Below are positions 1 to 64,000 of a stretch of DNA of 64,000 nucleotides, in pieces (positions within the stretch are counted from its first letter, which is position 1; every line of letters begins with the position of its first letter). Made by a program: the position numbers and the translations under genes. Below the pieces are notes generated by a model. That model worked only from the letters and a program-made list of their open reading frames with translations. It had not been told where the DNA came from and searched no databases. The stretch comes from a bacterium (GTDB lineage: Bacteria > Patescibacteriota > Minisyncoccia > Phycocordibacterales > UBA1550), in NCBI GenBank assembly GCA_030649835.1, contig JAUSES010000029.1, positions 4,130 through 68,129 on the forward strand, written 5' to 3'.

Positions 1-3000
1 CCTGTGCCGTTGGTAAAGCGTGCAACTACTCCGGTTGCGGTTTGTGAGACATGCAATCGTTGCTCTGGGGTGGTGGTGCCAATTCCCACATTCACTGCAA
101 ACGCTCCTGTCCCACCCAAAATGAGCGTATTTGAAGCGGTAGCTTGCGCCAAATAACCGATCGCGGCTGCATTGACGAGGTTGTTTGGAGTAGTCACGGT
201 GCCATCAGTGTATCCAGAGCTATATCCAATAAAAGTGTTCTGGTAGCCAACTGTGTTTGCGTTTCCTGATTGATATCCGATTGCCACAGATGAAGTGCCC
301 GTAGTATTGCTTGCTAGGGCTGAGTCTCCGATTGCAGTGTTTTGAATCCCACTTGAATTTGAAAACAATGCCGATTCCCCAATTGCAGTATTAGAATAAC
401 CTATTGTATTTAGATTAAGAGCTGAGTATCCAATTGCTACATTGAAAAAGCCTGTAGTATTTGAAAAAAGCGCTCTCCATCCTATTGCCGTGTTGAAGTC
501 AGAAGAAGTAGCGACATTAAGCGCCTGATATCCTATCGCAGTATTCTGTGAGCCGTCTGAAAGAAGCGCTGCTCCAGCACCTATCCCCGCTAGTGTTGAA
601 AAGTTTGTCGATGAAGCATACAAAATAGTATTTCCTGCCTGCTTGTAGCCGGAGTATTGGTCAGTGTTGATGAAGCCTGAAACGTCGAGTTTGTAGCCGG
701 GGATAGTCGTCCCTATTCCAACATTGTTTGATGAGTAATCATACACGAATCCGTTTGTTTCCACTGCGAATCCTCCAGCAAAGGTCGAGGTGGCGGTGGT
801 GCTTGTTGCCGTAAGGTAGTTGACCGTGGGACTTGTTGAGGAAGTGAGCGTCGTTCCATCAGAATGGAGCCACCCTTGTCCGAAGGATGTTTGACCCGTG
901 CCTCCCTTTGCGACTGTGAGGGTGCCGGAGATTGTGGCAAGAGTAGTCGTCGCCACCCATGCAGGCAAGCCGTTTGAAACACCGAGGACGTATCCACCGG
1001 TACCAATGCTGAGTTTGTTTAATACGTTTGCAGAGCCAGAATAGAGGAGATCACCTGCGGTATAGGTGGAGAAACCGGTACCACCGTAGAACTGGGAGAG
1101 CGTGGAGCTTGCAGAAACGAGACCACTAATTGCTTGGAGTGGGCCAGTCAATGTACCGAGTGAGAAGTTTGAAGTGAAAAGGTTGGTTGAGGATGCAGTG
1201 GTGGAGAAGGAATTTGTTGAGGTTGCGCTCGTTGTCGTTGCATTCGTAGAAACTAGACTCGGGAAGGTGTTGTTTGAAGTGGTAGTTGCGGTGAAGAATG
1301 CCCCCACAACTTCGCCCACGACGGAGAGTTTCGCGTAGGGGGTGGTGGTACCAATTCCCACATTCACGGCGTCCGCTCCAGTGCCACCGAGGACGATCGT
1401 GTTTGATGCACCGACGCGGGCATTTTTCCCGATGGCGGTAATGTTGGTAAGAACAGAGGTGCTTGCAACCGTTTCAGAACGTGAGGCTTGGTAACCAAGA
1501 AACGTTGCAAACGTGTCGATGACGGACCGCTGATCCTGAGTTGTCCCATCTCCATATCCTGCCTGATAACCAAGAGCAGTTCCTCCTTGCCCCGTGGTGT
1601 TTGAATAGAATGTACGAAATCCGTTCACTGTATTGCTTCCTCCTGAAATATTAGAAAAAAGCGAGTCCACGCCGCTAGCCGTGTTACTCCCTCCTGTTGT
1701 ATTAGAGGACATTGCAGACCTACCAATCGCCGTGTTGTTTCCTCCTGTAGTATTAGTTAGGAGTGCATTCATTCCCACACCTGTGTTATTGCCAGCAGTA
1801 GTGTTTGCAAAAAGCGAGCGATATCCAAGAGCCGTATTGCTATCCGACGATGTCGCCACATTAAGCGCCTGGTACCCTATCGCAGTATTCTGTATGCCAT
1901 CAAAAAGGAGTGCTGCTCCAGCGCCATTTCCCACGAGCGTTGAGAAGCTGGTGGATGATGCATATAAAATAGTATTTCCTGCTTGCTTGTAGCCGGAGTA
2001 TTGGTCAGTGTTGATGAAGCCTGAAACGTCGAGCTTGTAGCCGGGGATAGTCGTCCCTATTCCAACATTGTTTGATGAGTAATCATACACGAATCCGTTT
2101 GTTTCCACTGCGAATCCTCCCGCAAACGTGGAAGTGGCGGTGGTAGAAGTGGCATTTATGATATTTGAAGTGATCGTCCCTGCAACCGCAAGCATCGACA
2201 TCGGACTTGTCGTACCAATTCCCACATTCACGGCGTCCGCTCCAGTGCCACCGAGGACGATCGTGTTTGATGCACCGACGCGGGCGTTTTTCCCGATGGC
2301 GGTGCCGTTGGTGAGTGCTGTTGTGGATGCGACAGATGCATCACGTGAGGCTTGAAAACCAAAAAATGTCATAAATGTATCAATCACCGACTGCTGGTCT
2401 AGAGTGGTGCCGTCTCCTACTCCTGCTTGATACCCGATAGCAGTAGAAGAGGCGCCGGTGGTGTTGAACTGTAGGGCACCGTATCCATTTGCGGTGTTGG
2501 AAGAGCCGGTGGTGTTCTGGTTGAGTGAATAACTTCCCTCTGCGGTATTGTTCTCGCCCGTGGTATTAGCAGCTAGAGATACCACTCCGTTTGCTGTGTT
2601 TAAAGAGCCGGTAGTATTGTTAGCAAGCGACTGATAACCGCTTGAGGTATTAGAAGCCCCCGTAGTATTCAAAGTAAGAGCCCTATTTCCGTTTGCTGTA
2701 TTGAAAAGACCAGTGGTATTAGCACGGAGTGCAAAATAGCCATTTGCGGTATTGTAAGAGCCTGTTGTATTTCCCGAAAGAGCCTGCGCCCCTATCGCGC
2801 TATTCTGAATACCACTCGTGTTTGCGGTGAGCGCTATATATCCTACTGCTGTATTGTAGTCGGTAGATGTTGCTGTGTAGAGAGTTTGATAACCTATTGC
2901 CACATTCCCATCTCCCGATGTGTTAGAGTAAAGTGATTGATAACCATTACCAAGATTAAAAAAGCCCGTTGTATTTGAATAGCCTGCTTGATATCCAGTA

Positions 3001-4148
3001 GCAGAATTGCTAAATCCTGTTGTATTTGAACGAAGTGATTCATTCCCATTTGCGGTGTTTTGATAACCAGTGGTATTAGCGTATAGTGCCTTAAATCCAT
3101 TTGCTGTGTTTCTATATCCAGTTGTGTTGGAGAAAAGAGATTGATACCCCATTGAAGTAGATGACGCGCCTGTCGTATTAGAAAAAAGCGATTGATAGCC
3201 ATTTGTAGTATTTTCAGAGCCCGTAGTATTAGAGTAAAGGGACTGGTACCCCACAGCAGTTTGGTTACTGACAGTGGTATTTGAGTAGAGGGACTGATAG
3301 CCAAAAGCAGTATTGTTGGAGCCGGTGGTATTTGAAGCAAGAGATTGAGAGCCATTTGCAGTATTGTTAGAGCCGGTGTTGGTTAAAGCAGAGAGAGTGC
3401 CATACCCAATTGCGGTATTATTAGAGCCCGTAGTGGCAAAAACAAGGGCACCAGAACCGTTCGCGGTATTGTAGGATCCCGTAGTATTTAGAGAAAGGGA
3501 TTGGTCGCCATGTGCGGTGTTATCTGTTCCTGTAGTATTAAGGGTTAAGGCACCACGACCAGTTGCAGTGTTGGAAAATCCTGTAGTATTGGAACGAAGA
3601 GCCTGAACTCCAACCGCGGTATTATTATCCGACGATGTCGCCACATTAAGCGCCTGATACCCGATCGCAGTATTCTGTATGCCATCAAAAAGGAGCGCCG
3701 CTCCTGCGCCATTTCCCACGAGCGTTGAGAAGCTGGTGGATGATGCATATAAAATAGTATTTCCTGCCTGCTTGTAGCCGGAGTATTGGTCAGTGTTGAT
3801 GAAGCCTGAAACGTCGAGTTTGTAGCTAGGAATAGTCGTTCCAATCCCCACGTTGTTTGTAAAATAATCGTACACAAGTCCACTCGTTTCTGTGGCGAAC
3901 CCACCTGCAAAAGTAGAGGTTGCAGTGCTGCTGGTTGCTGTAAAATATCCAGCCGAAGCTGAGGCTCCGAGATTTGAGACCGAAACAGTACAGTCAGTTG
4001 TTGTTGGAGAACATGTTGGATCAAGTGTTTCACCCGGTGCGTATAATGGTGCCGCGAATACTGTACTCGAAAAAGCAAACAAGGAAAAAACAAACACGTA
4101 GTATGTTTTTTTAAATAATGCAAATCTGCGCGGGTAGATTATTCGCAT
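1..4148 (-). CDS. Large secreted repeat protein (adhesin/tail-fibre-like beta-helix, NTxG..NTAxG..AL and NVGIGTTTP repeats); runs off the window at its 3' end
   Basis: Not in the ORF track (no stop in window). Manual translation from ATG 4148 gives MRIIYPRRFALFKKTYYVFVFSLFAFSSTVFAAPLYAPGETLDPTCSP...; the same frame near position 1 reads NVGIGTTTPEQRLHVSQ. Confidence 0.85.
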   Translation of the reverse strand, partial: MRIIYPRRFALFKKTYYVFVFSLFAFSSTVFAAPLYAPGETLDPTCSPTTTDCTVSVSNLGASASAGYFTATSSTATSTFAGGFATETSGLVYDYFTNNVGIGTTIPSYKLDVSGFINTDQYSGYKQAGNTILYASSTSFSTLVGNGAGAALLFDGIQNTAIGYQALNVATSSDNNTAVGVQALRSNTTGFSNTATGRGALTLNTTGTDNTAHGDQSLSLNTTGSYNTANGSGALVFATTGSNNTAIGYGTLSALTNTGSNNTANGSQSLASNTTGSNNTAFGYQSLYSNTTVSNQTAVGYQSLYSNTTGSENTTNGYQSLFSNTTGASSTSMGYQSLFSNTTGYRNTANGFKALYANTTGYQNTANGNESLRSNTTGFSNSATGYQAGYSNTTGFFNLGNGYQSLYSNTSGDGNVAIGYQTLYTATSTDYNTAVGYIALTANTSGIQNSAIGAQALSGNTTGSYNTANGYFALRANTTGLFNTANGNRALTLNTTGASNTSSGYQSLANNTTGSLNTANGVVSLAANTTGENNTAEGSYSLNQNTTGSSNTANGYGALQFNTTGASSTAIGYQAGVGDGTTLDQQSVIDTFMTFFGFQASRDASVASTTALTNGTAIGKNARVGASNTIVLGGTGADAVNVGIGTTSPMSMLAVAGTITSNIINATSTTATSTFAGGFAVETNGFVYDYSSNNVGIGTTIPGYKLDVSGFINTDQYSGYKQAGNTILYASSTSFSTLVGNGAGAALLFDGIQNTAIGYQALNVATSSDSNTALGYRSLFANTTAGNNTGVGMNALLTNTTGGNNTAIGRSAMSSNTTGGSNTASGVDSLFSNISGGSNTVNGFRTFYSNTTGQGGTALGYQAGYGDGTTQDQRSVIDTFATFLGYQASRSETVASTSVLTNITAIGKNARVGASNTIVLGGTGADAVNVGIGTTTPYAKLSVVGEVVGAFFTATTTSNNTFPSLVSTNATTTSATSTNSFSTTASSTNLFTSNFSLGTLTGPLQAISGLVSASSTLSQFYGGTGFSTYTAGDLLYSGSANVLNKLSIGTGGYVLGVSNGLPAWVATTTLATISGTLTVAKGGTGQTSFGQGWLHSDGTTLTSSTSPTVNYLTATSTTATSTFAGGFAVETNGFVYDYSSNNVGIGTTIPGYKLDVSGFINTDQYSGYKQAGNTILYASSTNFSTLAGIGAGAALLSDGSQNTAIGYQALNVATSSDFNTAIGWRALFSNTTGFFNVAIGYSALNLNTIGYSNTAIGESALFSNSSGIQNTAIGDSALASNTTGTSSVAIGYQSGNANTVGYQNTFIGYSSGYTDGTVTTPNNLVNAAAIGYLAQATASNTLILGGTGAFAVNVGIGTTTPEQRLHVSQTATGVVARFTNGT

Positions 4149-4266
4149 AATACCTCATTCATATTATACACTATCTTCGGTGCGTATGACGAGCAAAAAT
4201 CAATAGATGGGGAGGTTCGCTACGCGCACCTCCCCATCTATTGATTTTCGCTTTCTGACACACAAA

Positions 4267-6183
4267 TTAAACCTCAAACTTCTTCTGAATAATTCCTCTC
4301 GGTGCCTCAACTTCTTGCGAGAAATCTGCCTGTGCGTAGGAGCCATCCTGTCCTTTTCTCATCACGCCCACATTGTATGTTCCCTTTGCCACCAACATAT
4401 AGTATCTGCCGAGTGCATCGGTAATACTTTTTCGCACCTCAACCTTACTATCCGGATGGGAAACTTTCACGACGCCAAAAGCAAGAGGGAGCCCCGTCTC
4501 TTTTTCAATGACTACCCCATGCGGTCTGTCCCCAGTTCCTACCTTGCGGAGAACCCAAACAAAAACATACAGTCCCCAAATTGCAAAATTATACGGCTGA
4601 GGATCAATAAAAATAATAAAAAGAGTTACAATAAAACCAACTATAAATAGGATGCGCGATAGTCGCTCAATAAAAATAATATTACGCGAATAAAACCCCA
4701 TAAGGTGCTGTGTGCGTTTTGCATATTCGTTCCAGTCAAACCCTTCGGGGTCCATGGGAATATCACGCGCAAGAAATGCCCCACCTTCAGTTAGTATAAG
4801 AGGTTCCCCAAAATATAGATTTCCGTAAAACTCATCCGCTGTTTTCCCCGCAAGCACCGTTGACGGAAATTTATAATTTGTTTTATTTACTACAATGCGA
4901 TAGATCCCCGGGGGCGCAAAAAACCCATACCGTCCATCAAGGTCAGTAAATGCCGTCGCAACTTCTTTCCCCTCAAGGGTTTGCAGTTCAACATACGCAG
5001 GATCAAGTGGTTGTTTTGTCACACTGTCATACACAGCGCCCCATGGGCGATGACGACGTTTGAGCCCAAACACGGTGAGCAGGAGTCCCCACAGCTGTGC
5101 GGGAAGTAGGAGCAACTCAGAAAATGAAAATGCCTGCGCAAACAGAAGCGAAAAGAGAGACGTGGTTCCTCCCATCACTACACCAGCAGTAGTTACCGTA
5201 TTACTTGTAATCGCCCCCTGAGGTGTATCTAAAACTATTTTTGCCCCTTGCCGAACATTATCAACTGACTTACGCGCCTGTACCGTACTTCTGTTTACTG
5301 ATTCTTTTGCATTTGAAAATGCGGTGCCTATGCTCGTGATAATATTACCGACTTGTTCTGAAACAGTGTTAACCACTGACGAAAAAGTACCTCCTCCTCC
5401 GCCACCCCCACCAGATGACCCACTATTATTTTGCCCTCCATTTTGCCCTCCATCGGGAGAAGGAATTGGGATTGGAGTAGGGGTTGGTTCTAATGTAGGA
5501 GTTGGAGTTGGGGTGGGCGCAGGTTCTGGTACGGGTGTAGGTTCGGGTATCGGCGTTGGAGGAGGTGTTGGTTCTGGGGTCGGTTCTGACGTTGGTGTAG
5601 GTGGCACAACCACTGGTCCCCCTCCCACAGGATCCGTTTCATTATTGTCACCTGTCCCTGTACACCCAGGATCTGTGGGATAATCTACTTTCCCATCACT
5701 GTCATCATCAATAACATTGCTACACTGTGGAGGTAACCAGTTTGTTTGTACTTTGTGTGAGAGCGTGCCACACGTGCTATCTGTCGCGCAGCTAAAAACA
5801 AGCCAGCCTTTTGTTTCACTCCACGCATAGCCATTAAAGTTTCCCGATGCATCGATGGTCACCCCGCCATTTGTGGGCTTAAAATTTATCCAGCCTGTGT
5901 TTTGCCCCCATGCATACCCGGTAAGGACGCCACTTCCGTTGTTTGTCACACCGCCATTTGTGGGTGCCAAATTGATCCAGCCAAAATTTGTACTCCATGC
6001 GTAACCAGTTATGTTTCCGCTATTCACCACCACGCCACCATTCGTACTACCAAAATTCACCAAAGAATTGTCATCCAAAAACCGCGCATACTTGTTTGTT
6101 GTATCAATGGTCCCCGCAGATGTAAGAAGAGGGACGGCGAAAAAGAAAAAAAGAGTGAGGGCGAGACGCTTCATTGACAACAT
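4267..6183 (-). CDS. Secreted/membrane protein with GYAW..N.GWI repeats, Pro/Thr linker, carboxypeptidase-regulatory-like domains and TM helices
   Basis: 638-aa ORF; signal peptide, three GYAW repeats, PTPEP linker, TDLDGRYGF motif. Confidence 0.8.
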   Translation of the reverse strand: MLSMKRLALTLFFFFAVPLLTSAGTIDTTNKYARFLDDNSLVNFGSTNGGVVVNSGNITGYAWSTNFGWINLAPTNGGVTNNGSGVLTGYAWGQNTGWINFKPTNGGVTIDASGNFNGYAWSETKGWLVFSCATDSTCGTLSHKVQTNWLPPQCSNVIDDDSDGKVDYPTDPGCTGTGDNNETDPVGGGPVVVPPTPTSEPTPEPTPPPTPIPEPTPVPEPAPTPTPTPTLEPTPTPIPIPSPDGGQNGGQNNSGSSGGGGGGGGTFSSVVNTVSEQVGNIITSIGTAFSNAKESVNRSTVQARKSVDNVRQGAKIVLDTPQGAITSNTVTTAGVVMGGTTSLFSLLFAQAFSFSELLLLPAQLWGLLLTVFGLKRRHRPWGAVYDSVTKQPLDPAYVELQTLEGKEVATAFTDLDGRYGFFAPPGIYRIVVNKTNYKFPSTVLAGKTADEFYGNLYFGEPLILTEGGAFLARDIPMDPEGFDWNEYAKRTQHLMGFYSRNIIFIERLSRILFIVGFIVTLFIIFIDPQPYNFAIWGLYVFVWVLRKVGTGDRPHGVVIEKETGLPLAFGVVKVSHPDSKVEVRKSITDALGRYYMLVAKGTYNVGVMRKGQDGSYAQADFSQEVEAPRGIIQKKFEV

Positions 6184-6283
6184 TGTACAAAATTTGACAA
6201 CTTTCTACAATTTGATACACTACTTGAGTTAATGTCCGTCCCGAAAGCGGACTTTTTTGTTAATAATTAACTGAAAAATCACC

Positions 6284-7549
6284 ATGTTAGACTTAAAAAC
6301 ACTGGGTTCCGCGCTTGAACAGCTTGAAGTAGAGAGAGGGATTCCGCGCGCAAAAATCATTGAGGCTATTGAGCAGGCTCTTGCTGCTGCCTACAAAAAA
6401 GATTTTGGAAAGAAGGGGCAAATTGTCCGTGGGGTTTTTGATATAAACTCTGGCAAAGCAGAATTCATTCAAGTGAAAATTGTAGTTGATGAAAATGCCG
6501 TACGTATGCCGGACGACAGTGACGAGGAGGCGGAAGCAAAAGAAAAAGCGCTCAACGCTGATGTTCCCGAAGGTGAGGAAATCTCCCTCCGCCGTTTCAG
6601 CCCTGAGCACGACATTCTTCTCGCAGATGCGCGCCGTATCAAGCGCGACGCCGTTTCGGGCGACGAAGTTATTTTCCCTCTTGAGGCGCACGACGACTAC
6701 GGTCGCATCGCTGCGCAAACCGCAAAGCAGGTGATCATTCAGCGTATTCGCGAAGCAGAAAAAGTTTCTATCATTGGTGAATACGGCACAAAGACTGGCG
6801 ACATTGTGCAAGGCACCGTGCAGAGAATGGAGCGCGGAAACATTTTTGTTGACCTCGGCAAAACAACGGGTCTCCTTGCATACGAGGACCAGATCCCAAG
6901 CGAGCGCTACAAGCAAGGCGAGCGCATTAGCGCATTCTTATATAAAGTAGAGGAGACACCTCGTGGCATTGACGTACGTCTTTCTCGTGCGCATCCAAAA
7001 ATGATTGAGAAACTTTTTGCGCAAGAGGCTCCCGAGGTTGCCGCAGGCACCGTGCAAATCAAAGCAGTTGCTCGTGAAGCAGGCTCACGTGCAAAGGTTG
7101 CTGTGTCTTCCTCAGACGAACACATCGACCCCATCGGCTCCTGTGTGGGTCAGCGTGGTGTGCGTGTTTCTACCGTCATGAGTGAGCTCGGTGGTGAGAA
7201 AATTGACCTCATTATGTGGTCGGAGGATTCAAAAAAGTTTATCGAAGACTCTCTTTCTCCTGCACAAGTACAGTCTGTAGTTCTTGATGAAGAAAAACAC
7301 CAAGCCACGGTAACGGTTTCGGCAGACCAGCAGTCACTCGCAATCGGTCGCGGTGGACAAAATGTTCGCCTCGCCGCAAAGCTCACCGGCTGGAAGCTCG
7401 ACATCGTTGGTCTTGCAAGTGAAGTAGTAGCCGAAGCAACACCTGAAGGCGGAGTAAAAACAGAAGAGGCAACTGAGACCCTAGACCTAAAGGCTGCTGT
7501 AGCTGAAGCCACCTCTGAAACAACAGAAACTCCCGCAGTATCCGAATAA
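6284..7549 (+). CDS. nusA: Transcription termination/antitermination factor NusA
   Basis: GRIAAQTAKQVI, AREAGSRAKVAV, IGSCVGQRGVRV, AIGRGGQNVRLAAKLTGW motifs. Confidence 0.98.
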   Translation: MLDLKTLGSALEQLEVERGIPRAKIIEAIEQALAAAYKKDFGKKGQIVRGVFDINSGKAEFIQVKIVVDENAVRMPDDSDEEAEAKEKALNADVPEGEEISLRRFSPEHDILLADARRIKRDAVSGDEVIFPLEAHDDYGRIAAQTAKQVIIQRIREAEKVSIIGEYGTKTGDIVQGTVQRMERGNIFVDLGKTTGLLAYEDQIPSERYKQGERISAFLYKVEETPRGIDVRLSRAHPKMIEKLFAQEAPEVAAGTVQIKAVAREAGSRAKVAVSSSDEHIDPIGSCVGQRGVRVSTVMSELGGEKIDLIMWSEDSKKFIEDSLSPAQVQSVVLDEEKHQATVTVSADQQSLAIGRGGQNVRLAAKLTGWKLDIVGLASEVVAEATPEGGVKTEEATETLDLKAAVAEATSETTETPAVSE

Positions 7550-7582
7550 TCCTATTAGCTAATAACCTAACACCTAAAACCT

Positions 7583-8119
7583 ATGTCTACAAATCTCTGG
7601 CATGATATTTCACTCGGCGACAATGCTCCTAAGGAAATCAACGTCATTGTTGAAATTCCAAAAGGCTCCAAAAATAAATACGAAATCGATAAAAAGACGG
7701 GGCTCATTGCGCTTGACCGCGCAATGCATAGCGCGCAGGATTACCCTTTTGACTACGGCTTTGTGCCACAAACACTGTGGGATGACGGCGATGCACTCGA
7801 CGTAGTGCTTCTCACTACCTATCCACTTGCTCCGGGGATTTTGGTAAGTGCTCGTCCAGTTGCTATTATGCACATGATTGATGGCGGTGAGGGCGACGAC
7901 AAAGTGATTGCAGTGCCTGTCGGCGATCCACGCTGGGCGGAAGTGCAGGATTTAAAAGACATCAACAAGCATACACTCAAAGAAATTGAGCATTTTTTCA
8001 CCACCTACAAAACAATTCAAAATAAAGTGGTGGAAGTGTCTGGGTTTGAAGGGAAGGATGCTGCCCATGCAGGGGTTTTAAAGAGTATTGAGCTCTATAA
8101 AAAAGAATTTGGGAAGTAG
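7583..8119 (+). CDS. ppa: Inorganic pyrophosphatase, family I
   Basis: EIPKGSKNKYE, YGFVPQT, DGDALDV motifs. Confidence 0.96.
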   Translation: MSTNLWHDISLGDNAPKEINVIVEIPKGSKNKYEIDKKTGLIALDRAMHSAQDYPFDYGFVPQTLWDDGDALDVVLLTTYPLAPGILVSARPVAIMHMIDGGEGDDKVIAVPVGDPRWAEVQDLKDINKHTLKEIEHFFTTYKTIQNKVVEVSGFEGKDAAHAGVLKSIELYKKEFGK

Positions 8120-8389
8120 CGGGGGGAACTAAAATACACACTCGGGACGGTGGGAACGGGAACCCACATGAGAAGGAAACGCACAGTCGCTACGCGACTG
8201 TGCGTTTCCTTGTTTTTATGTGTTCTTGCCATCCATATTCCTTCTGTCCCAAATGTTCCTACTGTCCCCTTTCTCTATCCCCTCTCTCCCTTGTAGCCCA
8301 CACTCTTTCCTTATATACTACCTGTATGTGTGAGAAGAGGGGTCGTTGGGACTACAAAATTAATAGTTTTAAATAAACAAATAAAATAT

Positions 8390-9229
8390 ATGAGAAAAAA
8401 CATTATCGCCCTTGCTTTACTTATCGCCTTCGGCGGAGTTGGGATGGCGAGCGCAGAGACAGACGGAACAGGAAGCGCTGATGCATCCGTAACGACAAAC
8501 ACGAGCACGAGTGAGTCATCAACGGGAACCCTCGGGCTACCTCCGACAGTGCCAAAACTTCGCGCAGAAACACGTGAGCAAATGGAAATGAAGGCAAGAG
8601 TGCTTCGCGCGTCTACCACAGAGATGCGCAAGGACATGCGCGCCTCAACCACTGCAGCCATCAAAGTTATGCATGGAGAAATGAAGGGCGACATGAAAGA
8701 CGCACGACACGAAATGGAAGCGCGCGCAAAAGCACTTCGCGCATCAAGCACCATGGCGCGTGAAAACATGAAAGATGAACAGCACAAAAAGCGTCTTGAA
8801 CAAGCACGCAAGAAACTGGAGATGATTGACAAGCGTTTGGAAGCGGCAATTGAGCGCGTTCAAAAACTTTCTGACCGTGTTTCTGAAAGACTCAGCCAGC
8901 AACCAGCAGGCTCAACGACCGTTTCCCTATCTCATCTCGCAGAAGCTAAAGTAAAGCTCGATGAAGCGCGCACCAAATCTGCGTCCCTCAAGCTTTCTAT
9001 TGAAACAGCCCTCGCAAGCTCAGGCTCTGGAACCGCATCAAGCACCACACCAAAAGATGTACTCAAGGATGTGCGCGACGCAGTGAAAGATACTACCGAC
9101 TTGATAAAAGAAGCACACCGCCATGTTGTTCTTGCAATTTCTTCACTAAAGCCAGGACTTAAAAAAGATCGTCCTGCAACAACGACAGCACAAGTGGGCG
9201 CTACTACTAGTGCTACGGTAACTCAGTAA
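8390..9229 (+). CDS. Secreted coiled-coil hypothetical protein
   Basis: Signal peptide MRKNIIALALL..., long helical repeats; start placed at second Met. Confidence 0.75.
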   Translation: MRKNIIALALLIAFGGVGMASAETDGTGSADASVTTNTSTSESSTGTLGLPPTVPKLRAETREQMEMKARVLRASTTEMRKDMRASTTAAIKVMHGEMKGDMKDARHEMEARAKALRASSTMARENMKDEQHKKRLEQARKKLEMIDKRLEAAIERVQKLSDRVSERLSQQPAGSTTVSLSHLAEAKVKLDEARTKSASLKLSIETALASSGSGTASSTTPKDVLKDVRDAVKDTTDLIKEAHRHVVLAISSLKPGLKKDRPATTTAQVGATTSATVTQ

Positions 9230-9341
9230 TCTTATTAGCGACGTAGGACGAGCGAAGCGAAAAGTAATCTTTTCATTTCCGAGCCGAGGAGCTAATATAA
9301 GGGTTGAATACCGCTTTTATTCGTATAATTCATTAACTATT

Positions 9342-9638
9342 ATGGACACCAACATGAACATGGGCACACAAATGCCTACAGAAAAAAAATCAACGGGTGC
9401 AACAATAAGCATTATTGTTATCGTACTCGTTCTTGCATTCGGCGCATACTACTTCCTAAAGCAGGTTCCTGCCGGAATGGACAATGGCGCCGTCACCGAA
9501 TCTGAACTCCAAAATGACCAAGTAGCAAACGCACTTTCTACTCAAGGGTCATCGACAGACATCGCTGATATCCAAAAAGACCTTGACGCAACCGACTTCT
9601 CCGGTATCGACGCAGGCCTAAGCGACGTAACAATCTAA
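9342..9638 (+). CDS. Small single-TM hypothetical protein
   Basis: 98-aa ORF, one TM helix, acidic tail. Confidence 0.7.
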   Translation: MDTNMNMGTQMPTEKKSTGATISIIVIVLVLAFGAYYFLKQVPAGMDNGAVTESELQNDQVANALSTQGSSTDIADIQKDLDATDFSGIDAGLSDVTI

Positions 9639-9890
9639 CAATCCTTTTCTCTCTCAAAAAATAAAGGACCGACCTTCTTGAATACTTAAGGTCGGTCCTT
9701 TATTTTTTGTAAACTTTCCTGCCCCTACACCTATTCCCGCATTGTTTAGCTTTTAGAATATTCGGTTACGAGGCGACATTAATCCTTTTTATATTTTCCA
9801 TTCAGTGGTGGTTGTTTAGAAGAACAAAAGCGATACGGGGATAGGTGTAGGGGCTTGCAGAACTGTCTTCAAAAGTATATATTGGGGCTC

Positions 9891-10907
9891 ATGATAAATA
9901 TCAAAACCACCCTAAAAAACATTTCTGAAAGCGAAGTAGAGATTCTTTGTGAGGTTCCCTCTGACACATTTGAGAAAGAACGCCCTATTGCACTCAAGAA
10001 AATTGGTGAGGAAGTAACACTTCCGGGTTTTCGCAAGGGGCACGTGCCGGAGTCAATGATTGTTCAAAAATTTGGTGAGGCACTCATCCTCGAAGAAATG
10101 GCAAACCTCGCCATGGACCGCGCCTACAGCGAGATTTTAAATCGCCACAAGGTGAATGCGATTGCAATGCCAAATGTACAGATAAAAAAGCTCGCTATGG
10201 GTAACCCTTTTGAGTTCACACTCACCTTTCAAGTGATGCCTGAAATAAAACTTCCTGATTATAAAAAAATTGCAAAGGAAGTGATGACTATTACAGAAAA
10301 AACTGATGTTACCGACGAGGAAGTGGCGCAAGCAGAAAAGGAGCTCAGCAAACAATTTGCAACCAAAGATCCCGAGGGAAAAGAAGTTCTCCCAGAAATA
10401 ACCGACGAACTTGCACAGAAGTTTGGACCATTTAAAGATGTGGCAGAGTTCCGCACAAAAATCCGTGAGTCAATCGCCCATGAAAAAACAACTCGCGCTC
10501 GCGAAAAGAAACGTATGCAGATTATGGAAAAGGTTGCAGACGGTATCACCACAAAGCTTCCACAAGTATTAATAGACGGTGAGCTTGAGAGAATGATCGG
10601 TCAGTTCAAACACGATGTGGAACAAATGGGGATGAAGTTTGAAGACTACCTCGCGACCACAAAGAAAACTATTGAGGAAATGCGCAAAGAATGGACTTCC
10701 GACGCAGAGAAGCGCGCGAAAGTGCAAATAGCCCTCAACGAAATTTCTCTTTTAGAAAAAATTGAGCCACTTGCAGACGACATCGAGCGCGAATCCAAAT
10801 TTTTCCTCGAAAAATACCCCGACACCGATCCCGCACGTGTCCGCCTCCACCTCTCCATGATGCTCACCAATGAAAAAGTCTTCCAGTTTTTGGAAGCTCA
10901 AAAATAA
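9891..10907 (+). CDS. tig: Trigger factor (short form, PPIase domain reduced)
   Basis: LPGFRKGHVP ribosome-binding motif; LPEITDELAQ; SurA-like C-terminus. Confidence 0.93.
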   Translation: MINIKTTLKNISESEVEILCEVPSDTFEKERPIALKKIGEEVTLPGFRKGHVPESMIVQKFGEALILEEMANLAMDRAYSEILNRHKVNAIAMPNVQIKKLAMGNPFEFTLTFQVMPEIKLPDYKKIAKEVMTITEKTDVTDEEVAQAEKELSKQFATKDPEGKEVLPEITDELAQKFGPFKDVAEFRTKIRESIAHEKTTRAREKKRMQIMEKVADGITTKLPQVLIDGELERMIGQFKHDVEQMGMKFEDYLATTKKTIEEMRKEWTSDAEKRAKVQIALNEISLLEKIEPLADDIERESKFFLEKYPDTDPARVRLHLSMMLTNEKVFQFLEAQK

Positions 10908-10941
10908 TCTCAGAAAAGACCGGCATAATGCCGGTTTTTTC

Positions 10942-11328
10942 TTAGCTACAAATGATTTGATACTCCTCTTTAATAATCGCTTTCCACTCTGCTGTTTCGT
11001 TTTTGCTACTTAAATCAGTTTTTGTGTATACCAATAAAACTGAGACGGATTGTTTCTCCTTGTTTAACGCAACAATACATCTATTGCCCGAACTCTTTGC
11101 GGATTCTTTTGTTCCTGCTATCCTAAATTTCGTTTTTATAATTTGTACACCTTCTACATCACTAATAGTTTCGGCACGATCAGTCAGAAGTAGATTATCA
11201 ACACGCTCAAGCTCAGCAACAATCGCAAGTCGGGTAATGTCCCATTTCCCTTGGTACTTCTTTTGAAAACTTTTGATGAAATGCCGTTCGGCGAAATCTT
11301 CAATCATTACTGAAAAATTTCCTTGCAT
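10942..11328 (-). CDS. Putative RelE/HigB-like toxin
   Basis: K.R......KSSGNRCI...LLVYTK pattern resembles HigB/RelE; directly downstream of a Panacea antitoxin. Confidence 0.55.
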   Translation of the reverse strand: MQGNFSVMIEDFAERHFIKSFQKKYQGKWDITRLAIVAELERVDNLLLTDRAETISDVEGVQIIKTKFRIAGTKESAKSSGNRCIVALNKEKQSVSVLLVYTKTDLSSKNETAEWKAIIKEEYQIICS

Positions 11329-11340
11329 AATTTTGAACGA

Positions 11341-12042
11341 CTAATACACCACCTCAGGGTCTTCCTGTGTAATGAGTTCGTATGGGATAAGTTCATTGTC
11401 GCGACACAAAAAATATGGAAGTTGATTGTGGGTAAAGTTTACAATTTCATTCGTGTTTTTATCCTTCCACTTTGTTGCAATTTTTTTCATAAGCGACATC
11501 TCCTCTACAGAAAGTGTTCGTATCTTTTCATTTTTATTGCTATCTGATTCGCTCACGAGAAGCATGCCTTTGCCATCAGTATTTTTGCGGTCTATCACAA
11601 TTTTGCCAGACTCCTCAAGCTCGTCGAGTGCGCGAAAAAAGGTATCTGGTACGGGACCATATGAAATCTTCCGATACTGCATGCCACTCATACTTTCAAG
11701 ATGTTCATAGAACCACGCGAAATCTGCAAGATAAAGCAACTTCGCAAGTTTTGTTTTAGTTACTTTGCCGTCATCTTTTTGCGTTAGACTCATGCGTAGA
11801 AAAGAAAGGATCATGTGTTTGTACTTTTCAATGTCGGGGATGGTGCCAGAGAGTAGAGTATCCACTCCGATACTAAAAAAACTTGCGAGCTTCTTTACTT
11901 CATCCACATCAAGCGGTTGTTTCCCTGCCTCTATCGCTGTATATGTTGAGCGAGAAACACCTATCGCTGTGGCGACCTGTTCCTGCGAAAGCCCTCGCCC
12001 TACCCGAAGACTCTTTATGAATTGTGCATATTTATTAGTCAT
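11341..12042 (-). CDS. XRE-HTH plus Panacea (DUF4065/SocA) antitoxin
   Basis: LSQEQVATAIGVSRSTYTAIE HTH; KTKLAKLLYLADF...YGPVP Panacea motifs. Confidence 0.85.
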   Translation of the reverse strand: MTNKYAQFIKSLRVGRGLSQEQVATAIGVSRSTYTAIEAGKQPLDVDEVKKLASFFSIGVDTLLSGTIPDIEKYKHMILSFLRMSLTQKDDGKVTKTKLAKLLYLADFAWFYEHLESMSGMQYRKISYGPVPDTFFRALDELEESGKIVIDRKNTDGKGMLLVSESDSNKNEKIRTLSVEEMSLMKKIATKWKDKNTNEIVNFTHNQLPYFLCRDNELIPYELITQEDPEVVY

Positions 12043-12173
12043 ACACAGATTATACACTGTTTTATGCACAGAAAGCAAGCAATTTTGGTCAAGAATTCAC
12101 ACAAAGGGTGGTATAATGAATGTGCTGGCGTAGTCGAGCCAGCACCTAAATTACTAGAAAATTCGTAGAATTT

Positions 12174-12377
12174 ATGAAGTATTACGTAAACAAAAACCAG
12201 CAAACAAACGGCGACCATGAAGTGCACACAGCAAACTGTTCGCGATTACCGAACCTCGAGAATCGGTTATACCTTGGAGACTTTCTTTATTGCTCACAAG
12301 CAGTAAATGAAGCAAAGAGGTATTATCGGCAATCTAATGGCTGTTATTACTGTTCAAACCCTTGCCATACACAGTAG
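12174..12377 (+). CDS. Small Cys/His-rich (probable metal-binding) protein
   Basis: 67 aa; NGDHEVH..C and NGCYYC...CH. Confidence 0.7.
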   Translation: MKYYVNKNQQTNGDHEVHTANCSRLPNLENRLYLGDFLYCSQAVNEAKRYYRQSNGCYYCSNPCHTQ

Positions 12378-12518
12378 ACCAAAGAGGTAAATTGAGCAAA
12401 ATGTGACGGACTATTGAGAGCCAACGGAGAAGGAGGAACGATTTTATGGCCAATCACCTGCGGTGCTAGAAAGGCACACCTCGCTCATAACAAAACCCAC
12501 GAAAGTGGATTTTGTTAT

Positions 12519-12779
12519 TTATATAATTAGAATTATTTGAATTAAAAAACTAAAAGCAATAAGTAGTAGCCCAAAATAACTAAGTTTTTTATATCTTTCG
12601 TACTTTCTTTTTTCAGTTTCGTCAGTTTGTTCTAAAAGAAGACAACTGTCCCCCTCAGGATTAACCCGAGGAGGTAGCCCGAAGAAAAACAATATCATTG
12701 TTCCAACCAACCCAAAAAATGCGCTCCACAATTCAAGATTCATTAAATAGCCAATGAGAATTTCTAAATAATTCTCCAT
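12519..12779 (-). CDS. Small 2-TM hypothetical protein
   Basis: 86-aa ORF starting 2 bp after the R-M gene stop. Confidence 0.6.
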   Translation of the reverse strand: MENYLEILIGYLMNLELWSAFFGLVGTMILFFFGLPPRVNPEGDSCLLLEQTDETEKRKYERYKKLSYFGLLLIAFSFLIQIILII

Positions 12780-12781
12780 AT

Positions 12782-15487
12782 CTATTTACTCGTGTACTTC
12801 TTATATAGCTCAAATAAAAATTCAATGCGGGATTCTTTGGTGGGGAATTTTTTGTTGTAGCAGGCGTCGACGGCGCGGTCGAGGTCGGTGTGGGCTTTGA
12901 CGAGCTCGGGTGGCATGGTGTTGGGATCGTATAGATCAGCAAGTGAGCTATGTGGAAATTGCGCACGAGCATCAAGCACACCTTGTGCGGACTCCTCTAC
13001 TTTTTTCTTTTGTTCATCTAAAATATTTTCTGGCCAGGGGAAGTTGTTATAAACAATGTTGATTGAATAATTGTAGTCACTTTTTAATCTTCCACACACT
13101 CTATTAACCCATGTCATGTGCATCAAGGAACTAAGTATTCCAAAAATATATAATAAATTATCTGAAACAACTGATGCTCCTTTGTTGTTGATAACGACAT
13201 TTTTGTGCATAAATCCAATGGGGATTACATCCCTGCTTTCAGAAGAAATGAGTGGGAAAAATAAAAAATTTTCCTCTGGTTGTCTCCTCTCTGCAAAAAT
13301 GGCAGGTGTACTTGCTAATTTTTGAGTTGCTTCACGCGAACTTTCTAAGCGGTGATTTTTAGTCTTCTCAATTCTTTCTAAAACCATCGGCATCATTCTT
13401 AATTTTGAAGGCTCAACACCAACAAGCCACAAGCAATATCGTTTTCTGCTGTTAATTAGTTCCTCAGATCCAATATACTCTCTAAAATACTCTGCACTTT
13501 GTGGTTCAGAATTAACGAACTCGAGGTACTCTTCTTTTGTAAAAATAAGATTACCTCCGTCATTCGGCATACTTCCAAAATTCATTTCTGGGACATTACA
13601 AATGGGCTTTCTGCGACTTTCCAAAAAAATATCATTTCCTTCTGAAAGATACGAGTTGATCTTTTTAACTTCTTTTTCCTTTGGCTCGCTTTTTATTGTC
13701 TCGTATTCATAGAGATATTTTTTAGAAGTCTCCACTGTCGCAAAACCCACAATGACACAATACACAGCTGCAACTCCAGGCGCATCATTATTCCATTTGA
13801 ATGTCTGATGTGCGAAGTGAATTACAATGCCATATTTTTCTTTTAATCTCTTCCACAAAATTCCCACTTGCTCACCTTGGCAGATTGAGTTAGTAGAAAC
13901 GAACGCGGTTTTGATATTGGTACCAACCATATATCGTGATGCCTTTTCATACCATGCAGTTACAAAATCCAAATTGCCTGCACCTTTTGCATTATCAAAA
14001 ATACTCAAGAACACCTCTTTTTGCCCTTTGCTCATTATTCGAGCGCCCACAAAAGGCGGATTACCGAGGATGTACGAGAGTTTGTGCTTGGGTACAACTT
14101 CTTCCCATTTTCTAGTAAGCGCGTTATCATTTACAATTGTCGCTGGTTCACGAAGCGGTAAGCGCAGGTATGGAATGCCAAATTTTGCCGAGAGCTCGTT
14201 GTTCATCTGATGATCTACAAGATACATTGCCGTGCGCGCAATCAGCGCTGGCGACTCCTCTATTTCTATTCCATAAAACTGATTAACATTGAGGAGCGAG
14301 AGGTCTTCGGTGCCAAACATTCTCATCTGTCCTGTTTTATTTTTTATATCAAGGATTTCGAGCTCAAGCCTGCGAAGTTCGCGATACGTAACCACAAGGA
14401 AGTTGCCGCAGCCGCACGCTGGGTCGAGGAATGTGAGCTTTGCAAGCTTTTGATGAAATGCATCAAGTTTTTTTGGATCATACTTCGCTTGATCAAATTC
14501 AACATACAACTCATCAAGAAAAAGTGGTTGAATGACTTTTAAAATATTTTTTTCAGAAGTATAGTGGGCTCCGAGCTGACGTCGACTATCTTCGTTCATT
14601 ACCCCTTGGAACAGGGAGCCGAAAATAGATGCTGATATTTCTGACCAACCAAAACTGCAACACTTCACGAGCTTTAGGCGCGCTCCTGCATCCAAAGATA
14701 CTGGAGCGATACGTTCCGCAAAAACTCCGCCGTTGATGTGTGGGAATGCGTTTAACTGCTCATCGAGATTTGTTTGTCGCTTTTCTCGTGGAGTGTTGAG
14801 GACTTCAAAAATTTGGAGCAAGTGAATGCCTAAATCACTACCGTCTATATTTGTGCGGTCTTCTATATAGGTGCGAAACTGCCCTTGCTGAAATATTCCA
14901 GTGTCCTCGGCAAAGAGGCAGAACAATATACGTGCGAGAAAAACATCAAGGTCATGCCCGCTGTATCCCGTCTTTGCAATCTCGTTGTGAAAATCCGCCA
15001 TCAATTTTGCCGCCTTGATGCTTGCCTCTTCTTCTTTTTCATAATGACGAACAGTATACCCAGAAATGAACCCAAAAAGTTCTATGTTTTTATGTAAATC
15101 TTTAAGCAAAAATTCTTCGTGCTTATTTTCTTCCAAGTCATATACTCGTATTTTTTCAAAATCGGAAACAACAATATAGCGTGGTAGCTCTGCGTTTTTT
15201 AATCCCGGGATATAGTCCTTTGCTTGAGCATATGCTTTGTCGAGGTCTTTGCCTCGCGACTTGTGTTCCGCAAGCATCACCCCTTTCCAGAGAACGTCGA
15301 TAAACCCCTGCGCGCCATCCTGCTTTTTAACATTATATTCAAATGCTGCGACCCTGCGACGAGGAACGCCAAAAACCTCAAAAAATCCGTCCCAAAAACT
15401 TTTTGCTTCTGCGTCTTCGTTGCATTCTCGCTCCCATTCGTGGGCAAAAACGAGGGCGCGGTTTCGTATTTCGTTGAGACTTATCAT
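12782..15487 (-). CDS. MmeI-like type IIL restriction-modification enzyme (fused endonuclease/N6A methyltransferase/TRD)
   Basis: N-terminal D..(E)HKSRGKDL nuclease motif, GAHYTS, LDPACGCGNFL (motif I), GNPPF (motif IV), C-terminal SLADLYDP. Confidence 0.92.
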   Translation of the reverse strand: MISLNEIRNRALVFAHEWERECNEDAEAKSFWDGFFEVFGVPRRRVAAFEYNVKKQDGAQGFIDVLWKGVMLAEHKSRGKDLDKAYAQAKDYIPGLKNAELPRYIVVSDFEKIRVYDLEENKHEEFLLKDLHKNIELFGFISGYTVRHYEKEEEASIKAAKLMADFHNEIAKTGYSGHDLDVFLARILFCLFAEDTGIFQQGQFRTYIEDRTNIDGSDLGIHLLQIFEVLNTPREKRQTNLDEQLNAFPHINGGVFAERIAPVSLDAGARLKLVKCCSFGWSEISASIFGSLFQGVMNEDSRRQLGAHYTSEKNILKVIQPLFLDELYVEFDQAKYDPKKLDAFHQKLAKLTFLDPACGCGNFLVVTYRELRRLELEILDIKNKTGQMRMFGTEDLSLLNVNQFYGIEIEESPALIARTAMYLVDHQMNNELSAKFGIPYLRLPLREPATIVNDNALTRKWEEVVPKHKLSYILGNPPFVGARIMSKGQKEVFLSIFDNAKGAGNLDFVTAWYEKASRYMVGTNIKTAFVSTNSICQGEQVGILWKRLKEKYGIVIHFAHQTFKWNNDAPGVAAVYCVIVGFATVETSKKYLYEYETIKSEPKEKEVKKINSYLSEGNDIFLESRRKPICNVPEMNFGSMPNDGGNLIFTKEEYLEFVNSEPQSAEYFREYIGSEELINSRKRYCLWLVGVEPSKLRMMPMVLERIEKTKNHRLESSREATQKLASTPAIFAERRQPEENFLFFPLISSESRDVIPIGFMHKNVVINNKGASVVSDNLLYIFGILSSLMHMTWVNRVCGRLKSDYNYSINIVYNNFPWPENILDEQKKKVEESAQGVLDARAQFPHSSLADLYDPNTMPPELVKAHTDLDRAVDACYNKKFPTKESRIEFLFELYKKYTSK

Positions 15488-15541
15488 GTGTTTTACGTCC
15501 TCCAAGTATACGCCCAATTGTTTTTAATACAAAACGTGCGA

Positions 15542-16255
15542 CTATTTCACAAGTGCCAAGGTGAGTGCGACGATTGCTGCTGTTTCGGCGCGGAGGATTT
15601 GGGGGCCGGTGGTAACAATGGGGATTTTGTGTGAGTGTAAAAACGCTATTTCCTCATCTGTGAAACCTCCTTCGGGGCCGATGAACAGCGAAACGGGTGA
15701 GACTGTGTGCTTCGTGAAATACTCTCGCGCGGATGTTTCTCCACGTGGGTCAAACACGATAAAGTTTTTGTGGGGGATATCTTCCGTTTTTATAATTTCT
15801 AAAATCTCTGGCACCGTTGTGCGCCCAGACTGTTCTGATGCTTCACGCACTATCTTTTGCGCGCGTTCATAGTTCACTCCCTTCTTTTCACTTCGGTCTG
15901 CTTGCACGGGCACAATGCGCGAGGCACCAAGCTCGGTTGCTTTTTCCAACACCATTTCAAAATTATCCTTTTTAATAAGTGCTAGATACAAAGTAACTTC
16001 ACGAAGTGATGAAGGAATGTGTTTCTTTTCCAAAACTTTAAGTGTTGCGAGACTTTTAGACAGTGAAACAAATTCACACAAGGCCTCATCCCCTTTCCCA
16101 TCAAAAAGAACAGCCTTGTCGCACGCCTCCATGCGAAGCACATTCCGCCATTGATTAAGGAGACCCTTGTCCACTAGATTAAACTCAGCGCCCTCAGGCG
16201 GAAGCTCTTTCTTCGGAAAATCCTTATCGTCCACAAAAAATCTATGTAGTTTCAT
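15542..16255 (-). CDS. rsmE: 16S rRNA m3U1498 methyltransferase RsmE
   Basis: EKATELG, EASEQSGR, IGPEGGF, ILRAETA motifs. Confidence 0.96.
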   Translation of the reverse strand: MKLHRFFVDDKDFPKKELPPEGAEFNLVDKGLLNQWRNVLRMEACDKAVLFDGKGDEALCEFVSLSKSLATLKVLEKKHIPSSLREVTLYLALIKKDNFEMVLEKATELGASRIVPVQADRSEKKGVNYERAQKIVREASEQSGRTTVPEILEIIKTEDIPHKNFIVFDPRGETSAREYFTKHTVSPVSLFIGPEGGFTDEEIAFLHSHKIPIVTTGPQILRAETAAIVALTLALVK

Positions 16256-16381
16256 CCCGTTAGAAGTAGGAAATTATTAAAAATTTCCGTAGTTAACTAA
16301 TAAATTGTCAGCCTAAATACATTTATCATAAATTCCCCCTAAACGCCACCCCTGAACCATATGACTTCTAACGGGATTCAT
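16253..16381 (-). mobile_element. Start-codon-associated miniature element, copy 1 (CCCGTTAGA...TCTAACGGG)
   Basis: ATGAATCCCGTTAGA...TAACTACGGAAA..TTTCCTACTTCTAACGGG abuts the rsmE ATG. Confidence 0.8.
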
Positions 16382-16391
16382 GTTGTTAAAA

Positions 16392-16670
16392 TTATTCAAA
16401 CAAAGAGGCGTGTGTGCCAATGTTTACCAAAAGCAATACTAACACGTCTTTTTCTTTGCGATACAGAAGTAAAATATCATTTTGAACATGACATTCTCGT
16501 ATTCCAACGAATTCACCTTTCAACTCATGATCTTTATATTGAGCAGGGATTTTTTCGCTTTTCTTAAGCAACAAAACTACTTCATCAAGCTTTTTAATAT
16601 GGAAATCCTTGTGCTGCTCAACACGCTTAAGTGACTTTCTGTATTGATTCGATGAAATAACGTGGTACAT
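16392..16670 (-). CDS. YafQ-family mRNA interferase toxin
   Basis: YKDHELKG, RECHVQNDILLLY, IGTHASLF. Confidence 0.92.
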   Translation of the reverse strand: MYHVISSNQYRKSLKRVEQHKDFHIKKLDEVVLLLKKSEKIPAQYKDHELKGEFVGIRECHVQNDILLLYRKEKDVLVLLLVNIGTHASLFE

Positions 16671-16672
16671 AT

Positions 16673-16960
16673 TTATTTACCAAGAATTTCACGGTGCATC
16701 TGTTCAACATCGTCATACGCTTTAATCTTTCCACTTTTATAATCCCTAAGGGTTTTTTCTGCAATACGTACCAACTCTCGTTTCTTTTCCTCAGGCCAAT
16801 AGTCGGCACTCATTACCGGAAAAGGAATGGACTTTGTATTTACTACTTGTGCAAGAAAAAGCTTCATTCCTGTCGACATATCCAAACCCATAGACTTAAA
16901 GATTTTACTCGCATCACTTTTCATCTTCTTGTCCACCCTAAATTGTAGTGTTGTGGTCAT
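16673..16960 (-). CDS. DinJ/RelB-family antitoxin
   Basis: LQFRVDKKMK...GLDMSTGMKLFLAQV...IPF; upstream of YafQ. Confidence 0.9.
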   Translation of the reverse strand: MTTTLQFRVDKKMKSDASKIFKSMGLDMSTGMKLFLAQVVNTKSIPFPVMSADYWPEEKKRELVRIAEKTLRDYKSGKIKAYDDVEQMHREILGK

Positions 16961-17094
16961 AAATACAGTATACACCCGCAATCTTCCTTGTCAATACATT
17001 GTCACTACATCAAAATAGTCTATCAGGTCAGCGCAGAAAACAAAAACTCGGCCTGCCGTGAAGCAGACCGAGGTATTGAAAATGAATGCAAAAA

Positions 17095-17601
17095 TTAAAT
17101 AGTGCGACGAAAAAAAACGAAATTTGTATCTGCGCTCCATTCACCGTCATAATGATAATTATTGGGAAGATTCTTCCTTAAATCACTCCTTTTGTAATAC
17201 TCTTGAATTCGTTTATATTCGTTCAAGACAACATTCACCTCCTCTATTAAAGCAACTTCGAATCCACCTTTATCTGAGAGACTGCTACATTGTAAGAACA
17301 TTTGTAGTCCGCGACGACTTTGCGGAAATAGCTCATAGCCAAGCTCTGAAATACGAGCATATGTGTTTCTAAGTTTTGCGCCATTTCCAAAGCCAAGATT
17401 ACGATTAGACGCTATGACTAACTCAGCCCCCGTCTCCTTGCTGTACGTCCTTTCATAATGTCCAACATCCTTAATGGAAGTGGCGGCCTGACTCAAAGCA
17501 GTCAACACCATATTTCTGAGGCATTCTTTTCTGTCTTTTGCCAGCCTATGATTAACACCAGGGGTAATTGTACTAAATGTTGAAAAACGTGAATTGTTCA
17601 T
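17095..17601 (-). CDS. Hypothetical protein resembling CPR C-lectin-like (DGR-target-type) proteins
   Basis: LGF..GA.L...YAR..ELG.EL and C-terminal W.....FVF.RR pattern, recognised from memory. Confidence 0.5.
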   Translation of the reverse strand: MNNSRFSTFSTITPGVNHRLAKDRKECLRNMVLTALSQAATSIKDVGHYERTYSKETGAELVIASNRNLGFGNGAKLRNTYARISELGYELFPQSRRGLQMFLQCSSLSDKGGFEVALIEEVNVVLNEYKRIQEYYKRSDLRKNLPNNYHYDGEWSADTNFVFFRRTI

Positions 17602-17740
17602 CGTGCTTCTCCCAAAGTTGATAAAACGGTTAAATTTTGCCCCTCAATCCTCAAAGGACTACTGAAACAAATATAGCAAGTATTTAGGCTTTTGTCAAGT
17701 CAAAATTTGCAACAATTTAGAATTGTGGTACGATACCCAC

Positions 17741-18337
17741 ATGTCCTACTTAATCCCAACTGTTATTGAAAAGTCGCCACAAGGCGAACGTGCGTATGAT
17801 ATTTACTCGCGCCTACTCAAGGAGCGCATCATTTTCCTTTCGGGCGCTATTGATGATGACACGGCAAACATCACCATCGCTCAGCTTCTTTTTCTTGAAT
17901 CTGAAGATCCAAAAAAAGATATTTCTTTATACATCAACTCCCCCGGTGGCTCCGTGACTGCAGGAATGGCGCTCTACGACACCATGCAACACGTGAAGCC
18001 AGATGTTTCTACTATTTGTGTTGGAATGGCAGCATCAATGGGTGCAGTGCTTCTCTCTGCGGGCGCAAAGGGTAAGCGTTTCATACTTCCCAATGCTGAG
18101 GTAATGATTCACCAGCCACTCGGGGGCACCGAGGGGCAGGCGTCCGACATCGCCATCACTGCAAAACATATTTTGAAAATAAAGGAGAATTTGAATAAAA
18201 TACTTTCAAAAAACACCGGCAAGCCTCTCGCACAAATAGAAAAAGACACCGACCGCGACTTTTTCATGTCCGCCGAAGAGGCTAAAAAGTATGGCATCAT
18301 CGACGAGATTTACAAACCCAAGAATCCGCGAAGCTAG
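17741..18337 (+). CDS. clpP: ATP-dependent Clp protease proteolytic subunit
   Basis: [34 protein letters not shown]. Confidence 0.98.
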
Positions 18338-18403
18338 CCTGCAAAAAAACATCCCCCGCCTTTTTGAAAAAGGCGGGGGATGTTTTTTTGCAGGCTAGCT
18401 TCG
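18329..18403. terminator. 75-bp perfect palindrome, probable bidirectional terminator
   Basis: 37-bp perfect arms between convergent clpP and AAA ATPase genes, overlapping the clpP stop. Confidence 0.75.
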
Positions 18404-18414
18404 GCCAAATATCA

Positions 18415-19554
18415 CTAAAGCAGGTACTCCGGCCATGTATCTTTATTGATCACTTTAATACCTAAATTCTTAAATCTCTTTGCAAAAGCTTCTCTAGTTA
18501 ATGCATTAACCTTACTATCTTGCCATTTGCATTCAAAAGCATTGATATATTCACTTTTTCTTTCAACTATATCCACCTCACTCCCGCTATAGGTGCGCCA
18601 AAAACACATATCGACTGATTCATTTTCATGACGATATTTCTTGAGTCGTTCAATAAATACAAAATTTTCCCACAGTTGTCCGATGTCAGTGCGATTTTCA
18701 ATTTGTGCAAAGTTACTTACCACTGCATTACGAATACCGAGATCAACAAAATAGTATCGTTTATTTTTCCCAATTTCGTTTCTTTCGTTCTCAGTATTTA
18801 CGCTTGTTGAAGATGCAATAATGAATGATTTTTCTAAAATACCAATATATTTTTCTACTGTAGTTCGCGACAGCTGTACCCTTGTTGCAATCTCGTTAAT
18901 AGACACATCGTGCCCAATTTGGAGTGCCAACATTTTAAGCACACTTCTAATTCCTTCATGATTTCTTACCCCCTCAAATTCAAGAATGTCTTTATACAAA
19001 TACGCTTGCGTGATATCACGCATCATTATTTCTTTTAGCTTCGTATCATTTTCTTTGCGTATTGCTGGATAATTACCGTATACCAAAACATCGTGAACGA
19101 CCGAAAGCGTCATCACTCGCCCCAAAGTGAGGTCTATCTCGTGCATATCAAGAGGATAGAGATTGAGATAGCTTGCCCTTCCCGTGAGTGGCTCCGTGGT
19201 ATGGTGCGCGAGTCCGAAAGCAGAAGAACCTGTCACTATAAAAATGGCATCCTTATATGTATCCACCAAGAACTTTAAGGTAAGTCCCGGCTCTTCCAAA
19301 TACTGAGCCTCATCTATGATCACCAATTTTGCATTATTGAGGATCGGCGACACTCTCCCTATTGTTCGTGAGGAAAGCTCCTTTGCTGCAATCCGGTCAT
19401 CCCCCTGTAGCCAAACCTTTTTGCCAGAATAGGCGTCAAAATAATCTCGCAGTAGTGTTGTTTTTCCTGCCTGACGCGGTCCATAGACAACAAGGACTTT
19501 TCCTTCTCGCGCAAATTTTTCAATGTTCTTAGATTGTCTGCGAATGAATTTCAT
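18415..19554 (-). CDS. AAA_14 ATPase with DUF4143 C-terminal domain
   Basis: GPRQAGKTT, IIDEAQ, TGSS, YFVDLGIRN, EVDIV...FECK. Confidence 0.9.
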   Translation of the reverse strand: MKFIRRQSKNIEKFAREGKVLVVYGPRQAGKTTLLRDYFDAYSGKKVWLQGDDRIAAKELSSRTIGRVSPILNNAKLVIIDEAQYLEEPGLTLKFLVDTYKDAIFIVTGSSAFGLAHHTTEPLTGRASYLNLYPLDMHEIDLTLGRVMTLSVVHDVLVYGNYPAIRKENDTKLKEIMMRDITQAYLYKDILEFEGVRNHEGIRSVLKMLALQIGHDVSINEIATRVQLSRTTVEKYIGILEKSFIIASSTSVNTENERNEIGKNKRYYFVDLGIRNAVVSNFAQIENRTDIGQLWENFVFIERLKKYRHENESVDMCFWRTYSGSEVDIVERKSEYINAFECKWQDSKVNALTREAFAKRFKNLGIKVINKDTWPEYLL

Positions 19555-19818
19555 TACTGAAAGCATAGCATACTAGCAATTTTAAAGCAAATATCGCAAA
19601 CATAGTTACATAATTAAAGCAAATATCGCTTTTTTTGAGTGTCTTCACCTCCTGCCCACAGTCTCAAACACTTGCTTGTGCTCAGCACAAGCGGTATTAT
19701 AAAAATGTACCCAATTTTGTAATTTATATTGACACTTTTATTAAGGGGCGATAACCACCCGCAGATTTGGAGAAAACCGCATAAACATTAAGGATTTCGA
19801 GAACTGGCGGGATTATAT

Positions 19819-21351
19819 ATGGACATTAACATTGCACTCACGCTGGGCGGCGTGATGGCAATTTTGGTCGGAGCGATACTAGGCTATGTTTTGCGGTGGT
19901 TTATTTCAATCAGCAAACGGGGATCTGTTGAAATAGAAATAAAGCAGGTGCTCCTTTCTGCAAAGGAAGAGGCACAAAAAATAATAGAAGATGCCGACCG
20001 AAAAGCCGAAGTGTACGGACGCGAGCTTCACGAGGAAGAACGCGAACAAAGTGAACGATTCAAAAAAATAGAAGAGCGACTTATAAAAAAAGAAGAGTTT
20101 CTCGACAAACGACAGCTTGATGTAGATGGCGAAGCAAATCAGATAAAAGAAAAGGAGGAGGAGCTCCGTATGCTCCGTGAAAAAACAAAAAAAGAAACGG
20201 AGCTTGCGCGTCATGAGCTTGAGCGTGTTGCACATCTCGACACAGAGAGCGCAAAAGAGGAATTACTAAAGCGCGTGGAAATGCAGAGTGAGGAAGACAT
20301 CCTCGTACGTATCAAAAAAATAGAGACCGATGGAGAAGCTCGCCTTGCATTAAAAGCACGCGATATCCTTGCGACATCCATTCAGCGTCTCGCTACTTCC
20401 ACCGTCGCAGAAATGATGGCAACTTCGGTTCCTATTGCATCAGATGAAATCAAGGGGAAGATTATTGGGAAGGAAGGCCGTAATATCCGCGCATTTGAGC
20501 GCGCAGCGGGTGTTGAGGTTATTATTGATGACACCCCAGGCTCTATCCTCATTTCATCTTTTGACCCCGTTCGTCGGCAAATCGCTCGTGTAGCACTCGA
20601 GCAACTCATAGAAGACGGGCGTATCCAGCCTGCAAAAATAGAAGAGGCTGTGGAAAAAGCAAAAGAAGAAGTAAATAAAATAACGAGAGAGAAAGGCGAG
20701 CAGGCTGCATATGAGTGTGGTGTGTTCAACCTTGACCCGCGCATCATTGCCATCCTTGGGCGCCTTCATTTCCGTACAAGCTTCGGACAAAATGTTTTGC
20801 AACACTCAATAGAAATGGCGCACATAGGCGGAATGATAGCAGAGGAAATAGGCGGAGATGTCGCCGTCACAAAAGCAGGAGCGCTCCTTCACGACCTCGG
20901 CAAGGCGGTAGACCACGAAGTGCAAGGGACCCATGTGGAAATTGGAAGAAAGATTCTGCAAAAGTTTGGCGTGGATGTGCGGATCATCCAAGCAATGCAG
21001 TCCCACCACGAGGAATACCCCTACGAGACACTAGAGTCAATTATTGTCCAGACTGCAGACTCCATTTCTGGTGGGCGCCCCGGTGCGCGACGTGACTCTG
21101 CAGAAAACTACATAAAGCGCCTTGAAGACCTTGAGGGTATTGCAAAATCCTTCCCCGCTGTGGAAAAAACCTATGCAATACAAGCCGGAAGAGAGCTTCG
21201 CGTGTTTGTACGCCCAGAGGAAATCAGCGACCTCGAAGCAAAGAAGCTTGCGCGCGACATCGCAATACGCGTAGAAAAGGAGCTCAAGTACCCAGGTGAA
21301 ATAAAAGTAGCAGTGATTCGTGAATCACGAGCGATAGAGTACGCGAGGTAG
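19819..21351 (+). CDS. rny: Ribonuclease Y
   Basis: N-terminal TM, coiled coil, KH (KGKIIGKEGRNIR), HD (LLHDLGK). Confidence 0.97.
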   Translation: MDINIALTLGGVMAILVGAILGYVLRWFISISKRGSVEIEIKQVLLSAKEEAQKIIEDADRKAEVYGRELHEEEREQSERFKKIEERLIKKEEFLDKRQLDVDGEANQIKEKEEELRMLREKTKKETELARHELERVAHLDTESAKEELLKRVEMQSEEDILVRIKKIETDGEARLALKARDILATSIQRLATSTVAEMMATSVPIASDEIKGKIIGKEGRNIRAFERAAGVEVIIDDTPGSILISSFDPVRRQIARVALEQLIEDGRIQPAKIEEAVEKAKEEVNKITREKGEQAAYECGVFNLDPRIIAILGRLHFRTSFGQNVLQHSIEMAHIGGMIAEEIGGDVAVTKAGALLHDLGKAVDHEVQGTHVEIGRKILQKFGVDVRIIQAMQSHHEEYPYETLESIIVQTADSISGGRPGARRDSAENYIKRLEDLEGIAKSFPAVEKTYAIQAGRELRVFVRPEEISDLEAKKLARDIAIRVEKELKYPGEIKVAVIRESRAIEYAR

Positions 21352-21371
21352 GACAGAAATAAAATTGTGTA

Positions 21372-21416
21372 TTAGTAAGCCCCTGATTTTGCTTCGCAAA
21401 ATCAGGGGCTTACTAA
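21372..21416. terminator. Hairpin terminator after rny
   Basis: TTAGTAAGCCCCTGATTTTGC-TTC-GCAAAATCAGGGGCTTACTAA perfect stem. Confidence 0.7.
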
Positions 21417-21463
21417 ATTAATAGTTCAAAAAATAAACCCCCAAAAGTCCAAGTCCCCAATTT

Positions 21464-21493
21464 CGCAATAAACAGCTATAGCTGTTTATTGCG
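21464..21493. repeat. 30-bp palindrome upstream of the PaaX-like gene
   Basis: CGCAATAAACAGCTATAGCTGTTTATTGCG; second copy at 22150-22179. Confidence 0.9.
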
Positions 21494-21523
21494 CGAATCA
21501 ATTAAGTGGTATATACTATCAAA

Positions 21524-22111
21524 ATGTCCGCAAGTAAACTCCAAAGGCATGCGCGCCAAAAGCCCCGTCGTAGTGCCTTGCAGCAAAAAATTCTTCTTCT
21601 CTTGTCCGCTGGCCTCGCGCTCGGGCTTACCCGTAACCCAAATCAATACTTTCGCATTGTACGAGAGGCAGGAAAAGAGTTGGACAAAATAAACCGCGGC
21701 TCTCTTAATCGCGCGATCCGCTCTCTGTATGAATCAAAGCTTGTTTCCACAAAAGACAACCATGATGGCACACTGACACTAGTGTTGTCTAAAGAAGGGA
21801 AGCAGCTTGCGTTGACGTACAACATTAATAACATGGAGATAAAAAAGCCGACACAATGGGACGGAAAGTGGCGGATTGTGATGTTTGATGTGCCAGAGCC
21901 ACTCAAAAAAGTGCGCGACTCGCTTCGTATGCATTTTAAAAATATGGGATTTTATGAATTTCAGAAATCTGTGTTTGTGCATCCGTATCCGTGCGCAAAG
22001 GAGATAGAGTATATTGTGGAGTTTTATGAGGCGCAAAAATATATTCGATTTATTGTTGCGACAGATATTGATAACGCACTGGAGCTGAAGAAGAATTTCC
22101 ATCTTCTTTGA
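21524..22111 (+). CDS. PaaX-like protein (winged helix plus Cas2-like ferredoxin-fold domain)
   Basis: WDGKWRIVMFDVPE..KKVRDSLR...GF..FQKSVFVHPYPC. Confidence 0.85.
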   Translation: MSASKLQRHARQKPRRSALQQKILLLLSAGLALGLTRNPNQYFRIVREAGKELDKINRGSLNRAIRSLYESKLVSTKDNHDGTLTLVLSKEGKQLALTYNINNMEIKKPTQWDGKWRIVMFDVPEPLKKVRDSLRMHFKNMGFYEFQKSVFVHPYPCAKEIEYIVEFYEAQKYIRFIVATDIDNALELKKNFHLL

Positions 22112-22139
22112 ACGCTCAGTGTCACCGCCCCCGCCGCCA

Positions 22140-22189
22140 CTCTCTCCCGCGCAATAAACAGCTATCGCTGTTTATTGCGCGGGAGAGAG
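22140..22189. repeat. Extended copy of the same palindrome downstream of the PaaX-like gene
   Basis: CTCTCTCCCGCGCAATAAACAGCTATCGCTGTTTATTGCGCGGGAGAGAG. Confidence 0.9.
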
Positions 22190-22317
22190 CTAGTGGGAAA
22201 CATTAGTGTTATTTCCGTACGTGTCTTTAGTAAGGGGTTTTATGGTTTTGCAGAAAAAAGCCCACTGCGCCTTGGGAGACGAGCGGGCTGAATTAGAACC
22301 AAAATATTGTATAGAGG

Positions 22318-23049
22318 TTAAGAAACTGCTGAACGGAGACCGCACCGCGCGCCCGAACTGCCGGGGCCGTCCCAATGCACGCGCACCCTGTCGTCGTCCA
22401 GGCCCACGCTCGGCACATAGCCATCGGCACGGCGAGAACCGGTGCAGAGTGTCCACCCAATGATGTCCAAGTGTTCCCCCGTTTCATCGAAATAAGAAAT
22501 CTCGAGAAACATCCTCTCAAGAAGCGTCATTCCGATTTTCATGTCAGGATCCGCTTGGTAGGTCGACTTGCCCAAATACTTCTCATCAGGTTCTACCCCT
22601 ACACGTACCCAAATGGCATACGTTTCCTTGGTGTCGCGCGCATTTTTTGTAACACTCTCATCAAGGTTATCAGAATATTTCCAACACTTGAATGCTTTGC
22701 TCATTCGGTCATACACTTGATTCAGTGTCAGTCCACGCGCGATGATAAGCAAACGCCAATCGCCTTCTGTTGGCACATCAGGGATATGCACGTCAGCTAC
22801 ATTGAGGTCAAGCGAAAAATACTTCTGGTAGAATTTCCGCCAGGCTTCGCGCTTCTCAACATACAAGTCGGTTTGATTGAACATCTCCCGTAATTGCTTG
22901 CGGATTGATTCCTTCTTGCCGATATAATACTGTAGTTGGGAATCAGTCATTTGACTGAAAATTGCTATTAGTATCTCAGTGATAAACCCGATGAGAATGC
23001 CGATTTTCGTAAAGAATTTCGGGCTTTTGGGGGTCTGTTCCATTTTCAT
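22318..23049 (-). CDS. Probable DGR target protein (C-type-lectin-like C-terminus with variable region)
   Basis: C-terminus TLCTGSR..DG.VP.V....V.VHW.......GLRSAVS*; GC-rich 3' end enriched in NNC/NNT codons. Confidence 0.7.
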   Translation of the reverse strand: MKMEQTPKSPKFFTKIGILIGFITEILIAIFSQMTDSQLQYYIGKKESIRKQLREMFNQTDLYVEKREAWRKFYQKYFSLDLNVADVHIPDVPTEGDWRLLIIARGLTLNQVYDRMSKAFKCWKYSDNLDESVTKNARDTKETYAIWVRVGVEPDEKYLGKSTYQADPDMKIGMTLLERMFLEISYFDETGEHLDIIGWTLCTGSRRADGYVPSVGLDDDRVRVHWDGPGSSGARCGLRSAVS

Positions 23050-23279
23050 GGTCTTTTCCTTTGTAAAAGTGCTACGACTTCCAGATCTGCTGGACCAGTA
23101 ACTAGCTTCAAGAATAGCACGATTGGATAGAACTTGTCAAGTAGCATAAAAATCCTTGTATCTATTGCGTAAAAAAACAGACGGGGGTATACTATTTGAT
23201 AAGGGGGCTCGGGGAGCCGTTGCGCCCGAGAAACTCGGTTTTAGTATTAAAAGTTTAATAGTTAATTACATAATATATT

Positions 23280-23552
23280 ATGAACAAAGCAGCTATCGCA
23301 GAAATCATCCACGAGAAAATGGGTGGTACAAAAGTTTCAGCAGAGCAGACACTTGAGGCAATCCTCGAGGCAATGGTAAAGACCCTTAAGGGTGGTGGGG
23401 AGGTTTCAATCGCAGGACTTGGTATCTTTTCAACAAAGGCACGCGCAGCTCGCACCGCACGTAACCCAAAGACTGGTGAAGCTATTCAGGTGAAAGCAAC
23501 AACCGTTCCAAAGTTCCGCGCCGCAAAGGCTCTCAAGGACGCAGTAAAGTAG
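23280..23552 (+). CDS. hup: DNA-binding protein HU
   Basis: MNKA...GLGIF...RAARTARNPKTGE...PKFRAAKALKDAVK. Confidence 0.96.
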   Translation: MNKAAIAEIIHEKMGGTKVSAEQTLEAILEAMVKTLKGGGEVSIAGLGIFSTKARAARTARNPKTGEAIQVKATTVPKFRAAKALKDAVK

Positions 23553-23614
23553 GTTCAAAAAAAAGAAAACTCAGGCTTTTAAAAAGCCTGAGTTTTCTTT
23601 TTTTTTGAACCTAC
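23549..23614. terminator. Long A/T-tailed palindrome, bidirectional terminator
   Basis: GTAGGTTCA8GAAAACTCAGGC...GCCTGAGTTTTC-polyT-GAACCTAC between convergent genes. Confidence 0.7.
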
Positions 23615-23627
23615 AAGTACAGTCCAT

Positions 23628-24236
23628 TTAGATTTTATAAATAAACCATGCGCCAACAATCCCACCCAACAACGGCACAAAAGATATTTTCTTAGATTTG
23701 ATGACCTCAAATATTTTTGGGTCTGTAATTCGTCCATGTCGAGCGCGAGCCCCCAATCGTAGTGCATTGATTCCTTTTTCTTTTGACCGAGTACGAAGTG
23801 TGTCACTTACTGCCACTTGCGTCATTTTGTCAGTTGGTTCAATAACGAGCAAGACACCGCCATGTTTTACCGCACTAAAAAGCGAGATTAGGGCGGCAGA
23901 CTTATCTTCAAGTGTCGCAAGTAAAGAAGACGCGGAAACAACATCCGCACTTTCTTTCTTGAGATGCAATGCATCTCCAACCTCAAAAACCGCATTTGAC
24001 CTTTCATTGTGAGCAATTCTCCTTGCCTCACGAATCATAAAAGGATCTGTGTCTATTCCTGTTGCGTCGTATCCATTTTCTACGGCAAGACGGGTCATGA
24101 GCCCTGGCCCACAGCCAACATCAAGCCACTTCCCGTTTTCAATCCTTGGAAGAATGTTCACCGCTTCAGAGTGTAGGTTTTTGTAAAAAACTGCTCCTTG
24201 TAACCAAACAAATAATTTTGCACTTAGATAGCTCAT
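23628..24236 (-). CDS. Class I SAM-dependent methyltransferase
   Basis: WLDVGCGPG motif. Confidence 0.85.
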   Translation of the reverse strand: MSYLSAKLFVWLQGAVFYKNLHSEAVNILPRIENGKWLDVGCGPGLMTRLAVENGYDATGIDTDPFMIREARRIAHNERSNAVFEVGDALHLKKESADVVSASSLLATLEDKSAALISLFSAVKHGGVLLVIEPTDKMTQVAVSDTLRTRSKEKGINALRLGARARHGRITDPKIFEVIKSKKISFVPLLGGIVGAWFIYKI

Positions 24237-24620
24237 TTATTGGTCGTTAGACTTTTTCGGCATCCAAAACAAGAGAAGAGCCACAAAAGCCGTCGCATTT
24301 ACCATCGGGAATAATGACACCGACAAAGCGAGTGTACCATTTATCGTATAGAATATTCCCACCGCAAGATCGACAATCTGGATAAATAACATGTTTTTTA
24401 TCCAAAATACATTCTTTTCTGGATTTTTGGCGATAGCAAACATCCCTACCCCGTATGCGAGAAACCGTGCGGCCAGCATTCCAAGCAAATAAGCGCCGTC
24501 AGTGGGAATGACGGAGAGCCCCATCCATCCAACAAGATTAAGTGGCACAAAAAGAAGCCCAGCCCCTAAAATGAGTTGCACAACACCAATTAATCTTAAT
24601 AGAATCTTCAATTTTTTCAT
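24237..24620 (-). CDS. 4-TM membrane protein
   Basis: 127-aa hydrophobic ORF co-oriented with and abutting the methyltransferase. Confidence 0.75.
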   Translation of the reverse strand: MKKLKILLRLIGVVQLILGAGLLFVPLNLVGWMGLSVIPTDGAYLLGMLAARFLAYGVGMFAIAKNPEKNVFWIKNMLFIQIVDLAVGIFYTINGTLALSVSLFPMVNATAFVALLLFWMPKKSNDQ

Positions 24621-24705
24621 AATATTTTTTAAAAATTAATAAACTTGCACCTCAAAAGAATAGCAAGTATACTATCTAATGTAAAGTAGTTACCTTTTAG
24701 AAACC

Positions 24706-25044
24706 ATGAAAAACACAAAACTTATCAAAGATGTCCCGTCTCTCTGTAGTCCAGACTGTCCTGTGAAAAAGACTGCCGATATTATTGATGGGAAATGGGT
24801 TACCCTTATTGTTCGTGACCTTTTATCAGGCAAAAAAAGATATTCGGAATTATTAAAGTCCCTTGTGGGCGTTAGTCCCAAAATCCTTGCAGCACGACTA
24901 AAATATCTTGAGGAAAAGGGAATCCTCACGAGAAAGCCTTATCCTACGGTCCCTCCAAAAACAGAATATGAATTAACAAAATTAGGACTAAAATTAAAGG
25001 ACGTTGTACTTGCAATGGAGGTGTTTGGAGAACATCTTTCATAA
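24706..25044 (+). CDS. HxlR-family transcriptional regulator
   Basis: CPV...IIDGKW, SPKILAARLK.LE, YPTVPPKTEYELT. Confidence 0.92.
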   Translation: MKNTKLIKDVPSLCSPDCPVKKTADIIDGKWVTLIVRDLLSGKKRYSELLKSLVGVSPKILAARLKYLEEKGILTRKPYPTVPPKTEYELTKLGLKLKDVVLAMEVFGEHLS

Positions 25045-25133
25045 AATATGACATCTCTCATACTACCTTCCTATTGCATTTTTTAGTAAACTGGTTTACT
25101 ATATCTTAACCCTGCTAATGGGGCAAATAAAAA

Positions 25134-25553
25134 ATGTGGATTAAAACTTATAGCAAAAAAGTAACGGGAGTGAATATAAATAAAATCTGGAGCGTTTGGA
25201 CTGATGTAAATAATTGGCATACATGGCAAGATGATATTGATTATGCAAAAATAGAAGGAGTATTTGAAGTTGGTAATACTTTTCTGCTCAAGCCAAAGGG
25301 TGGCCCTAAAGTGAAGATTGAAATTATTAGAGTTGAAGAAACTGTAAATTTTACTGATCTAACTAAATTTCCTCTTGCGAAAATGATTGGATCTCACGAT
25401 TTTATTATAGATGGGAACGAATTAGAAATTCGAACAACAATGTCCATAAAGGGGCCATTGTCTTTCCTATGGAGAAAAATAGTTGCAGAAGGTGTTGCAA
25501 ATGGAATGGAGGAGCAAACTAATAAACTTATTGAGCGTGCAAGAAATGTCTAG
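25134..25553 (+). CDS. SRPBCC/polyketide cyclase-like protein
   Basis: IWSVWTDVNNWHTW, GPLSFLWRKIV. Confidence 0.8.
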   Translation: MWIKTYSKKVTGVNINKIWSVWTDVNNWHTWQDDIDYAKIEGVFEVGNTFLLKPKGGPKVKIEIIRVEETVNFTDLTKFPLAKMIGSHDFIIDGNELEIRTTMSIKGPLSFLWRKIVAEGVANGMEEQTNKLIERARNV

Positions 25554-26016
25554 ACAATCTACTTTTAAACATGAGGAAGCTGACGACAGCGCAGGGTTCT
25601 TGCTTTGGAAAATAACAGTTCTGTGGCAAAAAAAGCTGTCAACAGTACTTGATCGCTTTAAGATTACTCAAACACAATATGCAATACTTGCTTCTTTAAG
25701 GTGGTTTGAAGAAAGAAATGAGCCACTGAAACAATCTCACCTAGCAGAACATACAAAAATAGACAAAATGACCCTCTCTAAAGCTATTCGGATGCTCGAG
25801 AAAAATGGATTAGTACTTCGGAAGAAATCAGTGCGTGATAGCCGAGCTACGGATGTTTTCTTTACTCCCCAAGGAAAAAAAATTACTGAGAAAGCTATCG
25901 TTGCTATTGAAAAAGCTGATGATGAGTTTTTTGCATGCCTCACCATAAAAACCCTTATTGAGTATAAAACCTTTACTAAGGTAATTATCTCGACAAATGA
26001 CTCCGCCTCGAATTAA
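25546..26016 (+). CDS. MarR-family regulator
   Basis: GFLLW, ITQTQYAIL, DKMTLSKAIRMLE, DSRA...TPQG. Confidence 0.9.
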   Translation: MSRQSTFKHEEADDSAGFLLWKITVLWQKKLSTVLDRFKITQTQYAILASLRWFEERNEPLKQSHLAEHTKIDKMTLSKAIRMLEKNGLVLRKKSVRDSRATDVFFTPQGKKITEKAIVAIEKADDEFFACLTIKTLIEYKTFTKVIISTNDSASN

Positions 26017-26336
26017 AAAACTAAAACCTTATCAGATTGTTCGATCATCTTGAGGAGGTCATTCATTGTGGAGGTCGGAGCAATTTCTATTTTCTCTTTA
26101 CCGCGGATCTTTAGACAACTTCCACAAGCATAAATTTGGCCATTTAGTTTTTGAAACTCCAAAACCTTTACTGATATATCAAAATCGGTACTATCGGAAA
26201 TGGTATCAATCTCAGAGCCTTCATTCATTAGAAAAATTTCTACCTGATGCCCTGCTTTCATAGCGGTTAGACCAAGACGAAATGTATTATAGACACTTTC
26301 TATTTTATTCGTCTGTAGGATGATGCCAAGTTTCAT
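26013..26336 (-). CDS. DsrE-family protein
   Basis: IFLMNEG, ACGSCLKIRG, SDKVLVF. Confidence 0.85.
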   Translation of the reverse strand: MKLGIILQTNKIESVYNTFRLGLTAMKAGHQVEIFLMNEGSEIDTISDSTDFDISVKVLEFQKLNGQIYACGSCLKIRGKEKIEIAPTSTMNDLLKMIEQSDKVLVF

Positions 26337-26362
26337 GATTTATTTATCTTTAAAAAGTTTTC

Positions 26363-26565
26363 TGTGTGGGATAGGGGAACCGGGGTCAAGTTTCTAAGCT
26401 CGTAAACTTGCTAAGAACTTTCTCCCCCGGGAGTCCAAGACACAAATCTGCTGATTCGTCTGCGCCCTTTCGCAAGCTCAAGGTGCCCGCCTCCGCCTTT
26501 CGATTCTCCGTACCCGCTACAAAATGCAACAACGCAGAAACTTTCGTTTCAGCGTTGGCATTTTG
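26363..26565 (-). repeat. tRNA-3'-associated fold-back element (Gly-TCC copy)
   Basis: Inverted copy of the tRNA 3' end near 26499-26520 and direct copy at 26363-26380. Confidence 0.7.
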
Positions 26566-26636
26566 TGCGGGATAGGGGAATCGAACTCCTGATTTCAGTT
26601 TGGAAAACTGAAGTTATACCATTTAACTAATCCCGC
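26566..26636 (-). tRNA. tRNA-Gly(TCC)
   Basis: GCGGGATTAGTTAAATGGTATAAC-TTCAGT TT TCC AA ACTGA-...GTTCGATTC...CCCGCA cloverleaf. Confidence 0.95.
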
Positions 26637-26727
26637 AATTTCTTAGAGAATATCAGAAACGACCGAGTTTCGCAACTGCGAAACTCGGTCGTTTCTAACA
26701 CCTACCAACTAAAACCTATCAACTGTT

Positions 26728-27594
26728 TTAGCCCACAATTGACCTCACTTTTGTCACAATCTCATCCAGTGTAAAGTTTGCCTTTACCATAAAATCTTTT
26801 GCTCCGAGTGTCATTGCCTTGTCAAAATCTTCCTTCTGTCCAAGGTTACTCAATATAACAACAGGGATATCAGCTGTCTTTGGTTCATTCTTAATGCGCT
26901 TTAGTATTTCAAAACCATCCACTCCTGGCAAAATAAGGTCACACAAAATTATTTTTGGCTTCCGTTCTGACAAAATGGTAAATGCTGCCTGTGCATCTAT
27001 CGCATTTTGCACATCAAAACCTTCACCTGATAGTTTTCTGACAAGGAGTTCGCGTAAAAATTTATCATCCTCAATAACTAGTATAAATATTTTTTCGCCC
27101 GTAGAAGGGGCGGGTGTTTCGCTTATTTTTTTTTCATCGTTCATAATTTCTTTAGTTACTCCTGTGCTTTTTATATTTTGTGCCCTAATTCCCCATTCTC
27201 CAGGTGGCGCCATCCCTCCACCTGAGAGCACGTGTTCAACTTTTTCTAAAACTTCATTTGGATCAAATACCGCCTTAATTAAAAATTCTCGCGCACCAAG
27301 CTCCTGCGCACGCTTTATTTCTAGTGGCTGGCCAGAGTTTGAAATAATTATAACAGGAATCGTTCTAAGCTCTGCGTCGGCAAAAAGGTCCTCAAGAACC
27401 TCAATCCCCCCTTTGCGAGGCATTAAAATATCCAAAAGAACACAGTCTGGTCGTTTAGCACGGATCTTTTCCATTGCGATAACCCCATCCTCGGCCTTAT
27501 CCACTATGTAGCCATTTTTTTCAAGCTTCTCCGAGAGTACATCTCGCAAGATAGCATCGTCCTCAACAATTATTATTCTTTTTTTCTCAGGCAT
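26728..27594 (-). CDS. Response regulator with two tandem receiver domains and no output domain
   Basis: VEDD...LLDILMP and IEDD...CDLILP receivers. Confidence 0.9.
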   Translation of the reverse strand: MPEKKRIIIVEDDAILRDVLSEKLEKNGYIVDKAEDGVIAMEKIRAKRPDCVLLDILMPRKGGIEVLEDLFADAELRTIPVIIISNSGQPLEIKRAQELGAREFLIKAVFDPNEVLEKVEHVLSGGGMAPPGEWGIRAQNIKSTGVTKEIMNDEKKISETPAPSTGEKIFILVIEDDKFLRELLVRKLSGEGFDVQNAIDAQAAFTILSERKPKIILCDLILPGVDGFEILKRIKNEPKTADIPVVILSNLGQKEDFDKAMTLGAKDFMVKANFTLDEIVTKVRSIVG

Positions 27595-27611
27595 AATATT
27601 TATATATTATA

Positions 27612-29579
27612 TTATGAAATCGTCTTGTTTGCCAGCGAAACATCATTGTGTCCACTTCCGGCCCCAACGATGTTCACAGATTCTCCATTATTTGATACAT
27701 CCTCTTTTGGTATTAGCTCTGTAATGGTTGGTATCAATACGGTAAAAGCTGTTCCCTTGCCTTCAACAGTATCAACCCATATCTGCCCGCCGTGGCGCAC
27801 TACAATACTCTTTACAATAAAGAGTCCTAGTCCTGAACCATCTGTCTGCAAATGAATCACATTTGCAGCACGGAAAAACTTAGAAAATAGTTTTGGAAGG
27901 TCTGTTTTAGGAATACCTACACCCGTATCACTAATTTTTATCTCTATATAATCACCATGTTTACTAACTGAGATGGTGACCCTCCCCCTTGGGAACGTGT
28001 ACTTCATAGCATTATCAACAATGTTCTGGAGCGCTATGAGAAGTTTTTCTGGATCAAAAACAAAGTCAGGAATTGTGCCAGCATGATTTTCAAGCCGTAC
28101 CTCAATATTTCGTTCTTTTGAAGGAAGGACGGTGCTTTCCATAAGCATACTAAGAAGTCTCATAAAGTCATTTTTCCCAAAATCATACCCAAACTTACTA
28201 TTCTCTATACGTGAAACATTAAGTAAGTCATTAACGAGCTGGATCATTTTCTCGTTCGTTTCATACCCACGCCTTAACATACCTTTTTGGGTCTCAGAGA
28301 CTTCACCAAGATCTCCATCAAGTAACAGCTTAAGTACCCATTTCACTCCCGAAAGCGGTGTGCGTAGCTGATGTGCAGCCACAGAGATAAAATCTGATTT
28401 CAGTTTATCAAATTCTCTTAGGCTACCTACCATGGAGTTAAAAACATCTCCGAATTGCCCAATCTCATCGTTAGATGTATGCTCTACAGTTTGATTAAAA
28501 TCACCCCCCGCTATTTTTTTAGCAACCAAAGAGTATTTACGTATAGGACCAACGACCTCCGTTTCCAAAATAACAGCGAGTACAACAACGAGAATTACCG
28601 TAAACACTAAACCAATCCACAACATGCGAAGTTTAAGTTGGTTCACCCGAACCTTATAGACATCTTTAAATACCTGAATTTCGGTTAGTCCTGCTATTTG
28701 TTTTTTCCCGTCTGTTCCAACAAAAAATACTGGATTTAATCGCACAATAACATCTACGGTTTTCCCGTTTGGCGTTATGTATGTACGATCAATTTCAAAC
28801 GGGGCCTTTAGTTCGCCACTCATTACACCAAGACGAGCTTTTTTATACTCAGGAGGATCGTCCTTAGTTTCGTTTGGGTTGTTTTGAGTACTTGCTATAA
28901 TATTTAATTTTTCATCAAAAATGATAAAGTTATTAAAAAAATAGAAGTCTTTTACGCTATTTACAATTCGCTGAAGTACGTCAACACTAATTTTTCTAGT
29001 AACAATAAGTGAGCGCATATTTTGGTCAACAAATCTCGTAACAACCTGAAGAACCTTTTTCGCTTCTTCAATATCTGACAAATTTTTTGAGCGCGACGAG
29101 ACAGAAATATCAATAACATTTACCATTTCTGATGAAGTATCGTCGCCTTTAAAAAACACAGGAACATGTCTCTCAAATTCGTAAAAAGTCCCCCTGTCTT
29201 TTTCTGCACTTATTCCCACTCTTTCAACTTCTATCTTTTTCAAGATTTCCCTGTCCTCAAAACTAATCTCCTTTCCTATCAGCTCGTGGTCTTTTGCAGC
29301 AACATAGTATCCGCGCGCATCATTAACATTAATATATTTCAGCTCAGAGCCTGCTCCAATTTTATCTATTGTTGTTTGTAGAGTATCTTGCTGTATATAA
29401 TTTTGAATAAAGGTACGTTCTATCTGATCCCCCAAAATATTTATCACCCCTTGTGAGTCTTCTAAAACTTGCTGTCGTAGGTTTACCGAAACCATATCTA
29501 CGATAACCCAAAAAACTATCGCGAGAATAAACGTAGTTACCGTAACCAAAACAAGATTTACTTTTGTGCCAAGCTTCAT
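27612..29579 (-). CDS. HAMP-domain sensor histidine kinase
   Basis: 2 TM, DEIGQF, AHQLRTPL, NAMKY, DTGVGI, GSGLGL. Confidence 0.93.
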   Translation of the reverse strand: MKLGTKVNLVLVTVTTFILAIVFWVIVDMVSVNLRQQVLEDSQGVINILGDQIERTFIQNYIQQDTLQTTIDKIGAGSELKYINVNDARGYYVAAKDHELIGKEISFEDREILKKIEVERVGISAEKDRGTFYEFERHVPVFFKGDDTSSEMVNVIDISVSSRSKNLSDIEEAKKVLQVVTRFVDQNMRSLIVTRKISVDVLQRIVNSVKDFYFFNNFIIFDEKLNIIASTQNNPNETKDDPPEYKKARLGVMSGELKAPFEIDRTYITPNGKTVDVIVRLNPVFFVGTDGKKQIAGLTEIQVFKDVYKVRVNQLKLRMLWIGLVFTVILVVVLAVILETEVVGPIRKYSLVAKKIAGGDFNQTVEHTSNDEIGQFGDVFNSMVGSLREFDKLKSDFISVAAHQLRTPLSGVKWVLKLLLDGDLGEVSETQKGMLRRGYETNEKMIQLVNDLLNVSRIENSKFGYDFGKNDFMRLLSMLMESTVLPSKERNIEVRLENHAGTIPDFVFDPEKLLIALQNIVDNAMKYTFPRGRVTISVSKHGDYIEIKISDTGVGIPKTDLPKLFSKFFRAANVIHLQTDGSGLGLFIVKSIVVRHGGQIWVDTVEGKGTAFTVLIPTITELIPKEDVSNNGESVNIVGAGSGHNDVSLANKTIS

Positions 29580-29704
29580 CCCGTTAGAGGTAGGAAACGC
29601 TGTGCGTTTCCGTAGTTATTTAATAAATAGTAATACATCAATGTTTTATTATTATAATCCCGCTCTCTCATTATACAAACCTGATGACCTCTAACGGGAT
29701 TCAT
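29577..29704 (-). mobile_element. Start-codon-associated miniature element, copy 2
   Basis: ATGAATCCCGTTAGAGG...TAACTACGGAAACGCACAGCGTTTCCTACCTCTAACGGG then the kinase ATG. Confidence 0.8.
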
Positions 29705-29824
29705 TTCAATATAGTATAGCAGAATTTTTTTATTAAAAGTGAAGCGTGGGTGTGTATAAATGGAAGAATGGAAAAACAATTGGGCGCCCGCAAGCGGACG
29801 CCCAATAGATCAATTCATTGTCTT

Positions 29825-30349
29825 TCACTCCTTTGGGGAAAAAATCCCTATTGCGTCAAAAAGAAGCTTGTCGAAATCAGAGCCTAAAGGATTCTCCTTT
29901 AAAAGCTCGTCAACACGCATGACTATTTCACTATATCCAAAGGTATATCTAAAAACTGTCAGTTCATCTTCTCTATCCCCAAAAACACGAAAAAAGAACG
30001 GCCCGTCAACCAAAGCAATATCCTTGTCACGATTTCCCCATTGCGCATATTTGGTTGCAGGAATTACAACTGTCTGCATTTTTTCGGATCCCTTGTAAAG
30101 ATCCACATCTGGATTTTCAACCAAACCAAAAATACGGTACCTAACTTGCTCGTGTCCAACGAGCTCTGGGAAGTAGCCTTTGTAAACCTCTCTCAGACAT
30201 ACTCCCTCAACCAAAAATGGTACACCTGCATTCCATCTTACTTCCAAGTTAATCTTATCTCTCATTGCGAGGATTCCACCTAGGTCAACAAATCCATCGG
30301 TATTACCAAGCCCCTCCTCGGGTAAAGGAAAGCCACTATTTCTCTTCAT
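29825..30349 (-). CDS. Hypothetical protein
   Basis: 174-aa ORF with GGAGG Shine-Dalgarno upstream. Confidence 0.65.
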   Translation of the reverse strand: MKRNSGFPLPEEGLGNTDGFVDLGGILAMRDKINLEVRWNAGVPFLVEGVCLREVYKGYFPELVGHEQVRYRIFGLVENPDVDLYKGSEKMQTVVIPATKYAQWGNRDKDIALVDGPFFFRVFGDREDELTVFRYTFGYSEIVMRVDELLKENPLGSDFDKLLFDAIGIFSPKE

Positions 30350-30442
30350 TTGCTACCTCCATTTAAATAATGCACTTCGAAAAAAATAAAAGTTTTATTT
30401 ACACCTACCCTCCCTTACCCTACGCTTGTAGTTGCAAAAGTC

Positions 30443-30686
30443 AATGTGCCAAAACAGCTTCTTTCTGTGGGTACTGTGGTCACGGATCACTAAGTCTCCT
30501 CATTTGCTCTGCAAATTACGGGGACTAAGTATCCGCTACCCCACCTCGCGGTTTTTGAAAAAATCGGAAAGAAAACTTTTTTTAAAAACATCGCTGCGGT
30601 CGGCACAGCAGTACGGAAGCAAAGCTGTTTGCTTCTTAATTCAAACAGTTACGCAAGCTTATGAGTAACTGTTTGAATTACTGTTG
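30443..30686 (-). repeat. tRNA-3'-associated fold-back element (Arg-CCG copy)
   Basis: Shares GAGGTGGGGT.G.GG.TACTTAG...TTAGT.A.CCGTGACC core with 34440-34508. Confidence 0.65.
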
Positions 30687-30758
30687 TGCCCTCAATAGGA
30701 ATCGAACCTATATTGCAAGCTTCGGAAGCTTGAATCCTATCCATTGAATGATGAGGGC
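30687..30758 (-). tRNA. tRNA-Arg(CCG)
   Basis: GCCCTCATCATTCAATGGATAGGAT-CAAGC TT CCG AA GCTTG-...GGTTCGATTCC...GAGGGCA. Confidence 0.93.
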
Positions 30759-30889
30759 TTATAGATAAAACTGTCCTTACTCCGCGCTGAGTTAAATTCC
30801 GTGGAACTCTTTATAGACTAAGCATAACAATGATGTGGGCTTTTTGGTACTGGGGTCCGTTGTACTACGGACGCAAATCCTGTACAGAG

Positions 30890-31933
30890 TTAATTAATCT
30901 CAATATCAATATGTCTCACCGCGGGGATTTCTTTTTTAATTCTTTCTTCTATTTTATCAATACGTTTCCCAATAACCCGTGGCACGCGATCAGTATAGTC
31001 CACGACATACTTGAGAAAATCCTGATAATCCCCTCTTATGGTTTCATAATCTTCCTTAAGCATTCCGCCGTTTGAAAGTTCGCGGAAAAGCGCTGTGCCA
31101 TTCACCTCCACTTCACACTTTGCGCGATATTTCCCAAGCTCTACCACAGATGATTTGAAATCATGTACGCGCTCAATCATGGGGTCCGCAACAAGTATTT
31201 CGATAATTCGCTCCTGCACTTCCTCGGGGATAGACTTTTCCACAAGGAAGCGCTTGTTTTTCATAATCAAAACAACCGCAACCCATGCCAAGAGGACACC
31301 GATGATAATGGAACCACCGGCATCCCACATTGGATTACCCGTAATGTATGAAAGCCAAATAGAAACCATTGCGACAGAAACACCAAAGACTGCGACTCCA
31401 TCTTCATACACCACGGCAAGCACTGTCGGATCACCATCCTGAAATGTCTCCGAAAACGTTGCGTCCTCCCCTCTCGCTTTCCACAACTCACGAAAAGCAA
31501 CAGAGAAAGTAATCATCTCCACCACAAAAGAAACTCCTAATATTATAAATATTTCGGGCTTGAAAAAAATTTCCTCTGGATGAAGCAGTGTGCTGATGCC
31601 GTGATAGACAGTAACTCCAGCACCAACAAAAAATACTCCACAGGCGGAAATTAACGCCCAAAAGAAACGCTCGAGCCCATATCCATATGAAGAATCTTCG
31701 TCGGGTGCGCGGCGACTTTTCACAATTCCCACAAGCAAAAGAGTTTGGTTTGCAGTGTCAGCGAGGCTGTGCACTGCCTCAGAAAAAAGTGAACTTGAAC
31801 CAGAAACAGCAAACCCGATAGCCTTCAAAATAGTAATAACAAAATTACCTAGCAATGCAAATATTACAGAAATAAATCCGTGCTCTTGCATGTAAGGACG
31901 AGCACCTCTATTTAGTTTTTCATTAATATTCAT
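30890..31933 (-). CDS. Cation diffusion facilitator (ZnT9-like) transporter
   Basis: SEAVHSLAD, YGYGLERF, VYED motifs; start codon uncertain. Confidence 0.9.
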   Translation of the reverse strand: MNINEKLNRGARPYMQEHGFISVIFALLGNFVITILKAIGFAVSGSSSLFSEAVHSLADTANQTLLLVGIVKSRRAPDEDSSYGYGLERFFWALISACGVFFVGAGVTVYHGISTLLHPEEIFFKPEIFIILGVSFVVEMITFSVAFRELWKARGEDATFSETFQDGDPTVLAVVYEDGVAVFGVSVAMVSIWLSYITGNPMWDAGGSIIIGVLLAWVAVVLIMKNKRFLVEKSIPEEVQERIIEILVADPMIERVHDFKSSVVELGKYRAKCEVEVNGTALFRELSNGGMLKEDYETIRGDYQDFLKYVVDYTDRVPRVIGKRIDKIEERIKKEIPAVRHIDIEIN

Positions 31934-31976
31934 AGTTTTTACCAAAATCTGGTAAAACATCAATACAAAATTCTAG

Positions 31977-32178
31977 TCGGGGTGCCGTGCCCAAGGCATG
32001 AATCAGCTGATTCAGAATCGAACTCGGCCTAATCTAAATTTCTTATGGAAATTTCCGCGGAAGTGTTTGGACACTTCCGGTTAAAGCTTTAGTCGGGGTG
32101 CCGAGGAATCCCCGCCTGCCATCGCCTGACTGATCCTTACGAAGCGATTGGCAGTGGCGGGCAGGGAACTCGGCCTAT
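31977..32178 (-). pseudogene. Two displaced 3' halves of tRNA-Pro, each carrying a secondary insertion
   Basis: AGGCCGAGTTCGATTCTCGGCACCCCGA-like segments at 31977-32031 and 32093-32178. Confidence 0.85.
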
Positions 32179-32314
32179 ATTCTAGTGAGTGAGCGAAAAG
32201 TAAATACCAATTTACTTTTCCGAGCGAACGACGAATATATTGTACCCAGTTATATCTAAATTTCTAAAGGAAATTTCCGCGAAAGCATCTATATGCTTTC
32301 GGTTAAAGAATGTG

Positions 32315-32385
32315 TCGGGGTGCCGAGAATCGAACTCGGCCTATCTGCTCCCAAAGCAGACGTACTACCGATATACTACACCCCG
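32315..32385 (-). tRNA. tRNA-Pro(TGG), intact inner copy
   Basis: CGGGGTGTAGTATATCGGTAGTACG-TCTGC TT TGG GA GCAGA-TAGGCCGAGTTCGATTCTCGGCACCCCGA. Confidence 0.95.
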
Positions 32386-32399
32386 ACACATTCTTCAAC

Positions 32400-32562
32400 C
32401 CCACGCAGACGTACTACCGATATACTACACCCCGACTAAAGCTTCAACCCCAAAGCAGACGTACTACCGATATATAACTGCATACAATATATCCTGCGTT
32501 CGCTCGAAAATACAAACTCCATGTTTGTATTTTACTCACTCACTTGGATATACTACACCCCG
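32400..32562 (-). pseudogene. Two displaced 5' halves of tRNA-Pro
   Basis: CGGGGTGTAGTATATCGGTAGTACGTCTGC at 32400-32434, and interrupted at 32449-32562. Confidence 0.85.
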
Positions 32563-32647
32563 TTACACGTGAAACGTAGGAGAATATTAGCACACAAGAG
32601 GCAAATTACGAAATTTGAACACTTGGAACCAGAACATGGGGTAGGTT

Positions 32648-33070
32648 TTACAAAACAAAATTTTCCAAAAACTTTACTTTCGCTGTGCGATTTTTGACAT
32701 CTATCTGCACAGTTATCGCATCAAATACCCACTCAATCTGGTCTTCTGGTCGTCTTTCATACAAATAAACCTGTGTCGTTCGCCTTAAACGCTTTAATTT
32801 ATAAGGGTGCAGATTGTCTTCTGCCCTATATTTATCCGTCCTACTGGAAATACATAGGTCCGACCTATGTGAAGTAGGTATGTTTTCACGTGTAACGCTT
32901 TTTACCTCAATAAAATGCAAAATTTTGCCTTTTTTAGCAATAATATCTATTTCCCCGCATTTTCTGAGAAAATTCTGCTCAATTATTGAAAAACCCTTAT
33001 TTTCTAAGTATTTTTGAGCAATATCCTCTCCTAAACGCCCAATTTTCTGCTTTTCCGTCTTTTCAGCCAT
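32648..33070 (-). CDS. YraN/UPF0102 family endonuclease-like protein
   Basis: GRLGEDIA..YL...G, GEIDII, FIEVKS. Confidence 0.9.
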   Translation of the reverse strand: MAEKTEKQKIGRLGEDIAQKYLENKGFSIIEQNFLRKCGEIDIIAKKGKILHFIEVKSVTRENIPTSHRSDLCISSRTDKYRAEDNLHPYKLKRLRRTTQVYLYERRPEDQIEWVFDAITVQIDVKNRTAKVKFLENFVL

Positions 33071-33333
33071 TAAATATAGTGTAGCATCTTGAGCGTTTCC
33101 CGTGAAGCACGCATTTTACGCTTTTTTGATCCGCCAAGCCCCGTCCTTGGCAAGATTGCCAGGGACGGGGCTTGGCGGATTGCTGGCGTTTCCCGTGAAA
33201 CATCCAATTTTAGGACAATTTTAGAGATCAAAATAGACTATTTCACATGAAACCTATATTTATCAAGGTTTTATGGAAAAATATGGGTATTTTAGCACGT
33301 TTTAGGATCTAAAAAGACCGATTTTAATGTCCT

Positions 33334-33363
33334 TTATCAACAGTATCCACATGGTTATCCACA
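33334..33363 (+). promoter_or_regulatory. Three tandem DnaA boxes
   Basis: TTATCAACA 33334, GTATCCACA 33343, perfect TTATCCACA 33355. Confidence 0.65.
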
Positions 33364-33501
33364 GTTTTGGGTCATTTTCCCCATATTTTCCGCCTCAAAC
33401 CGTTGACATGGTGTGTCGGCGTGGTGATTTTGAGAGCAAATGTCCTTTAAAAAATGTGCGAATTTGTATTAAATTGTACTCCTGTGTTATACTTTATACG
33501 T

Positions 33502-34191
33502 ATGCGTACAGACAAAGAGAAGGCGACACAGCTTCGTAGGTTTGGTAAAAGCTATCAGGAAATCGCAGGCGAGCTAGGAATCCCTAAAAGCACTTTATCA
33601 GCGTGGTTTGGCGCCTCTTTGTGGTCACAGAAAATAAAAGATGATCTGAATGTTGTTACACATAGAAAGCACACGATCCGCATAGAAGAGCTCAACAAGG
33701 TGCGTGGGGAACATCTTAGGAATCTTTATATTCAAGCACGACATGAGGCACTTGAGGATTTTGAAATTCTAAAATACCATCCAGCTTTTATTTCAGGTGT
33801 TATGCTCTATTGGGGCGAAGGGGACAAGGCTTCCCTTCACCGCGTATCGCTAACCAACACCGATCCAGCAATGATAAGAATATTCATGGGGTTCCTTAAA
33901 GATGTGTGTGGAGTTGAGGAAAAGAGAATTAAGGCCTGGCTCCTTTTATATCCAGATCTTCAAGAATCTGAGTGCAAAAAATATTGGAAAGAGGAGGCAC
34001 ATTTACAAAATGTAATCTTCAATAAAAGCATGGTAATAGACGGGAGGCATAAAACAAAACGTCTAGGGCATGGTGTTTGCACTGTTGGTGTTTCTAGTAG
34101 ATATTTTAAAGAAAAAATGTTATTGTGGATTTCGTTGTTCCCTGATATGCTTGCAAACAGGGAACTATATGGGAAAGATGCGGATATATGA
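33502..34191 (+). CDS. HTH plus LAGLIDADG-like domain protein, tRNA-adjacent
   Basis: GKSYQEIAGELGIPKSTLSAW HTH; GVMLYWGEGDK..VSLTNTDP LAGLIDADG-like helix. Confidence 0.7.
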   Translation: MRTDKEKATQLRRFGKSYQEIAGELGIPKSTLSAWFGASLWSQKIKDDLNVVTHRKHTIRIEELNKVRGEHLRNLYIQARHEALEDFEILKYHPAFISGVMLYWGEGDKASLHRVSLTNTDPAMIRIFMGFLKDVCGVEEKRIKAWLLLYPDLQESECKKYWKEEAHLQNVIFNKSMVIDGRHKTKRLGHGVCTVGVSSRYFKEKMLLWISLFPDMLANRELYGKDADI

Positions 34192-34256
34192 GTACATATA
34201 TCCGCGACATTCGTGAAAAGTGAATATTATGGGTATACTCACTTTGTCACTCATTT

Positions 34257-34327
34257 GCGGATATAATTTAGTGGTAGAATTCCTCGTTGCCAACGAGAGA
34301 GTGGGAGTTCGATTCTCCCTATCCGCA
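34257..34327 (+). tRNA. tRNA-Gly(GCC)
   Basis: GCGGATATAATTTAGTGGTAGAAT-CTCG TT GCC AA CGAG-...GTTCGATTCTCCCTATCCGCA. Confidence 0.93.
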
Positions 34328-34525
34328 CAATTAAAATTGCCCCGAAAGGGGCTTTTTAATTGTGCGGATAGAGCAAGCCTCCTGCTTGGCTTGCGTGGAG
34401 AATCGAAAGCCGGAATATATTTTTGTAATCAAAAATAATGAGGTGGGGTCGAGGGTACTTAGATTTTTGTGAGTAATGCGATACAAAAAGCTTAGTAACC
34501 CGTGACCGAAAGCCCTATCCGCACA
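34328..34525 (+). repeat. tRNA-3'-associated fold-back element (Gly-GCC copy)
   Basis: Hairpin, inverted TGTGCGGATAG..GGAGAATCGAA, core, then direct copy CCCTATCCGCAC at about 34513. Confidence 0.75.
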
Positions 34526-34579
34526 ATAAATATAAAATAGTCAGCCTCTCTTGAGAGGCTGACTATTTTATATTTATTG

Positions 34580-34651
34580 TGCCCACGCCAGGATTCGAAC
34601 CTGGAATAACGGTTTCGAAGACCGTTGTGATATCCATTTCACTACGAGGGC
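34580..34651 (-). tRNA. tRNA-Arg(TCG)
   Basis: GCCCTCGTAGTGAAATGGATATCAC-ACGGT CT TCG AA ACCGT-...GGTTCGAATCC...GGGCA. Confidence 0.93.
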
Positions 34652-34720
34652 GTACGAAGACTGTACCGCAAAAGTAGTCAAAAGGCAAAAAAAACGGTAT
34701 GCTTTCAATACTTATTAAAT

Positions 34721-36190
34721 ATGGAAATCAACTATCCAATTCCAAAAGAAGTTTCACGTGTAACAGAAACATTGCGAAACGCAGGTTTTGAGGCGTATTT
34801 GGTGGGTGGATGTGTGCGTGACATATTGCAGGGGATTAAGCCAAAGGATTGGGATGCCACAACAAACGCAACTCCCGAGCAAATCCAGGCACTTTTTGAG
34901 AATTCTTTTTATGAAAATGACTATGGCACAGTTGGAATTGTGAATGAAACAGAGGATGAAACACTGAATGTGGTGGAAGTTACTCCTTACCGCACAGAAG
35001 GTGCCTATACCGACAAACGCCGTCCAGACAGCGTTTCGTTTCACGGGAAACTAGATGATGATCTCACAAGACGGGACTTTACTATCAACGCCATTGCATT
35101 TGATGATTCTAAAGGACATCTAAAGGACATTAGCAACGGACTAAAGGACATTAAGGACAAAGTCTTAAGGACAGTGGGAAACCCTGAGGAACGTTTCAAT
35201 GAAGACGCTCTCCGCGTACTTCGTGCAGTACGTCTTGCCACAGATCTTGGTTTCACGATTGAGTCAGAAACACAAAATGCCATTGTTAAGAAAGCGGGGG
35301 ATTTGAAGCATATTTCTATGGAGCGTATTCGTGATGAATTTTCCAAGATGATTATGACAAAGAATCCTATGGTCGGCATTGTGATATGCCAGAAGCTTGG
35401 GCTACTCAAATACATTGCGCCTGATCTTGAGCGGGGGATTGGGGTAGAACAAAACGGCGACCATATTTACACCGTGTGGGAGCACAACCTTCGCGCCCTT
35501 CAGCATGCAGCCGACCGCGACTGGCCACTTCACGTGCGCCTCGGTGCGCTCTTTCATGATGTTTCAAAACCAGAGACTCGCAGATGGTCAGATGAAAAAA
35601 ATAACTGGACATTTTATGGACACGATGTGGTGGGTGGGCGTGTTACAGAAAAAGCTCTTGAGCGTTTGAAATATCCTAAAAAAATTGTGGAGGTAGTTAC
35701 ACTCCTCGTAAGGCACCATTTGTTTTTCTCCGACATAGAAAAGATTACGCTTTCTGCCGCACGTCGCATTGTAAAAAATGTTGGCCCCGACAACGTATGG
35801 GACTTGATGAAGGTGCGCGCCTGCGACCGTATCGGCATGGGTCGCCCAAAAGAAGCGCCGTATCGTTTGCGTAAGTATGAATCAATGATTGAAGAGGCGA
35901 TGCGCGCTCCGGTATCTGTAGGAATGCTCAAGATTGACGGTGTAAAAATTATGGAAGTTACTCGTGAAACACCTGGACCAAAACTTGGATTCATCCTCCA
36001 CGCACTCCTCGAGGAAGTTCTCGACGACCCAGAGCGCAACACTGAAGAGTACCTCGTGAAACGCACTCTCGACCTCGCAAAGCTCCCCATTGATGAACTA
36101 AAAAAACTCGGCGAAGAAGGGAAGGGGAAAAAGGATGAGGCCGAACAAGGAGAACTCGCGGTAATCCGAAAGCGACACGGGGTAAATTAA
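34721..36190 (+). CDS. cca: CCA tRNA nucleotidyltransferase with HD domain
   Basis: LVGGCVRD, DWDATT, RRDFTINA, EDALRVLR, ERIRDE, FHDVSK. Confidence 0.9.
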   Translation: MEINYPIPKEVSRVTETLRNAGFEAYLVGGCVRDILQGIKPKDWDATTNATPEQIQALFENSFYENDYGTVGIVNETEDETLNVVEVTPYRTEGAYTDKRRPDSVSFHGKLDDDLTRRDFTINAIAFDDSKGHLKDISNGLKDIKDKVLRTVGNPEERFNEDALRVLRAVRLATDLGFTIESETQNAIVKKAGDLKHISMERIRDEFSKMIMTKNPMVGIVICQKLGLLKYIAPDLERGIGVEQNGDHIYTVWEHNLRALQHAADRDWPLHVRLGALFHDVSKPETRRWSDEKNNWTFYGHDVVGGRVTEKALERLKYPKKIVEVVTLLVRHHLFFSDIEKITLSAARRIVKNVGPDNVWDLMKVRACDRIGMGRPKEAPYRLRKYESMIEEAMRAPVSVGMLKIDGVKIMEVTRETPGPKLGFILHALLEEVLDDPERNTEEYLVKRTLDLAKLPIDELKKLGEEGKGKKDEAEQGELAVIRKRHGVN

Positions 36191-36226
36191 AAAATCCAAG
36201 GATGAACCTTGGATTTTAAATTTTGA

Positions 36227-36556
36227 TTACTCCGACACCATCTTTTTAGGTTCATATTTCACAACGGGCAAATGCGCGTTTTCAGGTCGTCTAAAAAACT
36301 CTGGAAAGCGTTCGTCTTTAAATCCGTGAACGGCAAAATACCGATTGGTTCCTGTCATCCACACTAGGTGAATATAATGTTTAGGTGTTGCATTTTCACT
36401 ACCATAGAAAGGGTCAGGGCCAGTCTCACAATTTCCTAAGGTTTGATAAGAACCAAGCGGCAAGTCCCATGAGCGAAGCTCCTTTCGCTCCTTAAAGCCA
36501 ACATCCCTTTCTCTATTCATCTTTTCTGCTTGTTCTTTTCCCGTCAACAAAATCAT
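36227..36556 (-). CDS. Hypothetical protein (array gene 3)
   Basis: 109-aa ORF with AAGGAG SD in the repeated leader. Confidence 0.65.
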   Translation of the reverse strand: MILLTGKEQAEKMNRERDVGFKERKELRSWDLPLGSYQTLGNCETGPDPFYGSENATPKHYIHLVWMTGTNRYFAVHGFKDERFPEFFRRPENAHLPVVKYEPKKMVSE

Positions 36557-36561
36557 TATAA

Positions 36562-36617
36562 TCTCCTTCTCGATACCGTCGAGAATGTCGGTTGGGCGGT
36601 TGCCCGCTTCAATGAAC
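36562..36617 (-). promoter_or_regulatory. Repeated two-hairpin leader, copy 3
   Basis: GTTCATTGAAGC-GGGC AACC GCCC-AAC..TTCTCGA CGGTA TCGAGAA-GGAG. Confidence 0.7.
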
Positions 36618-36620
36618 GGC

Positions 36621-37004
36621 CTAATGTCCCCGGAAGAACATTACTGCTAGTTTTTCGTATTCCGGATCTTCGGGGTAAATTACTTTAATCGAATAAGCTC
36701 CGGGAGAACTGGTAACTGAACCATAAGCATCATCGGAAGCGGAATGCATTCTTACGGAGTGACCATCTCGCTCGGCCACAACCGTGTAAACTCGCCCGCC
36801 CGCTTCTGTGAGACAAGTGTAACCCCTCCCTACAGTTTTGCATTTCTTTACTATCAGCTTGAACGATTCTGGGGCCGCCATCGCTTCTGAACGATTTTTT
36901 TGAGAGATCGACTCGCTCGCTGCCGAAATTATCACAAAAAATAAGAGGAACAAGAGAATAAGCACGAACACCACTCCAACGGATCCTTTTTGTTTACTAA
37001 TCAT
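36621..37004 (-). CDS. Hypothetical protein with N-terminal TM (array gene 2)
   Basis: MISKQKGSVGVVFVLILL..., a pilin-like K-G-hydrophobic N-terminus. Confidence 0.65.
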   Translation of the reverse strand: MISKQKGSVGVVFVLILLFLLFFVIISAASESISQKNRSEAMAAPESFKLIVKKCKTVGRGYTCLTEAGGRVYTVVAERDGHSVRMHSASDDAYGSVTSSPGAYSIKVIYPEDPEYEKLAVMFFRGH

Positions 37005-37010
37005 TTTGAC

Positions 37011-37058
37011 ACTCCTCAACCCAGGAACACGCCTGGAATCGTTGGGCGACTACCCGTT
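37011..37058 (-). promoter_or_regulatory. Repeated two-hairpin leader, copy 2
   Basis: CGGGTAGTCGCCCAACGATTCCAGGCGTGTTCCTGGGTTGAGGAG. Confidence 0.8.
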
Positions 37059-37059
37059 G

Positions 37060-37650
37060 TTACTGTTTGCACGCACAACCTTCATATTCTTGACGAATTC
37101 TCGTTACTAAGAAACAACAAGGGAGAAAAATTACGAGCCATATCAAGCCAACAATTATTCCTCTCTCGTGGGATCCTGGATTGCTATCACTTGGCAGAAA
37201 CATGGAAAGAAAAATTGCCATAGCGAATGTAAGTACGACCAGGATTACTCTTGTCATTTTTCTACTCGAAAAATAATACTGATCAACAATCTTACTTGGG
37301 TATTTATCCCTTTTTTTCACTTCGTCTTCACTGTTTGCTGGCACCATCCACCCAGAGTGAAATCCTTCAGTAGTACTACCGCTAGGCGTATCCGCTCTAA
37401 CGACTACATGTTGTCCGAGCCCAAGCGGGTCTACTCTTTCTCTATTCCACAGATCTCCTGGATTAACGTCGAATGTTTTTATTACTTCAATGCGTGCTGA
37501 ACCAAATTTCAATAAATTCTCATTTTGATTCATATACTTCTTTGAGCCGCTCCATTTCCGAAAAACAACTATGTCCCCTTTATTGAATTGATAACCAATT
37601 AGGAGCTTGTCGCAAAAAAGCAACATAAACCAACGCATCAACTGTTCCAT
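37060..37650 (-). CDS. Hypothetical membrane protein (array gene 1)
   Basis: ORF from MEQLMRW with 2 C-terminal TM helices. Confidence 0.65.
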   Translation of the reverse strand: MEQLMRWFMLLFCDKLLIGYQFNKGDIVVFRKWSGSKKYMNQNENLLKFGSARIEVIKTFDVNPGDLWNRERVDPLGLGQHVVVRADTPSGSTTEGFHSGWMVPANSEDEVKKRDKYPSKIVDQYYFSSRKMTRVILVVLTFAMAIFLSMFLPSDSNPGSHERGIIVGLIWLVIFLPCCFLVTRIRQEYEGCACKQ

Positions 37651-37655
37651 TTTAT

Positions 37656-37712
37656 TCTCCTCAATCCAGGAACGCGCCTGGAATCGTTGGGCGACTGCCC
37701 GTTTCAATGAAC
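37656..37712 (-). promoter_or_regulatory. Repeated two-hairpin leader, copy 1
   Basis: GTTCATTGAAACGGGCAGTCGCCCAACGATTCCAGGCGCGTTCCTGGATTGAGGAG. Confidence 0.8.
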
Positions 37713-37879
37713 TTCCTATTAGGAGTATAGACTATTGCCATAAATAATGTTGAAATAATAATATTTTTGACGAATTGTCCGTACTTAATGCTACTAAACC
37801 TTATAAAATAAGAATATTATAATTGTTCTTTAACAATGAAACAATTGACATAAATGTTGTCATTTTGTATTATTTAAAC

Positions 37880-38641
37880 ATGAAAACACTTACACACAAG
37901 CTTGAGCGACTCGGGCTATCAGAAAAAGAATCAGCAACCTATTTAACGCTCTTGGAGGCGGCCTTTGGCTTGTCTATCGCCATAATTTCTAAAAAAACCT
38001 CTATAAAAAGAAGTACGGTATATCTCACCCTAGAGTCCCTCAAAAAACGTGGTCTCGTCAGCATGACAAAAAATCGTAACCGTCATGTGTATGTAGCCGA
38101 AGACCCAAGAATCTTTGACCAAAAAATAAAAGAGCAGGGGGTATACCTTCAAGAAATTCTCCCTGAACTTCTTTCTATAACGAATGTCCTTGCGAGAAAA
38201 CCACAAATTAGATTTTTTGAAGGTATTGAAGGTATCAAGGAAGTCTATAGAGATACGCTGCAACAACCAAAGGGGAGCGAGATACTCGCGTGGGCAACGG
38301 ATGACTTTGACGAGAAGTTTGACCCATTGTGGTTGACAGAGAAATATGTACCGTCACGAGTCGGCGCAAAAATACATTCTCGCGTCTTGGCGCCAAATAC
38401 GTCATATCTTAAAGACTTAGCGGGAGATAATGTTGCCGCACTTCGCAAAATTAGATTACTGCCACCTGAAGAAGCTACCTTTACAGTGGAAGTAAATCTA
38501 TACAATAAAAGGAAGGTCGCACTGGTTGCACCCAGCGAACAATTCGGTATCATCATTGAAAGCCAATCGGTATTTGAAACACTGAAAGCGATATTTGAAA
38601 ATGCGTGGAAAAATTCAAGTGACTCAAAGATTTTAAACTAG
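37880..38641 (+). CDS. TrmB-family transcriptional regulator
   Basis: LGLSEKESATYLTLLE, IKRSTVY..LESL..RGLV, FFEGIEGIKEVY. Confidence 0.88.
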   Translation: MKTLTHKLERLGLSEKESATYLTLLEAAFGLSIAIISKKTSIKRSTVYLTLESLKKRGLVSMTKNRNRHVYVAEDPRIFDQKIKEQGVYLQEILPELLSITNVLARKPQIRFFEGIEGIKEVYRDTLQQPKGSEILAWATDDFDEKFDPLWLTEKYVPSRVGAKIHSRVLAPNTSYLKDLAGDNVAALRKIRLLPPEEATFTVEVNLYNKRKVALVAPSEQFGIIIESQSVFETLKAIFENAWKNSSDSKILN

Positions 38642-38656
38642 CACATTCAACTAATA

Positions 38657-38778
38657 CTACTTAATCTCTAGCGTGATCGGGCAGTGGTCCGAACCATAGA
38701 AATCGCTCATGATTGATGCCTGTTTCACGCGGGGGAGGAGGTCGGGGGAAATGAAAAAGTAGTCAATGCGCCAGCCGA
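38657..38778 (-). pseudogene. Duplicated 3' end of xth
   Basis: Translates GWRIDYFFISPDLLPRVKQASIMSDFYGSDHCPITLEIK*, homologous to the xth C-terminus. Confidence 0.9.
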
Positions 38779-38913
38779 TAATATCTACTTTTTTTCCTAA
38801 CTATCTACTTATAAAATACTATCGTATTTTATAAGTAGATAGTTAGGGAGCATAACAATTACTTCGAAAAACTCGCTTGCAAACAAGTTAATCTTAAGAT
38901 AAACTTACGGTAT

Positions 38914-39043
38914 ATGAATCCCGTTAGAGGTCGCTCAGTTTATTAAACAGCACCTGCGGGACTTTATGATAAAAGGTTAGATTTATTTACTATGCGATAA
39001 TTAACTACGGAAATGCATGGCATTTCCTACCTCTAACGGGATG
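38914..39043 (+). mobile_element. Start-codon-associated miniature element, copy 3
   Basis: ATGAATCCCGTTAGAGG...TAACTACGGAAATGCATGGCATTTCCTACCTCTAACGGG then ATG 39041. Confidence 0.8.
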
Positions 39044-39292
39044 AAAACAGCTACCAAAAACATTGTGGGGCTCAAGGAATTGCGAGAAAATATGGACTCG
39101 TATATTTCTGGTGTTCAAAAAGGTAAGTCTTTTATTGTGGTTCGACGTTCAGAGCCAATTTTTCGCCTTTCTCCTGTTGATATTTGGGGAGACGAGGGCG
39201 TGTGGGAAACTGCTGTCGATTTCACCAAAATAAAAAAGGGAGGTGTGCCACTTGCTGATGTAATTGCTTCACTTAAGCGCCGCAATGCATAA
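39041..39292 (+). CDS. Phd/YefM-like antitoxin
   Basis: IVGLKELREN...V..G.SFIVVRRSEPIF. Confidence 0.8.
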   Translation: MKTATKNIVGLKELRENMDSYISGVQKGKSFIVVRRSEPIFRLSPVDIWGDEGVWETAVDFTKIKKGGVPLADVIASLKRRNA

Positions 39293-39527
39293 GATAGACA
39301 AGTTCCTTGCAAAACTGGATGCAGAGCGGCGGGAAAAGGTCCTTGCCATTCTTTTGCGAATACAATCCGAGAATTTTGAAAATCTCGATATCAAAAAACT
39401 AAAAGGGTTCACCCAAATCTATCGCGTGCGTGTTGGTCAATGCCGTATCAAATTTGAAACAGTGCAGAGTAGCATCAACATTATTAATATTGAATTTAAA
39501 GGGGATAATACTTACAAAAACAGCTGA
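39285..39527 (+). CDS. RelE-family toxin
   Basis: DIKKLKG...YRVRVG..RI; overlaps the antitoxin stop. Confidence 0.8.
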   Translation: MHKIDKFLAKLDAERREKVLAILLRIQSENFENLDIKKLKGFTQIYRVRVGQCRIKFETVQSSINIINIEFKGDNTYKNS

Positions 39528-39778
39528 TAAACCTTATGGTCTCCTACTGCCAAAAGCGCCACTTCATTTTCAGACATGTATTCAAAAACGATACGATTTT
39601 TGTAGTCAACAGAAAAACCATAAAACTTTTTCAGTCTTCCCTTTAACTTGTGTACTTCTAACCGCTGATGATTATTTACATCTTTAAACAAGTCAATCTT
39701 TTCAATTACATCATCCTGTAAACCCACTGGCAACTTCTTAAAGAGTCTCAAGAATCTAGGCGTGTATGCAACTTTCAT
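39512..39778 (-). CDS. RelE/YafQ-like toxin
   Basis: HKLKGRL..FYGFSVDYKNRIVF...VGDH. Confidence 0.85.
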   Translation of the reverse strand: MKVAYTPRFLRLFKKLPVGLQDDVIEKIDLFKDVNNHQRLEVHKLKGRLKKFYGFSVDYKNRIVFEYMSENEVALLAVGDHKVYQLFL

Positions 39779-39780
39779 AA

Positions 39781-39999
39781 TTAGATTCTTTTCGCAAGTT
39801 CGCGCAAATCCCCACGCAATATTTTGCCATCTCTTACTTCTTGCGATGCCTCAAGGACAGCTCGCACTGCCTCATCTTCAGAAAAACGAGTGAGGGCGCG
39901 ACGAACGACATCTGCCTTGTTGGCTGCGTTACCGCTTTTTACTTGGTTGTTTATGAATTTCTCCAGTTCAGGAGATAGTGGGACGGATAGTGTGGACAT
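39781..39999 (-). CDS. Ribbon-helix-helix (ParD-like) antitoxin
   Basis: LSVPLSPELEKFI..QVKSG...NKADVVRRAL. Confidence 0.8.
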   Translation of the reverse strand: MSTLSVPLSPELEKFINNQVKSGNAANKADVVRRALTRFSEDEAVRAVLEASQEVRDGKILRGDLRELAKRI

Positions 40000-40163
40000 A
40001 TGATATATATTTAATGATATGATATTATCATACTAAATTATCATATAATTTTCAAGTCTTCTTCGAGCCTCACCCACCATACATTCCAAGTCATGACTTG
40101 GAATGTATGGTGGGTGGGTGACTTTAACTCCTATCTCAATTCAAACACAATAGGGCAGTGGCC

Positions 40164-40928
40164 CTACATCACTAGCGTGATTGGGCAGTGGTCGGAGCCG
40201 AGGAAGTCGGTCATGATGGTGGCTTGTTTCACGTGGGGGAGGAGGTCGGGGGAGATGAAGAAATAGTCAATGCGCCAGCCGACGTTGCGCGCGCGGGCGC
40301 CGGTTTTCATATCCCAGTACGTGTATGCATCTTTTTTGTTTGGATTGAGGTGCCGATAAATATCTACATAGCCATGGTAAATGAGCTCATCTATCCATGC
40401 GCGCTCCTCGGGGAGGAAGCCGGTGTTCTTTTCATTTTCTTTTGGGCGGGCGAGGTCCACTGCCTCATGCGCGGTATTCACATCTCCGCAAATAATAATC
40501 TTGTGCCCTTTTTTGCGGAGGCTCTCGGTAAATTCCAAAAAATGATCGTAAAAATCGAGTTTATATTTAAGTCGCACGGGTCCACCACCACCATTGGGGA
40601 AGTAACAATTCAAAAGGACAAAGTCTTGAAAGTAAAGGACAAGGAGTCTCCCTTCTTGATCCATGTCCCTTATCCCCATTCCTTCTTCTACTTTTTCTGG
40701 CTTCACTTTTGTATACACCGCGACCCCGCTGTAGCCCTTGCGCATCTTTGAATGTGAAAAATATGAAAAATAGCCTTTTGGATTGCGCACTTCTTCGGGA
40801 AGTTGCTCTGCCTCTACTTTTGTTTCCTGTAGACACAAAATATCCGCATCCCTTTTTATAATATCGGCAAAATTCCCCTTCTTGTGTATCGCGCGCAATC
40901 CATTTACGTTCCAGGATATAAGTTTCAT
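40164..40928 (-). CDS. xth: Exodeoxyribonuclease III
   Basis: SWNVNGLRA, LQETK, GYSGVA, GDVNTAH, GWRIDY, SDHCP. Confidence 0.97.
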   Translation of the reverse strand: MKLISWNVNGLRAIHKKGNFADIIKRDADILCLQETKVEAEQLPEEVRNPKGYFSYFSHSKMRKGYSGVAVYTKVKPEKVEEGMGIRDMDQEGRLLVLYFQDFVLLNCYFPNGGGGPVRLKYKLDFYDHFLEFTESLRKKGHKIIICGDVNTAHEAVDLARPKENEKNTGFLPEERAWIDELIYHGYVDIYRHLNPNKKDAYTYWDMKTGARARNVGWRIDYFFISPDLLPHVKQATIMTDFLGSDHCPITLVM

Positions 40929-41019
40929 ATTGAATCAATAATAACACATCCGACCATTGTACATTTTATGAATAGGTACTAAGCTTATGTTGTATCAGTT
41001 TACAGAGAGGAGGTGTTTC

Positions 41020-41301
41020 ATGAGTACATTCACTACCAACAAAGAGGATCAAGAATATCGAATAGTTAGACAAGAGATCCAAGCACTGCAGGAAAGTATT
41101 GTGCGTCAACGGGCAGAAATTATTGCACTAATCACAAAACTTGAACTTATTCGCACCAGAAAAGTATTTTCATTGAAAGAACAAGTCGAGAAAAGTGAGC
41201 AAGCGAAGTTAGCCGAGCGGCAACTCAATGAATCACGTCGCTCCCTCAATCGCTCCGAAGCACGAGTCTTGGAACTGGCACAATTGATTGGCATCGATTA
41301 G
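41020..41301 (+). CDS. Small coiled-coil hypothetical protein
   Basis: GGAGGT SD before ATG 41020. Confidence 0.6.
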   Translation: MSTFTTNKEDQEYRIVRQEIQALQESIVRQRAEIIALITKLELIRTRKVFSLKEQVEKSEQAKLAERQLNESRRSLNRSEARVLELAQLIGID

Positions 41302-41331
41302 CGCGTCATGAAACATTTCGTGGCGCGTTTT

Positions 41332-42261
41332 TTATTTATTGTGAAATTTTTTGTGCACATCTCTCAACTGGTTGTCGGTGATGTGGGTGTAGATTTGGGT
41401 GGTGGAAATGTTGGCGTGGCCGAGCATCATTTGGACAGAGCGAATGTCTGCGCCATTTTGGAGAAGGTCGGTGGCGAAGCTATGGCGCAAAATGTGCGGA
41501 GTAACTTTATCCATTATTCCCGCCTTGGTAGCATAAAACTTTACCATGCGCTCAATGGAGCGGGGAGTGAGGCGCGTGGAGCCATCTTCGCGGGTGCGTT
41601 TTGTTTCACTAACAAAAAGCGCATCGTCCATGTCAGTTCTTTTTTTCAAATATGCGGTGATGGCTTTTTTTGCATCATCGGAAATAAATACCACACGTAC
41701 TTTTTCACCTTTTCCTCGTACAGATATTTCGTCACGCGTGAGGTCGATGTCGCGCTGTAGTGCACACAATTCTGAAAGGCGAAGCCCTGTGGAGAAAAAT
41801 AATTCCAAAATCGCTTTGTCACGGAGCTCCTTGATACTTTCGCCGCTGGGCGCATCAAGAAGGCGACGCAGGTCAACCGGTTTCAAAAGGTCAATCGTGC
41901 GCTCGGCTACTTTTGCAAGTTCAATTTTTTCTGGCGCGTACGACTCCACACCGCGCTTTCGCAAATACTTTAAAAAACTCCGCAAAGCAATGAGATAATA
42001 ATTTTGCGTTTTCTTTTTGAGTGTTTCCGCGCGCCCCTCGTGTACTCCGGCGCTTTGGCGGTTGAGCCACAAGCGAAACGTACGCATCATCTCGTCGGTG
42101 ATGTCGCTTGGCACTGAAGCACCACTTGCTACCAAAAATCGGGTGAGGTAACGCTCGTAATTTTCAATTGTATTCAAACTTCTCCCACGTTCTATTTCCA
42201 AATACTCTAAATATTGACGGGCATATTTACCAAGCGGGGTTTGGGGGATATTGTGCGACAT
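41332..42261 (-). CDS. XerC/XerD-family tyrosine recombinase
   Basis: TGLRLSEL, GKGEKVR, HILRHSFATDLL, LGHANISTTQIYTH. Confidence 0.93.
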   Translation of the reverse strand: MSHNIPQTPLGKYARQYLEYLEIERGRSLNTIENYERYLTRFLVASGASVPSDITDEMMRTFRLWLNRQSAGVHEGRAETLKKKTQNYYLIALRSFLKYLRKRGVESYAPEKIELAKVAERTIDLLKPVDLRRLLDAPSGESIKELRDKAILELFFSTGLRLSELCALQRDIDLTRDEISVRGKGEKVRVVFISDDAKKAITAYLKKRTDMDDALFVSETKRTREDGSTRLTPRSIERMVKFYATKAGIMDKVTPHILRHSFATDLLQNGADIRSVQMMLGHANISTTQIYTHITDNQLRDVHKKFHNK

Positions 42262-42636
42262 GAGTACAGTATACAACTGACGACTCACAACTACCAACCA
42301 ACTGACTGACTGGCGCATTTGGCCTTCGGCCAAATGCGCTTTAACGTGCGTTTTTGTAGACCACACACCCCCAGTATCTAGCCAGGAAATTGCATCCTTC
42401 GAATCGTCTTTTGAATTAGCAAATTCACGTCTTGGACGCAGACTCTCAGTAGACACTCCTGGGAAGCAATCCAGTGAGTTGGTACTTAATCCTGGATTGC
42501 TTCGCCTTGCTCGCAAAGACGGAGTTTGAAGTTATATAAGGTGTGAGGTGTTACGCGTTTTTTAGTTGTTAGTTGTAAATTGTATCTCGTTAGTTGTATC
42601 TTGTCAGTTGAGAGTAGTTAGTGGTATTATTTCCCC

Positions 42637-42891
42637 ATGAGCTCGTCAAGCAAATATATTGTCATTACCGAATCCCACGACCTGGACGACGGCCCGATGG
42701 ACTCTGCTACAAAAGCTCATGAGGAGGCTGACGAGGCGTCCCTTCTTGCTCTTGAAAAACAAGGCATTTCTATTCTTAGTGAAGAAAGCAGTCCTGCAAG
42801 CGATGAACATCGCGACAATTTTGTTGAAGAATTAATGAATAACAGTGGTATTGAGATAGTTTCTAGTGTTGATAATGAAGAGGAGTTTTAA
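42637..42891 (+). CDS. Small acidic hypothetical protein
   Basis: 84-aa ORF directly upstream of the symporter. Confidence 0.6.
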   Translation: MSSSSKYIVITESHDLDDGPMDSATKAHEEADEASLLALEKQGISILSEESSPASDEHRDNFVEELMNNSGIEIVSSVDNEEEF

Positions 42892-42902
42892 TATAAAATA
42901 AT

Positions 42903-44315
42903 ATGGTAGCAACATTTGTTCTTGTCTATATGCTGATGATGATACCAATAGGTATCTATGCATCAAAGCGGGTCAAGTCTTCTCAGGATTTTGCACTCGC
43001 GGGCAGGCATTTGCCTTTTTCTATGGCAATGGCGACCGTGTTTGCCACATGGTTTGGTTCAGAGACATTTATGGGCGCGGGGTCACGCATGGCAGAGGGG
43101 GGCTTTCTTTCTGTTATTGAAGATCCGTTCGGCGCAGGGCTTTGTCTCATACTCATTGGTTTCTTTTTTGCAAAAAAACTCTACGCGCGTCACAACCTCA
43201 CTATCGGTGACTATTTTCACGAGCGCTACAACAAAGTTGTCGCGACAATGCTTTCCGTTGCAATCATTCTCACCTATTTTGGTTGGGTGGCTGCGCAGTT
43301 TGTCGCGCTCGGCATCATCCTCAATCTGCTCCTCGGTATCCCAGCAATAACCGGAATGCTCATTGCGGCAATTATCATCGTAATCTACACCTACATCGGC
43401 GGTATGTGGGCGGTGTCTATTACTGACACCGTGCAAATGGCGGTAATAGTCATTGGTCTTATTGTTATTTTAGTTGAGGTGCTTTCTCAAAACGGTGGTG
43501 TTTCGTCTATTATTGCAAACACTCCTTCTGACTTTTTTAGAGTAACCCCAAGCGATGCCACCACAAAAGACTGGCTTGCATGGGTCGCCGCATGGATGAC
43601 CATCGGGCTTGGGTCTATTCCCCAACAAGATGTGTATCAGCGTGTCATGTCTGCAAAGTCTGCAGTAATCGCAAAGTGGGCATCGGTCTCTGCGGGGGTT
43701 CTTTACTTCACTATTGCGCTTATTCCACTTACGCTTGGGCTCATCGCTCGCATAAAATATCCCGAGCTCGTGATAAGCGACCCGCAACAACTCCTCCCTA
43801 CACTTATTTTGGACAATACAAACATGATCACGCAAATATTTTTCTTTGGTGCACTTCTCTCTGCCATTATGAGCACCGCGTCCGGCGCGCTCCTCGCTCC
43901 CGCAACACTCCTTGGAGAAAATGTGATTAAGCCATTTTACAACAATATTTCTGACAAAACTCGTCTCTCTATTATTCGTTTCTCTATTATTGTTGTTGCT
44001 TTGGGAGCACTTGCCCTTGCTTCATCTCAAGGGAGTATTTATGAGCTAGTTAGTGGCGCGTATTCAATAACTCTTGTTTCAGCATTTATTCCGCTGGTGT
44101 TTGGGCTCTACACACACAAAGCAAATAGTCTGGGGGCCCTCTTTGCGATTATTCTTGGTGCGGGGGGTTGGCAATTTACCGAGCTCTACGTTACAGACCC
44201 GATGGTTCCCGCAACACTTGTTGGTTTAGGCCTTAGTTTCTCGGGAATGCTGCTTGGGATTTTACTTGAGAAACATATTCACAAGGTAACTCATCACTTT
44301 AGGAAAACAACTTGA
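42903..44315 (+). CDS. Sodium:solute symporter (SSS family)
   Basis: DFALAGR, ATWFGSE, GGMWAVSITD, AIMSTAS; about 13 TM. Confidence 0.92.
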   Translation: MVATFVLVYMLMMIPIGIYASKRVKSSQDFALAGRHLPFSMAMATVFATWFGSETFMGAGSRMAEGGFLSVIEDPFGAGLCLILIGFFFAKKLYARHNLTIGDYFHERYNKVVATMLSVAIILTYFGWVAAQFVALGIILNLLLGIPAITGMLIAAIIIVIYTYIGGMWAVSITDTVQMAVIVIGLIVILVEVLSQNGGVSSIIANTPSDFFRVTPSDATTKDWLAWVAAWMTIGLGSIPQQDVYQRVMSAKSAVIAKWASVSAGVLYFTIALIPLTLGLIARIKYPELVISDPQQLLPTLILDNTNMITQIFFFGALLSAIMSTASGALLAPATLLGENVIKPFYNNISDKTRLSIIRFSIIVVALGALALASSQGSIYELVSGAYSITLVSAFIPLVFGLYTHKANSLGALFAIILGAGGWQFTELYVTDPMVPATLVGLGLSFSGMLLGILLEKHIHKVTHHFRKTT

Positions 44316-44481
44316 AAACAAAAGGAACATTTGGGACAGGAAGAACCGAGAGACAAGTGAACGCCCAATCGCTACGCGATTGGGCGTTCACTTGTCTCTA
44401 TTCCTTGTTCCCACCCGTCCCAAACGTTCCCCCTGTCCACGCGTATTGCATTTTTAGGCAAGATATGCTACAGTACTGTCA

Positions 44482-44745
44482 ATGATTACGACAAAGCAGA
44501 AACAAACTATTATCAAGAAAGCGCAGGTTCATGCGACAGATACTGGCTCACCAGAGGCTCAGGTTGCTATTCTTTCAAAGAGTATTGACCTTCTCGCTCT
44601 TCATTTGAAGAAAAACCACAAGGACAACCATTCAAGACGTGGCCTCCTTCAGATGGTTGCAGATCGTCGCACACACTTGAACTACTTGAAGCGAAAGAGT
44701 AAAAATCGCTATGAGGTGCTCGTCAAGAAGATCGGCCTCAAGTAA
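44482..44745 (+). CDS. rpsO: 30S ribosomal protein S15
   Basis: DTGSPEAQVA, KDNHSRRGLL. Confidence 0.98.
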   Translation: MITTKQKQTIIKKAQVHATDTGSPEAQVAILSKSIDLLALHLKKNHKDNHSRRGLLQMVADRRTHLNYLKRKSKNRYEVLVKKIGLK

Positions 44746-45021
44746 CGAATTCCCCATTTTTGCGTATTTCTTTGTTGCTCGTTTTGTTTGCTCTCGCGAA
44801 GTACTGTTCGTACATCTTGGTCGCAAACATCACTCGCGCCTCGAACTACACTAAAAATGAGAAATTCTGGCCATAAGAAACTCCGCTTCGCGGAGTTTCT
44901 TATTTTCTCGCTTCATGCGATACTATTTGTGGGTACAACTAATCATTTTTAATAAACGAGTCACTGGCATTTTTTGTATTTTCTAATGGCTAGTGGCCAA
45001 CAACTAACAACTATTTTATAT

Positions 45022-45615
45022 ATGGCAATTATCAAACAAAAAGAACAGCGCGTTGCAATGTTCATTGACGCACAAAACCTTTATCATAGCGCTCGCAATC
45101 TATACGGAGCAAGAGTTAATTTCGGCGCAGTGCTTAAAGAAGCAGTGGCAGGCAGGCACCTCGTGCGCGCTATCGCATACGTCATCACCACAGAAGGTGA
45201 AGACGAGAAAAACTTTTTTGAAGCATTAAACTCCCTCGGTATTGAAACGAAAACCAAAGACCTTCAAATCTTTTTTGGTGGAGCAAAAAAAGCCGACTGG
45301 GACGTGGGTCTTGCGGTGGATGCTATTCGTCTCGGCTCAAAAGTGGATGCGGTGGTGCTCGCATCGGGCGATGGTGACTTTGTTCCGCTCGTAGAATATT
45401 TAAAATTTATGGGAACACAGGTTGAAGTCATCACCTTTGGACGCTCAGCATCAGGCAAGCTCCGTGAGGTTGCCGATGACTTTATCGATATGTGCGATGA
45501 CCAGCGCAAATATCTCCTCGGCTCTCGTGGAGGAAACTCAAACGGTGGAAACACTCGTCGCCCTGCTCGCAAGCAAGCACCTCGCGGAAGGAAAGAACCT
45601 CCAAAGACAGAGTAG
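45022..45615 (+). CDS. NYN-domain (LabA/DUF88) protein
   Basis: FIDAQNL, KADWDVGLAVD, SGDGDFVP. Confidence 0.92.
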   Translation: MAIIKQKEQRVAMFIDAQNLYHSARNLYGARVNFGAVLKEAVAGRHLVRAIAYVITTEGEDEKNFFEALNSLGIETKTKDLQIFFGGAKKADWDVGLAVDAIRLGSKVDAVVLASGDGDFVPLVEYLKFMGTQVEVITFGRSASGKLREVADDFIDMCDDQRKYLLGSRGGNSNGGNTRRPARKQAPRGRKEPPKTE

Positions 45616-46003
45616 AAAATTCAAAAAATAAGCCCGACACTTGCGTGTCGGGTTTTTTGATTGCTTTCGCAATCAAATTATTTCAGTTCTTGAAATGTCG
45701 TTGTGAATTGGTCTTTTGTCTTGTTTTTGGGCAAGTGCGGCAAATTCTTCCCTCCTCTTTTTTTGATCTATCTCATGTGCCATCATGCGTTGTGCAAATT
45801 TCCCAGCACCCGGTGACCCCGTGTGTGGATGTGTTTGTTGTGTGGCCCCTTGTTTCACTATCTGATTGCTCATATCTTCTCCAATTTTGGAACAAAAAAA
45901 TCAACAGATTGCTCTGTTGAACCAGCCCACACCCTAACACACTAGACATAAAGTTGCAAGTCCGCGCTTTGATAGCGCGCCTGAACAGGCTATAATACAT
46001 GCA

Positions 46004-46993
46004 ATGGAACGAATGATCCCCCACAAAAAATTATTGCCGGGTGTGTACCAAGGAACACCTGAGCAGTTTGACCAAAAGAAAGATGCTGGTCCGCGTCTCT
46101 TTCGTACTATGAAAATGGACGTTGCCGATGCAGTAAAAAACCAAAATGAAACGGCTGTTTCCATAGCGATAGCTGAGGAAAAGAAGAAGGCAGTCGCGCG
46201 GGCAAAAGAGGCAGAGCAGAAACCGACAGTGGCCTCTGCGCCTCCTGCGCCGAAGCCTATTGGGCGCATCATTGTTGTGATTATCGTTTTGCTCGTGATC
46301 GCGCTTACGGGGCTTGCCTCCGTGTATCTTTTGCCAAAAATTAAACAAATAAACCTTCCCACGATTTCTTTTCCTTCGTTTAGTAAAGCAGAAAAAGAAA
46401 GTGCTGTGGTTATACCGATCGTGCCCACACTACTTCCTGCACTCATTCCTGTTCAATACGAAAAGCGTTTTGATATGAGCATGGAGTCAAGAGAGGGTAT
46501 TCTTTCTGGGGTCGCAGGAGCACTGACGGAGGAGCTTCCCTTGGGGGCGATGAAGAACATCTACTTTAGCGAAAAGGCGGGTAGTGCCATTTCATCCTCT
46601 CGTTTTTTTAGTTTTTTTGGAGTTCAAACTCCCGATATTCTCAACCGCTCACTTGAAAAACCTTTTATGGTAGGGCTCGTGGGCGACACCACGGGAAAGC
46701 CTGCGCCATTTCTCATATTAAAAGTTTCCTCATATGAAGCTGGTCTTGCGGGGATGCTTGAGTGGGAGGCGGGGCTACCTGCTTTTTTCAGCACAGTGTT
46801 TGGGTCAAACATCACACAGACAGCAACTCCCACAGCAAAGTTCCGCGATATTGTTATCCTAGAAAAGGATGCACGATTATTCACTCCCGCATTTGGAGAG
46901 CCCATTGCCTATGCATTTGCAAATCCAAATACTATTGTGATTGCTGGAAGTCGTACTGCGCTTGAAACACTTCTTCCGCTAAAAAATAATTGA
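46004..46993 (+). CDS. Hypothetical single-TM protein
   Basis: 329 aa; RTMK.D motif, TM, AGMLEWE. Confidence 0.75.
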   Translation: MERMIPHKKLLPGVYQGTPEQFDQKKDAGPRLFRTMKMDVADAVKNQNETAVSIAIAEEKKKAVARAKEAEQKPTVASAPPAPKPIGRIIVVIIVLLVIALTGLASVYLLPKIKQINLPTISFPSFSKAEKESAVVIPIVPTLLPALIPVQYEKRFDMSMESREGILSGVAGALTEELPLGAMKNIYFSEKAGSAISSSRFFSFFGVQTPDILNRSLEKPFMVGLVGDTTGKPAPFLILKVSSYEAGLAGMLEWEAGLPAFFSTVFGSNITQTATPTAKFRDIVILEKDARLFTPAFGEPIAYAFANPNTIVIAGSRTALETLLPLKNN

Positions 46994-47091
46994 CATCCCT
47001 ATCCATATACCATAGTATCTTAATCAGAATACCTGTTCAAAAAACTAGTCACCATCAACCCACTTTCTACATTTTATCGAGGAGAAGTTAT

Positions 47092-47940
47092 ATGCAAGCT
47101 AAAATAATAAATGGTCATGAAATCGCAGAGAAAATACGTGCCTCATTAAAAAGTCAGCTTGAAGGGATTCAATTAAAACTCGGAATCCTCTGTTCAGATA
47201 CATCGCCTGCTTCAATCTCGTACCAAGAAACCCTCATAAAAATTGCTCGCTCGCTTGATATACAGGTGGAAATTGTTCGTTTCCAAAAGGGTACTCCCCA
47301 GGAGGCTTTTAAGACAAAAATCTCTGAGTGGAATGAGGACACTGAAATACATGGAATCTTTCTGCTGCAACCACTTTTTGAGGGTATTAATGTAAGCGAA
47401 CTTAGAGTGCTTATTCACCCCCTGAAAGATATTGAGTGTGTTCACCCATATAATTCGAGCCTTAAACACTTCTCGGAAGATCACGTTGGGTCGTGCACCG
47501 CAAAGGCAATAATGGAGATCTTAGAATCCACTGGTGTCCAGTTAGAGGGTGCGGAGATTGTGGTTGTGGGGCACAGTAACATTGTTGGACAGCCGGTAAG
47601 CAAGCTGCTTATTGAAAGAAATGCGACTGTCACAACCTGCAACAAAGCAACATCAAACAGGGGGCTTCTTCGTAATCACGTAGAGCGTGCCGAAGTGCTT
47701 GTAGTTGCCGTCGGTAAAGCAAACTGCATTCCAGGAGATTGGATAAGGGTGGGCTCTGTGGTTATTGATGTTGGGTTTAATGATGTTGGCAATGGAAAAG
47801 TTGCTGGGGACGTCGAATTTGCTGTTGCGCAAAAACGGGCCAGTTACATCACTCCTATGGTTGGTGGTGTGGGCCCAGTCACTGCAATTATTGCAATGAG
47901 GCAATTGCTAATTGCTTACAAATTGCAACAAAAAAAGTAG
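47092..47940 (+). CDS. folD: FolD-family methylene-THF dehydrogenase (probably monofunctional)
   Basis: HGI...QP, KDIEC, VVGHSNIVGQP, VIDVG, GGVGPVT. Confidence 0.88.
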   Translation: MQAKIINGHEIAEKIRASLKSQLEGIQLKLGILCSDTSPASISYQETLIKIARSLDIQVEIVRFQKGTPQEAFKTKISEWNEDTEIHGIFLLQPLFEGINVSELRVLIHPLKDIECVHPYNSSLKHFSEDHVGSCTAKAIMEILESTGVQLEGAEIVVVGHSNIVGQPVSKLLIERNATVTTCNKATSNRGLLRNHVERAEVLVVAVGKANCIPGDWIRVGSVVIDVGFNDVGNGKVAGDVEFAVAQKRASYITPMVGGVGPVTAIIAMRQLLIAYKLQQKK

Positions 47941-48034
47941 TTTATGAGACAGCTCGTTTACTCAAGCCATTTTGGCAGAAGTAGACGAGCTGTTTTTATT
48001 AAAATTTAAGAATACGAGAGATGCTCGCTCCTTT

Positions 48035-48643
48035 TTATATAAACGAATTTACTCCTGATGCCGCACGAATTTGCTGTAATGCCCCCAGTATGTAGTCGCG
48101 CTTTTCTTTGCAAAACCCAACATCCGTAATACCATCCAAGTTCACCACCACGTTGACCTTAGAACCAAGTAGACATGCGAGCAATAAATATCGACCTACT
48201 TCAACATCGCTTATCACTGACGGATTACAAATTTTTCCCAACCTCTCCGCCACAAGAAGAACCTTCAAACATATTTTAAATACTGCGAACGGAACTTCTG
48301 ATGAAGCCTTCAATGCTTCCTGTATGGCTTTTGCTCGTATTTCAGTTTCAATAGAATTTTCTTTGGGCAACCTGCGTGCCACTATGACCGCTTTGAAACT
48401 AGCGGCATCCTGTTCTGCAAGATTAAGAAGATTACGTCGGTTTGTTTCTAAATTTACAAGAATTAATCGAATCTCTTCATCGACCTTAGTAAATTTTTGT
48501 TTACCAAGAGTAAGATTACAGACCATTGCCAATAAGGCAACCCCTTGAGCCCCTGTTATTGCTGTTACGACTCCCCCACCAGGCGTAGGGTTAGCGCTAG
48601 CAAGATCATCAAAATACTCCGCTATTGTCTGTTTACTAAACAT
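48035..48643 (-). CDS. Cyclodeaminase/cyclohydrolase (FchA/FTCD_C family)
   Basis: LASANPTPGGG, D...F..V, ISDV.VG, NV.VNL. Confidence 0.88.
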   Translation of the reverse strand: MFSKQTIAEYFDDLASANPTPGGGVVTAITGAQGVALLAMVCNLTLGKQKFTKVDEEIRLILVNLETNRRNLLNLAEQDAASFKAVIVARRLPKENSIETEIRAKAIQEALKASSEVPFAVFKICLKVLLVAERLGKICNPSVISDVEVGRYLLLACLLGSKVNVVVNLDGITDVGFCKEKRDYILGALQQIRAASGVNSFI

Positions 48644-48737
48644 GATTGATTATCATCTTACCGTAACTATCACAAAGTATCTACATGGTCCTCCCTAAAT
48701 ATTGCATTTCATACTTCATATGATAAACTGTTCTCAT

Positions 48738-49097
48738 ATGATAAATACCGACGATCTCAAAAATACTCTTCTGGAAGAAAAGGCACGGCTCATGCTCGAG
48801 CTTTCTGGTGTTGGACATGAAAATCCTGAGATAGAGGGCGACTGGCAACCATCTGCGCCAGACTTAAATATCCCCACCGCAGACATCAATGATACCGCAG
48901 ACAGCATGGAAGCTTTTGAAGAAGCTGCTGCCATAGAAGTGGAGCTTGAAGCGCGACTTCTTGAAGTAGACTCTGCGCTCTCACGCATTGAAGCCGGCAC
49001 ATACGGCATTTGTCGCATCTGCGGAAGCGCCATCGAAGATGCGCGTTTGCATGCAAACCCCGCAGCACCAACCTGCATCGCGCACCGAGAAGGATAA
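48738..49097 (+). CDS. TraR/DksA-family zinc-finger protein
   Basis: ALSRIEAGTYGICRICG..I...RL.ANP.A.TC..H. Confidence 0.88.
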   Translation: MINTDDLKNTLLEEKARLMLELSGVGHENPEIEGDWQPSAPDLNIPTADINDTADSMEAFEEAAAIEVELEARLLEVDSALSRIEAGTYGICRICGSAIEDARLHANPAAPTCIAHREG

Positions 49098-49218
49098 GTT
49101 GCTCCGCAACTTATCCTTCTCGGTGCGCACAATTGACCTGTGACAATTAACATGTGACGAATGCACCCTCTGTCAATTGTCAAATGTTAATTGTTAAACG
49201 TCCCCCCCCCTTTTTTTT

Positions 49219-50751
49219 ATGCAATTTTCAAAACTATTTTCTGCGCAAATAGTTGGTCTTGTCCCCCATATTGTTGAAGTTGATCTCTCCAAGGGGCTCA
49301 ACAATTTTTCTCTAGTGGGGCTTCCGAGTGCGTCGGTAGATGAGTCCCGCGACCGCGTGAGCGCTGCAGTCAAAAACTCTGGCTACGAATCACCAAAACA
49401 AAAAAATCAAAAAACAGTAATCTCCCTCGCGCCTGCCGAGCTCAAAAAAGAGGGCTCGCATTACGACCTCGCCATCGCACTCGCGTATCTTTTTGCATCC
49501 GGTGAAACAAACTTTGACCCCAAAGGGAAACTTTTTCTCGGCGAGCTCGCGCTGGACGGCACCCTTCGCCCCATTCACGGTGCTCTTCTCATTACCAACG
49601 CCGCAAAACAAGCCGGCTTCACAGAAATATTTTTACCAAAAGTGAATGCCGAGGAAGCCGCACTCGTAGAGGGGATAGTTGTGTATGGTGTGCGCAATCT
49701 CATTGAAGCACTGCACCACCTTGATAAAAAGATGAAATTTAATTTGACCGCGTTTGAGCGAACTGAAAAAACTCCACAGACAAATACAACAAACAAAACA
49801 AACGTTGATCTCTCGCACATCAAGGGACAAGAGTTTGCAAAACGCGCACTTGAAATAGCCGCCGCAGGCAATCACAACCTTGCTTTGTGGGGGCCACCAG
49901 GAACAGGGAAGACAATGCTCGCGCAGGCGTTTCCGCACTTGCTCCCCGATTTACAAAATGAACATTCGCTGGAGGTGACTGGTATTCACTCGGTCGCAGG
50001 AACACTCCGTGAAAACATTATGACGCGCCCGCCTCTTCGCGCGCCACATCACACTGCCTCGTACCCTGCGGTTATTGGCGGAGGAACCACACCAAAGCCG
50101 GGGGAGATTACACTCGCGCATCGCGGTGTGCTTTTTTTAGATGAATTTCCTGAGTTTGATAGGCGTGTCATTGAGTCACTTCGTGAGCCACTTGAAGAGG
50201 GGCACATTCGCATCACGCGTTCAAAAGGTCATGACACATTTCCTGCACGATTCATTTTGCTCGCCGCAATGAACCCATGCCCGTGTGGAAAATATGGAAG
50301 CGAAGAACGCTGTACCTGTATGCCCGGCACGCTCGCTTCATACACGCGGAAAATTTCTGGCCCCATTGTAGACCGCATTGAGCTTTGGGTAAAAGTTTCC
50401 CACATGAGCCACGATAAACTCTCACAAAAAAGTGCGAGTGAAAACACGGAGAGAGTTCGTGCGCGGATTGAATCTGCGCGCAAAGTACAACAAGCACGCT
50501 TCGCAAACCATTCGCGTAAGATTACGACCAATAGCGAAATGCGCGCAGATGATATTGAAACTTTTATACAACTCTCACCAAAACTTCGCACTCTTTTCAA
50601 TGCTTCCGCTGAACGCCTCAGGCTTTCCCCACGCGCACATCACAAAACCATCAAGGTCGCCCGCACCATTGCAGACCTCGACCAGTCTCCCGATATCCAA
50701 GAAAAACATCTCCTCGAAGCCTTTGCATATAGACCAACGGAGCTGAGGTAG
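49219..50751 (+). CDS. comM: YifB/ComM Mg-chelatase-like AAA+ ATPase
   Basis: GPPGTGKTML, PHHTAS, LAHRGVLFLDEFPEF, AMNPCPCG. Confidence 0.9.
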   Translation: MQFSKLFSAQIVGLVPHIVEVDLSKGLNNFSLVGLPSASVDESRDRVSAAVKNSGYESPKQKNQKTVISLAPAELKKEGSHYDLAIALAYLFASGETNFDPKGKLFLGELALDGTLRPIHGALLITNAAKQAGFTEIFLPKVNAEEAALVEGIVVYGVRNLIEALHHLDKKMKFNLTAFERTEKTPQTNTTNKTNVDLSHIKGQEFAKRALEIAAAGNHNLALWGPPGTGKTMLAQAFPHLLPDLQNEHSLEVTGIHSVAGTLRENIMTRPPLRAPHHTASYPAVIGGGTTPKPGEITLAHRGVLFLDEFPEFDRRVIESLREPLEEGHIRITRSKGHDTFPARFILLAAMNPCPCGKYGSEERCTCMPGTLASYTRKISGPIVDRIELWVKVSHMSHDKLSQKSASENTERVRARIESARKVQQARFANHSRKITTNSEMRADDIETFIQLSPKLRTLFNASAERLRLSPRAHHKTIKVARTIADLDQSPDIQEKHLLEAFAYRPTELR

Positions 50752-50900
50752 GGGAACGAGGGGGACACACGGGACAGGAAGAACGAAAAATATACGAAAC
50801 AACGCGCTGTCGCGTAGCGACTGCGCGCTTCTTCCCCGTGTGGGGTTCCCCTTGTGTGCCCCTGTTCTTCTTGTCCCAAATGTTTCCCCCCCCCCGCCCC

Positions 50901-51974
50901 CTAAAACGGATTCTTCGCTCCACGCACTTCAAAGTGCAAATGTGAACCACTAGATTTTCCTGTATTCCCCACCTCGCCAATAAATTGCCCCTTGTCCACG
51001 CGTCCACCCACTGCGGTAAATACAGTGCTCAAATGTCCATACAAAGTTTGTGTACCGTTTGGATGTTCAATCACAATATAGTTGCCATAGCCACCCCCAC
51101 ACGTTCGTCCACAAGCGCCTGTTTTAAACTTGCTTACAATCACAATACCTTCCGCCGAGGCATACACTGGAGTCCCCCTCGGTGCGCCATAGTCCACACC
51201 ATTGTATCCATGAATCCCCTGTGTCTTGTGTCCCAAAGGAACTGGGTGAGCATAGTATCCATTATATGCAGGATATGAAGCAATAGTACGAGAGCGACTT
51301 CCACTTGTGGTGCTTCCTGATGTTGTTGGCACTACTACCTCAGCTCCATTTGGCACAATGACAATATCTCCCACAGAAAGTTTTTCTGTCGCAGTCATGT
51401 CGTTAAATTCAAGAATTTCTGCCATATCTCCTTTGTATTTCTTTGCAATACTCTGAAGTGTGTCTCCTTTTTGTACCGTGTGCTGAACGCCGTCAATTGG
51501 TAAAACAACAAGGTGCTGACCGTCACGAAGCGTAGCCCCTCGAGAAAGGTCGTTTGCCCAAAGAATAGTGTTGACTGACACCCCAAACATTTTCGCCACC
51601 TGAGCTATCGTGTCCCCAGAACGAACAACGTAGAGACTTACTTTACCCTGATGATCTCCTTGCTCCACGTCAGCGAGGGTTCCGGATGGTCCTGTTTCTG
51701 AAAGGAGGGCGCTGTCGTCCACAACAGTAATATCGCCACCTCCTTTTGCGGGATTTGGGTCAAAATTAACCGCCCCTTCCAAAAGGCTAATTGTCTGCGA
51801 ATTCTGCGCCTCAGAACGCACCGCCAAAACAGCTGTATTATTTGACTTCTTTTCAGATAAATAGAAAAAACCCCTAGCCTCTACTACGGCAAGGGGGGCG
51901 AGGAGCCCAAAAATAACAGACAAAAGAAAAACTAAGGTGCTCAAAAACCCGCCGAAAGTCGCGCCCTTTTGCAT
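50901..51974 (-). CDS. LysM x2 plus M23 peptidase
   Basis: YVVRSGDTI, HTVQKGDTL, HGYNGVD, YGHL, HLHFEV. Confidence 0.92.
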   Translation of the reverse strand: MQKGATFGGFLSTLVFLLSVIFGLLAPLAVVEARGFFYLSEKKSNNTAVLAVRSEAQNSQTISLLEGAVNFDPNPAKGGGDITVVDDSALLSETGPSGTLADVEQGDHQGKVSLYVVRSGDTIAQVAKMFGVSVNTILWANDLSRGATLRDGQHLVVLPIDGVQHTVQKGDTLQSIAKKYKGDMAEILEFNDMTATEKLSVGDIVIVPNGAEVVVPTTSGSTTSGSRSRTIASYPAYNGYYAHPVPLGHKTQGIHGYNGVDYGAPRGTPVYASAEGIVIVSKFKTGACGRTCGGGYGNYIVIEHPNGTQTLYGHLSTVFTAVGGRVDKGQFIGEVGNTGKSSGSHLHFEVRGAKNPF

Positions 51975-52215
51975 GGTTACCTCTGCTTTTATTCCAGCTT
52001 TCCTCGAGATGGAAAGACCAAAAATAGTCCACCACGACTTTTTTCGGGTAAACCTTGAAAAATATGAGTATTTCGCCCGGACTGCTTTCTTTTGCCCTCG
52101 TCCGAGGTCCTGTAATTTTGTAGAAATAGGTCTATATAATAGGTGCCGTTCGGTCGTACGGTCAGGTCGGGAAAAGTCGTGTTTTCTGTGAACCTGGGGC
52201 CAATCCCCATGGTTA

Positions 52216-52404
52216 AGGGTCGGTCCAAGATTTAATGTCTAGCAAAAACTTTAAAATTTACTGCGAAAATCATGAATCTCGAGGAGGCATATATCATATG
52301 CTGACAAGAGATTGATGATTTGCAGCGGAAATTTTAGGGTTTTGGCAGACAAACAAGCGCAAGCTGTATCTTTATGCCCTGTGTTTAAATCTTGGACCGA
52401 CCCT
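52216..52404. mobile_element. 189-bp MITE-like element with perfect 20-bp terminal inverted repeats
   Basis: AGGGTCGGTCCAAGATTTAA ... TTAAATCTTGGACCGACCCT; internal long hairpin. Confidence 0.7.
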
Positions 52405-52553
52405 GTTTAACGATAGCATAAATCATTACTGAAAAGGAGGGCTCTGGGGATATGTTGTGGACAACTTTTGGGTCGAAAATCCCTTGACTTTTCTATATAT
52501 TCTTGGCATAATTCTATGTACATAAACACAAGCTTGTGTAATAATTCAAACTA

Positions 52554-55064
52554 ATGAACAACTCAAAAGAAACATTTGAATTTAAACCTCATCTGCAAGA
52601 AATTTCTGATGTAGAAGTCATCGGCACCCCTTCAACATTGGACTCAACAAACCCAAATAAGCCTGCGGAAGCAGCGAGCTACGGCATGGGTGCCCACTTT
52701 GAAAAGGCAGGAATCACAGCAGCAAGCTTTCCTGCTGAAAAACCAGAGGCGCCTGTCGCCTCTGCGGCAAACGAGACTTTTGAAAAAGGCACGGCCGGGA
52801 CAGTGAACGAGAATAAGGCTCCTCGCGGTGGAAGAGGGACAAAAGGGGCGCCAGATGAAATCAAAGAAGCTATTGAGGAGGCACAGAAAATAGAAGTCAA
52901 AATTGACCACGATTTTGCAAAACTAAAGAAGCACAAGGATGATCTCGTTCGTACGCTCGCCAAACTTCACCTTCAAGAAACTGAGGCCCTGAGGCGTGGG
53001 GTTTCTCTTGATCTTCAAAAAAAACTACGAGGCAAGGTAGATAGAGCTCAAGCAAGCCTTGATAAAATAAATGGCATTCTTCCAAAGACAACAGAAAATG
53101 GTGCGCCGAGCGAACATCAGGCTATTTTAAAAATAGTTGAAGATTATAGAAAAAATAAAGATGTCCTTAAAAAACTTTATTCAAAAATAGGAAAGGCAGA
53201 AAACGACCTTAAGAAAAAGCCGGGGGACGGCAGGATACAAGGAGAGGAAAATCGCGCTCAAGCAGAAAAGGCAATCGTGGAAACAAACCTTGCAAAAATT
53301 GCAGCCGATGCTGAGCAACTACTTGCAAAAACAGAGGCTCCATCGCTTTCAGAAGAGGCGGGGCTTTCATACACACACGCACAAGCTGTTGCCGACCGCA
53401 AGGAATGGGAAGAGCGTCACAAAAATGCGCAGGCAGATGCCGTGCTTGAATCAGTGCCAGCAGAGAATGAAATTGAGTTTGAGTCACAAGCAGTAGAAAA
53501 ATCAGCACAAGAAAACTACGCGGAGGGGTGGGAGCGTATTTGGGGTAAAAAAGAAACAGAAAAAAACAATTCAGAAATTCCCACCCTTACCGAGGTGGTT
53601 GAGGAGCCAATTGCAAAATTTGAATTGTCCGAAAGAGCGCGAAGTGGTCTCAACCCTGAACAACTAGAACTTTTTGAGAAGGTGCAGGAAGGAATTTCTA
53701 ATGCGGAAAAATCCGCCACAGAGCAAGTAAAAAAAGCAGGGATGCCAGAAAAAATGTTGGGTCTTTTACGCAAAGGTGGGGAGTCATATTCAAAGTTGCC
53801 ACTAAAAACAAAACTTCTTGTTTCTATAGCACTCTTTGGAGTAGCGTGGGCAGCAGGCGGAACCATTGCGAGCGTAGCAATAGGAGGTTCTGCTATCCAG
53901 CGCGCCCTCGGTGGTATGGCAACATTTGTCGCAGCAGAAGGGGCATTGAAAGCAAGTGCGGAAAAGGGTGGGGGTGGGCGTGGAAAATTTGAAAAATCTC
54001 GACACACCGCGGAAGCTCTGCTTGCCGGGTTCCTCGTTGGAGGTGGGGCACTCGGTCTTGCTATCAATAATGCTTTGGCTGAAGGACTCCCTTCTCATGA
54101 AACAGCAACCGCGCCTGTGGAAACTGATGCTGAAAAAATTGAAAAGTTGCGATCAGAAATAATGCCTAAAGCAAATCTTGCAGCGCTTGATACTGCACCA
54201 AATACTGACTACACTGCTGTCGCAGAGGCAGGGGATTCTCGTTGGACTCTCGTGGGCGAGGCCCTTGCCAAGGGCCCTTACGAAAAGGAGTTCAGTCTTC
54301 TTCCTCAAGGTCAGCAGGAATACGTCATTGATGCAATCAAGGATAAACTTACTGCGGGAATGACCGCGGAACAAGCGAATATGCTGAACGTAGGAGATGA
54401 AATTGATTTCAAAGAAATTTTTGCAGACAAGGATTTCATAGAGAAAACGTTTGCTGATGCGCAAAACCTCAGCACGCCGGAGCTCGAAAATATTGCGAAT
54501 TACAATCCTGATGAAGTTGCAGATGCGCCCACGGTTAAGGAAATTTTTGAACCTAAAGTAATGGATTTTTCTCCCCACGGTGCGCTTGAGGGGTCATCTT
54601 CTCCAGTACCAACAATTCCATCAGAAATTCTTCCGGGAGATCCTCCAAAAATTATAGAAAACTTCTCTCTTGAAAACCTTTCTACTCCAGATGCTCCCAC
54701 GCTAACTGAAAATCTAGCTTCAATATCTCCTATTTTTACGCCGAGCGATCCACAGATTCTTATTTACGCAAAAGAGGTAACAGACAATAATATACAATCA
54801 GTTTTTGGTAAGGTGGGTGGGTTTCTTGGATTTGGTTCTTCAGACGGGCAAGAAATATTTAAAAACTTTGCCGACAAGCCGGTTGACCAATTTATTGGAA
54901 CGAAGGCTCCGTCAGTACTTACTGTGGATGAAGGAAAAATGAAAGAACTAATTGAAAAATCAGTTGAGCAGACGCATGTCAAATCAATGCCTGGAGAAAA
55001 GGTTGTGGATTATTTAAACCGCTCTGCAGCAATCAACATTGAAAGGTTCACAAAAAACGGTTAA
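52554..55064 (+). CDS. Large hypothetical protein (coiled coil, central TM, LysM-like segment)
   Basis: 836-aa ORF; AEAGDSRWTL resembles a degenerate LysM. Confidence 0.75.
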   Translation: MNNSKETFEFKPHLQEISDVEVIGTPSTLDSTNPNKPAEAASYGMGAHFEKAGITAASFPAEKPEAPVASAANETFEKGTAGTVNENKAPRGGRGTKGAPDEIKEAIEEAQKIEVKIDHDFAKLKKHKDDLVRTLAKLHLQETEALRRGVSLDLQKKLRGKVDRAQASLDKINGILPKTTENGAPSEHQAILKIVEDYRKNKDVLKKLYSKIGKAENDLKKKPGDGRIQGEENRAQAEKAIVETNLAKIAADAEQLLAKTEAPSLSEEAGLSYTHAQAVADRKEWEERHKNAQADAVLESVPAENEIEFESQAVEKSAQENYAEGWERIWGKKETEKNNSEIPTLTEVVEEPIAKFELSERARSGLNPEQLELFEKVQEGISNAEKSATEQVKKAGMPEKMLGLLRKGGESYSKLPLKTKLLVSIALFGVAWAAGGTIASVAIGGSAIQRALGGMATFVAAEGALKASAEKGGGGRGKFEKSRHTAEALLAGFLVGGGALGLAINNALAEGLPSHETATAPVETDAEKIEKLRSEIMPKANLAALDTAPNTDYTAVAEAGDSRWTLVGEALAKGPYEKEFSLLPQGQQEYVIDAIKDKLTAGMTAEQANMLNVGDEIDFKEIFADKDFIEKTFADAQNLSTPELENIANYNPDEVADAPTVKEIFEPKVMDFSPHGALEGSSSPVPTIPSEILPGDPPKIIENFSLENLSTPDAPTLTENLASISPIFTPSDPQILIYAKEVTDNNIQSVFGKVGGFLGFGSSDGQEIFKNFADKPVDQFIGTKAPSVLTVDEGKMKELIEKSVEQTHVKSMPGEKVVDYLNRSAAINIERFTKNG

Positions 55065-55076
55065 TATTACACAAAC

Positions 55077-55254
55077 ATGAATCCCGTTAGAGATGAAAGC
55101 GTTATGTTTTTGTCACCAATAGGATATACTGAAGCTATTACTATTAACAGATTGATATAATAAGGATACGGAAACTTGTCCCGTTAGAAGCCGCGAGAGA
55201 ATCGCAACGCTGAGTTGCTTCTAACGGGATAAATTTCCTATCTCTAACGGGATG
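55077..55254 (+). mobile_element. Start-codon-associated miniature element, copy 4, with a nested ~50-bp related copy
   Basis: ATGAATCCCGTTAGAG...TACGGAAA[CCCGTTAGAAG...CTTCTAACGGG]..TTTCCTATCTCTAACGGG then ATG 55252. Confidence 0.8.
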
Positions 55255-55584
55255 AATAACACAGAACTCAGAGAAATTTTAATAAAAGAACTTGGCATTG
55301 AGGGACTGCCCGAGGAAGCGCAGGATGAAATCGTGGGCAAGCTTGGGGAGATTATTTTGAAGTCGCTTACGGTTGCGATTTTTGACAAGCTTTCTGGCGA
55401 GGCGCGAGAGGAATTTGAGCGCATTAGTGAAGCGGGGGATTCTGATTTGATTCAGGAATTTCTTGAAAAAAGTGTTCCAGACTTACATCTTCTTATGGAA
55501 GAGGAGGTCAAAAAAACGCTAAATAACTTTGCAGACAAGGGTGCGAGCGGAGAGGAGAGACCAAAAGAAAGGGGAGAGATATAG
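55252..55584 (+). CDS. DUF5663-like small helical protein
   Basis: ELGIEGLPEEAQDEIV...L.DKLS.E, a CPR-type family recognised from memory. Confidence 0.7.
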   Translation: MNNTELREILIKELGIEGLPEEAQDEIVGKLGEIILKSLTVAIFDKLSGEAREEFERISEAGDSDLIQEFLEKSVPDLHLLMEEEVKKTLNNFADKGASGEERPKERGEI

Positions 55585-55666
55585 AGTCAGCACAAAAAAG
55601 AAACAGATGCCTCGCCAAAACTTTGGCGAGGCATCTGTTTCTTTTTTGTGCTAAAGTAGCTACACC

Positions 55667-57610
55667 ATGGAACACCTCGCTCATCTAAATGAAAAACAAA
55701 AAGAGGCGGCGATGCACAAAAATGGCCCTCTTCTCATCATTGCAGGTGCGGGAACTGGCAAGACGAGCACACTCACGCACCGTATTTTAAATCTCGTAAA
55801 GGAAGGTATTGCGCCGAGCGAAATACTCGCCATCACCTTTACCAACAAAGCCGCAAAAGAAATGGGCGACCGCGTAAGTGAGCTTTTTTTGAAACACGGT
55901 TTTGATGCCGGCGTACGCTACGGCGACGCGCGTCCCTTCATTGGCACGTTTCACTCTCTTGGCGTGCACATTCTCCGTGCGCATGCGCAGGTGTTTGGGC
56001 TCACAAAACATTTCACTATTGTAGACAAAAATAGCGCAAGCTCGCTTATCAAGGAGGCGATGAAGGAGCAGGGGCTGGATTCAAAACAGTTTCCTCCGGA
56101 CCGCATTGCGGGCGTCATCTCTCGGCAAAAGGGCGCGCTTGTTACGCTTGCTCAATATAAAAGCGATGTGGGAAATGCGTACTTCCCGATGATTGTTTCC
56201 GCTGTATGGGAGCGCTATGAGCGTCTCCTCGCACGCGAAAGCGCGCTTGATTTTGATGATCTTATTTTAAAAACAGTAATCCTTCTTCGTGACCACGCTG
56301 AAATCCGCCGTGCATATCAATCACGCTGGAAGTACGTTCATATCGATGAATACCAAGACACCAACGCAGTGCAGTATGAAATGGCGCGCTTGCTCGCGGG
56401 TGAAACAATGAACATTTGCGCGGTGGGGGACGGCGACCAAAACATTTACAGCTGGCGTGGCGCAAACCTTCAAAACATTTTGAATTTTGAAAATGACTAC
56501 AAGGGCGCACAGACAATTCTTCTCGAGGAAAATTATCGCTCTACACAAACCATTCTCGCTGCTGCAAACGACATTATCAAAAAAAACACGGTACGTAAAG
56601 AAAAAAATCTTTTTACCAGAAATGCAGAGGGCGACAAAATTTCTCTCATTGAAAGCTACGATGAAGGGGGCGAGGCGCGCACCGTAGGAGAAAAAATAAA
56701 ACACCTAATAGACAGTGGCACCGACCCAGAAGCTATTGCCGTGCTCTACCGTGCAAACTTTCAATCCCGCGCACTTGAAGAAGCGTTTCTTATGATGGAG
56801 ATACCGTACCAAGTCCTTGGTGTTCGTTTTTTTGAACGTAAAGAAGTGAAGGATGTTTTATCTTTCATTCGCGCGGCTCTCAACCCCGAAAGTCTGTCGG
56901 ATATCAAGCGCATTATTGATTCACCTCCGCGCGGTATCGGAAAAGCGACCCTCATGAAAATGTTTGCAAAAGACGAAGCGAGCCTCACGCCCGCTGCCCA
57001 AAAGCGCGTGAAGGAATTTTGGGCACTTCTAGAGTCAATCAAGGAATTCGCTCTTGTAGAAAAAACCTCCAATCTTATTAAATTTGTTTCTGAAAAATCA
57101 GGACTTGAGACATCTCTCAAGACAGGGACCGACGAGGACAATGACCGTCTTGAAAATATTCACGAGCTCGTAACGCTCGCCACAAAGTACGACTTTCTCC
57201 CACCAGAAGAGGCAGTGGAAAAACTTTTGGGAGATGCAGCTCTCGCAAGCGACCAAGACTCAATGATGAAAAGCTCCCGTGCAGTCAAAATGATGACGGT
57301 GCACGCTGCAAAAGGCCTTGAATTCCCTTACGTATTTGTGACAGGGTTGGAGCAAGATTTGTTTCCGCACAAACGCATGGGGCCAGGAACTGGCTCAAAA
57401 GAAGACAGCGAGGAGGAGCGCCGGCTTTTTTATGTGGCTATCACGCGCGCAAAGAAAAAACTTTATCTTTCGTACGCATCCGTACGCACTATTTTCGGAC
57501 AGCGCCAGGTAAATGCTCCGTCAGAATTCCTATCCGACATCGACGACGCTCACACCGAGCACGAAGTTGGCAACACCGACAACGAGCCGGTGATTAATAT
57601 CAGCTGGTAA
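55667..57610 (+). CDS. pcrA: ATP-dependent DNA helicase PcrA/UvrD
   Basis: AGAGTGKT, TFTNKAA, DEYQDTN, LEENYRS, HAAKGLEF, EERRLFYVAITRA. Confidence 0.95.
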   Translation: MEHLAHLNEKQKEAAMHKNGPLLIIAGAGTGKTSTLTHRILNLVKEGIAPSEILAITFTNKAAKEMGDRVSELFLKHGFDAGVRYGDARPFIGTFHSLGVHILRAHAQVFGLTKHFTIVDKNSASSLIKEAMKEQGLDSKQFPPDRIAGVISRQKGALVTLAQYKSDVGNAYFPMIVSAVWERYERLLARESALDFDDLILKTVILLRDHAEIRRAYQSRWKYVHIDEYQDTNAVQYEMARLLAGETMNICAVGDGDQNIYSWRGANLQNILNFENDYKGAQTILLEENYRSTQTILAAANDIIKKNTVRKEKNLFTRNAEGDKISLIESYDEGGEARTVGEKIKHLIDSGTDPEAIAVLYRANFQSRALEEAFLMMEIPYQVLGVRFFERKEVKDVLSFIRAALNPESLSDIKRIIDSPPRGIGKATLMKMFAKDEASLTPAAQKRVKEFWALLESIKEFALVEKTSNLIKFVSEKSGLETSLKTGTDEDNDRLENIHELVTLATKYDFLPPEEAVEKLLGDAALASDQDSMMKSSRAVKMMTVHAAKGLEFPYVFVTGLEQDLFPHKRMGPGTGSKEDSEEERRLFYVAITRAKKKLYLSYASVRTIFGQRQVNAPSEFLSDIDDAHTEHEVGNTDNEPVINISW

Positions 57611-57614
57611 ATAA

Positions 57615-57788
57615 TAGACCTCCTTCAAAAGTCGTAATCTTACCACCGAGTGTCTTTATCTGTCTTTGCGAGAAGGTACCCCGACGTGGCAATCTACAGG
57701 TTATTCCTGGATGCTTCTGAATCAGCAGATTCACGTCTTGGACGCAAGCCTCGCAAAGACACGAGGAAGGACTTTTGAAAGAGGTCTA
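57615..57788. mobile_element. Palindromic MITE-like element with nested REP-type repeats
   Basis: TAGACCTCCTTCAAAAGTC ... GACTTTTGAAAGAGGTCTA; inner GTCTTTGCGAG...CTCGCAAAGAC. Confidence 0.65.
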
Positions 57789-57929
57789 ATATTTACAATT
57801 TTGTGCTTCCTCTACCATGTCTTCGCACATACATCCCAGCAATAGAACGCTATAGCGTTCTATTGCGCGGAGGAGATTTTTATAAAATATTGTGGTTTTT
57901 GAAGGGTGGTTGGTATACTCATAACATCT

Positions 57930-58799
57930 ATGGTTTATGCGAAAAAATCACTGGGGCAGAATTTTTTAAATTCGAAAACTGTTGCACGTGACATTGTGCG
58001 GGCAGGGGAACTTTTGCCTACCGACACCGTACTTGAGATCGGCCCAGGGAAGGGGTTTCTTACAGTCGAGCTTCTTGCGACGGGGGCCCGTGTGGTTGCA
58101 GTAGAAAAAGACGACAGAATGATACCAATACTTCAGGAAAAGTTTGCAAATGAGATCAAAAAAGGCCAACTTTCGCTCATTAATGCTGATATCATGGATG
58201 TTTTTCAAAATAAAGGACCGTCCTTTATTTTTGGGGCAAAGAAGGAGAAAATAAAGGACGGTCCTTTATTTGAATACAAACTTGTGGCTAATATTCCATA
58301 CTATTTAACAGGACAAATTATTCGCACATTTTTAGAAGCGGGAAAAAAGCCCGAGCGAATGATCTTGATGCTCCAAAAAGAAGTAGCAACACGCATCGTT
58401 GCACGCGACAAAAAAGAAAGCATCCTTTCCATCGCGGTAAAAGCCTATGGCACACCAAAGCTTATAAAAAAGGTCCCTGCGCGCTACTTTACTCCCTCAC
58501 CAAAGGTTGACTCTGCTATTCTTGCTATTTTAAATATTTCAGGAAAACATTTTCTCGACAAAAAATCGGAGGAACATTTTTTTGAAATTGTTCGCGCTGG
58601 CTTTGCTCACAAAAGAAAATTCCTTGCAGGAAATTTAAAGGAATTTTTTAAAGAAAAAACGGCAGATATTCTCAAAGGTGCAAATATTTCAGAAACTGCG
58701 CGAGCAGAAAACCTCACTCTGGAAAATTGGCTCGCTATTGCGAAACGAAGTCCACGGGCACACCAGTGTCTGAAGACAAGGATGTCCCCGCGGTCATAA
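57930..58799 (+). CDS. rsmA: 16S rRNA dimethyladenosine transferase RsmA/KsgA
   Basis: KKSLGQNFL, LEIGPGKG, VANIPY, QKEVA.R, PKVDS. Confidence 0.96.
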   Translation: MVYAKKSLGQNFLNSKTVARDIVRAGELLPTDTVLEIGPGKGFLTVELLATGARVVAVEKDDRMIPILQEKFANEIKKGQLSLINADIMDVFQNKGPSFIFGAKKEKIKDGPLFEYKLVANIPYYLTGQIIRTFLEAGKKPERMILMLQKEVATRIVARDKKESILSIAVKAYGTPKLIKKVPARYFTPSPKVDSAILAILNISGKHFLDKKSEEHFFEIVRAGFAHKRKFLAGNLKEFFKEKTADILKGANISETARAENLTLENWLAIAKRSPRAHQCLKTRMSPRS

Positions 58800-59223
58800 T
58801 TGAGCCTATTGCAGGAGGTAGAGTGAAGCATCCATCCGGCACTGTCACCAAGCATAATGGTGCTGCGCCCTTGGTATACGACCCTAAAATCCAATTACCT
58901 GGAGGTTCTGTTGAAAGCCATGTATACCCTGCCCACATCCCAACAGGGCTATAAACTGTATGGGTATAATCGTACATAAAAGTTTCTGCTGTTTGTATAA
59001 ATTCTCCCCCCGCAGGCGGTCCTACAACCACATAGGCAAGGGCTGCTCCCTCTGAGCATGTACACGGAGTTGTAGACAAAATCTGCCCGCCAAAACCTAA
59101 AAGTGCTCCTGCTTTTTGTGTTTTTGCGCTAAACGAAACTCCAACAACCAAAATAGCAATCGCAAAACTAAGCAAAACTGTTTGCGCTCGGGTTTTTTTG
59201 AAAATTTTAAATAGAAATTTCAT
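58735..59223 (-). CDS. Secreted Cys-containing hypothetical protein
   Basis: Signal peptide, FGG.I...PCTCS; in an operon with 59225-60175. Confidence 0.7.
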   Translation of the reverse strand: MKFLFKIFKKTRAQTVLLSFAIAILVVGVSFSAKTQKAGALLGFGGQILSTTPCTCSEGAALAYVVVGPPAGGEFIQTAETFMYDYTHTVYSPVGMWAGYTWLSTEPPGNWILGSYTKGAAPLCLVTVPDGCFTLPPAIGSIMTAGTSLSSDTGVPVDFVSQ

Positions 59224-59224
59224 A

Positions 59225-60175
59225 TTACAGAAGTTTCAACGAAAAAGGTTTTGCATTGCTTACACCATTTTCATTCATTATATATACCGACACAGGAATT
59301 GAGAAATTTTTTATTTTTGGCGTACTGGTCGCATTGTTGAAAAGATTTTTCGGGATTACAAAACTCATGGTAGCACCATCTATAGATGAAACATTTTTAA
59401 AAGCACCGATGCCTGCGACCATCATTGTGTTGCCCGTGCTCAAAAATCCACTACCGATAACTACTACAGTATCTCCCGTTGAGACAGCCGTAGGCAAAAC
59501 ACTCTCTATTTTTGGCCCCGCTGTCACACCGTCTGTCACAATAAAAAATGCATCTTTATTGCTTTCTCCGCGCGCATTTTTTACAAAAAGAGGATACACG
59601 CCTTTTGGAATTTCTGGAACTTTTAAAGAAATAGACTGTCCGTTCCACGAGGTCGCCCATGAGACAGCGTGGTCAGCGCCAAAATACACCGTGTTGTCCT
59701 TTGGCGTAAAACCAGCGCCTGAAATTGAAATCGTGGTCCCCGGCTTTGCAGAATACTGCGAAGGGAACATCACGACTACTTTTCCTTTTTCAACTGCAAG
59801 TGTAGGAAGTTCTTTCAAAGGAATGTTTGTCGCTGGTGCTCCTATAGTGAGTGCCTTTATTTTTTCTCTTGTTTTGGGGCCAAAAATTCCAGTGCCGAAG
59901 GGAAGCCCATTAGGAGTGAGTATTTCCGCGCGATATTTCTCTTGGAATTTTACCAACCCGCGTTTTGTCCCAGCGCCAAAATAACTGGTTTCATTACCCA
60001 CCGACCCCACACCGCTTTCCGCCACACGCGTATCGCTATCCGTATTCAAAAAAACTTGAAGCGCACGCACGTCATCCCCCCGCATTCCCAAAGAAAGTGT
60101 GCGGGTGAATGTTGCCCCAAAAACGACATTAGGAAAAACGAGAACGGCTACAAAAAATATCCCTAAAAACTTCAT
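59225..60175 (-). CDS. Peptidoglycan-binding domain plus IPT/TIG domain protein
   Basis: TRTLSLGMRGDDVRALQVFLN, TGIFGPKTR, ISGAGF. Confidence 0.85.
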   Translation of the reverse strand: MKFLGIFFVAVLVFPNVVFGATFTRTLSLGMRGDDVRALQVFLNTDSDTRVAESGVGSVGNETSYFGAGTKRGLVKFQEKYRAEILTPNGLPFGTGIFGPKTREKIKALTIGAPATNIPLKELPTLAVEKGKVVVMFPSQYSAKPGTTISISGAGFTPKDNTVYFGADHAVSWATSWNGQSISLKVPEIPKGVYPLFVKNARGESNKDAFFIVTDGVTAGPKIESVLPTAVSTGDTVVVIGSGFLSTGNTMMVAGIGAFKNVSSIDGATMSFVIPKNLFNNATSTPKIKNFSIPVSVYIMNENGVSNAKPFSLKLL

Positions 60176-60236
60176 TTCTAAATGATACCATATTATTTTT
60201 GGAACCATTCACCTCACTACGTAAATTTAGTTTCAG

Positions 60237-60324
60237 TCTTTGCGAGCGAAGCAATCTAGGGTCCTGGATAGCGCCCGAGACGTGAATCTGGTGATTCAGC
60301 CACGCACTACGTGCTCGCAAAGAC
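60237..60324. repeat. GTCTTTGCGAG..GCAATC..CTCGCAAAGAC REP-like element
   Basis: Same ends at 57662-57760 and partially at 42460-42520. Confidence 0.7.
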
Positions 60325-60386
60325 AGGGATGAAGGAAGTCTCTCTTTTTTGCTGTACAAAAAATACCTGCACGGTATACTAATATC

Positions 60387-62042
60387 ATGAACATACAAGA
60401 AGTCCTTCACGGTGAAAATAGGAAAAAGATTATTATTGGCATTGTGGTAGTTATTGTAATTATTCTTTTGCTTAGCATTACCGTTAGTGTTGGCAAAAAA
60501 AATACCTCCGAAGCAGATTTGGCGAAGCAAACCGAAACTCAAATTCTTGCAGACCTTGCTCAGCTTTCCCCACCCGGAGAAGGGGAGAATGGCGTCCTCT
60601 CACACAGCGAACGCGTGCGTCTTGAAATGCCCCTTATTACGCTCTCAGCAGACACCACCACCGTTGCCCCAGGGCAACCTGCAGTGATTACGTGGGCTTC
60701 AAAAAATGCAACAGATTGTGCCGACGGTATTGGTAACCAAATTCGCCTTGAGGGAAGCTACTCTATTACTCCAAAAGAAGACTATACTCTAGATATTTTG
60801 TGTACCGGCCCAAAAGGCGCGGCGGCACAGTCTCTCACGATATCTGTCATTACAGCTCCGCTCATAAATTTGTCTGCATATCCTACCGAGGTTGCGCCCG
60901 GGCAACAATCATTTATTACATGGAATACTTCCAATGCAACAAGCTGTCTTGATGGTAGTGGAAAAACACTTCGGCTAAATGACACACTCGCCATTACTCC
61001 TCTGCGAGCCTACACTTTTGAAATAAAATGCACCGGCGAAAAAGGAACAGCCAAAAAGTCCCTCGCAATAGCAGTTAATCCCCGAGCTCAATATGCCACT
61101 ACAAAAACAGGAACTACCGGCACTGTTGGTACGGTAAAAACGGGGACACCACCAACTGATTCAAAAACACCGATAAAAGTAGCGCCTATTATCGTTTCTG
61201 CTCCCGGAGAACGAACGGTGACAAGTGTGGGCCCCGGGCCAAAAATCACACTCACTTTTAATCCTGACACACTTCTAAAGGATACTGATTCATCCACTTT
61301 TTCGTGGACAGTAGAAAACGCTACTTCCTGTACTCACTCTGCCCCCACGGGAATAGTTGTTCCCAGTGCAACAAACAGTTCTGCTACGCGCCTGCTTACG
61401 GGAGCAGCCGTAGACGAAGCAGGTCTTTTTAGTGAAATGACTGGCTCAAAACAAATTTGGCTCCCAAGTGGAAAAACGAGCGCAAAAATTACTTTTAACT
61501 GCGTAAGCGTCGACGGTAGATCCACCGCATCAAATACACTTTCGCTGGACAATGCGCTTGCTTCCATTACTGCTAAGCCAACAATTGAACTTTTTGCAAA
61601 TCCCGGCACGGTATCAGCCGGTGGCACATCCGAAGTCTCGTGGGAAACCACAAACACAATCCCTGGCGGACAATGTTTTGCAAGAGTTACCGCAGAAGCA
61701 CATGTTTATAATCCAGTTACAGATACCTATGGGAGTTCCTTATACAGCTCAAAAGCAGGTGTGCCGGTAAACGGAAAAATGAAGGTTACTCCCGGACTTT
61801 CAAACAGCCCTATTCCAGGGGGTGGCACTAGTTTTAATGAAATAAACGCAGGAGCAGTAACTGGTCTTGGGCCCGGGCTTACAAGCCTCCTGGGTGGTGG
61901 CGATGATACCTCTTGGTACACCCCCGCGAACGTTACTCTCTATTGTGGAAACAGGTTTGGAACAACAGAGAAATCAATTACGGTGCAGGTTCCTCCACCA
62001 CCCGACTGTGGTGGATGGCTTTCGTGTACTTTTCGTTTCTAA
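60387..62042 (+). CDS. Membrane-anchored protein with repeated Ig-like (W.S.NAT.C) domains
   Basis: N-terminal TM; four ITW..NAT.C-type repeats. Confidence 0.8.
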   Translation: MNIQEVLHGENRKKIIIGIVVVIVIILLLSITVSVGKKNTSEADLAKQTETQILADLAQLSPPGEGENGVLSHSERVRLEMPLITLSADTTTVAPGQPAVITWASKNATDCADGIGNQIRLEGSYSITPKEDYTLDILCTGPKGAAAQSLTISVITAPLINLSAYPTEVAPGQQSFITWNTSNATSCLDGSGKTLRLNDTLAITPLRAYTFEIKCTGEKGTAKKSLAIAVNPRAQYATTKTGTTGTVGTVKTGTPPTDSKTPIKVAPIIVSAPGERTVTSVGPGPKITLTFNPDTLLKDTDSSTFSWTVENATSCTHSAPTGIVVPSATNSSATRLLTGAAVDEAGLFSEMTGSKQIWLPSGKTSAKITFNCVSVDGRSTASNTLSLDNALASITAKPTIELFANPGTVSAGGTSEVSWETTNTIPGGQCFARVTAEAHVYNPVTDTYGSSLYSSKAGVPVNGKMKVTPGLSNSPIPGGGTSFNEINAGAVTGLGPGLTSLLGGGDDTSWYTPANVTLYCGNRFGTTEKSITVQVPPPPDCGGWLSCTFRF

Positions 62043-62180
62043 TTGTTTCGTGGGCAAAATAACCGGGACCATTTGGCTTCGCCAAATGGTCCCGGTTATT
62101 TTTGAACCTCCCAATATTTGTCAATTATCTCTACCTCTTCTCTTTTCTCTCTGCTATACTATGTGTGAGAAGTGTAGAAT

Positions 62181-62963
62181 ATGGGACAACATTCAAAAAA
62201 AATTTTTTCTGTCCTTTTCGCACTTCTCATTGGTGCGGGTATTATTTTCTTTGCGTGGAAAGGGGGTGGGGTAACGTACCTAAAAGATTCATCAACGACC
62301 ACGAATGAAGAATGGAAAGACACCCTAAGCGTCATCCCCGAAATCTCTCCGTTAAAAACTCTTGGGTTTTCTGGAGGGGTTGCAACAGGGAAAAACGATG
62401 CTACCACCACCACGAGCGCCCTTGCGCGTGACCTTTTGGTGGAGTATGCGCTCACACAGACAAGCGCAGCTTCTACAACCTTAAGCGATGCAGAAGTGGG
62501 TGGAATAGCGCAAACACTTGCTGAACGCGCGCGCGCAAATTCCACGATAAAAACCTACACCGAAAAAGATTTGCATATCGTTCCCGCGAGCACTTCGTCT
62601 TTAGCAATCTATCAAAAAGAAGTTTCTCAAGCACTCGCTCTTTTTCAAAAAGAAAATACTGTAAACGAGCTCCGTGTCGTCTATGAAGCAACCCAAACAA
62701 AAGACGCATCCTCGCTAACGGTGCTTGCCACCTCAGTGAACGCCTACCAAAAGCTTATCAAAACCCTGCTTGCGTTAAATATCCCAAAATCCGTCGTCCC
62801 GTTTCATCTTCTCCTTTTAAAATCACAAGCAACTCTTGTTTCCGGAATACAAGATATGGCACAAATGCTCGCTGACCCCGTGCGCGGAATGAACGGCCTC
62901 GCAACATACCAAAAGGGAACCCAACTTGTAGCCCAAATAAATAAAATTCTCAGTCCAAAGTAA
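62181..62963 (+). CDS. Hypothetical single-TM protein
   Basis: 260-aa ORF. Confidence 0.75.
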   Translation: MGQHSKKIFSVLFALLIGAGIIFFAWKGGGVTYLKDSSTTTNEEWKDTLSVIPEISPLKTLGFSGGVATGKNDATTTTSALARDLLVEYALTQTSAASTTLSDAEVGGIAQTLAERARANSTIKTYTEKDLHIVPASTSSLAIYQKEVSQALALFQKENTVNELRVVYEATQTKDASSLTVLATSVNAYQKLIKTLLALNIPKSVVPFHLLLLKSQATLVSGIQDMAQMLADPVRGMNGLATYQKGTQLVAQINKILSPK

Positions 62964-62968
62964 TTTTT

Positions 62969-64000
62969 ATGAAACATATTTCTCGCGCAATTTTAAGAAC
63001 TCTCGCCATCATCGTTTTTTCAAGTGGCACTCTTTTTTCACCAAACATCGTACGAGCAATAAACATAGGTGACGCAACACAACAGGTGAGTGGCGACTGT
63101 GTGTTGGTTGGGGTAGAAACATGGGCGGCAGCAAAAACTGAATCCTTGGTGAGTGGGGCTGTTAGTATTGCGAATAACGTAACCTCTGTTCCAATTTCAA
63201 ACATTCTTATAGAAAACTCGACAGCAACGAGCGACGCATACGCAGGAAAAATAGAGCCTTGGTACACTTGTATTGGCTACAGTATTGGACAACTTGTGCT
63301 CAAGGAACTTACTGATCAAACAATTGCGTGGATTCGTGGTGGCTTCAACGGGAGCCCCTCGTATTCAATAGACACGCACAAGCTTTTTACTGACCTTGCG
63401 GATATGGTGGCTAGCACACTTGCGCGGGATATTCGCAACTATAATATGTGTGACTTTAGGGTTGGTTACAAAAACGACCTTGCAAATTGGGTTGAAACAT
63501 CAGGAAATGATCGAGCAAAGCTTCCTGAAAGATATGCTTGTCCTTTTCAGGATGAGTTCAACTTCACTGCATCAGAGCTCTATGGAAACTTCCAAAAGGG
63601 TGGGTGGAAATTTTTTGAAAAAACCCTCAATGATAACGGAAATCCCTTTGGGGTTGCGGTGATGACTGCAGGCGAGCTCACGAGAGCCCAGGAGCAGGAG
63701 GTGCGGATTCAGGAACAGCGCTTAAGCTGGGGGGCAGGGTTCCTTGAAATTATAGATGAGGACAAATGTATATACCCCGAAGGAATCACCAAGGAAATGG
63801 TTGATGAGATGGCTACAAGTGGAAACTCTGCAGCTGCGGTTTCGTATAAAAAATCCTACTGCGGCGTGACCACACCGGGAAAGGCGATTGAATCAGCAAT
63901 GACGGAATACTCTAAAGTAAGTTGGGATAGACTTAAGCTTGCTGATAACCTTAGCAAGATTACTGCAGCACTCATTAATAGACTCAGTGATGATGCGATA
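62969..64000 (+). CDS. Secreted hypothetical protein, truncated by the window end
   Basis: Not in the ORF track; ATG 62969 MKHISRAILRTLAIIVFSS...; WIRGGFNGSP, LSWGAGFL and VTTPG motifs seen downstream. Confidence 0.75.
   Translation, partial: MKHISRAILRTLAIIVFSSGTLFSPNIVRAINIGDATQQVSGDCVLVGVETWAAAKTESLVSGAVSIANNVTSVPISNILIENSTATSDAYAGKIEPWYTCIGYSIGQLVLKELTDQTIAWIRGGFNGSPSYSIDTHKLFTDLADMVASTLARDIRNYNMCDFRVGYKNDLANWVETSGNDRAKLPERYACPFQDEFNFTASELYGNFQKGGWKFFEKTLNDNGNPFGVAVMTAGELTRAQEQEVRIQEQRLSWGAGFLEIIDEDKCIYPEGITKEMVDEMATSGNSAAAVSYKKSYCGVTTPGKAIESAMTEYSKVSWDRLKLADNLSKITAALINRLSDDAI

Follow-up and report, generated by a model that had tools for sequence, protein, structure and literature searches.

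Bacterial MITEs such as Correia/NEMIS, RUP and ERIC are non-coding elements of 100-200 bp that have terminal inverted repeats (TIRs) and a short target site duplication (TSD), form co-transcribed hairpins near the 5' ends of genes and can contain nested copies. Elements of the IS200/IS605 and REP/RAYT type depend on a Y1 enzyme and have no TIR and no TSD. For the Ssn nucleases, site-specific cutting of hairpin ssDNA was shown and an IS-like origin was raised (Chenal et al. 2025, PMC11893778); they correspond to CDD cd10448 with 20-50-nt NTS/SRM hairpins near the gene, and the parts of that article considered here describe no mobility, TSD or empty site. Stand-alone Slx1-like/UPF0213 GIY-YIG proteins were found to be mostly vertically inherited and were predicted to be repair nucleases, according to the sections considered of Dunin-Horkawicz 2006 (PMC1564403). 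In CPR rRNA genes, GIY-YIG ORFs occur in non-intron insertions at scattered sites and were judged to lie outside ordinary homing; the sections considered mention neither TIRs nor a TSD, and neither insertion at start codons nor derivatives that lack the gene, and the word 'inverted' is absent from the main text (PMC11270868).

In the window, i.e. the whole 64,000-nt stretch of DNA that was analysed, four repeats prove to be true insertions at start codons and are gene-less, internally deleted copies of a mobile element of about 280 bp from Patescibacteria, which are ultra-small bacteria. These short copies share with MITEs their size, TIRs, short TSD, non-coding hairpin near 5' ends and nesting. 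Unlike MITEs with a parent IS, the parent here is only about 280 bp and has no DDE enzyme, and insertion rebuilds the start codon; also unlike MITEs, the cores are only about 59% alike within one genome (median identity 59% vs 53% for shuffled sequences), yet they are 69-76 nt in length. The likeness to Ssn lies in a single-domain GIY-YIG gene of about 90 aa tied to inverted repeats, with gene-less copies as well (PMC11893778, parts considered), but here the repeat arms are the ends of the element and overlap the ORF, and the element further shows a TSD of 4 bp together with a stem inside the coding sequence and a start-codon bias. The Slx1-like/UPF0213 proteins (1ZG2, BH0048; 1YWL, EF2693) give the best sequence and fold matches and have the same minimal GIY-YIG domain, whereas the gene described here is patchy, TIR-bounded and present at many unrelated loci. 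A GIY-YIG insertion was also present in the 16S rRNA of one genome (G000), as in the CPR rRNA genes. A probable folded single-strand substrate and the orientation relative to a short target recall IS200/IS605 and REP/RAYT, from which the element differs in having TIRs and a TSD.

The first copy (16255..16376, minus strand) is a 122-bp non-autonomous element with 13-bp TIRs, which supplies, as its final base, the first letter of the rsmE ATG and is flanked by TGAA at 16377-16380 and 16251-16254; the rsmE gene (15542..16255, minus strand; RsmE PF04452, E 2e-43) is intact, as are the other three host genes. The second copy (29579..29699, minus strand, 121 bp) is located on the start of a sensor histidine kinase gene (27612..29579, minus strand; HAMP/HisKA/HATPase domains), where a reading frame beginning at the duplicated ATG (29704) runs for 42 codons and ends in a TGA overlapping the kinase ATG. 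The third copy (38919..39041, plus strand, 123 bp) is on the start of a gene for a Phd-like antitoxin candidate (39041..39292, plus strand), and its subterminal hairpin at 39008..39027 (plus strand) has an equivalent position in all four copies. The fourth copy (55082..55252, plus strand, 171 bp) is on the start of a gene for a DUF5663 protein (55252..55584, plus strand; E 1.3e-6) and carries in the loop of its subterminal hairpin a nested copy with the same ends (55180..55228, plus strand), an arrangement that recurs at two other loci (G000:C64:12313 and L422). The outer 9-mers span 16256-16375 (120 bp, minus strand), 29580-29698 (119 bp, minus strand), 38920-39040 (121 bp, plus strand) and 55083-55251 (169 bp, plus strand). 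The original prediction of four copies at these places, with ATG-to-ATG spacings of 126, 125, 127 and 175, was confirmed and its nested copy was found to measure 49 bp; the gene calls for rsmE, the histidine kinase and DUF5663 were upheld by Pfam, whereas for Phd there was only a weak PF02604 match (E 0.0076, under the cut-off). The outer 9-mer occurred 58 times in the 1.06-Mb genome, compared with 5 times for the reversed control, and the occurrences pair up into 28 elements. The folding of copies 1-3 was better than that of 200/200 shuffles (z -3.6, -6.8 and -5.9). An Rfam scan of the window returned only five tRNAs, and no internal sigma-70 promoter was found on the sense strand of copy 3, the single region scanned.

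The TIR of 13 bp (YCCCGTTAGARRY), which has covarying positions, also covers the T preceding the left-hand 9-mer as well as the A that opens the second ATG, and the duplicated target is therefore the 4-mer TGAA. The terminal base pair was present in 125/131 short copies, and TIR positions 10-12 were paired in 122, 119 and 112 of 133. The duplication comprises 4 bp (sometimes 3 bp) of a TNNA target, mostly TGAA. Identical TSDs were found at 72/131 short copies (shuffle mean 17.6, max 30), a perfect duplication being absent in 59/131, at 37/82 short copies without TGAA (shuffle mean 5.5, max 13) and at 31/63 full copies (shuffle mean 16.8, max 24).

Among rsmE orthologues 18/18 were empty at the start, with the yafQ-rsmE order kept in four, and the one kinase orthologue (G036) likewise had an empty start. 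Both Phd-like orthologues (G040 and G001; 90-91% aa identity) have the upstream sequence in common and a single ATGAA, and 26 of the 27 orthologous DUF5663 loci were empty; in G016 (L120), a 119-bp relative with an 82% identical core and no nested piece is located at the DUF5663 start codon. The empty sites bear out the earlier claim of a non-autonomous mobile element and exclude the fixed leader motif that had been named as its opposite. A short non-coding element with TIRs, a TSD, empty sites and a partner with the same ends, which together characterise a MITE, were all found; the GIY-YIG element, whose ends match those of the short copies, is the presumed active partner.

This full-length partner is present in the genome at C43:8253-8579 and C17:59318/C67. 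Its single ORF encodes a PF01541 GIY-YIG nuclease of 85-86 aa that is Slx1/UPF0213-like, with BH0048 and Slx1 as the nearest folds, and both ends were present at 65/80 related nuclease loci (274-283 bp). The ORF occupies the whole element and extends into the TIR, which read in frame gives the C-terminus SLTG in 100 of the best 120 protein relatives; the stop codon usually derives from the target duplication and lies across the host ATG, and from the duplicate of that ATG onwards the frame is often uninterrupted. For the nuclease gene pN was 0.21 and pS 0.80, and residues Y5, G17, R25 and H29 were invariant and Y15 and E61 nearly invariant. Among 8000 candidates, 7632 scored at E 1e-20 or better, not all of which necessarily belong to the same subfamily. 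Over about 60 aa the nuclease shares 38-39% identity with genes of G000 that we take, by a motif, to be Ssn-like; a crude NTS/SRM hairpin pattern gave zero matches at the element and also zero at these genes. Other GIY-YIG lineages were bracketed by their own, different repeats of at least 10 bp in 21/45 rows vs 2/300 random windows. Longer copies enclosing a transposase, for which a search had been suggested, were not found: in the 2.2 Mb scanned there was no longer element with these ends around another gene and no DDE transposase between the TIRs, the sole ORF being the PF01541 gene. The phage and plasmid collections gave no nuclease match and viral contigs gave 3 pattern matches, with no duplication in the two listed. 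One sequencing run had a match, possibly the source of the assembly, and no RNA run was among the matches listed. No precise-excision or circle joint was seen among 15 of 23 joints in contigs aligned to L001, a search that carries no evidential weight because contigs drop rare forms.

Colinearity of the short copies with the parent extends as far as the L-R-K-R codons and resumes at the K-R-F-L codons, about 160 bp being missing; the middles of their cores no longer look like the coding sequence (nhmmer E >0.02 for every short copy). Inside the nuclease ORF a long-range 10-bp stem joins the codons of R23-K24-R25 and K78-R79-F80-L81, and the subterminal hairpin of the short copies is a remnant of this stem; the stem arm is at positions 85-93 in full copies and 82-92 in most short copies. 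The stem was Watson-Crick paired in 56-59 of 59 sequences at each of the 10 positions, with compensatory pairs (G-C for A-T in 13, T-A for C-G in 10 and C-G for T-A in 4), and the R23 codon was CGG in 55/59 vs 13/215 other Arg codons. On the tree there were about 10 and 9 changes with both sides changing together; the well-supported independent pairs on the tree, 3-4 per position, were too few to reach significance (p 0.125-0.25). Given these compensatory changes, the inner stem points to a folded single strand as the substrate. The single-strand hairpin logic of the original prediction may still hold. Stem perfection could also arise by template switching without selection. The same full-length and the same short subfamily occur at unrelated genes, and near-identical short copies are found at different genes, and these copies therefore move in trans.

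The start-codon bias is strong here (16/18 TGAA copies) but lineage-dependent, given that only 7/26 copies in another genome (G021) are at starts. The expectation of a TGAA target stood, while that of a fixed target gave way to TNNA. Regeneration of the start codon was borne out as well, as was co-orientation with the gene, which held for 64/64 determinable start copies (six genomes of the genus and G027). With A or G as its last base, the TIR restores the start codon when the element enters ATGA, which would let such insertions survive even before housekeeping genes, e.g. argS, glyA, murC and rpsQ (named from their N-terminal sequences and not by family scans). Co-orientation as strict as this hints at a step at gene starts that distinguishes the strands, in addition to selection.

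We consider it fairly probable that the four copies are mobilised in trans by the GIY-YIG nuclease of the ~280-bp element from which they derive. As we infer the chemistry, one element strand would fold into the TIR stem with the inner stem stacked on top (a three-way junction), the nuclease would recognise this junction and nick at its base as well as nick the TNNA target with a 4-nt stagger, and host polymerase and ligase would complete a copy-in or peel-and-paste reaction. On balance we also favour the broader view of a new class of prokaryotic transposable element, in which a bare Slx1-like nuclease reads a junction folded from one strand, partly in its own codons, and relies on host repair enzymes for the 4-bp duplication, while the element conceals itself at start codons by borrowing start and stop signals of the host, the four copies being its MITEs and many sister nuclease/repeat pairs targeting other neutral spots, e.g. 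loops of RNase P RNA and 16S rRNA. We know of no GIY-YIG domain that joins DNA strands or moves DNA elements on its own, and the element is far shorter than any autonomous IS known to us. Counting against the nuclease, the core middles of the short copies have lost their resemblance to its coding sequence, 59/131 short copies lack a perfect duplication, three genomes with short copies (G014, G016 and G038) have a best nuclease relative at only E 1e-15 to 1e-25 and two others (G007 and G008) have none at 1e-12, and the Y1, DDE, rve and IS110 transposase genes of G000 could act in trans. If the nuclease is the mobiliser, its transposition chemistry would belong to none of the classes DDE, HUH, serine, tyrosine and DEDD, thousands of unannotated proteins would gain a function and the mobile-origin idea raised for Ssn could be put to a test. 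An in vitro test is directly feasible because a minimal substrate of about 120 nt is delimited by the inner stem. No description of the family was found in searches of the openly accessible literature; the Ssn supplementary tables may list some of the proteins.

A 13-bp TIR with a 4-bp TSD, as measured here, is classic DDE anatomy, and DDE-type genes are present in G000 and G031, so a MITE family moved in trans by an IS5-, IS701-, IS1182- or IS1380-like DDE transposase (4-bp duplication), with the GIY-YIG gene as a passenger that, like TnpB, would protect or home the element, was considered; it is rather unlikely, given that five DDE_Tnp_1 loci lack the ends (one isolated 1-mismatch 9-mer), that the G000 contigs with DDE_Tnp_1, rve and IS110 genes have zero matches in the genome-wide motif list and that G021 has 26 elements and no DDE_Tnp_1, rve or IS110 match, in searches that covered four transposase families. 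Two further points against it are that the ORF takes up the whole element as far as into the TIR and that every GIY-YIG lineage comes with a repeat of its own. An IS110/bridge-RNA type was rejected (one unlinked IS110 gene in 1/5 genomes), as was a guide function, since cores match their own flanks no better than others (6.40 vs 6.39 and 6.06 vs 6.17 nt, n 53). The HUH mobilisation of IS200/IS605 or RAYT type that had been proposed, together with the fixed host leader, is largely refuted and retains hardly any probability: a subterminal hairpin, a short target and Y1 genes in 5/5 element-rich genomes fit HUH, but TIRs and a 4-bp duplication are present, the 12 Y1 loci retrieved from these five genomes lack the ends (one isolated 1-mismatch 9-mer) and the full-length partner encodes a GIY-YIG nuclease.

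Homing-like spread, in which empty alleles or occupied sites are cut by the nuclease while recombination via the conserved ends places or swaps copies, the short ones being largely relics or converted cassettes, would explain why species have more sites in common than expected from about 20 copies among several hundred ATGA genes (8/31 orthologous G000 starts occupied, plus 2 missed by the search pattern), why same-gene cores are 91% and 82% identical while adjacent four-fold sites are saturated (19 of 46 and 4 of 14) and why argS bears the full element in three genomes but a short copy in another. It is nevertheless improbable, as true 3-4-nt duplications that follow each host gene's second codon are not a homing product and the same subfamilies occur at unrelated genes; where a GIY-YIG homing endonuclease has one cognate site, extra DNA-binding modules and no TSD, we found many unrelated sites, a bare 85-aa domain and a TSD. 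Very little probability is given to RNA-mediated movement of the Penelope-like kind, in which the GIY-YIG endonuclease would act with a reverse transcriptase provided in trans and the stems would be structures of the RNA. The strict co-orientation with transcription, the reverse transcriptase gene of G000 (presumably DGR-like, by a motif), the substitution-rich, indel-poor cores and the location of sister cassettes in RNA stem-loops speak for it; against it, element ends are exact with no tails or truncation, transitions prevail among the substitutions between close cores, which show no adenine bias (CT 30, AG 22, AT 9, AC 8, GT 5, CG 1) and A-C mismatches are as frequent as G-T on the sense strand. 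Adenine-specific mutagenesis was thus not seen in these substitutions, and a Penelope-like retroelement was rejected, with no RT in the element and the one RT in G000 unlinked.

About 2% of genes, including housekeeping genes, have their leaders altered by the insertions, which raises the question of how translation proceeds when a 13-bp stem half buries the start codon. All of the 5/5 genomes have RNase III, a presence that fits processing of the leader stem without being evidence for it. Shine-Dalgarno-like motifs are scarce in these genomes (106/1004).

The four short elements in the window, on the starts of rsmE, a histidine kinase gene, a Phd-like gene and a DUF5663 gene (copies 1-4), were recovered as originally described, with ATG-to-ATG spacings of 126, 125, 127 and 175, a hairpin and a nested 49-bp piece, and judged from their sequence they are anatomically MITEs. 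In the draft genome containing the window (G000, 1.06-Mb, 43% GC) the conserved 9-mer of the ends occurred 58 times compared with 5 for a control, and pairing of the 9-mers in a genome-wide scan gave 28 elements, between 45 and 327 bp long; in 19 cases the element lay at an ORF start (ORFs of at least 60 aa). The system to which the four MITEs belong fits no tested family, and a literature search returned no description of this element family.

The sequence could be either a mobile element, as predicted, or a fixed leader motif, and the latter was excluded because orthologous starts were empty. The element was found in 0/18 rsmE orthologues, four of which had a single ATG and a conserved gene order (yafQ-rsmE); two orthologues of the Phd-like gene (90-91% identity) had the upstream sequence in common with the window gene and one ATGAA each; and the orthologous start was empty in 1/1 case for the histidine kinase and in 26/27 for DUF5663. 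In the reverse comparison 38 starts were occupied in five relatives, and usable orthologues were available in G000 for 31 of them. Of these, 8 were occupied and 23 scored as empty, two of the latter carrying a degenerate copy overlooked by the search pattern.

The ends and target were examined in at least 130 short copies from metagenomes, among the matches listed, using a pattern restricted to 103-133 bp. The base just outside each 9-mer paired with its partner in 125/131 copies and the next three bases inside in 122, 119 and 112 of 133, with pairing at background further in, which defines a 13-bp terminal inverted repeat (TIR) with termini T..A or C..G. The four flanking bases were identical on both sides in 72/131 copies (shuffle mean 17.6) and, with TGAA set aside, in 37/82 (mean 5.5). 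The duplicated targets were TGAA (35), TAAA (9), TTTA (8), TGGA (6), TTGA (4) and others, so that TGAA, proposed together with ATGAA as the target, was indeed the commonest but the target is not fixed and corresponds to TNNA. In genome G021 the commonest target was TCAA, and in G027 duplications were mostly 3-nt (9/18). At five unrelated sites, and likewise at nested copies, ACTTGT replaced the duplication on the left side and may be donor flank carried along with the element. By eye, tRNA-like sequence was seen between pairs of the same ends in loci L184, L240, L277 and L295, with no target duplication where seen. Tandem elements in which one short spacer is common to a right and a left end were present in L046, L067, L068, L041, L324 and L248, a form that a circle junction would have.

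Among TGAA-flanked elements in G000, 16/18 were located at starts, compared with an expectation of 0.11 (all non-coding TGAA) or 0.335 (ATGAA) that is somewhat low given the crude gene model (1004 ORFs, 80% coding). Corresponding numbers in other genomes were 14/20, 17/19 and 17/18; the start-codon bias is thus strong in G000 but varies with lineage, only 7/26 elements being at starts in G021. The co-orientation with the gene noted originally was seen in all start copies of determinable direction in G027 and the genus (six genomes), the hairpin end facing the gene in 64/64, and in G021 five start copies were forward and two reversed. With A or G as the terminal base of its TIR, the element restores ATG or GTG when it inserts into ATGA, and given that the ATG is rebuilt by insertion in either direction, a strand-specific step is likely to underlie the co-orientation. 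Many target genes are probably leaderless, because a -10-like box lies 5-9 nt upstream of the first ATG at 21/49 occupied starts (206/983 genes); other targets, e.g. rsmE, are within operons.

A full element with the ends of the short copies was found at C43:8253-8579 of G000, enclosing an 85-aa GIY-YIG nuclease ORF. The right TIR supplies the last codons of this ORF, and its stop codon, TGA, overlaps the ATG of the next gene; a second full copy lies across the ends of contigs C17 and C67. In the best 80 of 344 confirmed related loci the left end was present in 72, the right in 66 and both in 65, and loci with exact ends were 274-283 bp long. The frame was continuous from the left ATG, where present, through the nuclease in 17/28 full copies, and the stop codon was supplied by the flank in 53/63. 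Purifying selection on the nuclease is indicated by a rough pN of 0.21 against a pS of 0.80, the GIY-YIG catalytic positions are kept, and its confidently predicted structure (pLDDT 91.6) was nearest to BH0048 and Slx1. Named relatives of the nuclease were mostly from Patescibacteria, which together with the size of G000 points to a probable patescibacterial (CPR) host, and hosts included Patescibacteria, Omnitrophota, Elusimicrobiota, deltaproteobacteria and a Woesearchaeon bin (bins can be contaminated). A pattern of full-length size matched 13/401 genomes drawn from the phylum, only some matches being translated. In the genus, one nuclease subfamily was located before argS, trpS and an M16 peptidase gene (names read from N-termini).

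The window copies aligned with a full element, nearly gap-free, as far as the L-R-K-R codons, skipped about 160 bp and resumed at the K-R-F-L codons. These two regions are complementary and form a 10-bp stem in 59 full elements, Watson-Crick in 56-59 of 59 at each position; three positions showed double changes, and the R23 codon was CGG in 55/59 compared with 13/215 elsewhere. On a tree built without the stem sides these changed together about 10 and 9 times, of which well-supported branches hold only 3-4, too few for significance. The predicted single-stranded DNA centroid of the full element stacks the inner stem on the TIR stem, with a whole-element z of only -1.8. Short copies ending in CC-T-R plus the TIR kept a partner of at least 5 bp, at position 82-92 or position 15, in 95/118 cases. 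The subterminal hairpin noted originally is thus, read from these alignments, a conserved cis element inherited from coding sequence. The cores of 36 genus copies (69-76 nt) had a median identity of 59% (shuffled 53%); core pairs 84-93% alike were found at different genes and one short subfamily preceded a different gene in each of three species, which argues that short copies are mobile in their own right. Same-gene cores in two species were 82-91% alike with adjoining four-fold sites saturated. A 52-57-nt hairpin insert occupied a constant place just inside the left TIR, in full as well as short copies whose cores are unlike (G000 C17:59371, C31:23426, C43:6141 and 8306, C48:16944, C58:28619, C64:12469 and 27912); 10/14 genome matches to its end motif were scored as inside the GIY-YIG-family elements, and it is possibly a second element targeting the first.

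The suggested mobilisation of the IS200/IS605 HUH type found no support, the element ends being absent from all 12 Y1 loci and also from all 5 DDE_Tnp_1 loci examined. No longer element enclosing a transposase or any other gene between these ends was present in 551 sequences (2.2 Mb), and a search covering four transposase families gave no match to DDE_Tnp_1, rve or IS110 in G021. Other GIY-YIG lineages in these genomes were tightly bracketed by their own perfect repeats of at least 10 bp in 21/45 rows, several of them orthologous and thus not independent, compared with 2/300 controls, as expected if every nuclease serves its own ends. We favor, with some confidence, the nuclease as the mobiliser, which would act through one folded DNA strand in chemical steps that we infer throughout. 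Against this, some genomes with short copies have no close nuclease relative, and to our knowledge there is no precedent for strand joining by a GIY-YIG domain.

The original prediction also suggested an effect on translation. In the predicted RNA fold the first two bases of the start codon, A and U, are buried in the TIR stem. The frame from the duplicated ATG was open to the element end in 30/100 short copies compared with 11.7 in shuffles and with 10 and 9 in the two remaining sense frames; 25 of the 30 were from metagenomes and kin are not independent. This excess points to possible selection for translational coupling in certain subfamilies, and among copies 1-4 the frame was open in copy 2 only. 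Alternatively, the stacked stems might hypothetically be processed by RNase III.

The nearest published work comprises a study of Ssn, a different GIY-YIG family for which, in the part of the article available, an IS-like origin was proposed without demonstration (PMC11893778), and a CPR rRNA survey that described GIY-YIG insertions of non-intron type (PMC11270868). In G000, a GIY-YIG ORF between 13-bp inverted repeats lies within an insertion of about 305 nt that interrupts the first variable helix of 16S rRNA (C14:16112-16324, locus L090; also L465). In RNase P RNA, a related GIY-YIG cassette with a variant 12-bp repeat occupies the P3 position (C34:33521-33790, L085; also L326), with Rfam RF00010 just downstream (E 6e-25), and another lineage with a 15-bp repeat was placed by eye in RNase P-like sequence of L331, L334 and L461. 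A sister family, whose protein ends in SYLTG and takes its TGA from the flank, has a repeat of its own and was found at C43:286 and C37:1457 and in L327 and L333; the two G000 copies encode identical proteins and one lies just before a secE-like gene.

Elsewhere in G000, C17:20418-21029 (L424) contains a reverse transcriptase gene that we take, from its motif, to be DGR-like. In the window, a RelB/YafQ pair and a restriction-modification gene of the MmeI type lie on either side of rsmE (12782-16981), and in the related genome G040 the relB-like gene bears its own element copy (L351). On the minus strand at 67-3882, 51-nt (17-codon) repeats form a long array that includes duplications of 864 and 1344 nt and probably encodes a repeat surface protein. 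Several other short palindromic repeat families, each with 8-21 pattern matches across the genome, occur in the window at 21464, 22150 and 57838, at 9658 and 58207, at 8170 and 44352, and at 42408 and 57714. At 32032-32510 a tRNA 3' end is repeated, in direct and inverted orientation, around the tRNA at 32315-32385.

Follow-up and report, generated by a model that had tools for sequence, protein, structure and literature searches.

Phages, ICEs and islands that integrate into tRNA and tmRNA genes cross over at either the T-loop or the acceptor end, restore the gene with a 3′ end of their own and leave the original end behind as a direct repeat. Integron attC and the attP(+) of phage CTX act as recombination substrates in the form of a folded single strand, and the bridge RNA of IS110 provides a nucleic-acid-programmed choice of target. 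REP families are not known to replace gene ends. For IS200/IS605, three papers describe a guide that precedes the hairpin foot on its 5′ side at each end, as well as a single-stranded DNA (ssDNA) circle (PMC6006769, PMC5934647, PMC5027513). Here we describe a repeated element that shares features with each of these systems; a survey of titles and abstract beginnings, with subscription papers and supplements outside its scope, found no published description of it.

The analysed stretch of DNA (the window, 64,000 nt) contains three copies, each behind a tRNA gene. Behind tRNA-Gly(GCC) (34257..34328, + strand) lies a unit of 197 nt (34310..34506, +) that begins at an inferred T-loop crossover between 34309 and 34310 (GTT/CGA, the slash marking the junction) and comprises the carried tRNA end, HP1, the guide, HP3 and HP4 with a terminal GTGAC. 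HP1 is a palindrome (34329..34361, +) featuring a terminator-like GC hairpin (34339-34352) and a T run. The guide, an inverted copy of the tRNA end (34362..34407, +), is split by a nested hairpin, HP2 (34372-34396), and its last two bases are complementary to T-loop bases upstream of the duplicated part. The conserved two-hairpin core (34409..34506, +; covariance-model match E 5e-19) consists of HP3 (a 3-bp stem, G bulge and tandem GA), a GG linker and HP4, which closes on GTGAC. It is followed by a displaced second copy of the tRNA-Gly end with the first few bases altered (34507..34524, +), and a bidirectional palindrome (34525..34578) separates this copy from a convergent tRNA-Arg(TCG). In relatives G007 and G021, the empty site has the identical layout of tRNA-Gly end, palindrome and convergent tRNA-Arg(TCG). 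The filled unit and the orthologous stretch in G024 share 209 of 215 bases.

The other two copies lie on the minus strand. The unit behind tRNA-Arg(CCG) (30686..30758, −) measures 210 nt (30479..30688, −) and belongs to the acceptor-end class, with an inferred crossover at GGG/CAC, a core at 30479-30600 (model E 1e-13) and a guide ending at 30602. Its direct copy comprises three bases only (CAC, 30476..30478, −), in line with the few bases reported previously and as expected of a crossover at the acceptor end. The unit behind tRNA-Gly(TCC) (26565..26636, −) measures 201 nt (26383..26583, −) and carries a Gly-specific core subtype, a guide (26499-26520) complementary to a tRNA-Gly(GCC) end, and a second copy of its own tRNA end at 26364..26382 (−). 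The positions of all three trailers given in the earlier note were thereby confirmed, together with its proposed architecture: tRNA end, palindrome, inverted end (reaching the T-loop TCGAA in the Gly cases), core, TGAC and direct copy. Contigs of sequencing run X1 span all three copies with zero differences, an agreement that is not independent biology since X1 is possibly the source sample; these contigs, from which rare forms are lost, show neither a circle nor an empty-site joint at any of the three copies.

The same note had proposed a shared core, and this held in part. The Gly(GCC) and Arg(CCG) cores align with a score of 34 against a shuffle maximum of 26 (0/1000 shuffles), whereas the Gly(TCC) core does not match the other two significantly (95/1000 and 381/1000 shuffles reach the score) and is missed by the covariance model of the main core. 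It represents a separate subtype, seen four times and always behind a tRNA-Gly end. The covariance model supports a conserved core, with 93% of cells paired and double-sided changes in 14 of 24 pairs, although these values, like the permutation result for guides given below, are overstated because the patterns used to select cores already demanded some pairing and related genomes are not independent samples. In 94 cores, the top strand carries the motif GA-RY-GNA-RY-GA 30 times and the bottom strand never (shuffle mean 0.4), and the closing pair of the GNA mini-hairpin is kept in 53 of 55 cases. Apical loops of the core are mostly GNA triloops, and UUCG is absent from the 30 commonest loops. 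According to PMC13037366, melting temperatures are 76.5 °C for d(GCGAAGC) and d(GCGAAAGC) and 39.0 °C for r(GCGAAAGC); mini-hairpins of this DNA type favour a folded ssDNA as the probable active form. Rfam at gathering score returned matches to tRNAs only and no family for the element.

The element is abundant in its host and its close relatives. In this 1.06-Mb genome of an ultra-small bacterium, presumably one of the Patescibacteria, 23 of 53 tRNAs bear such a trailer, and all 29 genomes of the genus contain it at 7-30 copies each; across the phylum, its occurrence is patchy (6/140 or 7/141 genomes with the core). A partial negative check of G047 (420 of 786 kb read) revealed the element at none of 20 tRNA/tmRNA genes. 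Of 31 covariance-model matches in the genome, 17 lie within 600 nt behind a same-strand ARAGORN tRNA, where ~0.5 would be expected from the sequence share, and the core is accordingly not equally common away from tRNAs. Most of the remaining 14, judged by eye, stand behind tmRNA, 5S rRNA, topA or displaced tRNA ends. The element also occupies the ends of tmRNA and topA, and of genes that we took, judging by the translated sequence, to be rpsI and ftsZ; all located targets are sense strands near the 3′ ends of RNA or protein genes. The presence/absence polymorphism was also observed: the tRNA-Gly(GCC) site is filled in 14 of 24 genomes (by eye), with differing cores at the same tRNA, and the topA 3′ end in 11 of 28. 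Since relatives either have or lack the repeat at an orthologous site, we regard the repeat as an insertion element. The earlier idea of a ~200-bp tRNA-targeting element is thus upheld by this polymorphism, the covarying core and the signs of movement between isoacceptors (below), except that it is not tRNA-specific. The leading/lagging orientation of filled (27:17) and empty (59:36) sites shows no bias (p = 1; 139 tRNAs, local GC skew as proxy). No element match was found in phage or plasmid collections, and six pattern matches in viral contigs were dismissed as chance matches within coding DNA.

Across copies, the unit has a constant order: crossover (target G-N-N/, element end G-A-C/), carried gene end, HP1, guide, a single, mostly purine spacer base, and the two-hairpin core. 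Guide-target statistics were obtained for the 71 of 87 tRNA/tmRNA elements whose site is locatable from positions +2 onward; the 16 without a locatable site include the window Arg(CCG) copy, which was placed by a separate analysis. Complementarity extends across the crossover, at −2 in 70/71, −1 in 68/71 and +1 in 69/71 cases, and ends at −3 (0/71), where G is found in 71/71 targets and 71/71 element ends. The guide therefore pairs with two upstream target bases (−2, −1) that lie outside the duplicated part. For the variable acceptor-end class, the number of matches is 14 of 16, compared with 3.3 by permutation (0/20000), a contrast overstated as explained for the core. Two natural retargetings (L287 and L290) changed the guide, the target and the element-end junction together. 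At topA, the guide pairs ~75 nt inside the reading frame with the geometry seen at tRNAs, and topA guides track synonymous changes in the target. On these sequence comparisons, the inverted copy behaves as a guide to the insertion site. It had been claimed that the duplicated parts match the local tRNA; guides elsewhere do track their local target, but the Gly(TCC) guide matches its own tRNA end at 15/19 positions and the tRNA-Gly(GCC) end of relative G044 at 19/19, which supports a probable movement between isoacceptor genes.

The carried topA ends are replacement sequences rather than exact repeats. At 7 of the 11 filled sites, comparison of the two copies across 19 codons gave 74 synonymous and 2 non-synonymous base differences. 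The empty end of the nearest relative most resembles the downstream copy in G014 and G044, but only these 2 of the 7 sites identify this copy clearly as native; G017 has the opposite pattern and the others are ambiguous.

The search for an associated recombinase, suggested along with the original observation, found none, nor did it reveal a mobile enzyme common to the element-bearing genomes. Y1 transposases were rejected as the mover: they have their own palindromes, they are missing from G006, G007 and G042 despite 12, 9 and 28 element copies, and 0 of 30 Y1 loci are flanked by element motifs. The proteins listed as common to G000, G006, G181 and G122 looked like housekeeping proteins by inspection, and clustering of 993 ORFs from element neighbourhoods yielded no element-linked family. 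An IS110 DEDD transposase is present in 1 of 5 genomes tested and an IS91 Y2 transposase in 0 of 5, the control genomes being silent for the latter too. Small GIY-YIG genes were also rejected, having no element ends around them. One GIY-YIG gene (L147) runs into an element right end; its family stands at tmRNA-type ends in 46 of 55 distinct loci, has an exact end copy of at least 8 nt in only 3 loci (controls 2/46), and abuts a right end at a minority of its loci; the 10 of these that were read show neither a left end nor a guide. We read the L147 gene as nested or cargo and not as the mover. A suspected link between CGTC repeats and GIY-YIG genes found no support in the paper on GTAG/CGTC repeats (0 occurrences).

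How does the element compare with described systems? It resembles tRNA-integrating islands and their integrase-less remnants in duplicating the gene end and in crossing over at the T-loop or the 3′ end. Unlike islands, it is ~200 nt long, has no integrase of its own and no single preferred att site; one core targets many tRNAs and coding ends, and its internal inverted copy covaries with the target. Its likely folded single strand resembles attC and CTX attP(+), and programmed target choice recalls the IS110 bridge RNA; however, no RYYYAAC/GTTRRRY boxes were noted and it is the top strand that folds, while the guide is one contiguous stretch directed to one strand. The likeness to IS200/IS605 (IS608, ISDra2 and ORF-less derivatives) includes hairpins at both ends, one active strand, a circle (putative for our element) and retargeting through guide change. 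At either end, moreover, a short guide precedes the hairpin foot on its 5′ side and pairs with the bases next to the cut, likewise on the 5′ side (PMC5934647, PMC6006769). In contrast to IS608, two Watson-Crick pairs and the G at −3 take the place of the tetranucleotide code, and there is no lagging-strand-template bias. Our guide continues for 6-20 nt beyond the cut on the 3′ side and differs from target to target; the engineered IS608 extension, by contrast, is described as pairing upstream of the target. The element also carries a replacement gene end, is neither coding for nor linked to a Y1 HUH transposase (TnpA), and has a target that varies with the guide and a gene end present twice, in place of a fixed short target without duplication. 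Multi-copy folded ssDNA repeats mobilised in trans and forming tandem arrays are likewise described for REP/BIME with TnpA(REP) and for Ssn GIY-YIG elements (PMC6006769, PMC3733652, PMC11893778). GTAG-like feet are shared with REP/BIME but found in a minority of copies (10/94 cores). Each REP family bears a fixed tetranucleotide as its tag, whereas our element has no adjacent TnpA(REP) or Y1 link; unlike in Ssn systems, no small GIY-YIG gene tracks the element, and the nuclease gene is not flanked by it.

Taken together, we propose, with our confidence evenly divided, a gene-less insertion element that enters the 3′ parts of conserved genes, carries a replacement end and a guide, and likely moves as a folded ssDNA circle with the help of a putative HUH-like enzyme acting in trans. 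The top strand would be peeled out between the two crossovers as a ~200-nt circle with a predicted three-armed fold, which the enzyme, forming a 5′-phosphotyrosine, would cut and rejoin. The guide would capture an exposed sense strand by gripping two bases on the 5′ side of the cut and a stretch on its 3′ side, with the G at −3 read at both sites; given the lack of replication-strand bias, transcription is the likelier source of this exposed strand. Strand transfer would join the gene to the carried end and push the old end downstream, so the gene would survive. Later conversion, nesting and deletion could produce variant junctions, tandem arrays and cargo-bearing remnants.

Among the alternatives, we consider it rather unlikely that a host housekeeping enzyme moves the element, either an Xer-like tyrosine recombinase acting on folded ssDNA, as in Xer recombination of CTX phage, or a type IA topoisomerase. 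Such an enzyme would fit the lack of a dedicated one common to element-bearing genomes, in which an Xer-like gene is present (window 41335-42261; 121 bits against an integron-integrase cut-off of 265). However, the Xer-like protein occurs in 135 of 141 phylum genomes and the core in 7 of 141, making it uninformative as a marker and unable to account for the patchy spread. Moreover, the guide reads two bases 5′ of the top-strand junction, whereas tyrosine recombinases test homology 3′ of the cut.

Action at the RNA level appears improbable, that is, insertion of a structured, possibly catalytic RNA into abundant transcripts with the product copied into the chromosome by an outside reverse transcriptase. 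The sense-strand targets near gene 3′ ends and the absent replication-strand bias would suit it, and tandem GA and G-U pairs occur as motifs in RNA too. Among the sequencing runs listed as containing the sequence, none is an RNA run, which weighs neither way. Selection for gene survival, however, would equally give a 3′-end bias, GNA triloops dominate the core loops with UUCG absent from the 30 commonest, no Rfam family matches, and none of five near-complete element-bearing relatives has a reverse transcriptase; G000 has one, with no link to the element seen.

It is very doubtful that the unit is a non-autonomous remnant of a tRNA-targeting integrative element, moved by a tyrosine or large serine integrase with protein-based site recognition. 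A duplicated 3′ end and a crossover at the T-loop make up the scar that islands classically leave, and serine recombinases gave 9 matches in G000, of which 5 face tRNA ends. Against this, G-N-N at the cut is all that the targets have in common, topA and further coding ends are among them, and the guide covaries with the target. The large serine recombinases belong to a separate inverted-repeat element, whose copy at tRNA-Gly(CCC) inserted independently between the tRNA and a pre-existing element, and no such recombinase was found in the 568 kb of G181 that were covered.

It is highly improbable that the element is a fixed regulatory trailer whose transcript tunes processing by pairing with the tRNA acceptor/T arm. 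The inverted copy could pair with the tRNA end if transcribed, and its orientation is always sense, but the anti-tRNA trailer envisaged in the earlier note was not sustained as the primary role: orthologous tRNAs in many relatives lack the element, the geometry is identical in protein genes such as topA, and the terminator-like hairpin of the Gly(GCC) copy precedes its guide. Finally, local tandem-inversion duplication by replication template switching at the terminator and T-arm, without any mobile unit, is scarcely credible. A fold-back triplication would suit the forward-inverted-forward layout, and arms are exactly repeated in some arrays. This reading is nevertheless largely refuted: one junction is always occupied by a conserved core that is not of local origin, HP1 families recur at different tRNAs, the topA copies differ synonymously and the Gly(TCC) guide is foreign to its locus.

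The proposed guided ssDNA circle would unite base-pair-guided target choice, as in IS200/IS605, with the harmless entry into essential genes that phage integrases achieve through a carried replacement end, two strategies known only separately and here combined in ~200 bases with no gene. A bolder version, which we offer only tentatively and think probably wrong, is natural DNA-guided reprogrammable integration, in which a ~200-nt ssDNA circle with a guide and a gene-repair patch would use a universal host enzyme, or none, at any guide-matched G-N-N site. If the guide programs the site, the element would be a minimal programmable integrator. It swaps the last codons of core genes, e.g., topA, and would explain a good part of the variable DNA that follows tRNAs in these reduced genomes.

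In the window sequence, the trailers behind tRNA-Gly(TCC), tRNA-Arg(CCG) and tRNA-Gly(GCC) have the layout described in the earlier note, and they are identical (0 differences) in the contigs of sequencing run X1, likely the source sample rather than independent biology. Rfam returned only the tRNAs there, with no further RNA family match. The core proposed for all three is shared by two: alignment shows significant similarity between the cores behind Gly(GCC) and Arg(CCG), whereas the Gly(TCC) core aligns significantly with neither and represents a Gly-linked subtype found four times. Across cores, whose selection favours pairing, 93% of cells were paired, compared with 25–38% in slid controls, with double-sided changes at 14 of 24 pairs. 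The top strand gave the better fold in 91 of 94 cores, C-GAA-G was the most frequent apical loop, and the tandem-GA/GNA motif occurred 30 times on the top strand and 0 times on the bottom one. GNA-type mini-loops are reported to be far stabler as DNA than as RNA (PMC13037366). With DNA parameters, the circle of each window unit is predicted to be largely paired.

Orthologous sites were found filled or empty among relatives, both at tRNA-Gly(GCC) and at the topA 3' end (this name, like rpsI, ftsZ and rplL, comes from reading translated sequence without a family scan). By eye, tRNA-Gly(GCC) is filled in 14 of 24 relatives and empty in 10, and this one tRNA is occupied by different cores in different relatives; in genomes G007 and G021 the window's Gly-Arg arrangement is present without the element. 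The topA end is filled in 11 of 28 genomes. At the seven alignable filled sites, 74 synonymous and 2 non-synonymous differences separate the upstream copy of the gene end from the downstream one; of the four sites left out, three had an interruption or an altered motif and one fell outside the search pattern. A decaying local duplicate should show mostly non-synonymous change, so both copies diverged while serving as functional gene ends. The downstream copy is nearest to the closest relative's end in G014 and G044, G017 shows the opposite, and four sites are ambiguous.

Guide sites were located from position +2 onward (71 of 87 elements), and the positions flanking the cut were then scored, negative numbers lying 5' of it. 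Guide and target were complementary at −2 in 70, at −1 in 68 and at +1 in 69 of the 71 cases, and at −3 in none (0/71); an earlier numbering, topA included, was concordant (58 of 75 located). The G at −3 is the only base common to target and element end. A copied repeat does not account for the complementarity at −2 and −1, since these positions lie outside the duplicated part. In the acceptor-end class, where −2 and −1 vary, 14 of 16 matched versus 3.3 by permutation, kin not being independent. At two loci (L287 and L290), a tRNA-Ala whose +1 base is T and a tRNA-Lys whose +1 base is G, guide and right junction have both changed to match, which places the crossover directly after GTGAC. The right end has the same geometry, its terminal bases being paired by GGT at the foot of hairpin HP4. 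Judged from these alignments, the inverted copy acts as a guide for the insertion site. The duplicated parts had been said to match the local tRNA; the Gly(TCC) guide departs from this, matching a tRNA-Gly(GCC) end at 19/19 positions and its own at 15/19 (442 tRNA ends compared), which points to probable movement between glycine isoacceptor genes. With filled and empty sites and a guide that tracks its target, the claimed tRNA-end element is real and mobile, and we consider it highly probable that it moves with a guide and a replacement gene end.

The genome holding the window (1.06 Mb, 43% GC, 53 tRNAs by ARAGORN) carries cores of several types behind 23 of the 53 tRNAs in a motif census. A covariance model built from 67 copies of the main core gave 31 matches, 17 of them within 600 nt behind a tRNA. 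The association with tRNAs thus held, the rest lying mostly at other gene ends: by eye, behind tmRNA, 5S rRNA, topA, an intron-like RNA end and displaced tRNA ends, with two matches lacking an explanation. Of 152 right-end motifs across loci, 103 follow a tRNA or tmRNA by at most 400 nt and 8 by more; neither gene was present for 32 with a short flank and 9 with a long one. Among 80 listed of at least 123 loci, the motif is almost confined to records titled Patescibacteria or subgroups, and on this ground the window's genome probably belongs there too. Every one of the 29 genomes in the genus carries 7–30 main-core matches; elsewhere in the phylum only 6 of 140 had any. As the filters were stricter there, with a single core type sought and 27 candidates per genome scored, the real breadth is likely larger. 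Variants include tandem arrays, cargo genes ending at the right end, and units nested in another's HP4 foot, which may account for altered second-copy junctions, e.g., at Gly(GCC). Cargo genes lie inside or ahead of the right end behind tmRNA and tRNA-Ser(GGA) (contigs C17:4140–4700 and C64:6318–7160), and in relative G181 (L417–L447) several units precede an exact repeat of the arms and part of the core, representing multimers or assembly artefacts.

Other features border these sites. A 130-nt window segment (29575–29704) has inverted ends resembling those around the genome's small GIY-YIG genes and looks like a gene-less derivative; its ends alone are common to many other X1 contigs, and its left end overlaps a histidine kinase gene's start codon. 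Just upstream of tRNA-Gly(GCC), a 245-aa ORF (33454–34191), presumably HTH plus LAGLIDADG-like and without a match in Pfam or NCBIfam, ends with a duplicate of the 5' start of tRNA-Gly; homologues lie beside tRNAs at 10 loci. At 31975–32460, two partial 5' copies precede tRNA-Pro(TGG), and behind it lie repeated direct copies of its 3' end and a different trailer, similar to one behind tRNA-Pro in G006. Serine recombinase genes within inverted repeats of ~115 nt face tRNA ends on contigs C8 (40384–42560, partly in L280) and C19, the C8 copy lying between tRNA-Gly(CCC) and one small element. A ~90-aa GIY-YIG family with its own hairpin repeats (L147, L297–L376) directly follows a tmRNA-type end at 46 of the 55 distinct loci, occasionally running into the small element's right end. 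A GIY-YIG ORF also lies within the 16S rRNA gene (C14:16058–16384), and relatives have similar ones in RNase P-like and 23S rRNA contexts (L252, L254, L256). A compact, phage-like cluster at C55:769–2257 comprises seven divergent tRNAs, CCA being encoded in most of them, and is free of element trailers. In G021 (L025), an IS200-like transposase gene is inserted at the topA 3' end, lengthening its last codons.

No associated recombinase, as envisaged earlier, was found in common among the element-bearing genomes compared: the window's own (G000) and sequence from G006 (573 kb), G181 (568 kb) and the incomplete G122 (616 kb), a comparison in which a very divergent enzyme could score under threshold. 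Among the matches listed, proteins common to all four look like housekeeping ones by inspection, with no Y1 transposase, small GIY-YIG, RT or LAGLIDADG-like protein; the serine recombinases of G000 were not found in the 568 kb of G181. Since no mobile enzyme is common to these genomes, the enzyme would be a protein of the host, a helper present only transiently, or unnecessary. We favour an HUH-like enzyme that would work on a single-stranded DNA circle of the element, because the guide pairs with the bases 5' of the junction, and IS200/IS605 ends likewise hold the bases 5' of a top-strand junction through pairing (PMC5934647, PMC6006769, PMC5027513). Three results count against this mechanism: the element shows no replication-strand bias, no circle form was found in the X1 contigs, in which rare forms are dropped, and no enzyme came out of the genomes compared. 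We give the full chain, chemistry included, an even chance.

A literature search of titles and abstract openings found no published description of the element. Integrons, CTX, tRNA islands and bridge RNA provided the background for comparison. The element is outside every family whose defining features were tested. It resembles IS200/IS605 in guide pairing but differs in the extended guide, and it resembles integrases in its way of gene entry; by analogy, it would work most like a miniature IS200/IS605 with an extended guide that enters genes in the fashion of an integrase.

Follow-up and report, generated by a model that had tools for sequence, protein, structure and literature searches.

Nested tRNA-Pro genes in a Patescibacteria genome: probable recursive insertion of a small non-coding cassette that carries its own tRNA

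Elements of the REP and MITE types are short, lack ORFs, are rich in hairpins, are moved in trans and nest in each other, and the group I introns of bacterial tRNA genes are inserted in the anticodon region with the two gene halves in order. By analogy, the closest known system in effect to the locus described here appears to be the tRNA-dependent lysogeny of actinobacteriophages, in which a host tRNA gene is split and a same-isotype tRNA is carried (PMC10865867). That system, as described there, involves a whole prophage, a tyrosine integrase and a core of 8-11 bases (PMC10865867), whereas our locus contains units of about 150 bases that are gene-less, have no repeated core, are accompanied by loss of target bases and are nested repeatedly. 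Phage T4 SegB also attacks tRNA genes sequence-specifically, at a motif in the T-arm, and spreads a tRNA-bearing region, but what it propagates through long-tract conversion is its own gene, and its cut lies close to the 3' end of the tRNA (PMC2330249), in contrast to a gene-less cassette with a base-exact junction fixed to a hairpin. The 37/38 introns of archaeal and eukaryal tRNA genes resemble our locus in being inserted in the anticodon region with the halves kept in order, and the available part of that paper on split and permuted tRNA genes contained no description of a nested cassette layout (PMC3978253). Unlike tRNA introns, however, the insert described here is flanked by incomplete and decaying exons, lacks a catalytic core and contains a working tRNA. 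In the IS91 family, insertion without target duplication occurs at short targets (GTTC, CTTG, GTCC, rarely GTAC or GTGC), and one precise end with two subterminal palindromes is combined with a leaky end that carries adjacent DNA (PMC13181058). The literature searched (main texts without supplements, with few subscription papers) contained no description of nested tRNA cassettes.

We analysed a window of 64,000 nucleotides (the whole stretch under study) from a 1.06-Mb genome, in which a tRNA-Pro locus is flanked by a UPF0102 gene and a cation-efflux gene. A first-pass annotation had described the order 5', 5', full, 3', 3' on the minus strand, and all these parts were present where it had placed them. 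Specifically, the minus strand from 32562 to 31977 contains a 5' half, an arm, a 5' half, an arm, a single intact tRNA-Pro(TGG), an arm, two hairpins, a 3' half, an arm, two hairpins and a 3' half (Table 1). The main parts of the element listing in that annotation could be retained, but four small palindromic inserts within the dead halves were missing from it. All four belong to dispersed families, for which motif matches numbered 13, 12 and 25 in the genome, compared with 0, 2 and 0 in a reversed-genome control. The 621-base region folds with z = -17 relative to 20 shuffles.

Table 1. Components of the nested tRNA-Pro locus, listed along the minus strand (positions are those of the window)
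Feature	Positions	Strand	Remarks
Outer (oldest) dead tRNA-Pro 5' half, tRNA positions 1-31, D loop interrupted	32455..32562	-	
Secondary palindromic insert of about 78 bases, from a dispersed family, in the outer 5' half (D loop)	32471..32548	-	13 motif matches in genome
Cassette 1 left end: TTTGG (of ambiguous source, from host 32-36 or from the cassette) and 15-base arm	32435..32454	-	
Middle dead tRNA-Pro 5' half, tRNA positions 1-31; tRNA brought by cassette 1	32405..32434	-	
Cassette 2 left end: GTGG and 15-base arm	32386..32404	-	
Intact tRNA-Pro(TGG) (ARAGORN and Rfam); the sole TGG proline tRNA found by ARAGORN in the assembly	32314..32385	-	
Cassette 2 right arm, from the discriminator base on; pairs with 32386-32400	32301..32315	-	
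Cassette 2 right-end module: hairpins of 8 bp and 7 bp joined by a 4-base linker, the second reaching the junction	32258..32300	-	
Middle dead tRNA-Pro 3' half, from tRNA position 41, holding two secondary inserts	32093..32257	-	
Secondary insert of the D-loop insert family, reverse orientation, at about tRNA position 44	32177..32253	-	
CCTGCC-family palindrome of 55 bases, a secondary insert at 56/57 (T loop) of the middle 3' half	32111..32165	-	
Cassette 1 right arm; pairs with 32435-32449	32079..32093	-	
Cassette 1 right-end module, two hairpins	32036..32078	-	
Outer dead tRNA-Pro 3' half, from tRNA position 41, one extra T, broken after the T loop	31977..32035	-	
Secondary insert of about 27 bases from the GAATCAG family, outer 3' half, T stem	31988..32014	-	25 motif matches in genome

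Each layer is an ORF-less cassette of about 150 bases. Its left end reads GTGG or TTTGG and is followed by an arm of 15 bp (at least 40 bp in some loci), the tRNA, the second arm and a two-hairpin right end, in which a 4-base linker separates a first hairpin of 8 bp from a second of 7 bp; the non-tRNA portion amounts to about 80 bases. The right-end motif occurs exactly twice in the genome, both times at this locus. The arms were said in the first-pass annotation to be complementary, to extend the acceptor stem and to differ by layer, and this holds: both arm pairs are 21/22 complementary with the acceptor strand included, and the fit is 95% with the nested partner versus 77% with the arm of the other layer. 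Pairing at 13 or more of the 15 arm positions was found in 26 of 27 non-redundant module-bearing Pro loci, and arms as full as this also in 14 of 43 Pro loci without the motif, many of them remnants. The covariation figures for arms and hairpins, which are inflated by kinship, were 93.7% pairing for 21 distinct arm pairs versus 68.3% with shuffled partners (sd 2.2, maximum 78.7), and 97.4% of cells paired in the module hairpins of 31 sequences, with both-side changes in 10 of 15 pairs. For the hairpins, none of 500 shuffles scored as high and slid controls gave 27-58%. Pairing of the linker (GYGG) with target positions 27-31 as a guide was seen in the fold of locus L006 and was rejected, as there was no covariation with other alleles.

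The covarying hairpins might be taken to suggest a functional RNA, in which the outer gene would be transcribed with an intron-like insert and processed into one or two products, and in the fold of the single-layer form (z = -8.7) an outer cloverleaf does surround the inner tRNA. The joined halves, however, give no complete anticodon arm, and they collect substitutions, inserts and one-sided deletions (L002, L009, L012, L013, L021). Rfam searches, with gathering thresholds or E up to 5, returned tRNA only and no intron or ribozyme family, and the relatives at L022-L024 manage without layers, so that a functional RNA appears very improbable.

The nesting is a true one, and the innermost layer is the newest. 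In L059, three different acceptor stems are paired in nested register; in L050, the middle shell carries the arms and the tRNA allele that are innermost in L008, and inside it lies a further layer with another arm and another allele. The layers hold different tRNA alleles, nested in register, and decay is heavier in the outer halves. The regular spacing at this locus, where the 5' units repeat every 49-50 bases and the 3' units every 222 bases, might instead stem from unequal crossover of sister copies or from two independent tandem duplications, one flanking the tRNA on each side, and one-sided and collapsed forms show that recombination trims such arrays (trimming of layers is seen in L009, L012, L013, L021 and L184). 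Duplication would not explain, however, why arms and acceptor stems differ by layer yet pair in nested register, or why new inner layers bring new arms and alleles. Because of L059 and L050, duplication is refuted as the origin and survives merely as a route of layer loss, in line with the earlier remark that the order is unlike that of a simple tandem duplication; we would give this explanation very little credence. The inner tRNA is the same as the shell allele in most loci, a state that local copying or gene conversion could also yield.

Three Logan contigs of run X1, which may be the source sample, tile positions 31500-33000 with 0 differences at depths of 16.2, 13.6 and 16.6, overlapping by 28 bases at the repeated half. 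None of them alone spans the locus, as would be expected of an assembly artefact at a repeated tRNA, but their depths are equal, the layers have unique sequence, and the layout with 0-3 layers was found in many independent Patescibacteria assemblies, which makes an artefact scarcely credible. The Pro(TGG) locus was inspected in 24 of 28 genus relatives searched, with the module in 12, arms or one half only in 8 and neither in 4. The first-pass annotation had proposed that a small element with a complete tRNA entered the anticodon arm recursively, and this core proposal is supported: a check of relatives for single-layer intermediates and of other loci for the motif did not refute it. Clean single-layer forms (L006, L010, L011), empty sites (L022-L024) and three-layer forms (L059, L184) were all found, and the right-end motif is present at other tRNA loci. 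In metagenome contigs, 22 of 30 motif matches lay behind tRNA-Pro (TGG or CGG) and 8 were without a tRNA. With a covariance model of the module (E < 1e-4), matches were obtained in 12 of the 150 further genomes examined from the order and in 5 of the 150 from the class. Among 32 hits in named genomes, 15 were tRNA-linked, all with Patescibacteria-lineage titles, and the remaining 17 had no tRNA nearby. A looser pattern applied class-wide matched in 59 of 401 genomes and was set aside as mostly chance, as were its 32- and 11-copy matches, which represent a CRISPR-like repeat array resembling the last hairpin and were judged coincidental from one of the two genomes. One such CRISPR-like array (L129:1490-3020) has 36-base repeats, which resemble the last hairpin of the module by what we judged to be chance, and 25-29-base spacers.

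The right junction lies at tRNA position 40/41 and the left junction somewhere within 31-37; a break right after G37 at the canonical intron position, as first annotated, is not supported. Position 41 directly follows the last hairpin for six different host 41-43 triplets (AGA, ATA, AAG, GTG, GAG and AGG). In relatives without secondary inserts the junction is clean; AGAT, which had been assigned to the element, is therefore part of the tRNA. Host-type bases on the left side continue up to position 31 and are followed by GTGG or TTTGG; GTGG, previously read as degeneration of the middle half at its break, is not decay but a cassette end shared by many genomes. Pro sites have lost 4-9 target bases without duplication, a loss that is not visible at T-loop sites. 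Since the 3' half restarts at position 41, 4-9 bases are lost and the halves decay, there is no 37/38 intron, and the loss of target bases without duplication rules out conservative integration as well. The left-end bases are often donor-derived, because shells of CGG-type tRNAs mostly read TTTGG (6 of 8: L054, L057 twice, L059, L159 and L184) and only in 2 of 8 TTCGG (L119 and L187).

A junction table was compiled from 73 module matches in 73 chosen loci, 67 of which had a tRNA upstream. The right junction was exactly at 40/41 or 56/57 in 43 of the 67 (32/49 Pro and 11/18 T-loop), or in 47 of 67 when four parsing misses of the script are counted, and the 20 inexact ones reflected decay, a one-base shift (2) or a shell allele unlike the inner tRNA. 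All 43 exact junctions had GNNC before and a purine (A or G) after the junction, the target at positions 37-40 being GAGC, GTTC, GTGC, GTAC, GATC or GACC; at either type of site, anticodon arm or T loop, GGGNNC occupies the six bases upstream. In this genome, GGGNNC/R is found in the anticodon arm (35-41) of 2 of 46 tRNAs, both of them Pro, and the bias towards Pro may be explained by Pro tRNAs alone offering the motif there. T-loop matches read GGGTTC in 13 of 17 loci versus 7 of 45 tRNAs of this genome, counted by eye and with non-independent loci, or in 13 of 19 if two further matches with the tRNA out of view, which seem to be non-GGG by their tails, are included; four T-loop loci read GAGTTC or TGGTTC.

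A shrunken tyrosine-integrase element of the lysogeny type, a former prophage or island that brought a spare tRNA when it interrupted the gene and has since lost all else, would agree with published phages that have a short core, leave the host tRNA unrebuilt and carry a same-isotype tRNA (PMC10865867). Such phages keep a common core of 8-11 bases at both junctions, however, whereas in our case there is no repeated core and the loss covers at least positions 37/38-40. The near-constant size and the hairpin covariation over many families are also unlike deletion scars. No integrase-bearing form was found, and viral contigs gave 0 matches with the Pro motif and 1, due to chance, with the T-loop variant. 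An integrase origin is therefore most unlikely.

According to the covariance model, this right-end module is likewise the right end of small inserts located behind tRNAs for Ser, Leu, Met, Tyr, Asp, Glu, Gln and Ile. These T-loop inserts are joined at 56/57 and preceded by a stretch antisense to the T-arm of their own tRNA, and repeated T-loop inserts were seen in L168 and L156. About 15 tRNA genes of the genome studied here (e.g. window 34329-34525 on the plus strand and 26380-26564 on the minus strand) also have T-loop inserts, of 110-280 bases, with an antisense T-arm copy and a duplicated tRNA tail; their cores did not match the module model.

The main rival explanation is homing by double-strand-break repair, in which a free-standing endonuclease would cut the tRNA gene and the dead halves of the incoming DNA would provide homology, with no chemistry at element ends. 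In tRNA genes, the T-arm motif GGTTCRANTCC is the recognition sequence of SegB, which is a GIY-YIG enzyme (PMC2330249). Twelve GIY-YIG genes are present in the genome, as are seven related HTH proteins, each within about 110 bases of a tRNA gene, and homing would account both for the recursion and for donor-type left bases. Homologous repair, however, normally leaves host bases further from the junction than is seen in L035, L045 and L050, in which the right side returns to host-type bases at position 41 and the left side does so within 3-10 bases. Homing also gives no reason why inserts at unrelated tRNAs should terminate in one conserved, covarying module; in addition, no nuclease gene is linked to the cassette and the inner tRNA keeps the cut site. 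We thus consider homing decidedly unlikely.

We consider it probable that each layer represents one insertion of a non-coding mobile cassette moved by an enzyme encoded elsewhere. We infer that this enzyme is sequence-specific and acts in trans, making one exact end while the other is resolved by short homology; our guess would be a single-stranded copy-in reaction that is precise at one end. The foot of the last hairpin would be joined to the purine in GGGNNC/R, a motif that is frequent in T-arms at 51-57 and that Pro tRNAs (NGG anticodon plus G37) have at 35-41 as well, and the junction of the left end would fall 4-9 bases further upstream, inside a short run of shared bases. The anticodon arm would thereby lose some of its sequence and the resident tRNA gene would die. 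The cassette would also pass from cell to cell. At T-loop sites the carried 3' tail should suffice to restore the tRNA, whereas at position 40/41 the cell would live only if the cassette carried a whole tRNA. The recursion may be explained by the cargo tRNA restoring the target site, so that the next cassette could land within the previous one. The arms may clamp the cargo tRNA, probably preventing mispairing with the dead halves.

Within the copy-in reading, an HUH rolling-circle enzyme of the IS91 type is quite possible, RNA-templated target priming is more doubtful and a recombinase or other enzyme somewhat unlikely. Like IS91, the cassette shows no target duplication, a short specific target (GNNC/R in 43 of 43 exact junctions) and one leaky end; unlike IS91, it contains no transposase, 4-9 target bases are lost at Pro sites and the junction follows GNNC, whereas the precise end of IS91 lies 5' of the tetranucleotide and nothing is deleted. 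A precise 3' end with a variable 5' end characterises target-primed retro-insertion, and the junctions observed here are of this kind, as expected for a SINE-like retroelement. By resemblance, the target loss would fit target-primed retro-insertion better, and the hairpin ends would fit an IS91-type reaction better. The cassette differs from REP/MITE elements in having no terminal inverted repeats at its true ends and no target duplication, together with a tRNA-specific target and an essential cargo, and from classical DDE MITEs in that the inverted arms are internal, the two ends are dissimilar and duplication is absent. It is also unlike IS200/IS605 or REP-RAYT (Y1) elements, since the flank varies (six triplets) without a fixed tetranucleotide, and the Y1 genes lie near other repeats. 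A more speculative reading, rather less likely than not, is an undescribed site-specific insertion system of Patescibacteria in which the two-hairpin module would serve as a handle, and tRNA-bearing strands would be copied into GGGNNC/R sites of tRNA genes, which would swap essential tRNA alleles in place between lineages and leave a dated stack of dead predecessors; the template could possibly be the pre-tRNA transcript itself, a bacterial SINE-like route.

No enzyme gene was found inside or next to any cassette read. In addition to the GIY-YIG proteins, the genome encodes 5 Y1 transposases, 1 reverse transcriptase and 2 tyrosine recombinases, none adjacent to a cassette; the five Y1 genes are flanked by repeats other than the module hairpins, and the nearest recombinase is 9 kb off, among housekeeping genes. 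A PF04986 profile search gave no match in the genome, and none in its 14 controls either, and no free circle or empty cassette was present among the contigs examined. With a view to lagging-strand versus transcript-based routes, strand bias was counted: 11 of 16 tRNAs that bear inserts and 14 of 23 that lack them lie on the G-rich strand, as do 35 of 40 module loci, a figure confounded by gene direction. The HTH proteins beside tRNA genes were considered as movers and rejected, since none adjoins the nested type among the loci read and Pfam and Atlas give HTH only. This 245-aa family has 7 copies (window 33454-34191 on the plus strand and six other places), 6 of them directly upstream of a tRNA gene. 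One ORF ends inside the tRNA start, and the ORF in the window ends in a 9-base copy of the 5' end of tRNA-Gly, 66 bases before that gene. Their YWGEG motif is, we presume, reminiscent of LAGLIDADG-like nucleases. By eye, one GIY-YIG ORF (G000:C14 near 16054-16387) lies within the apparent 5' part of a 16S rRNA gene and another (G000:C34 near 33411-33783) ends just before an RNase P RNA-like sequence. The reverse transcriptase (G000:C17:20198-21197) has a template-repeat-like stretch upstream, and we take its locus to resemble a diversity-generating retroelement. On G000:C55, 7 tRNA genes that end in CCA and do not resemble the host set form a tight array, which is possibly phage-derived or misbinned.

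If our preferred reading is correct, a gene-less element would be hard to lose, because it kills an essential single-copy tRNA gene and supplies the replacement, and the cycle could be repeated indefinitely, because the replacement tRNA is its own target. It would also provide a route for horizontal exchange of tRNA genes in place, with the layers recording the order of events. As anticodon cassettes and T-loop inserts are tied to one end module and one short target motif, the question of the mover would become a defined assay with known ends. The chemistry might be of a new kind among non-autonomous elements that target tRNA genes. We would also caution that tRNA fragments in such genomes are not prophage att scars.

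Other element families also nest tRNAs in their own halves, so that carriage of a whole tRNA looks like a solution reached by several hairpin elements. For example, in L111 a tRNA-Pro(CGG) lies inside a palindrome of the CCTGCC family within its own halves; in L121 a tRNA-Ala is nested in its own halves inside a palindrome family with about 20 copies in the genome studied here; and in L203 and L187 one family is nested in another. A decayed second nest of another type, without the module, is present in the same genome at tRNA-Ile(GAT) (G000:C58:89640-89910, minus strand), with the layout 5', 5', full, 3'. In a genus relative, tRNA-Pro(GGG) has a nested layout with arms in which the two-hairpin module is absent (L030). 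A palindromic family, CCCGTTAGA ... TCTAACGGG (22 pairings found), has the same arms as the tRNA-Ala nest of L121 and encloses varied cargo; its copies include G000:C43:8253-8579 and window positions 29579-29697, 38919-39039 and 55082-55227, and one of them encloses a whole GIY-YIG gene.
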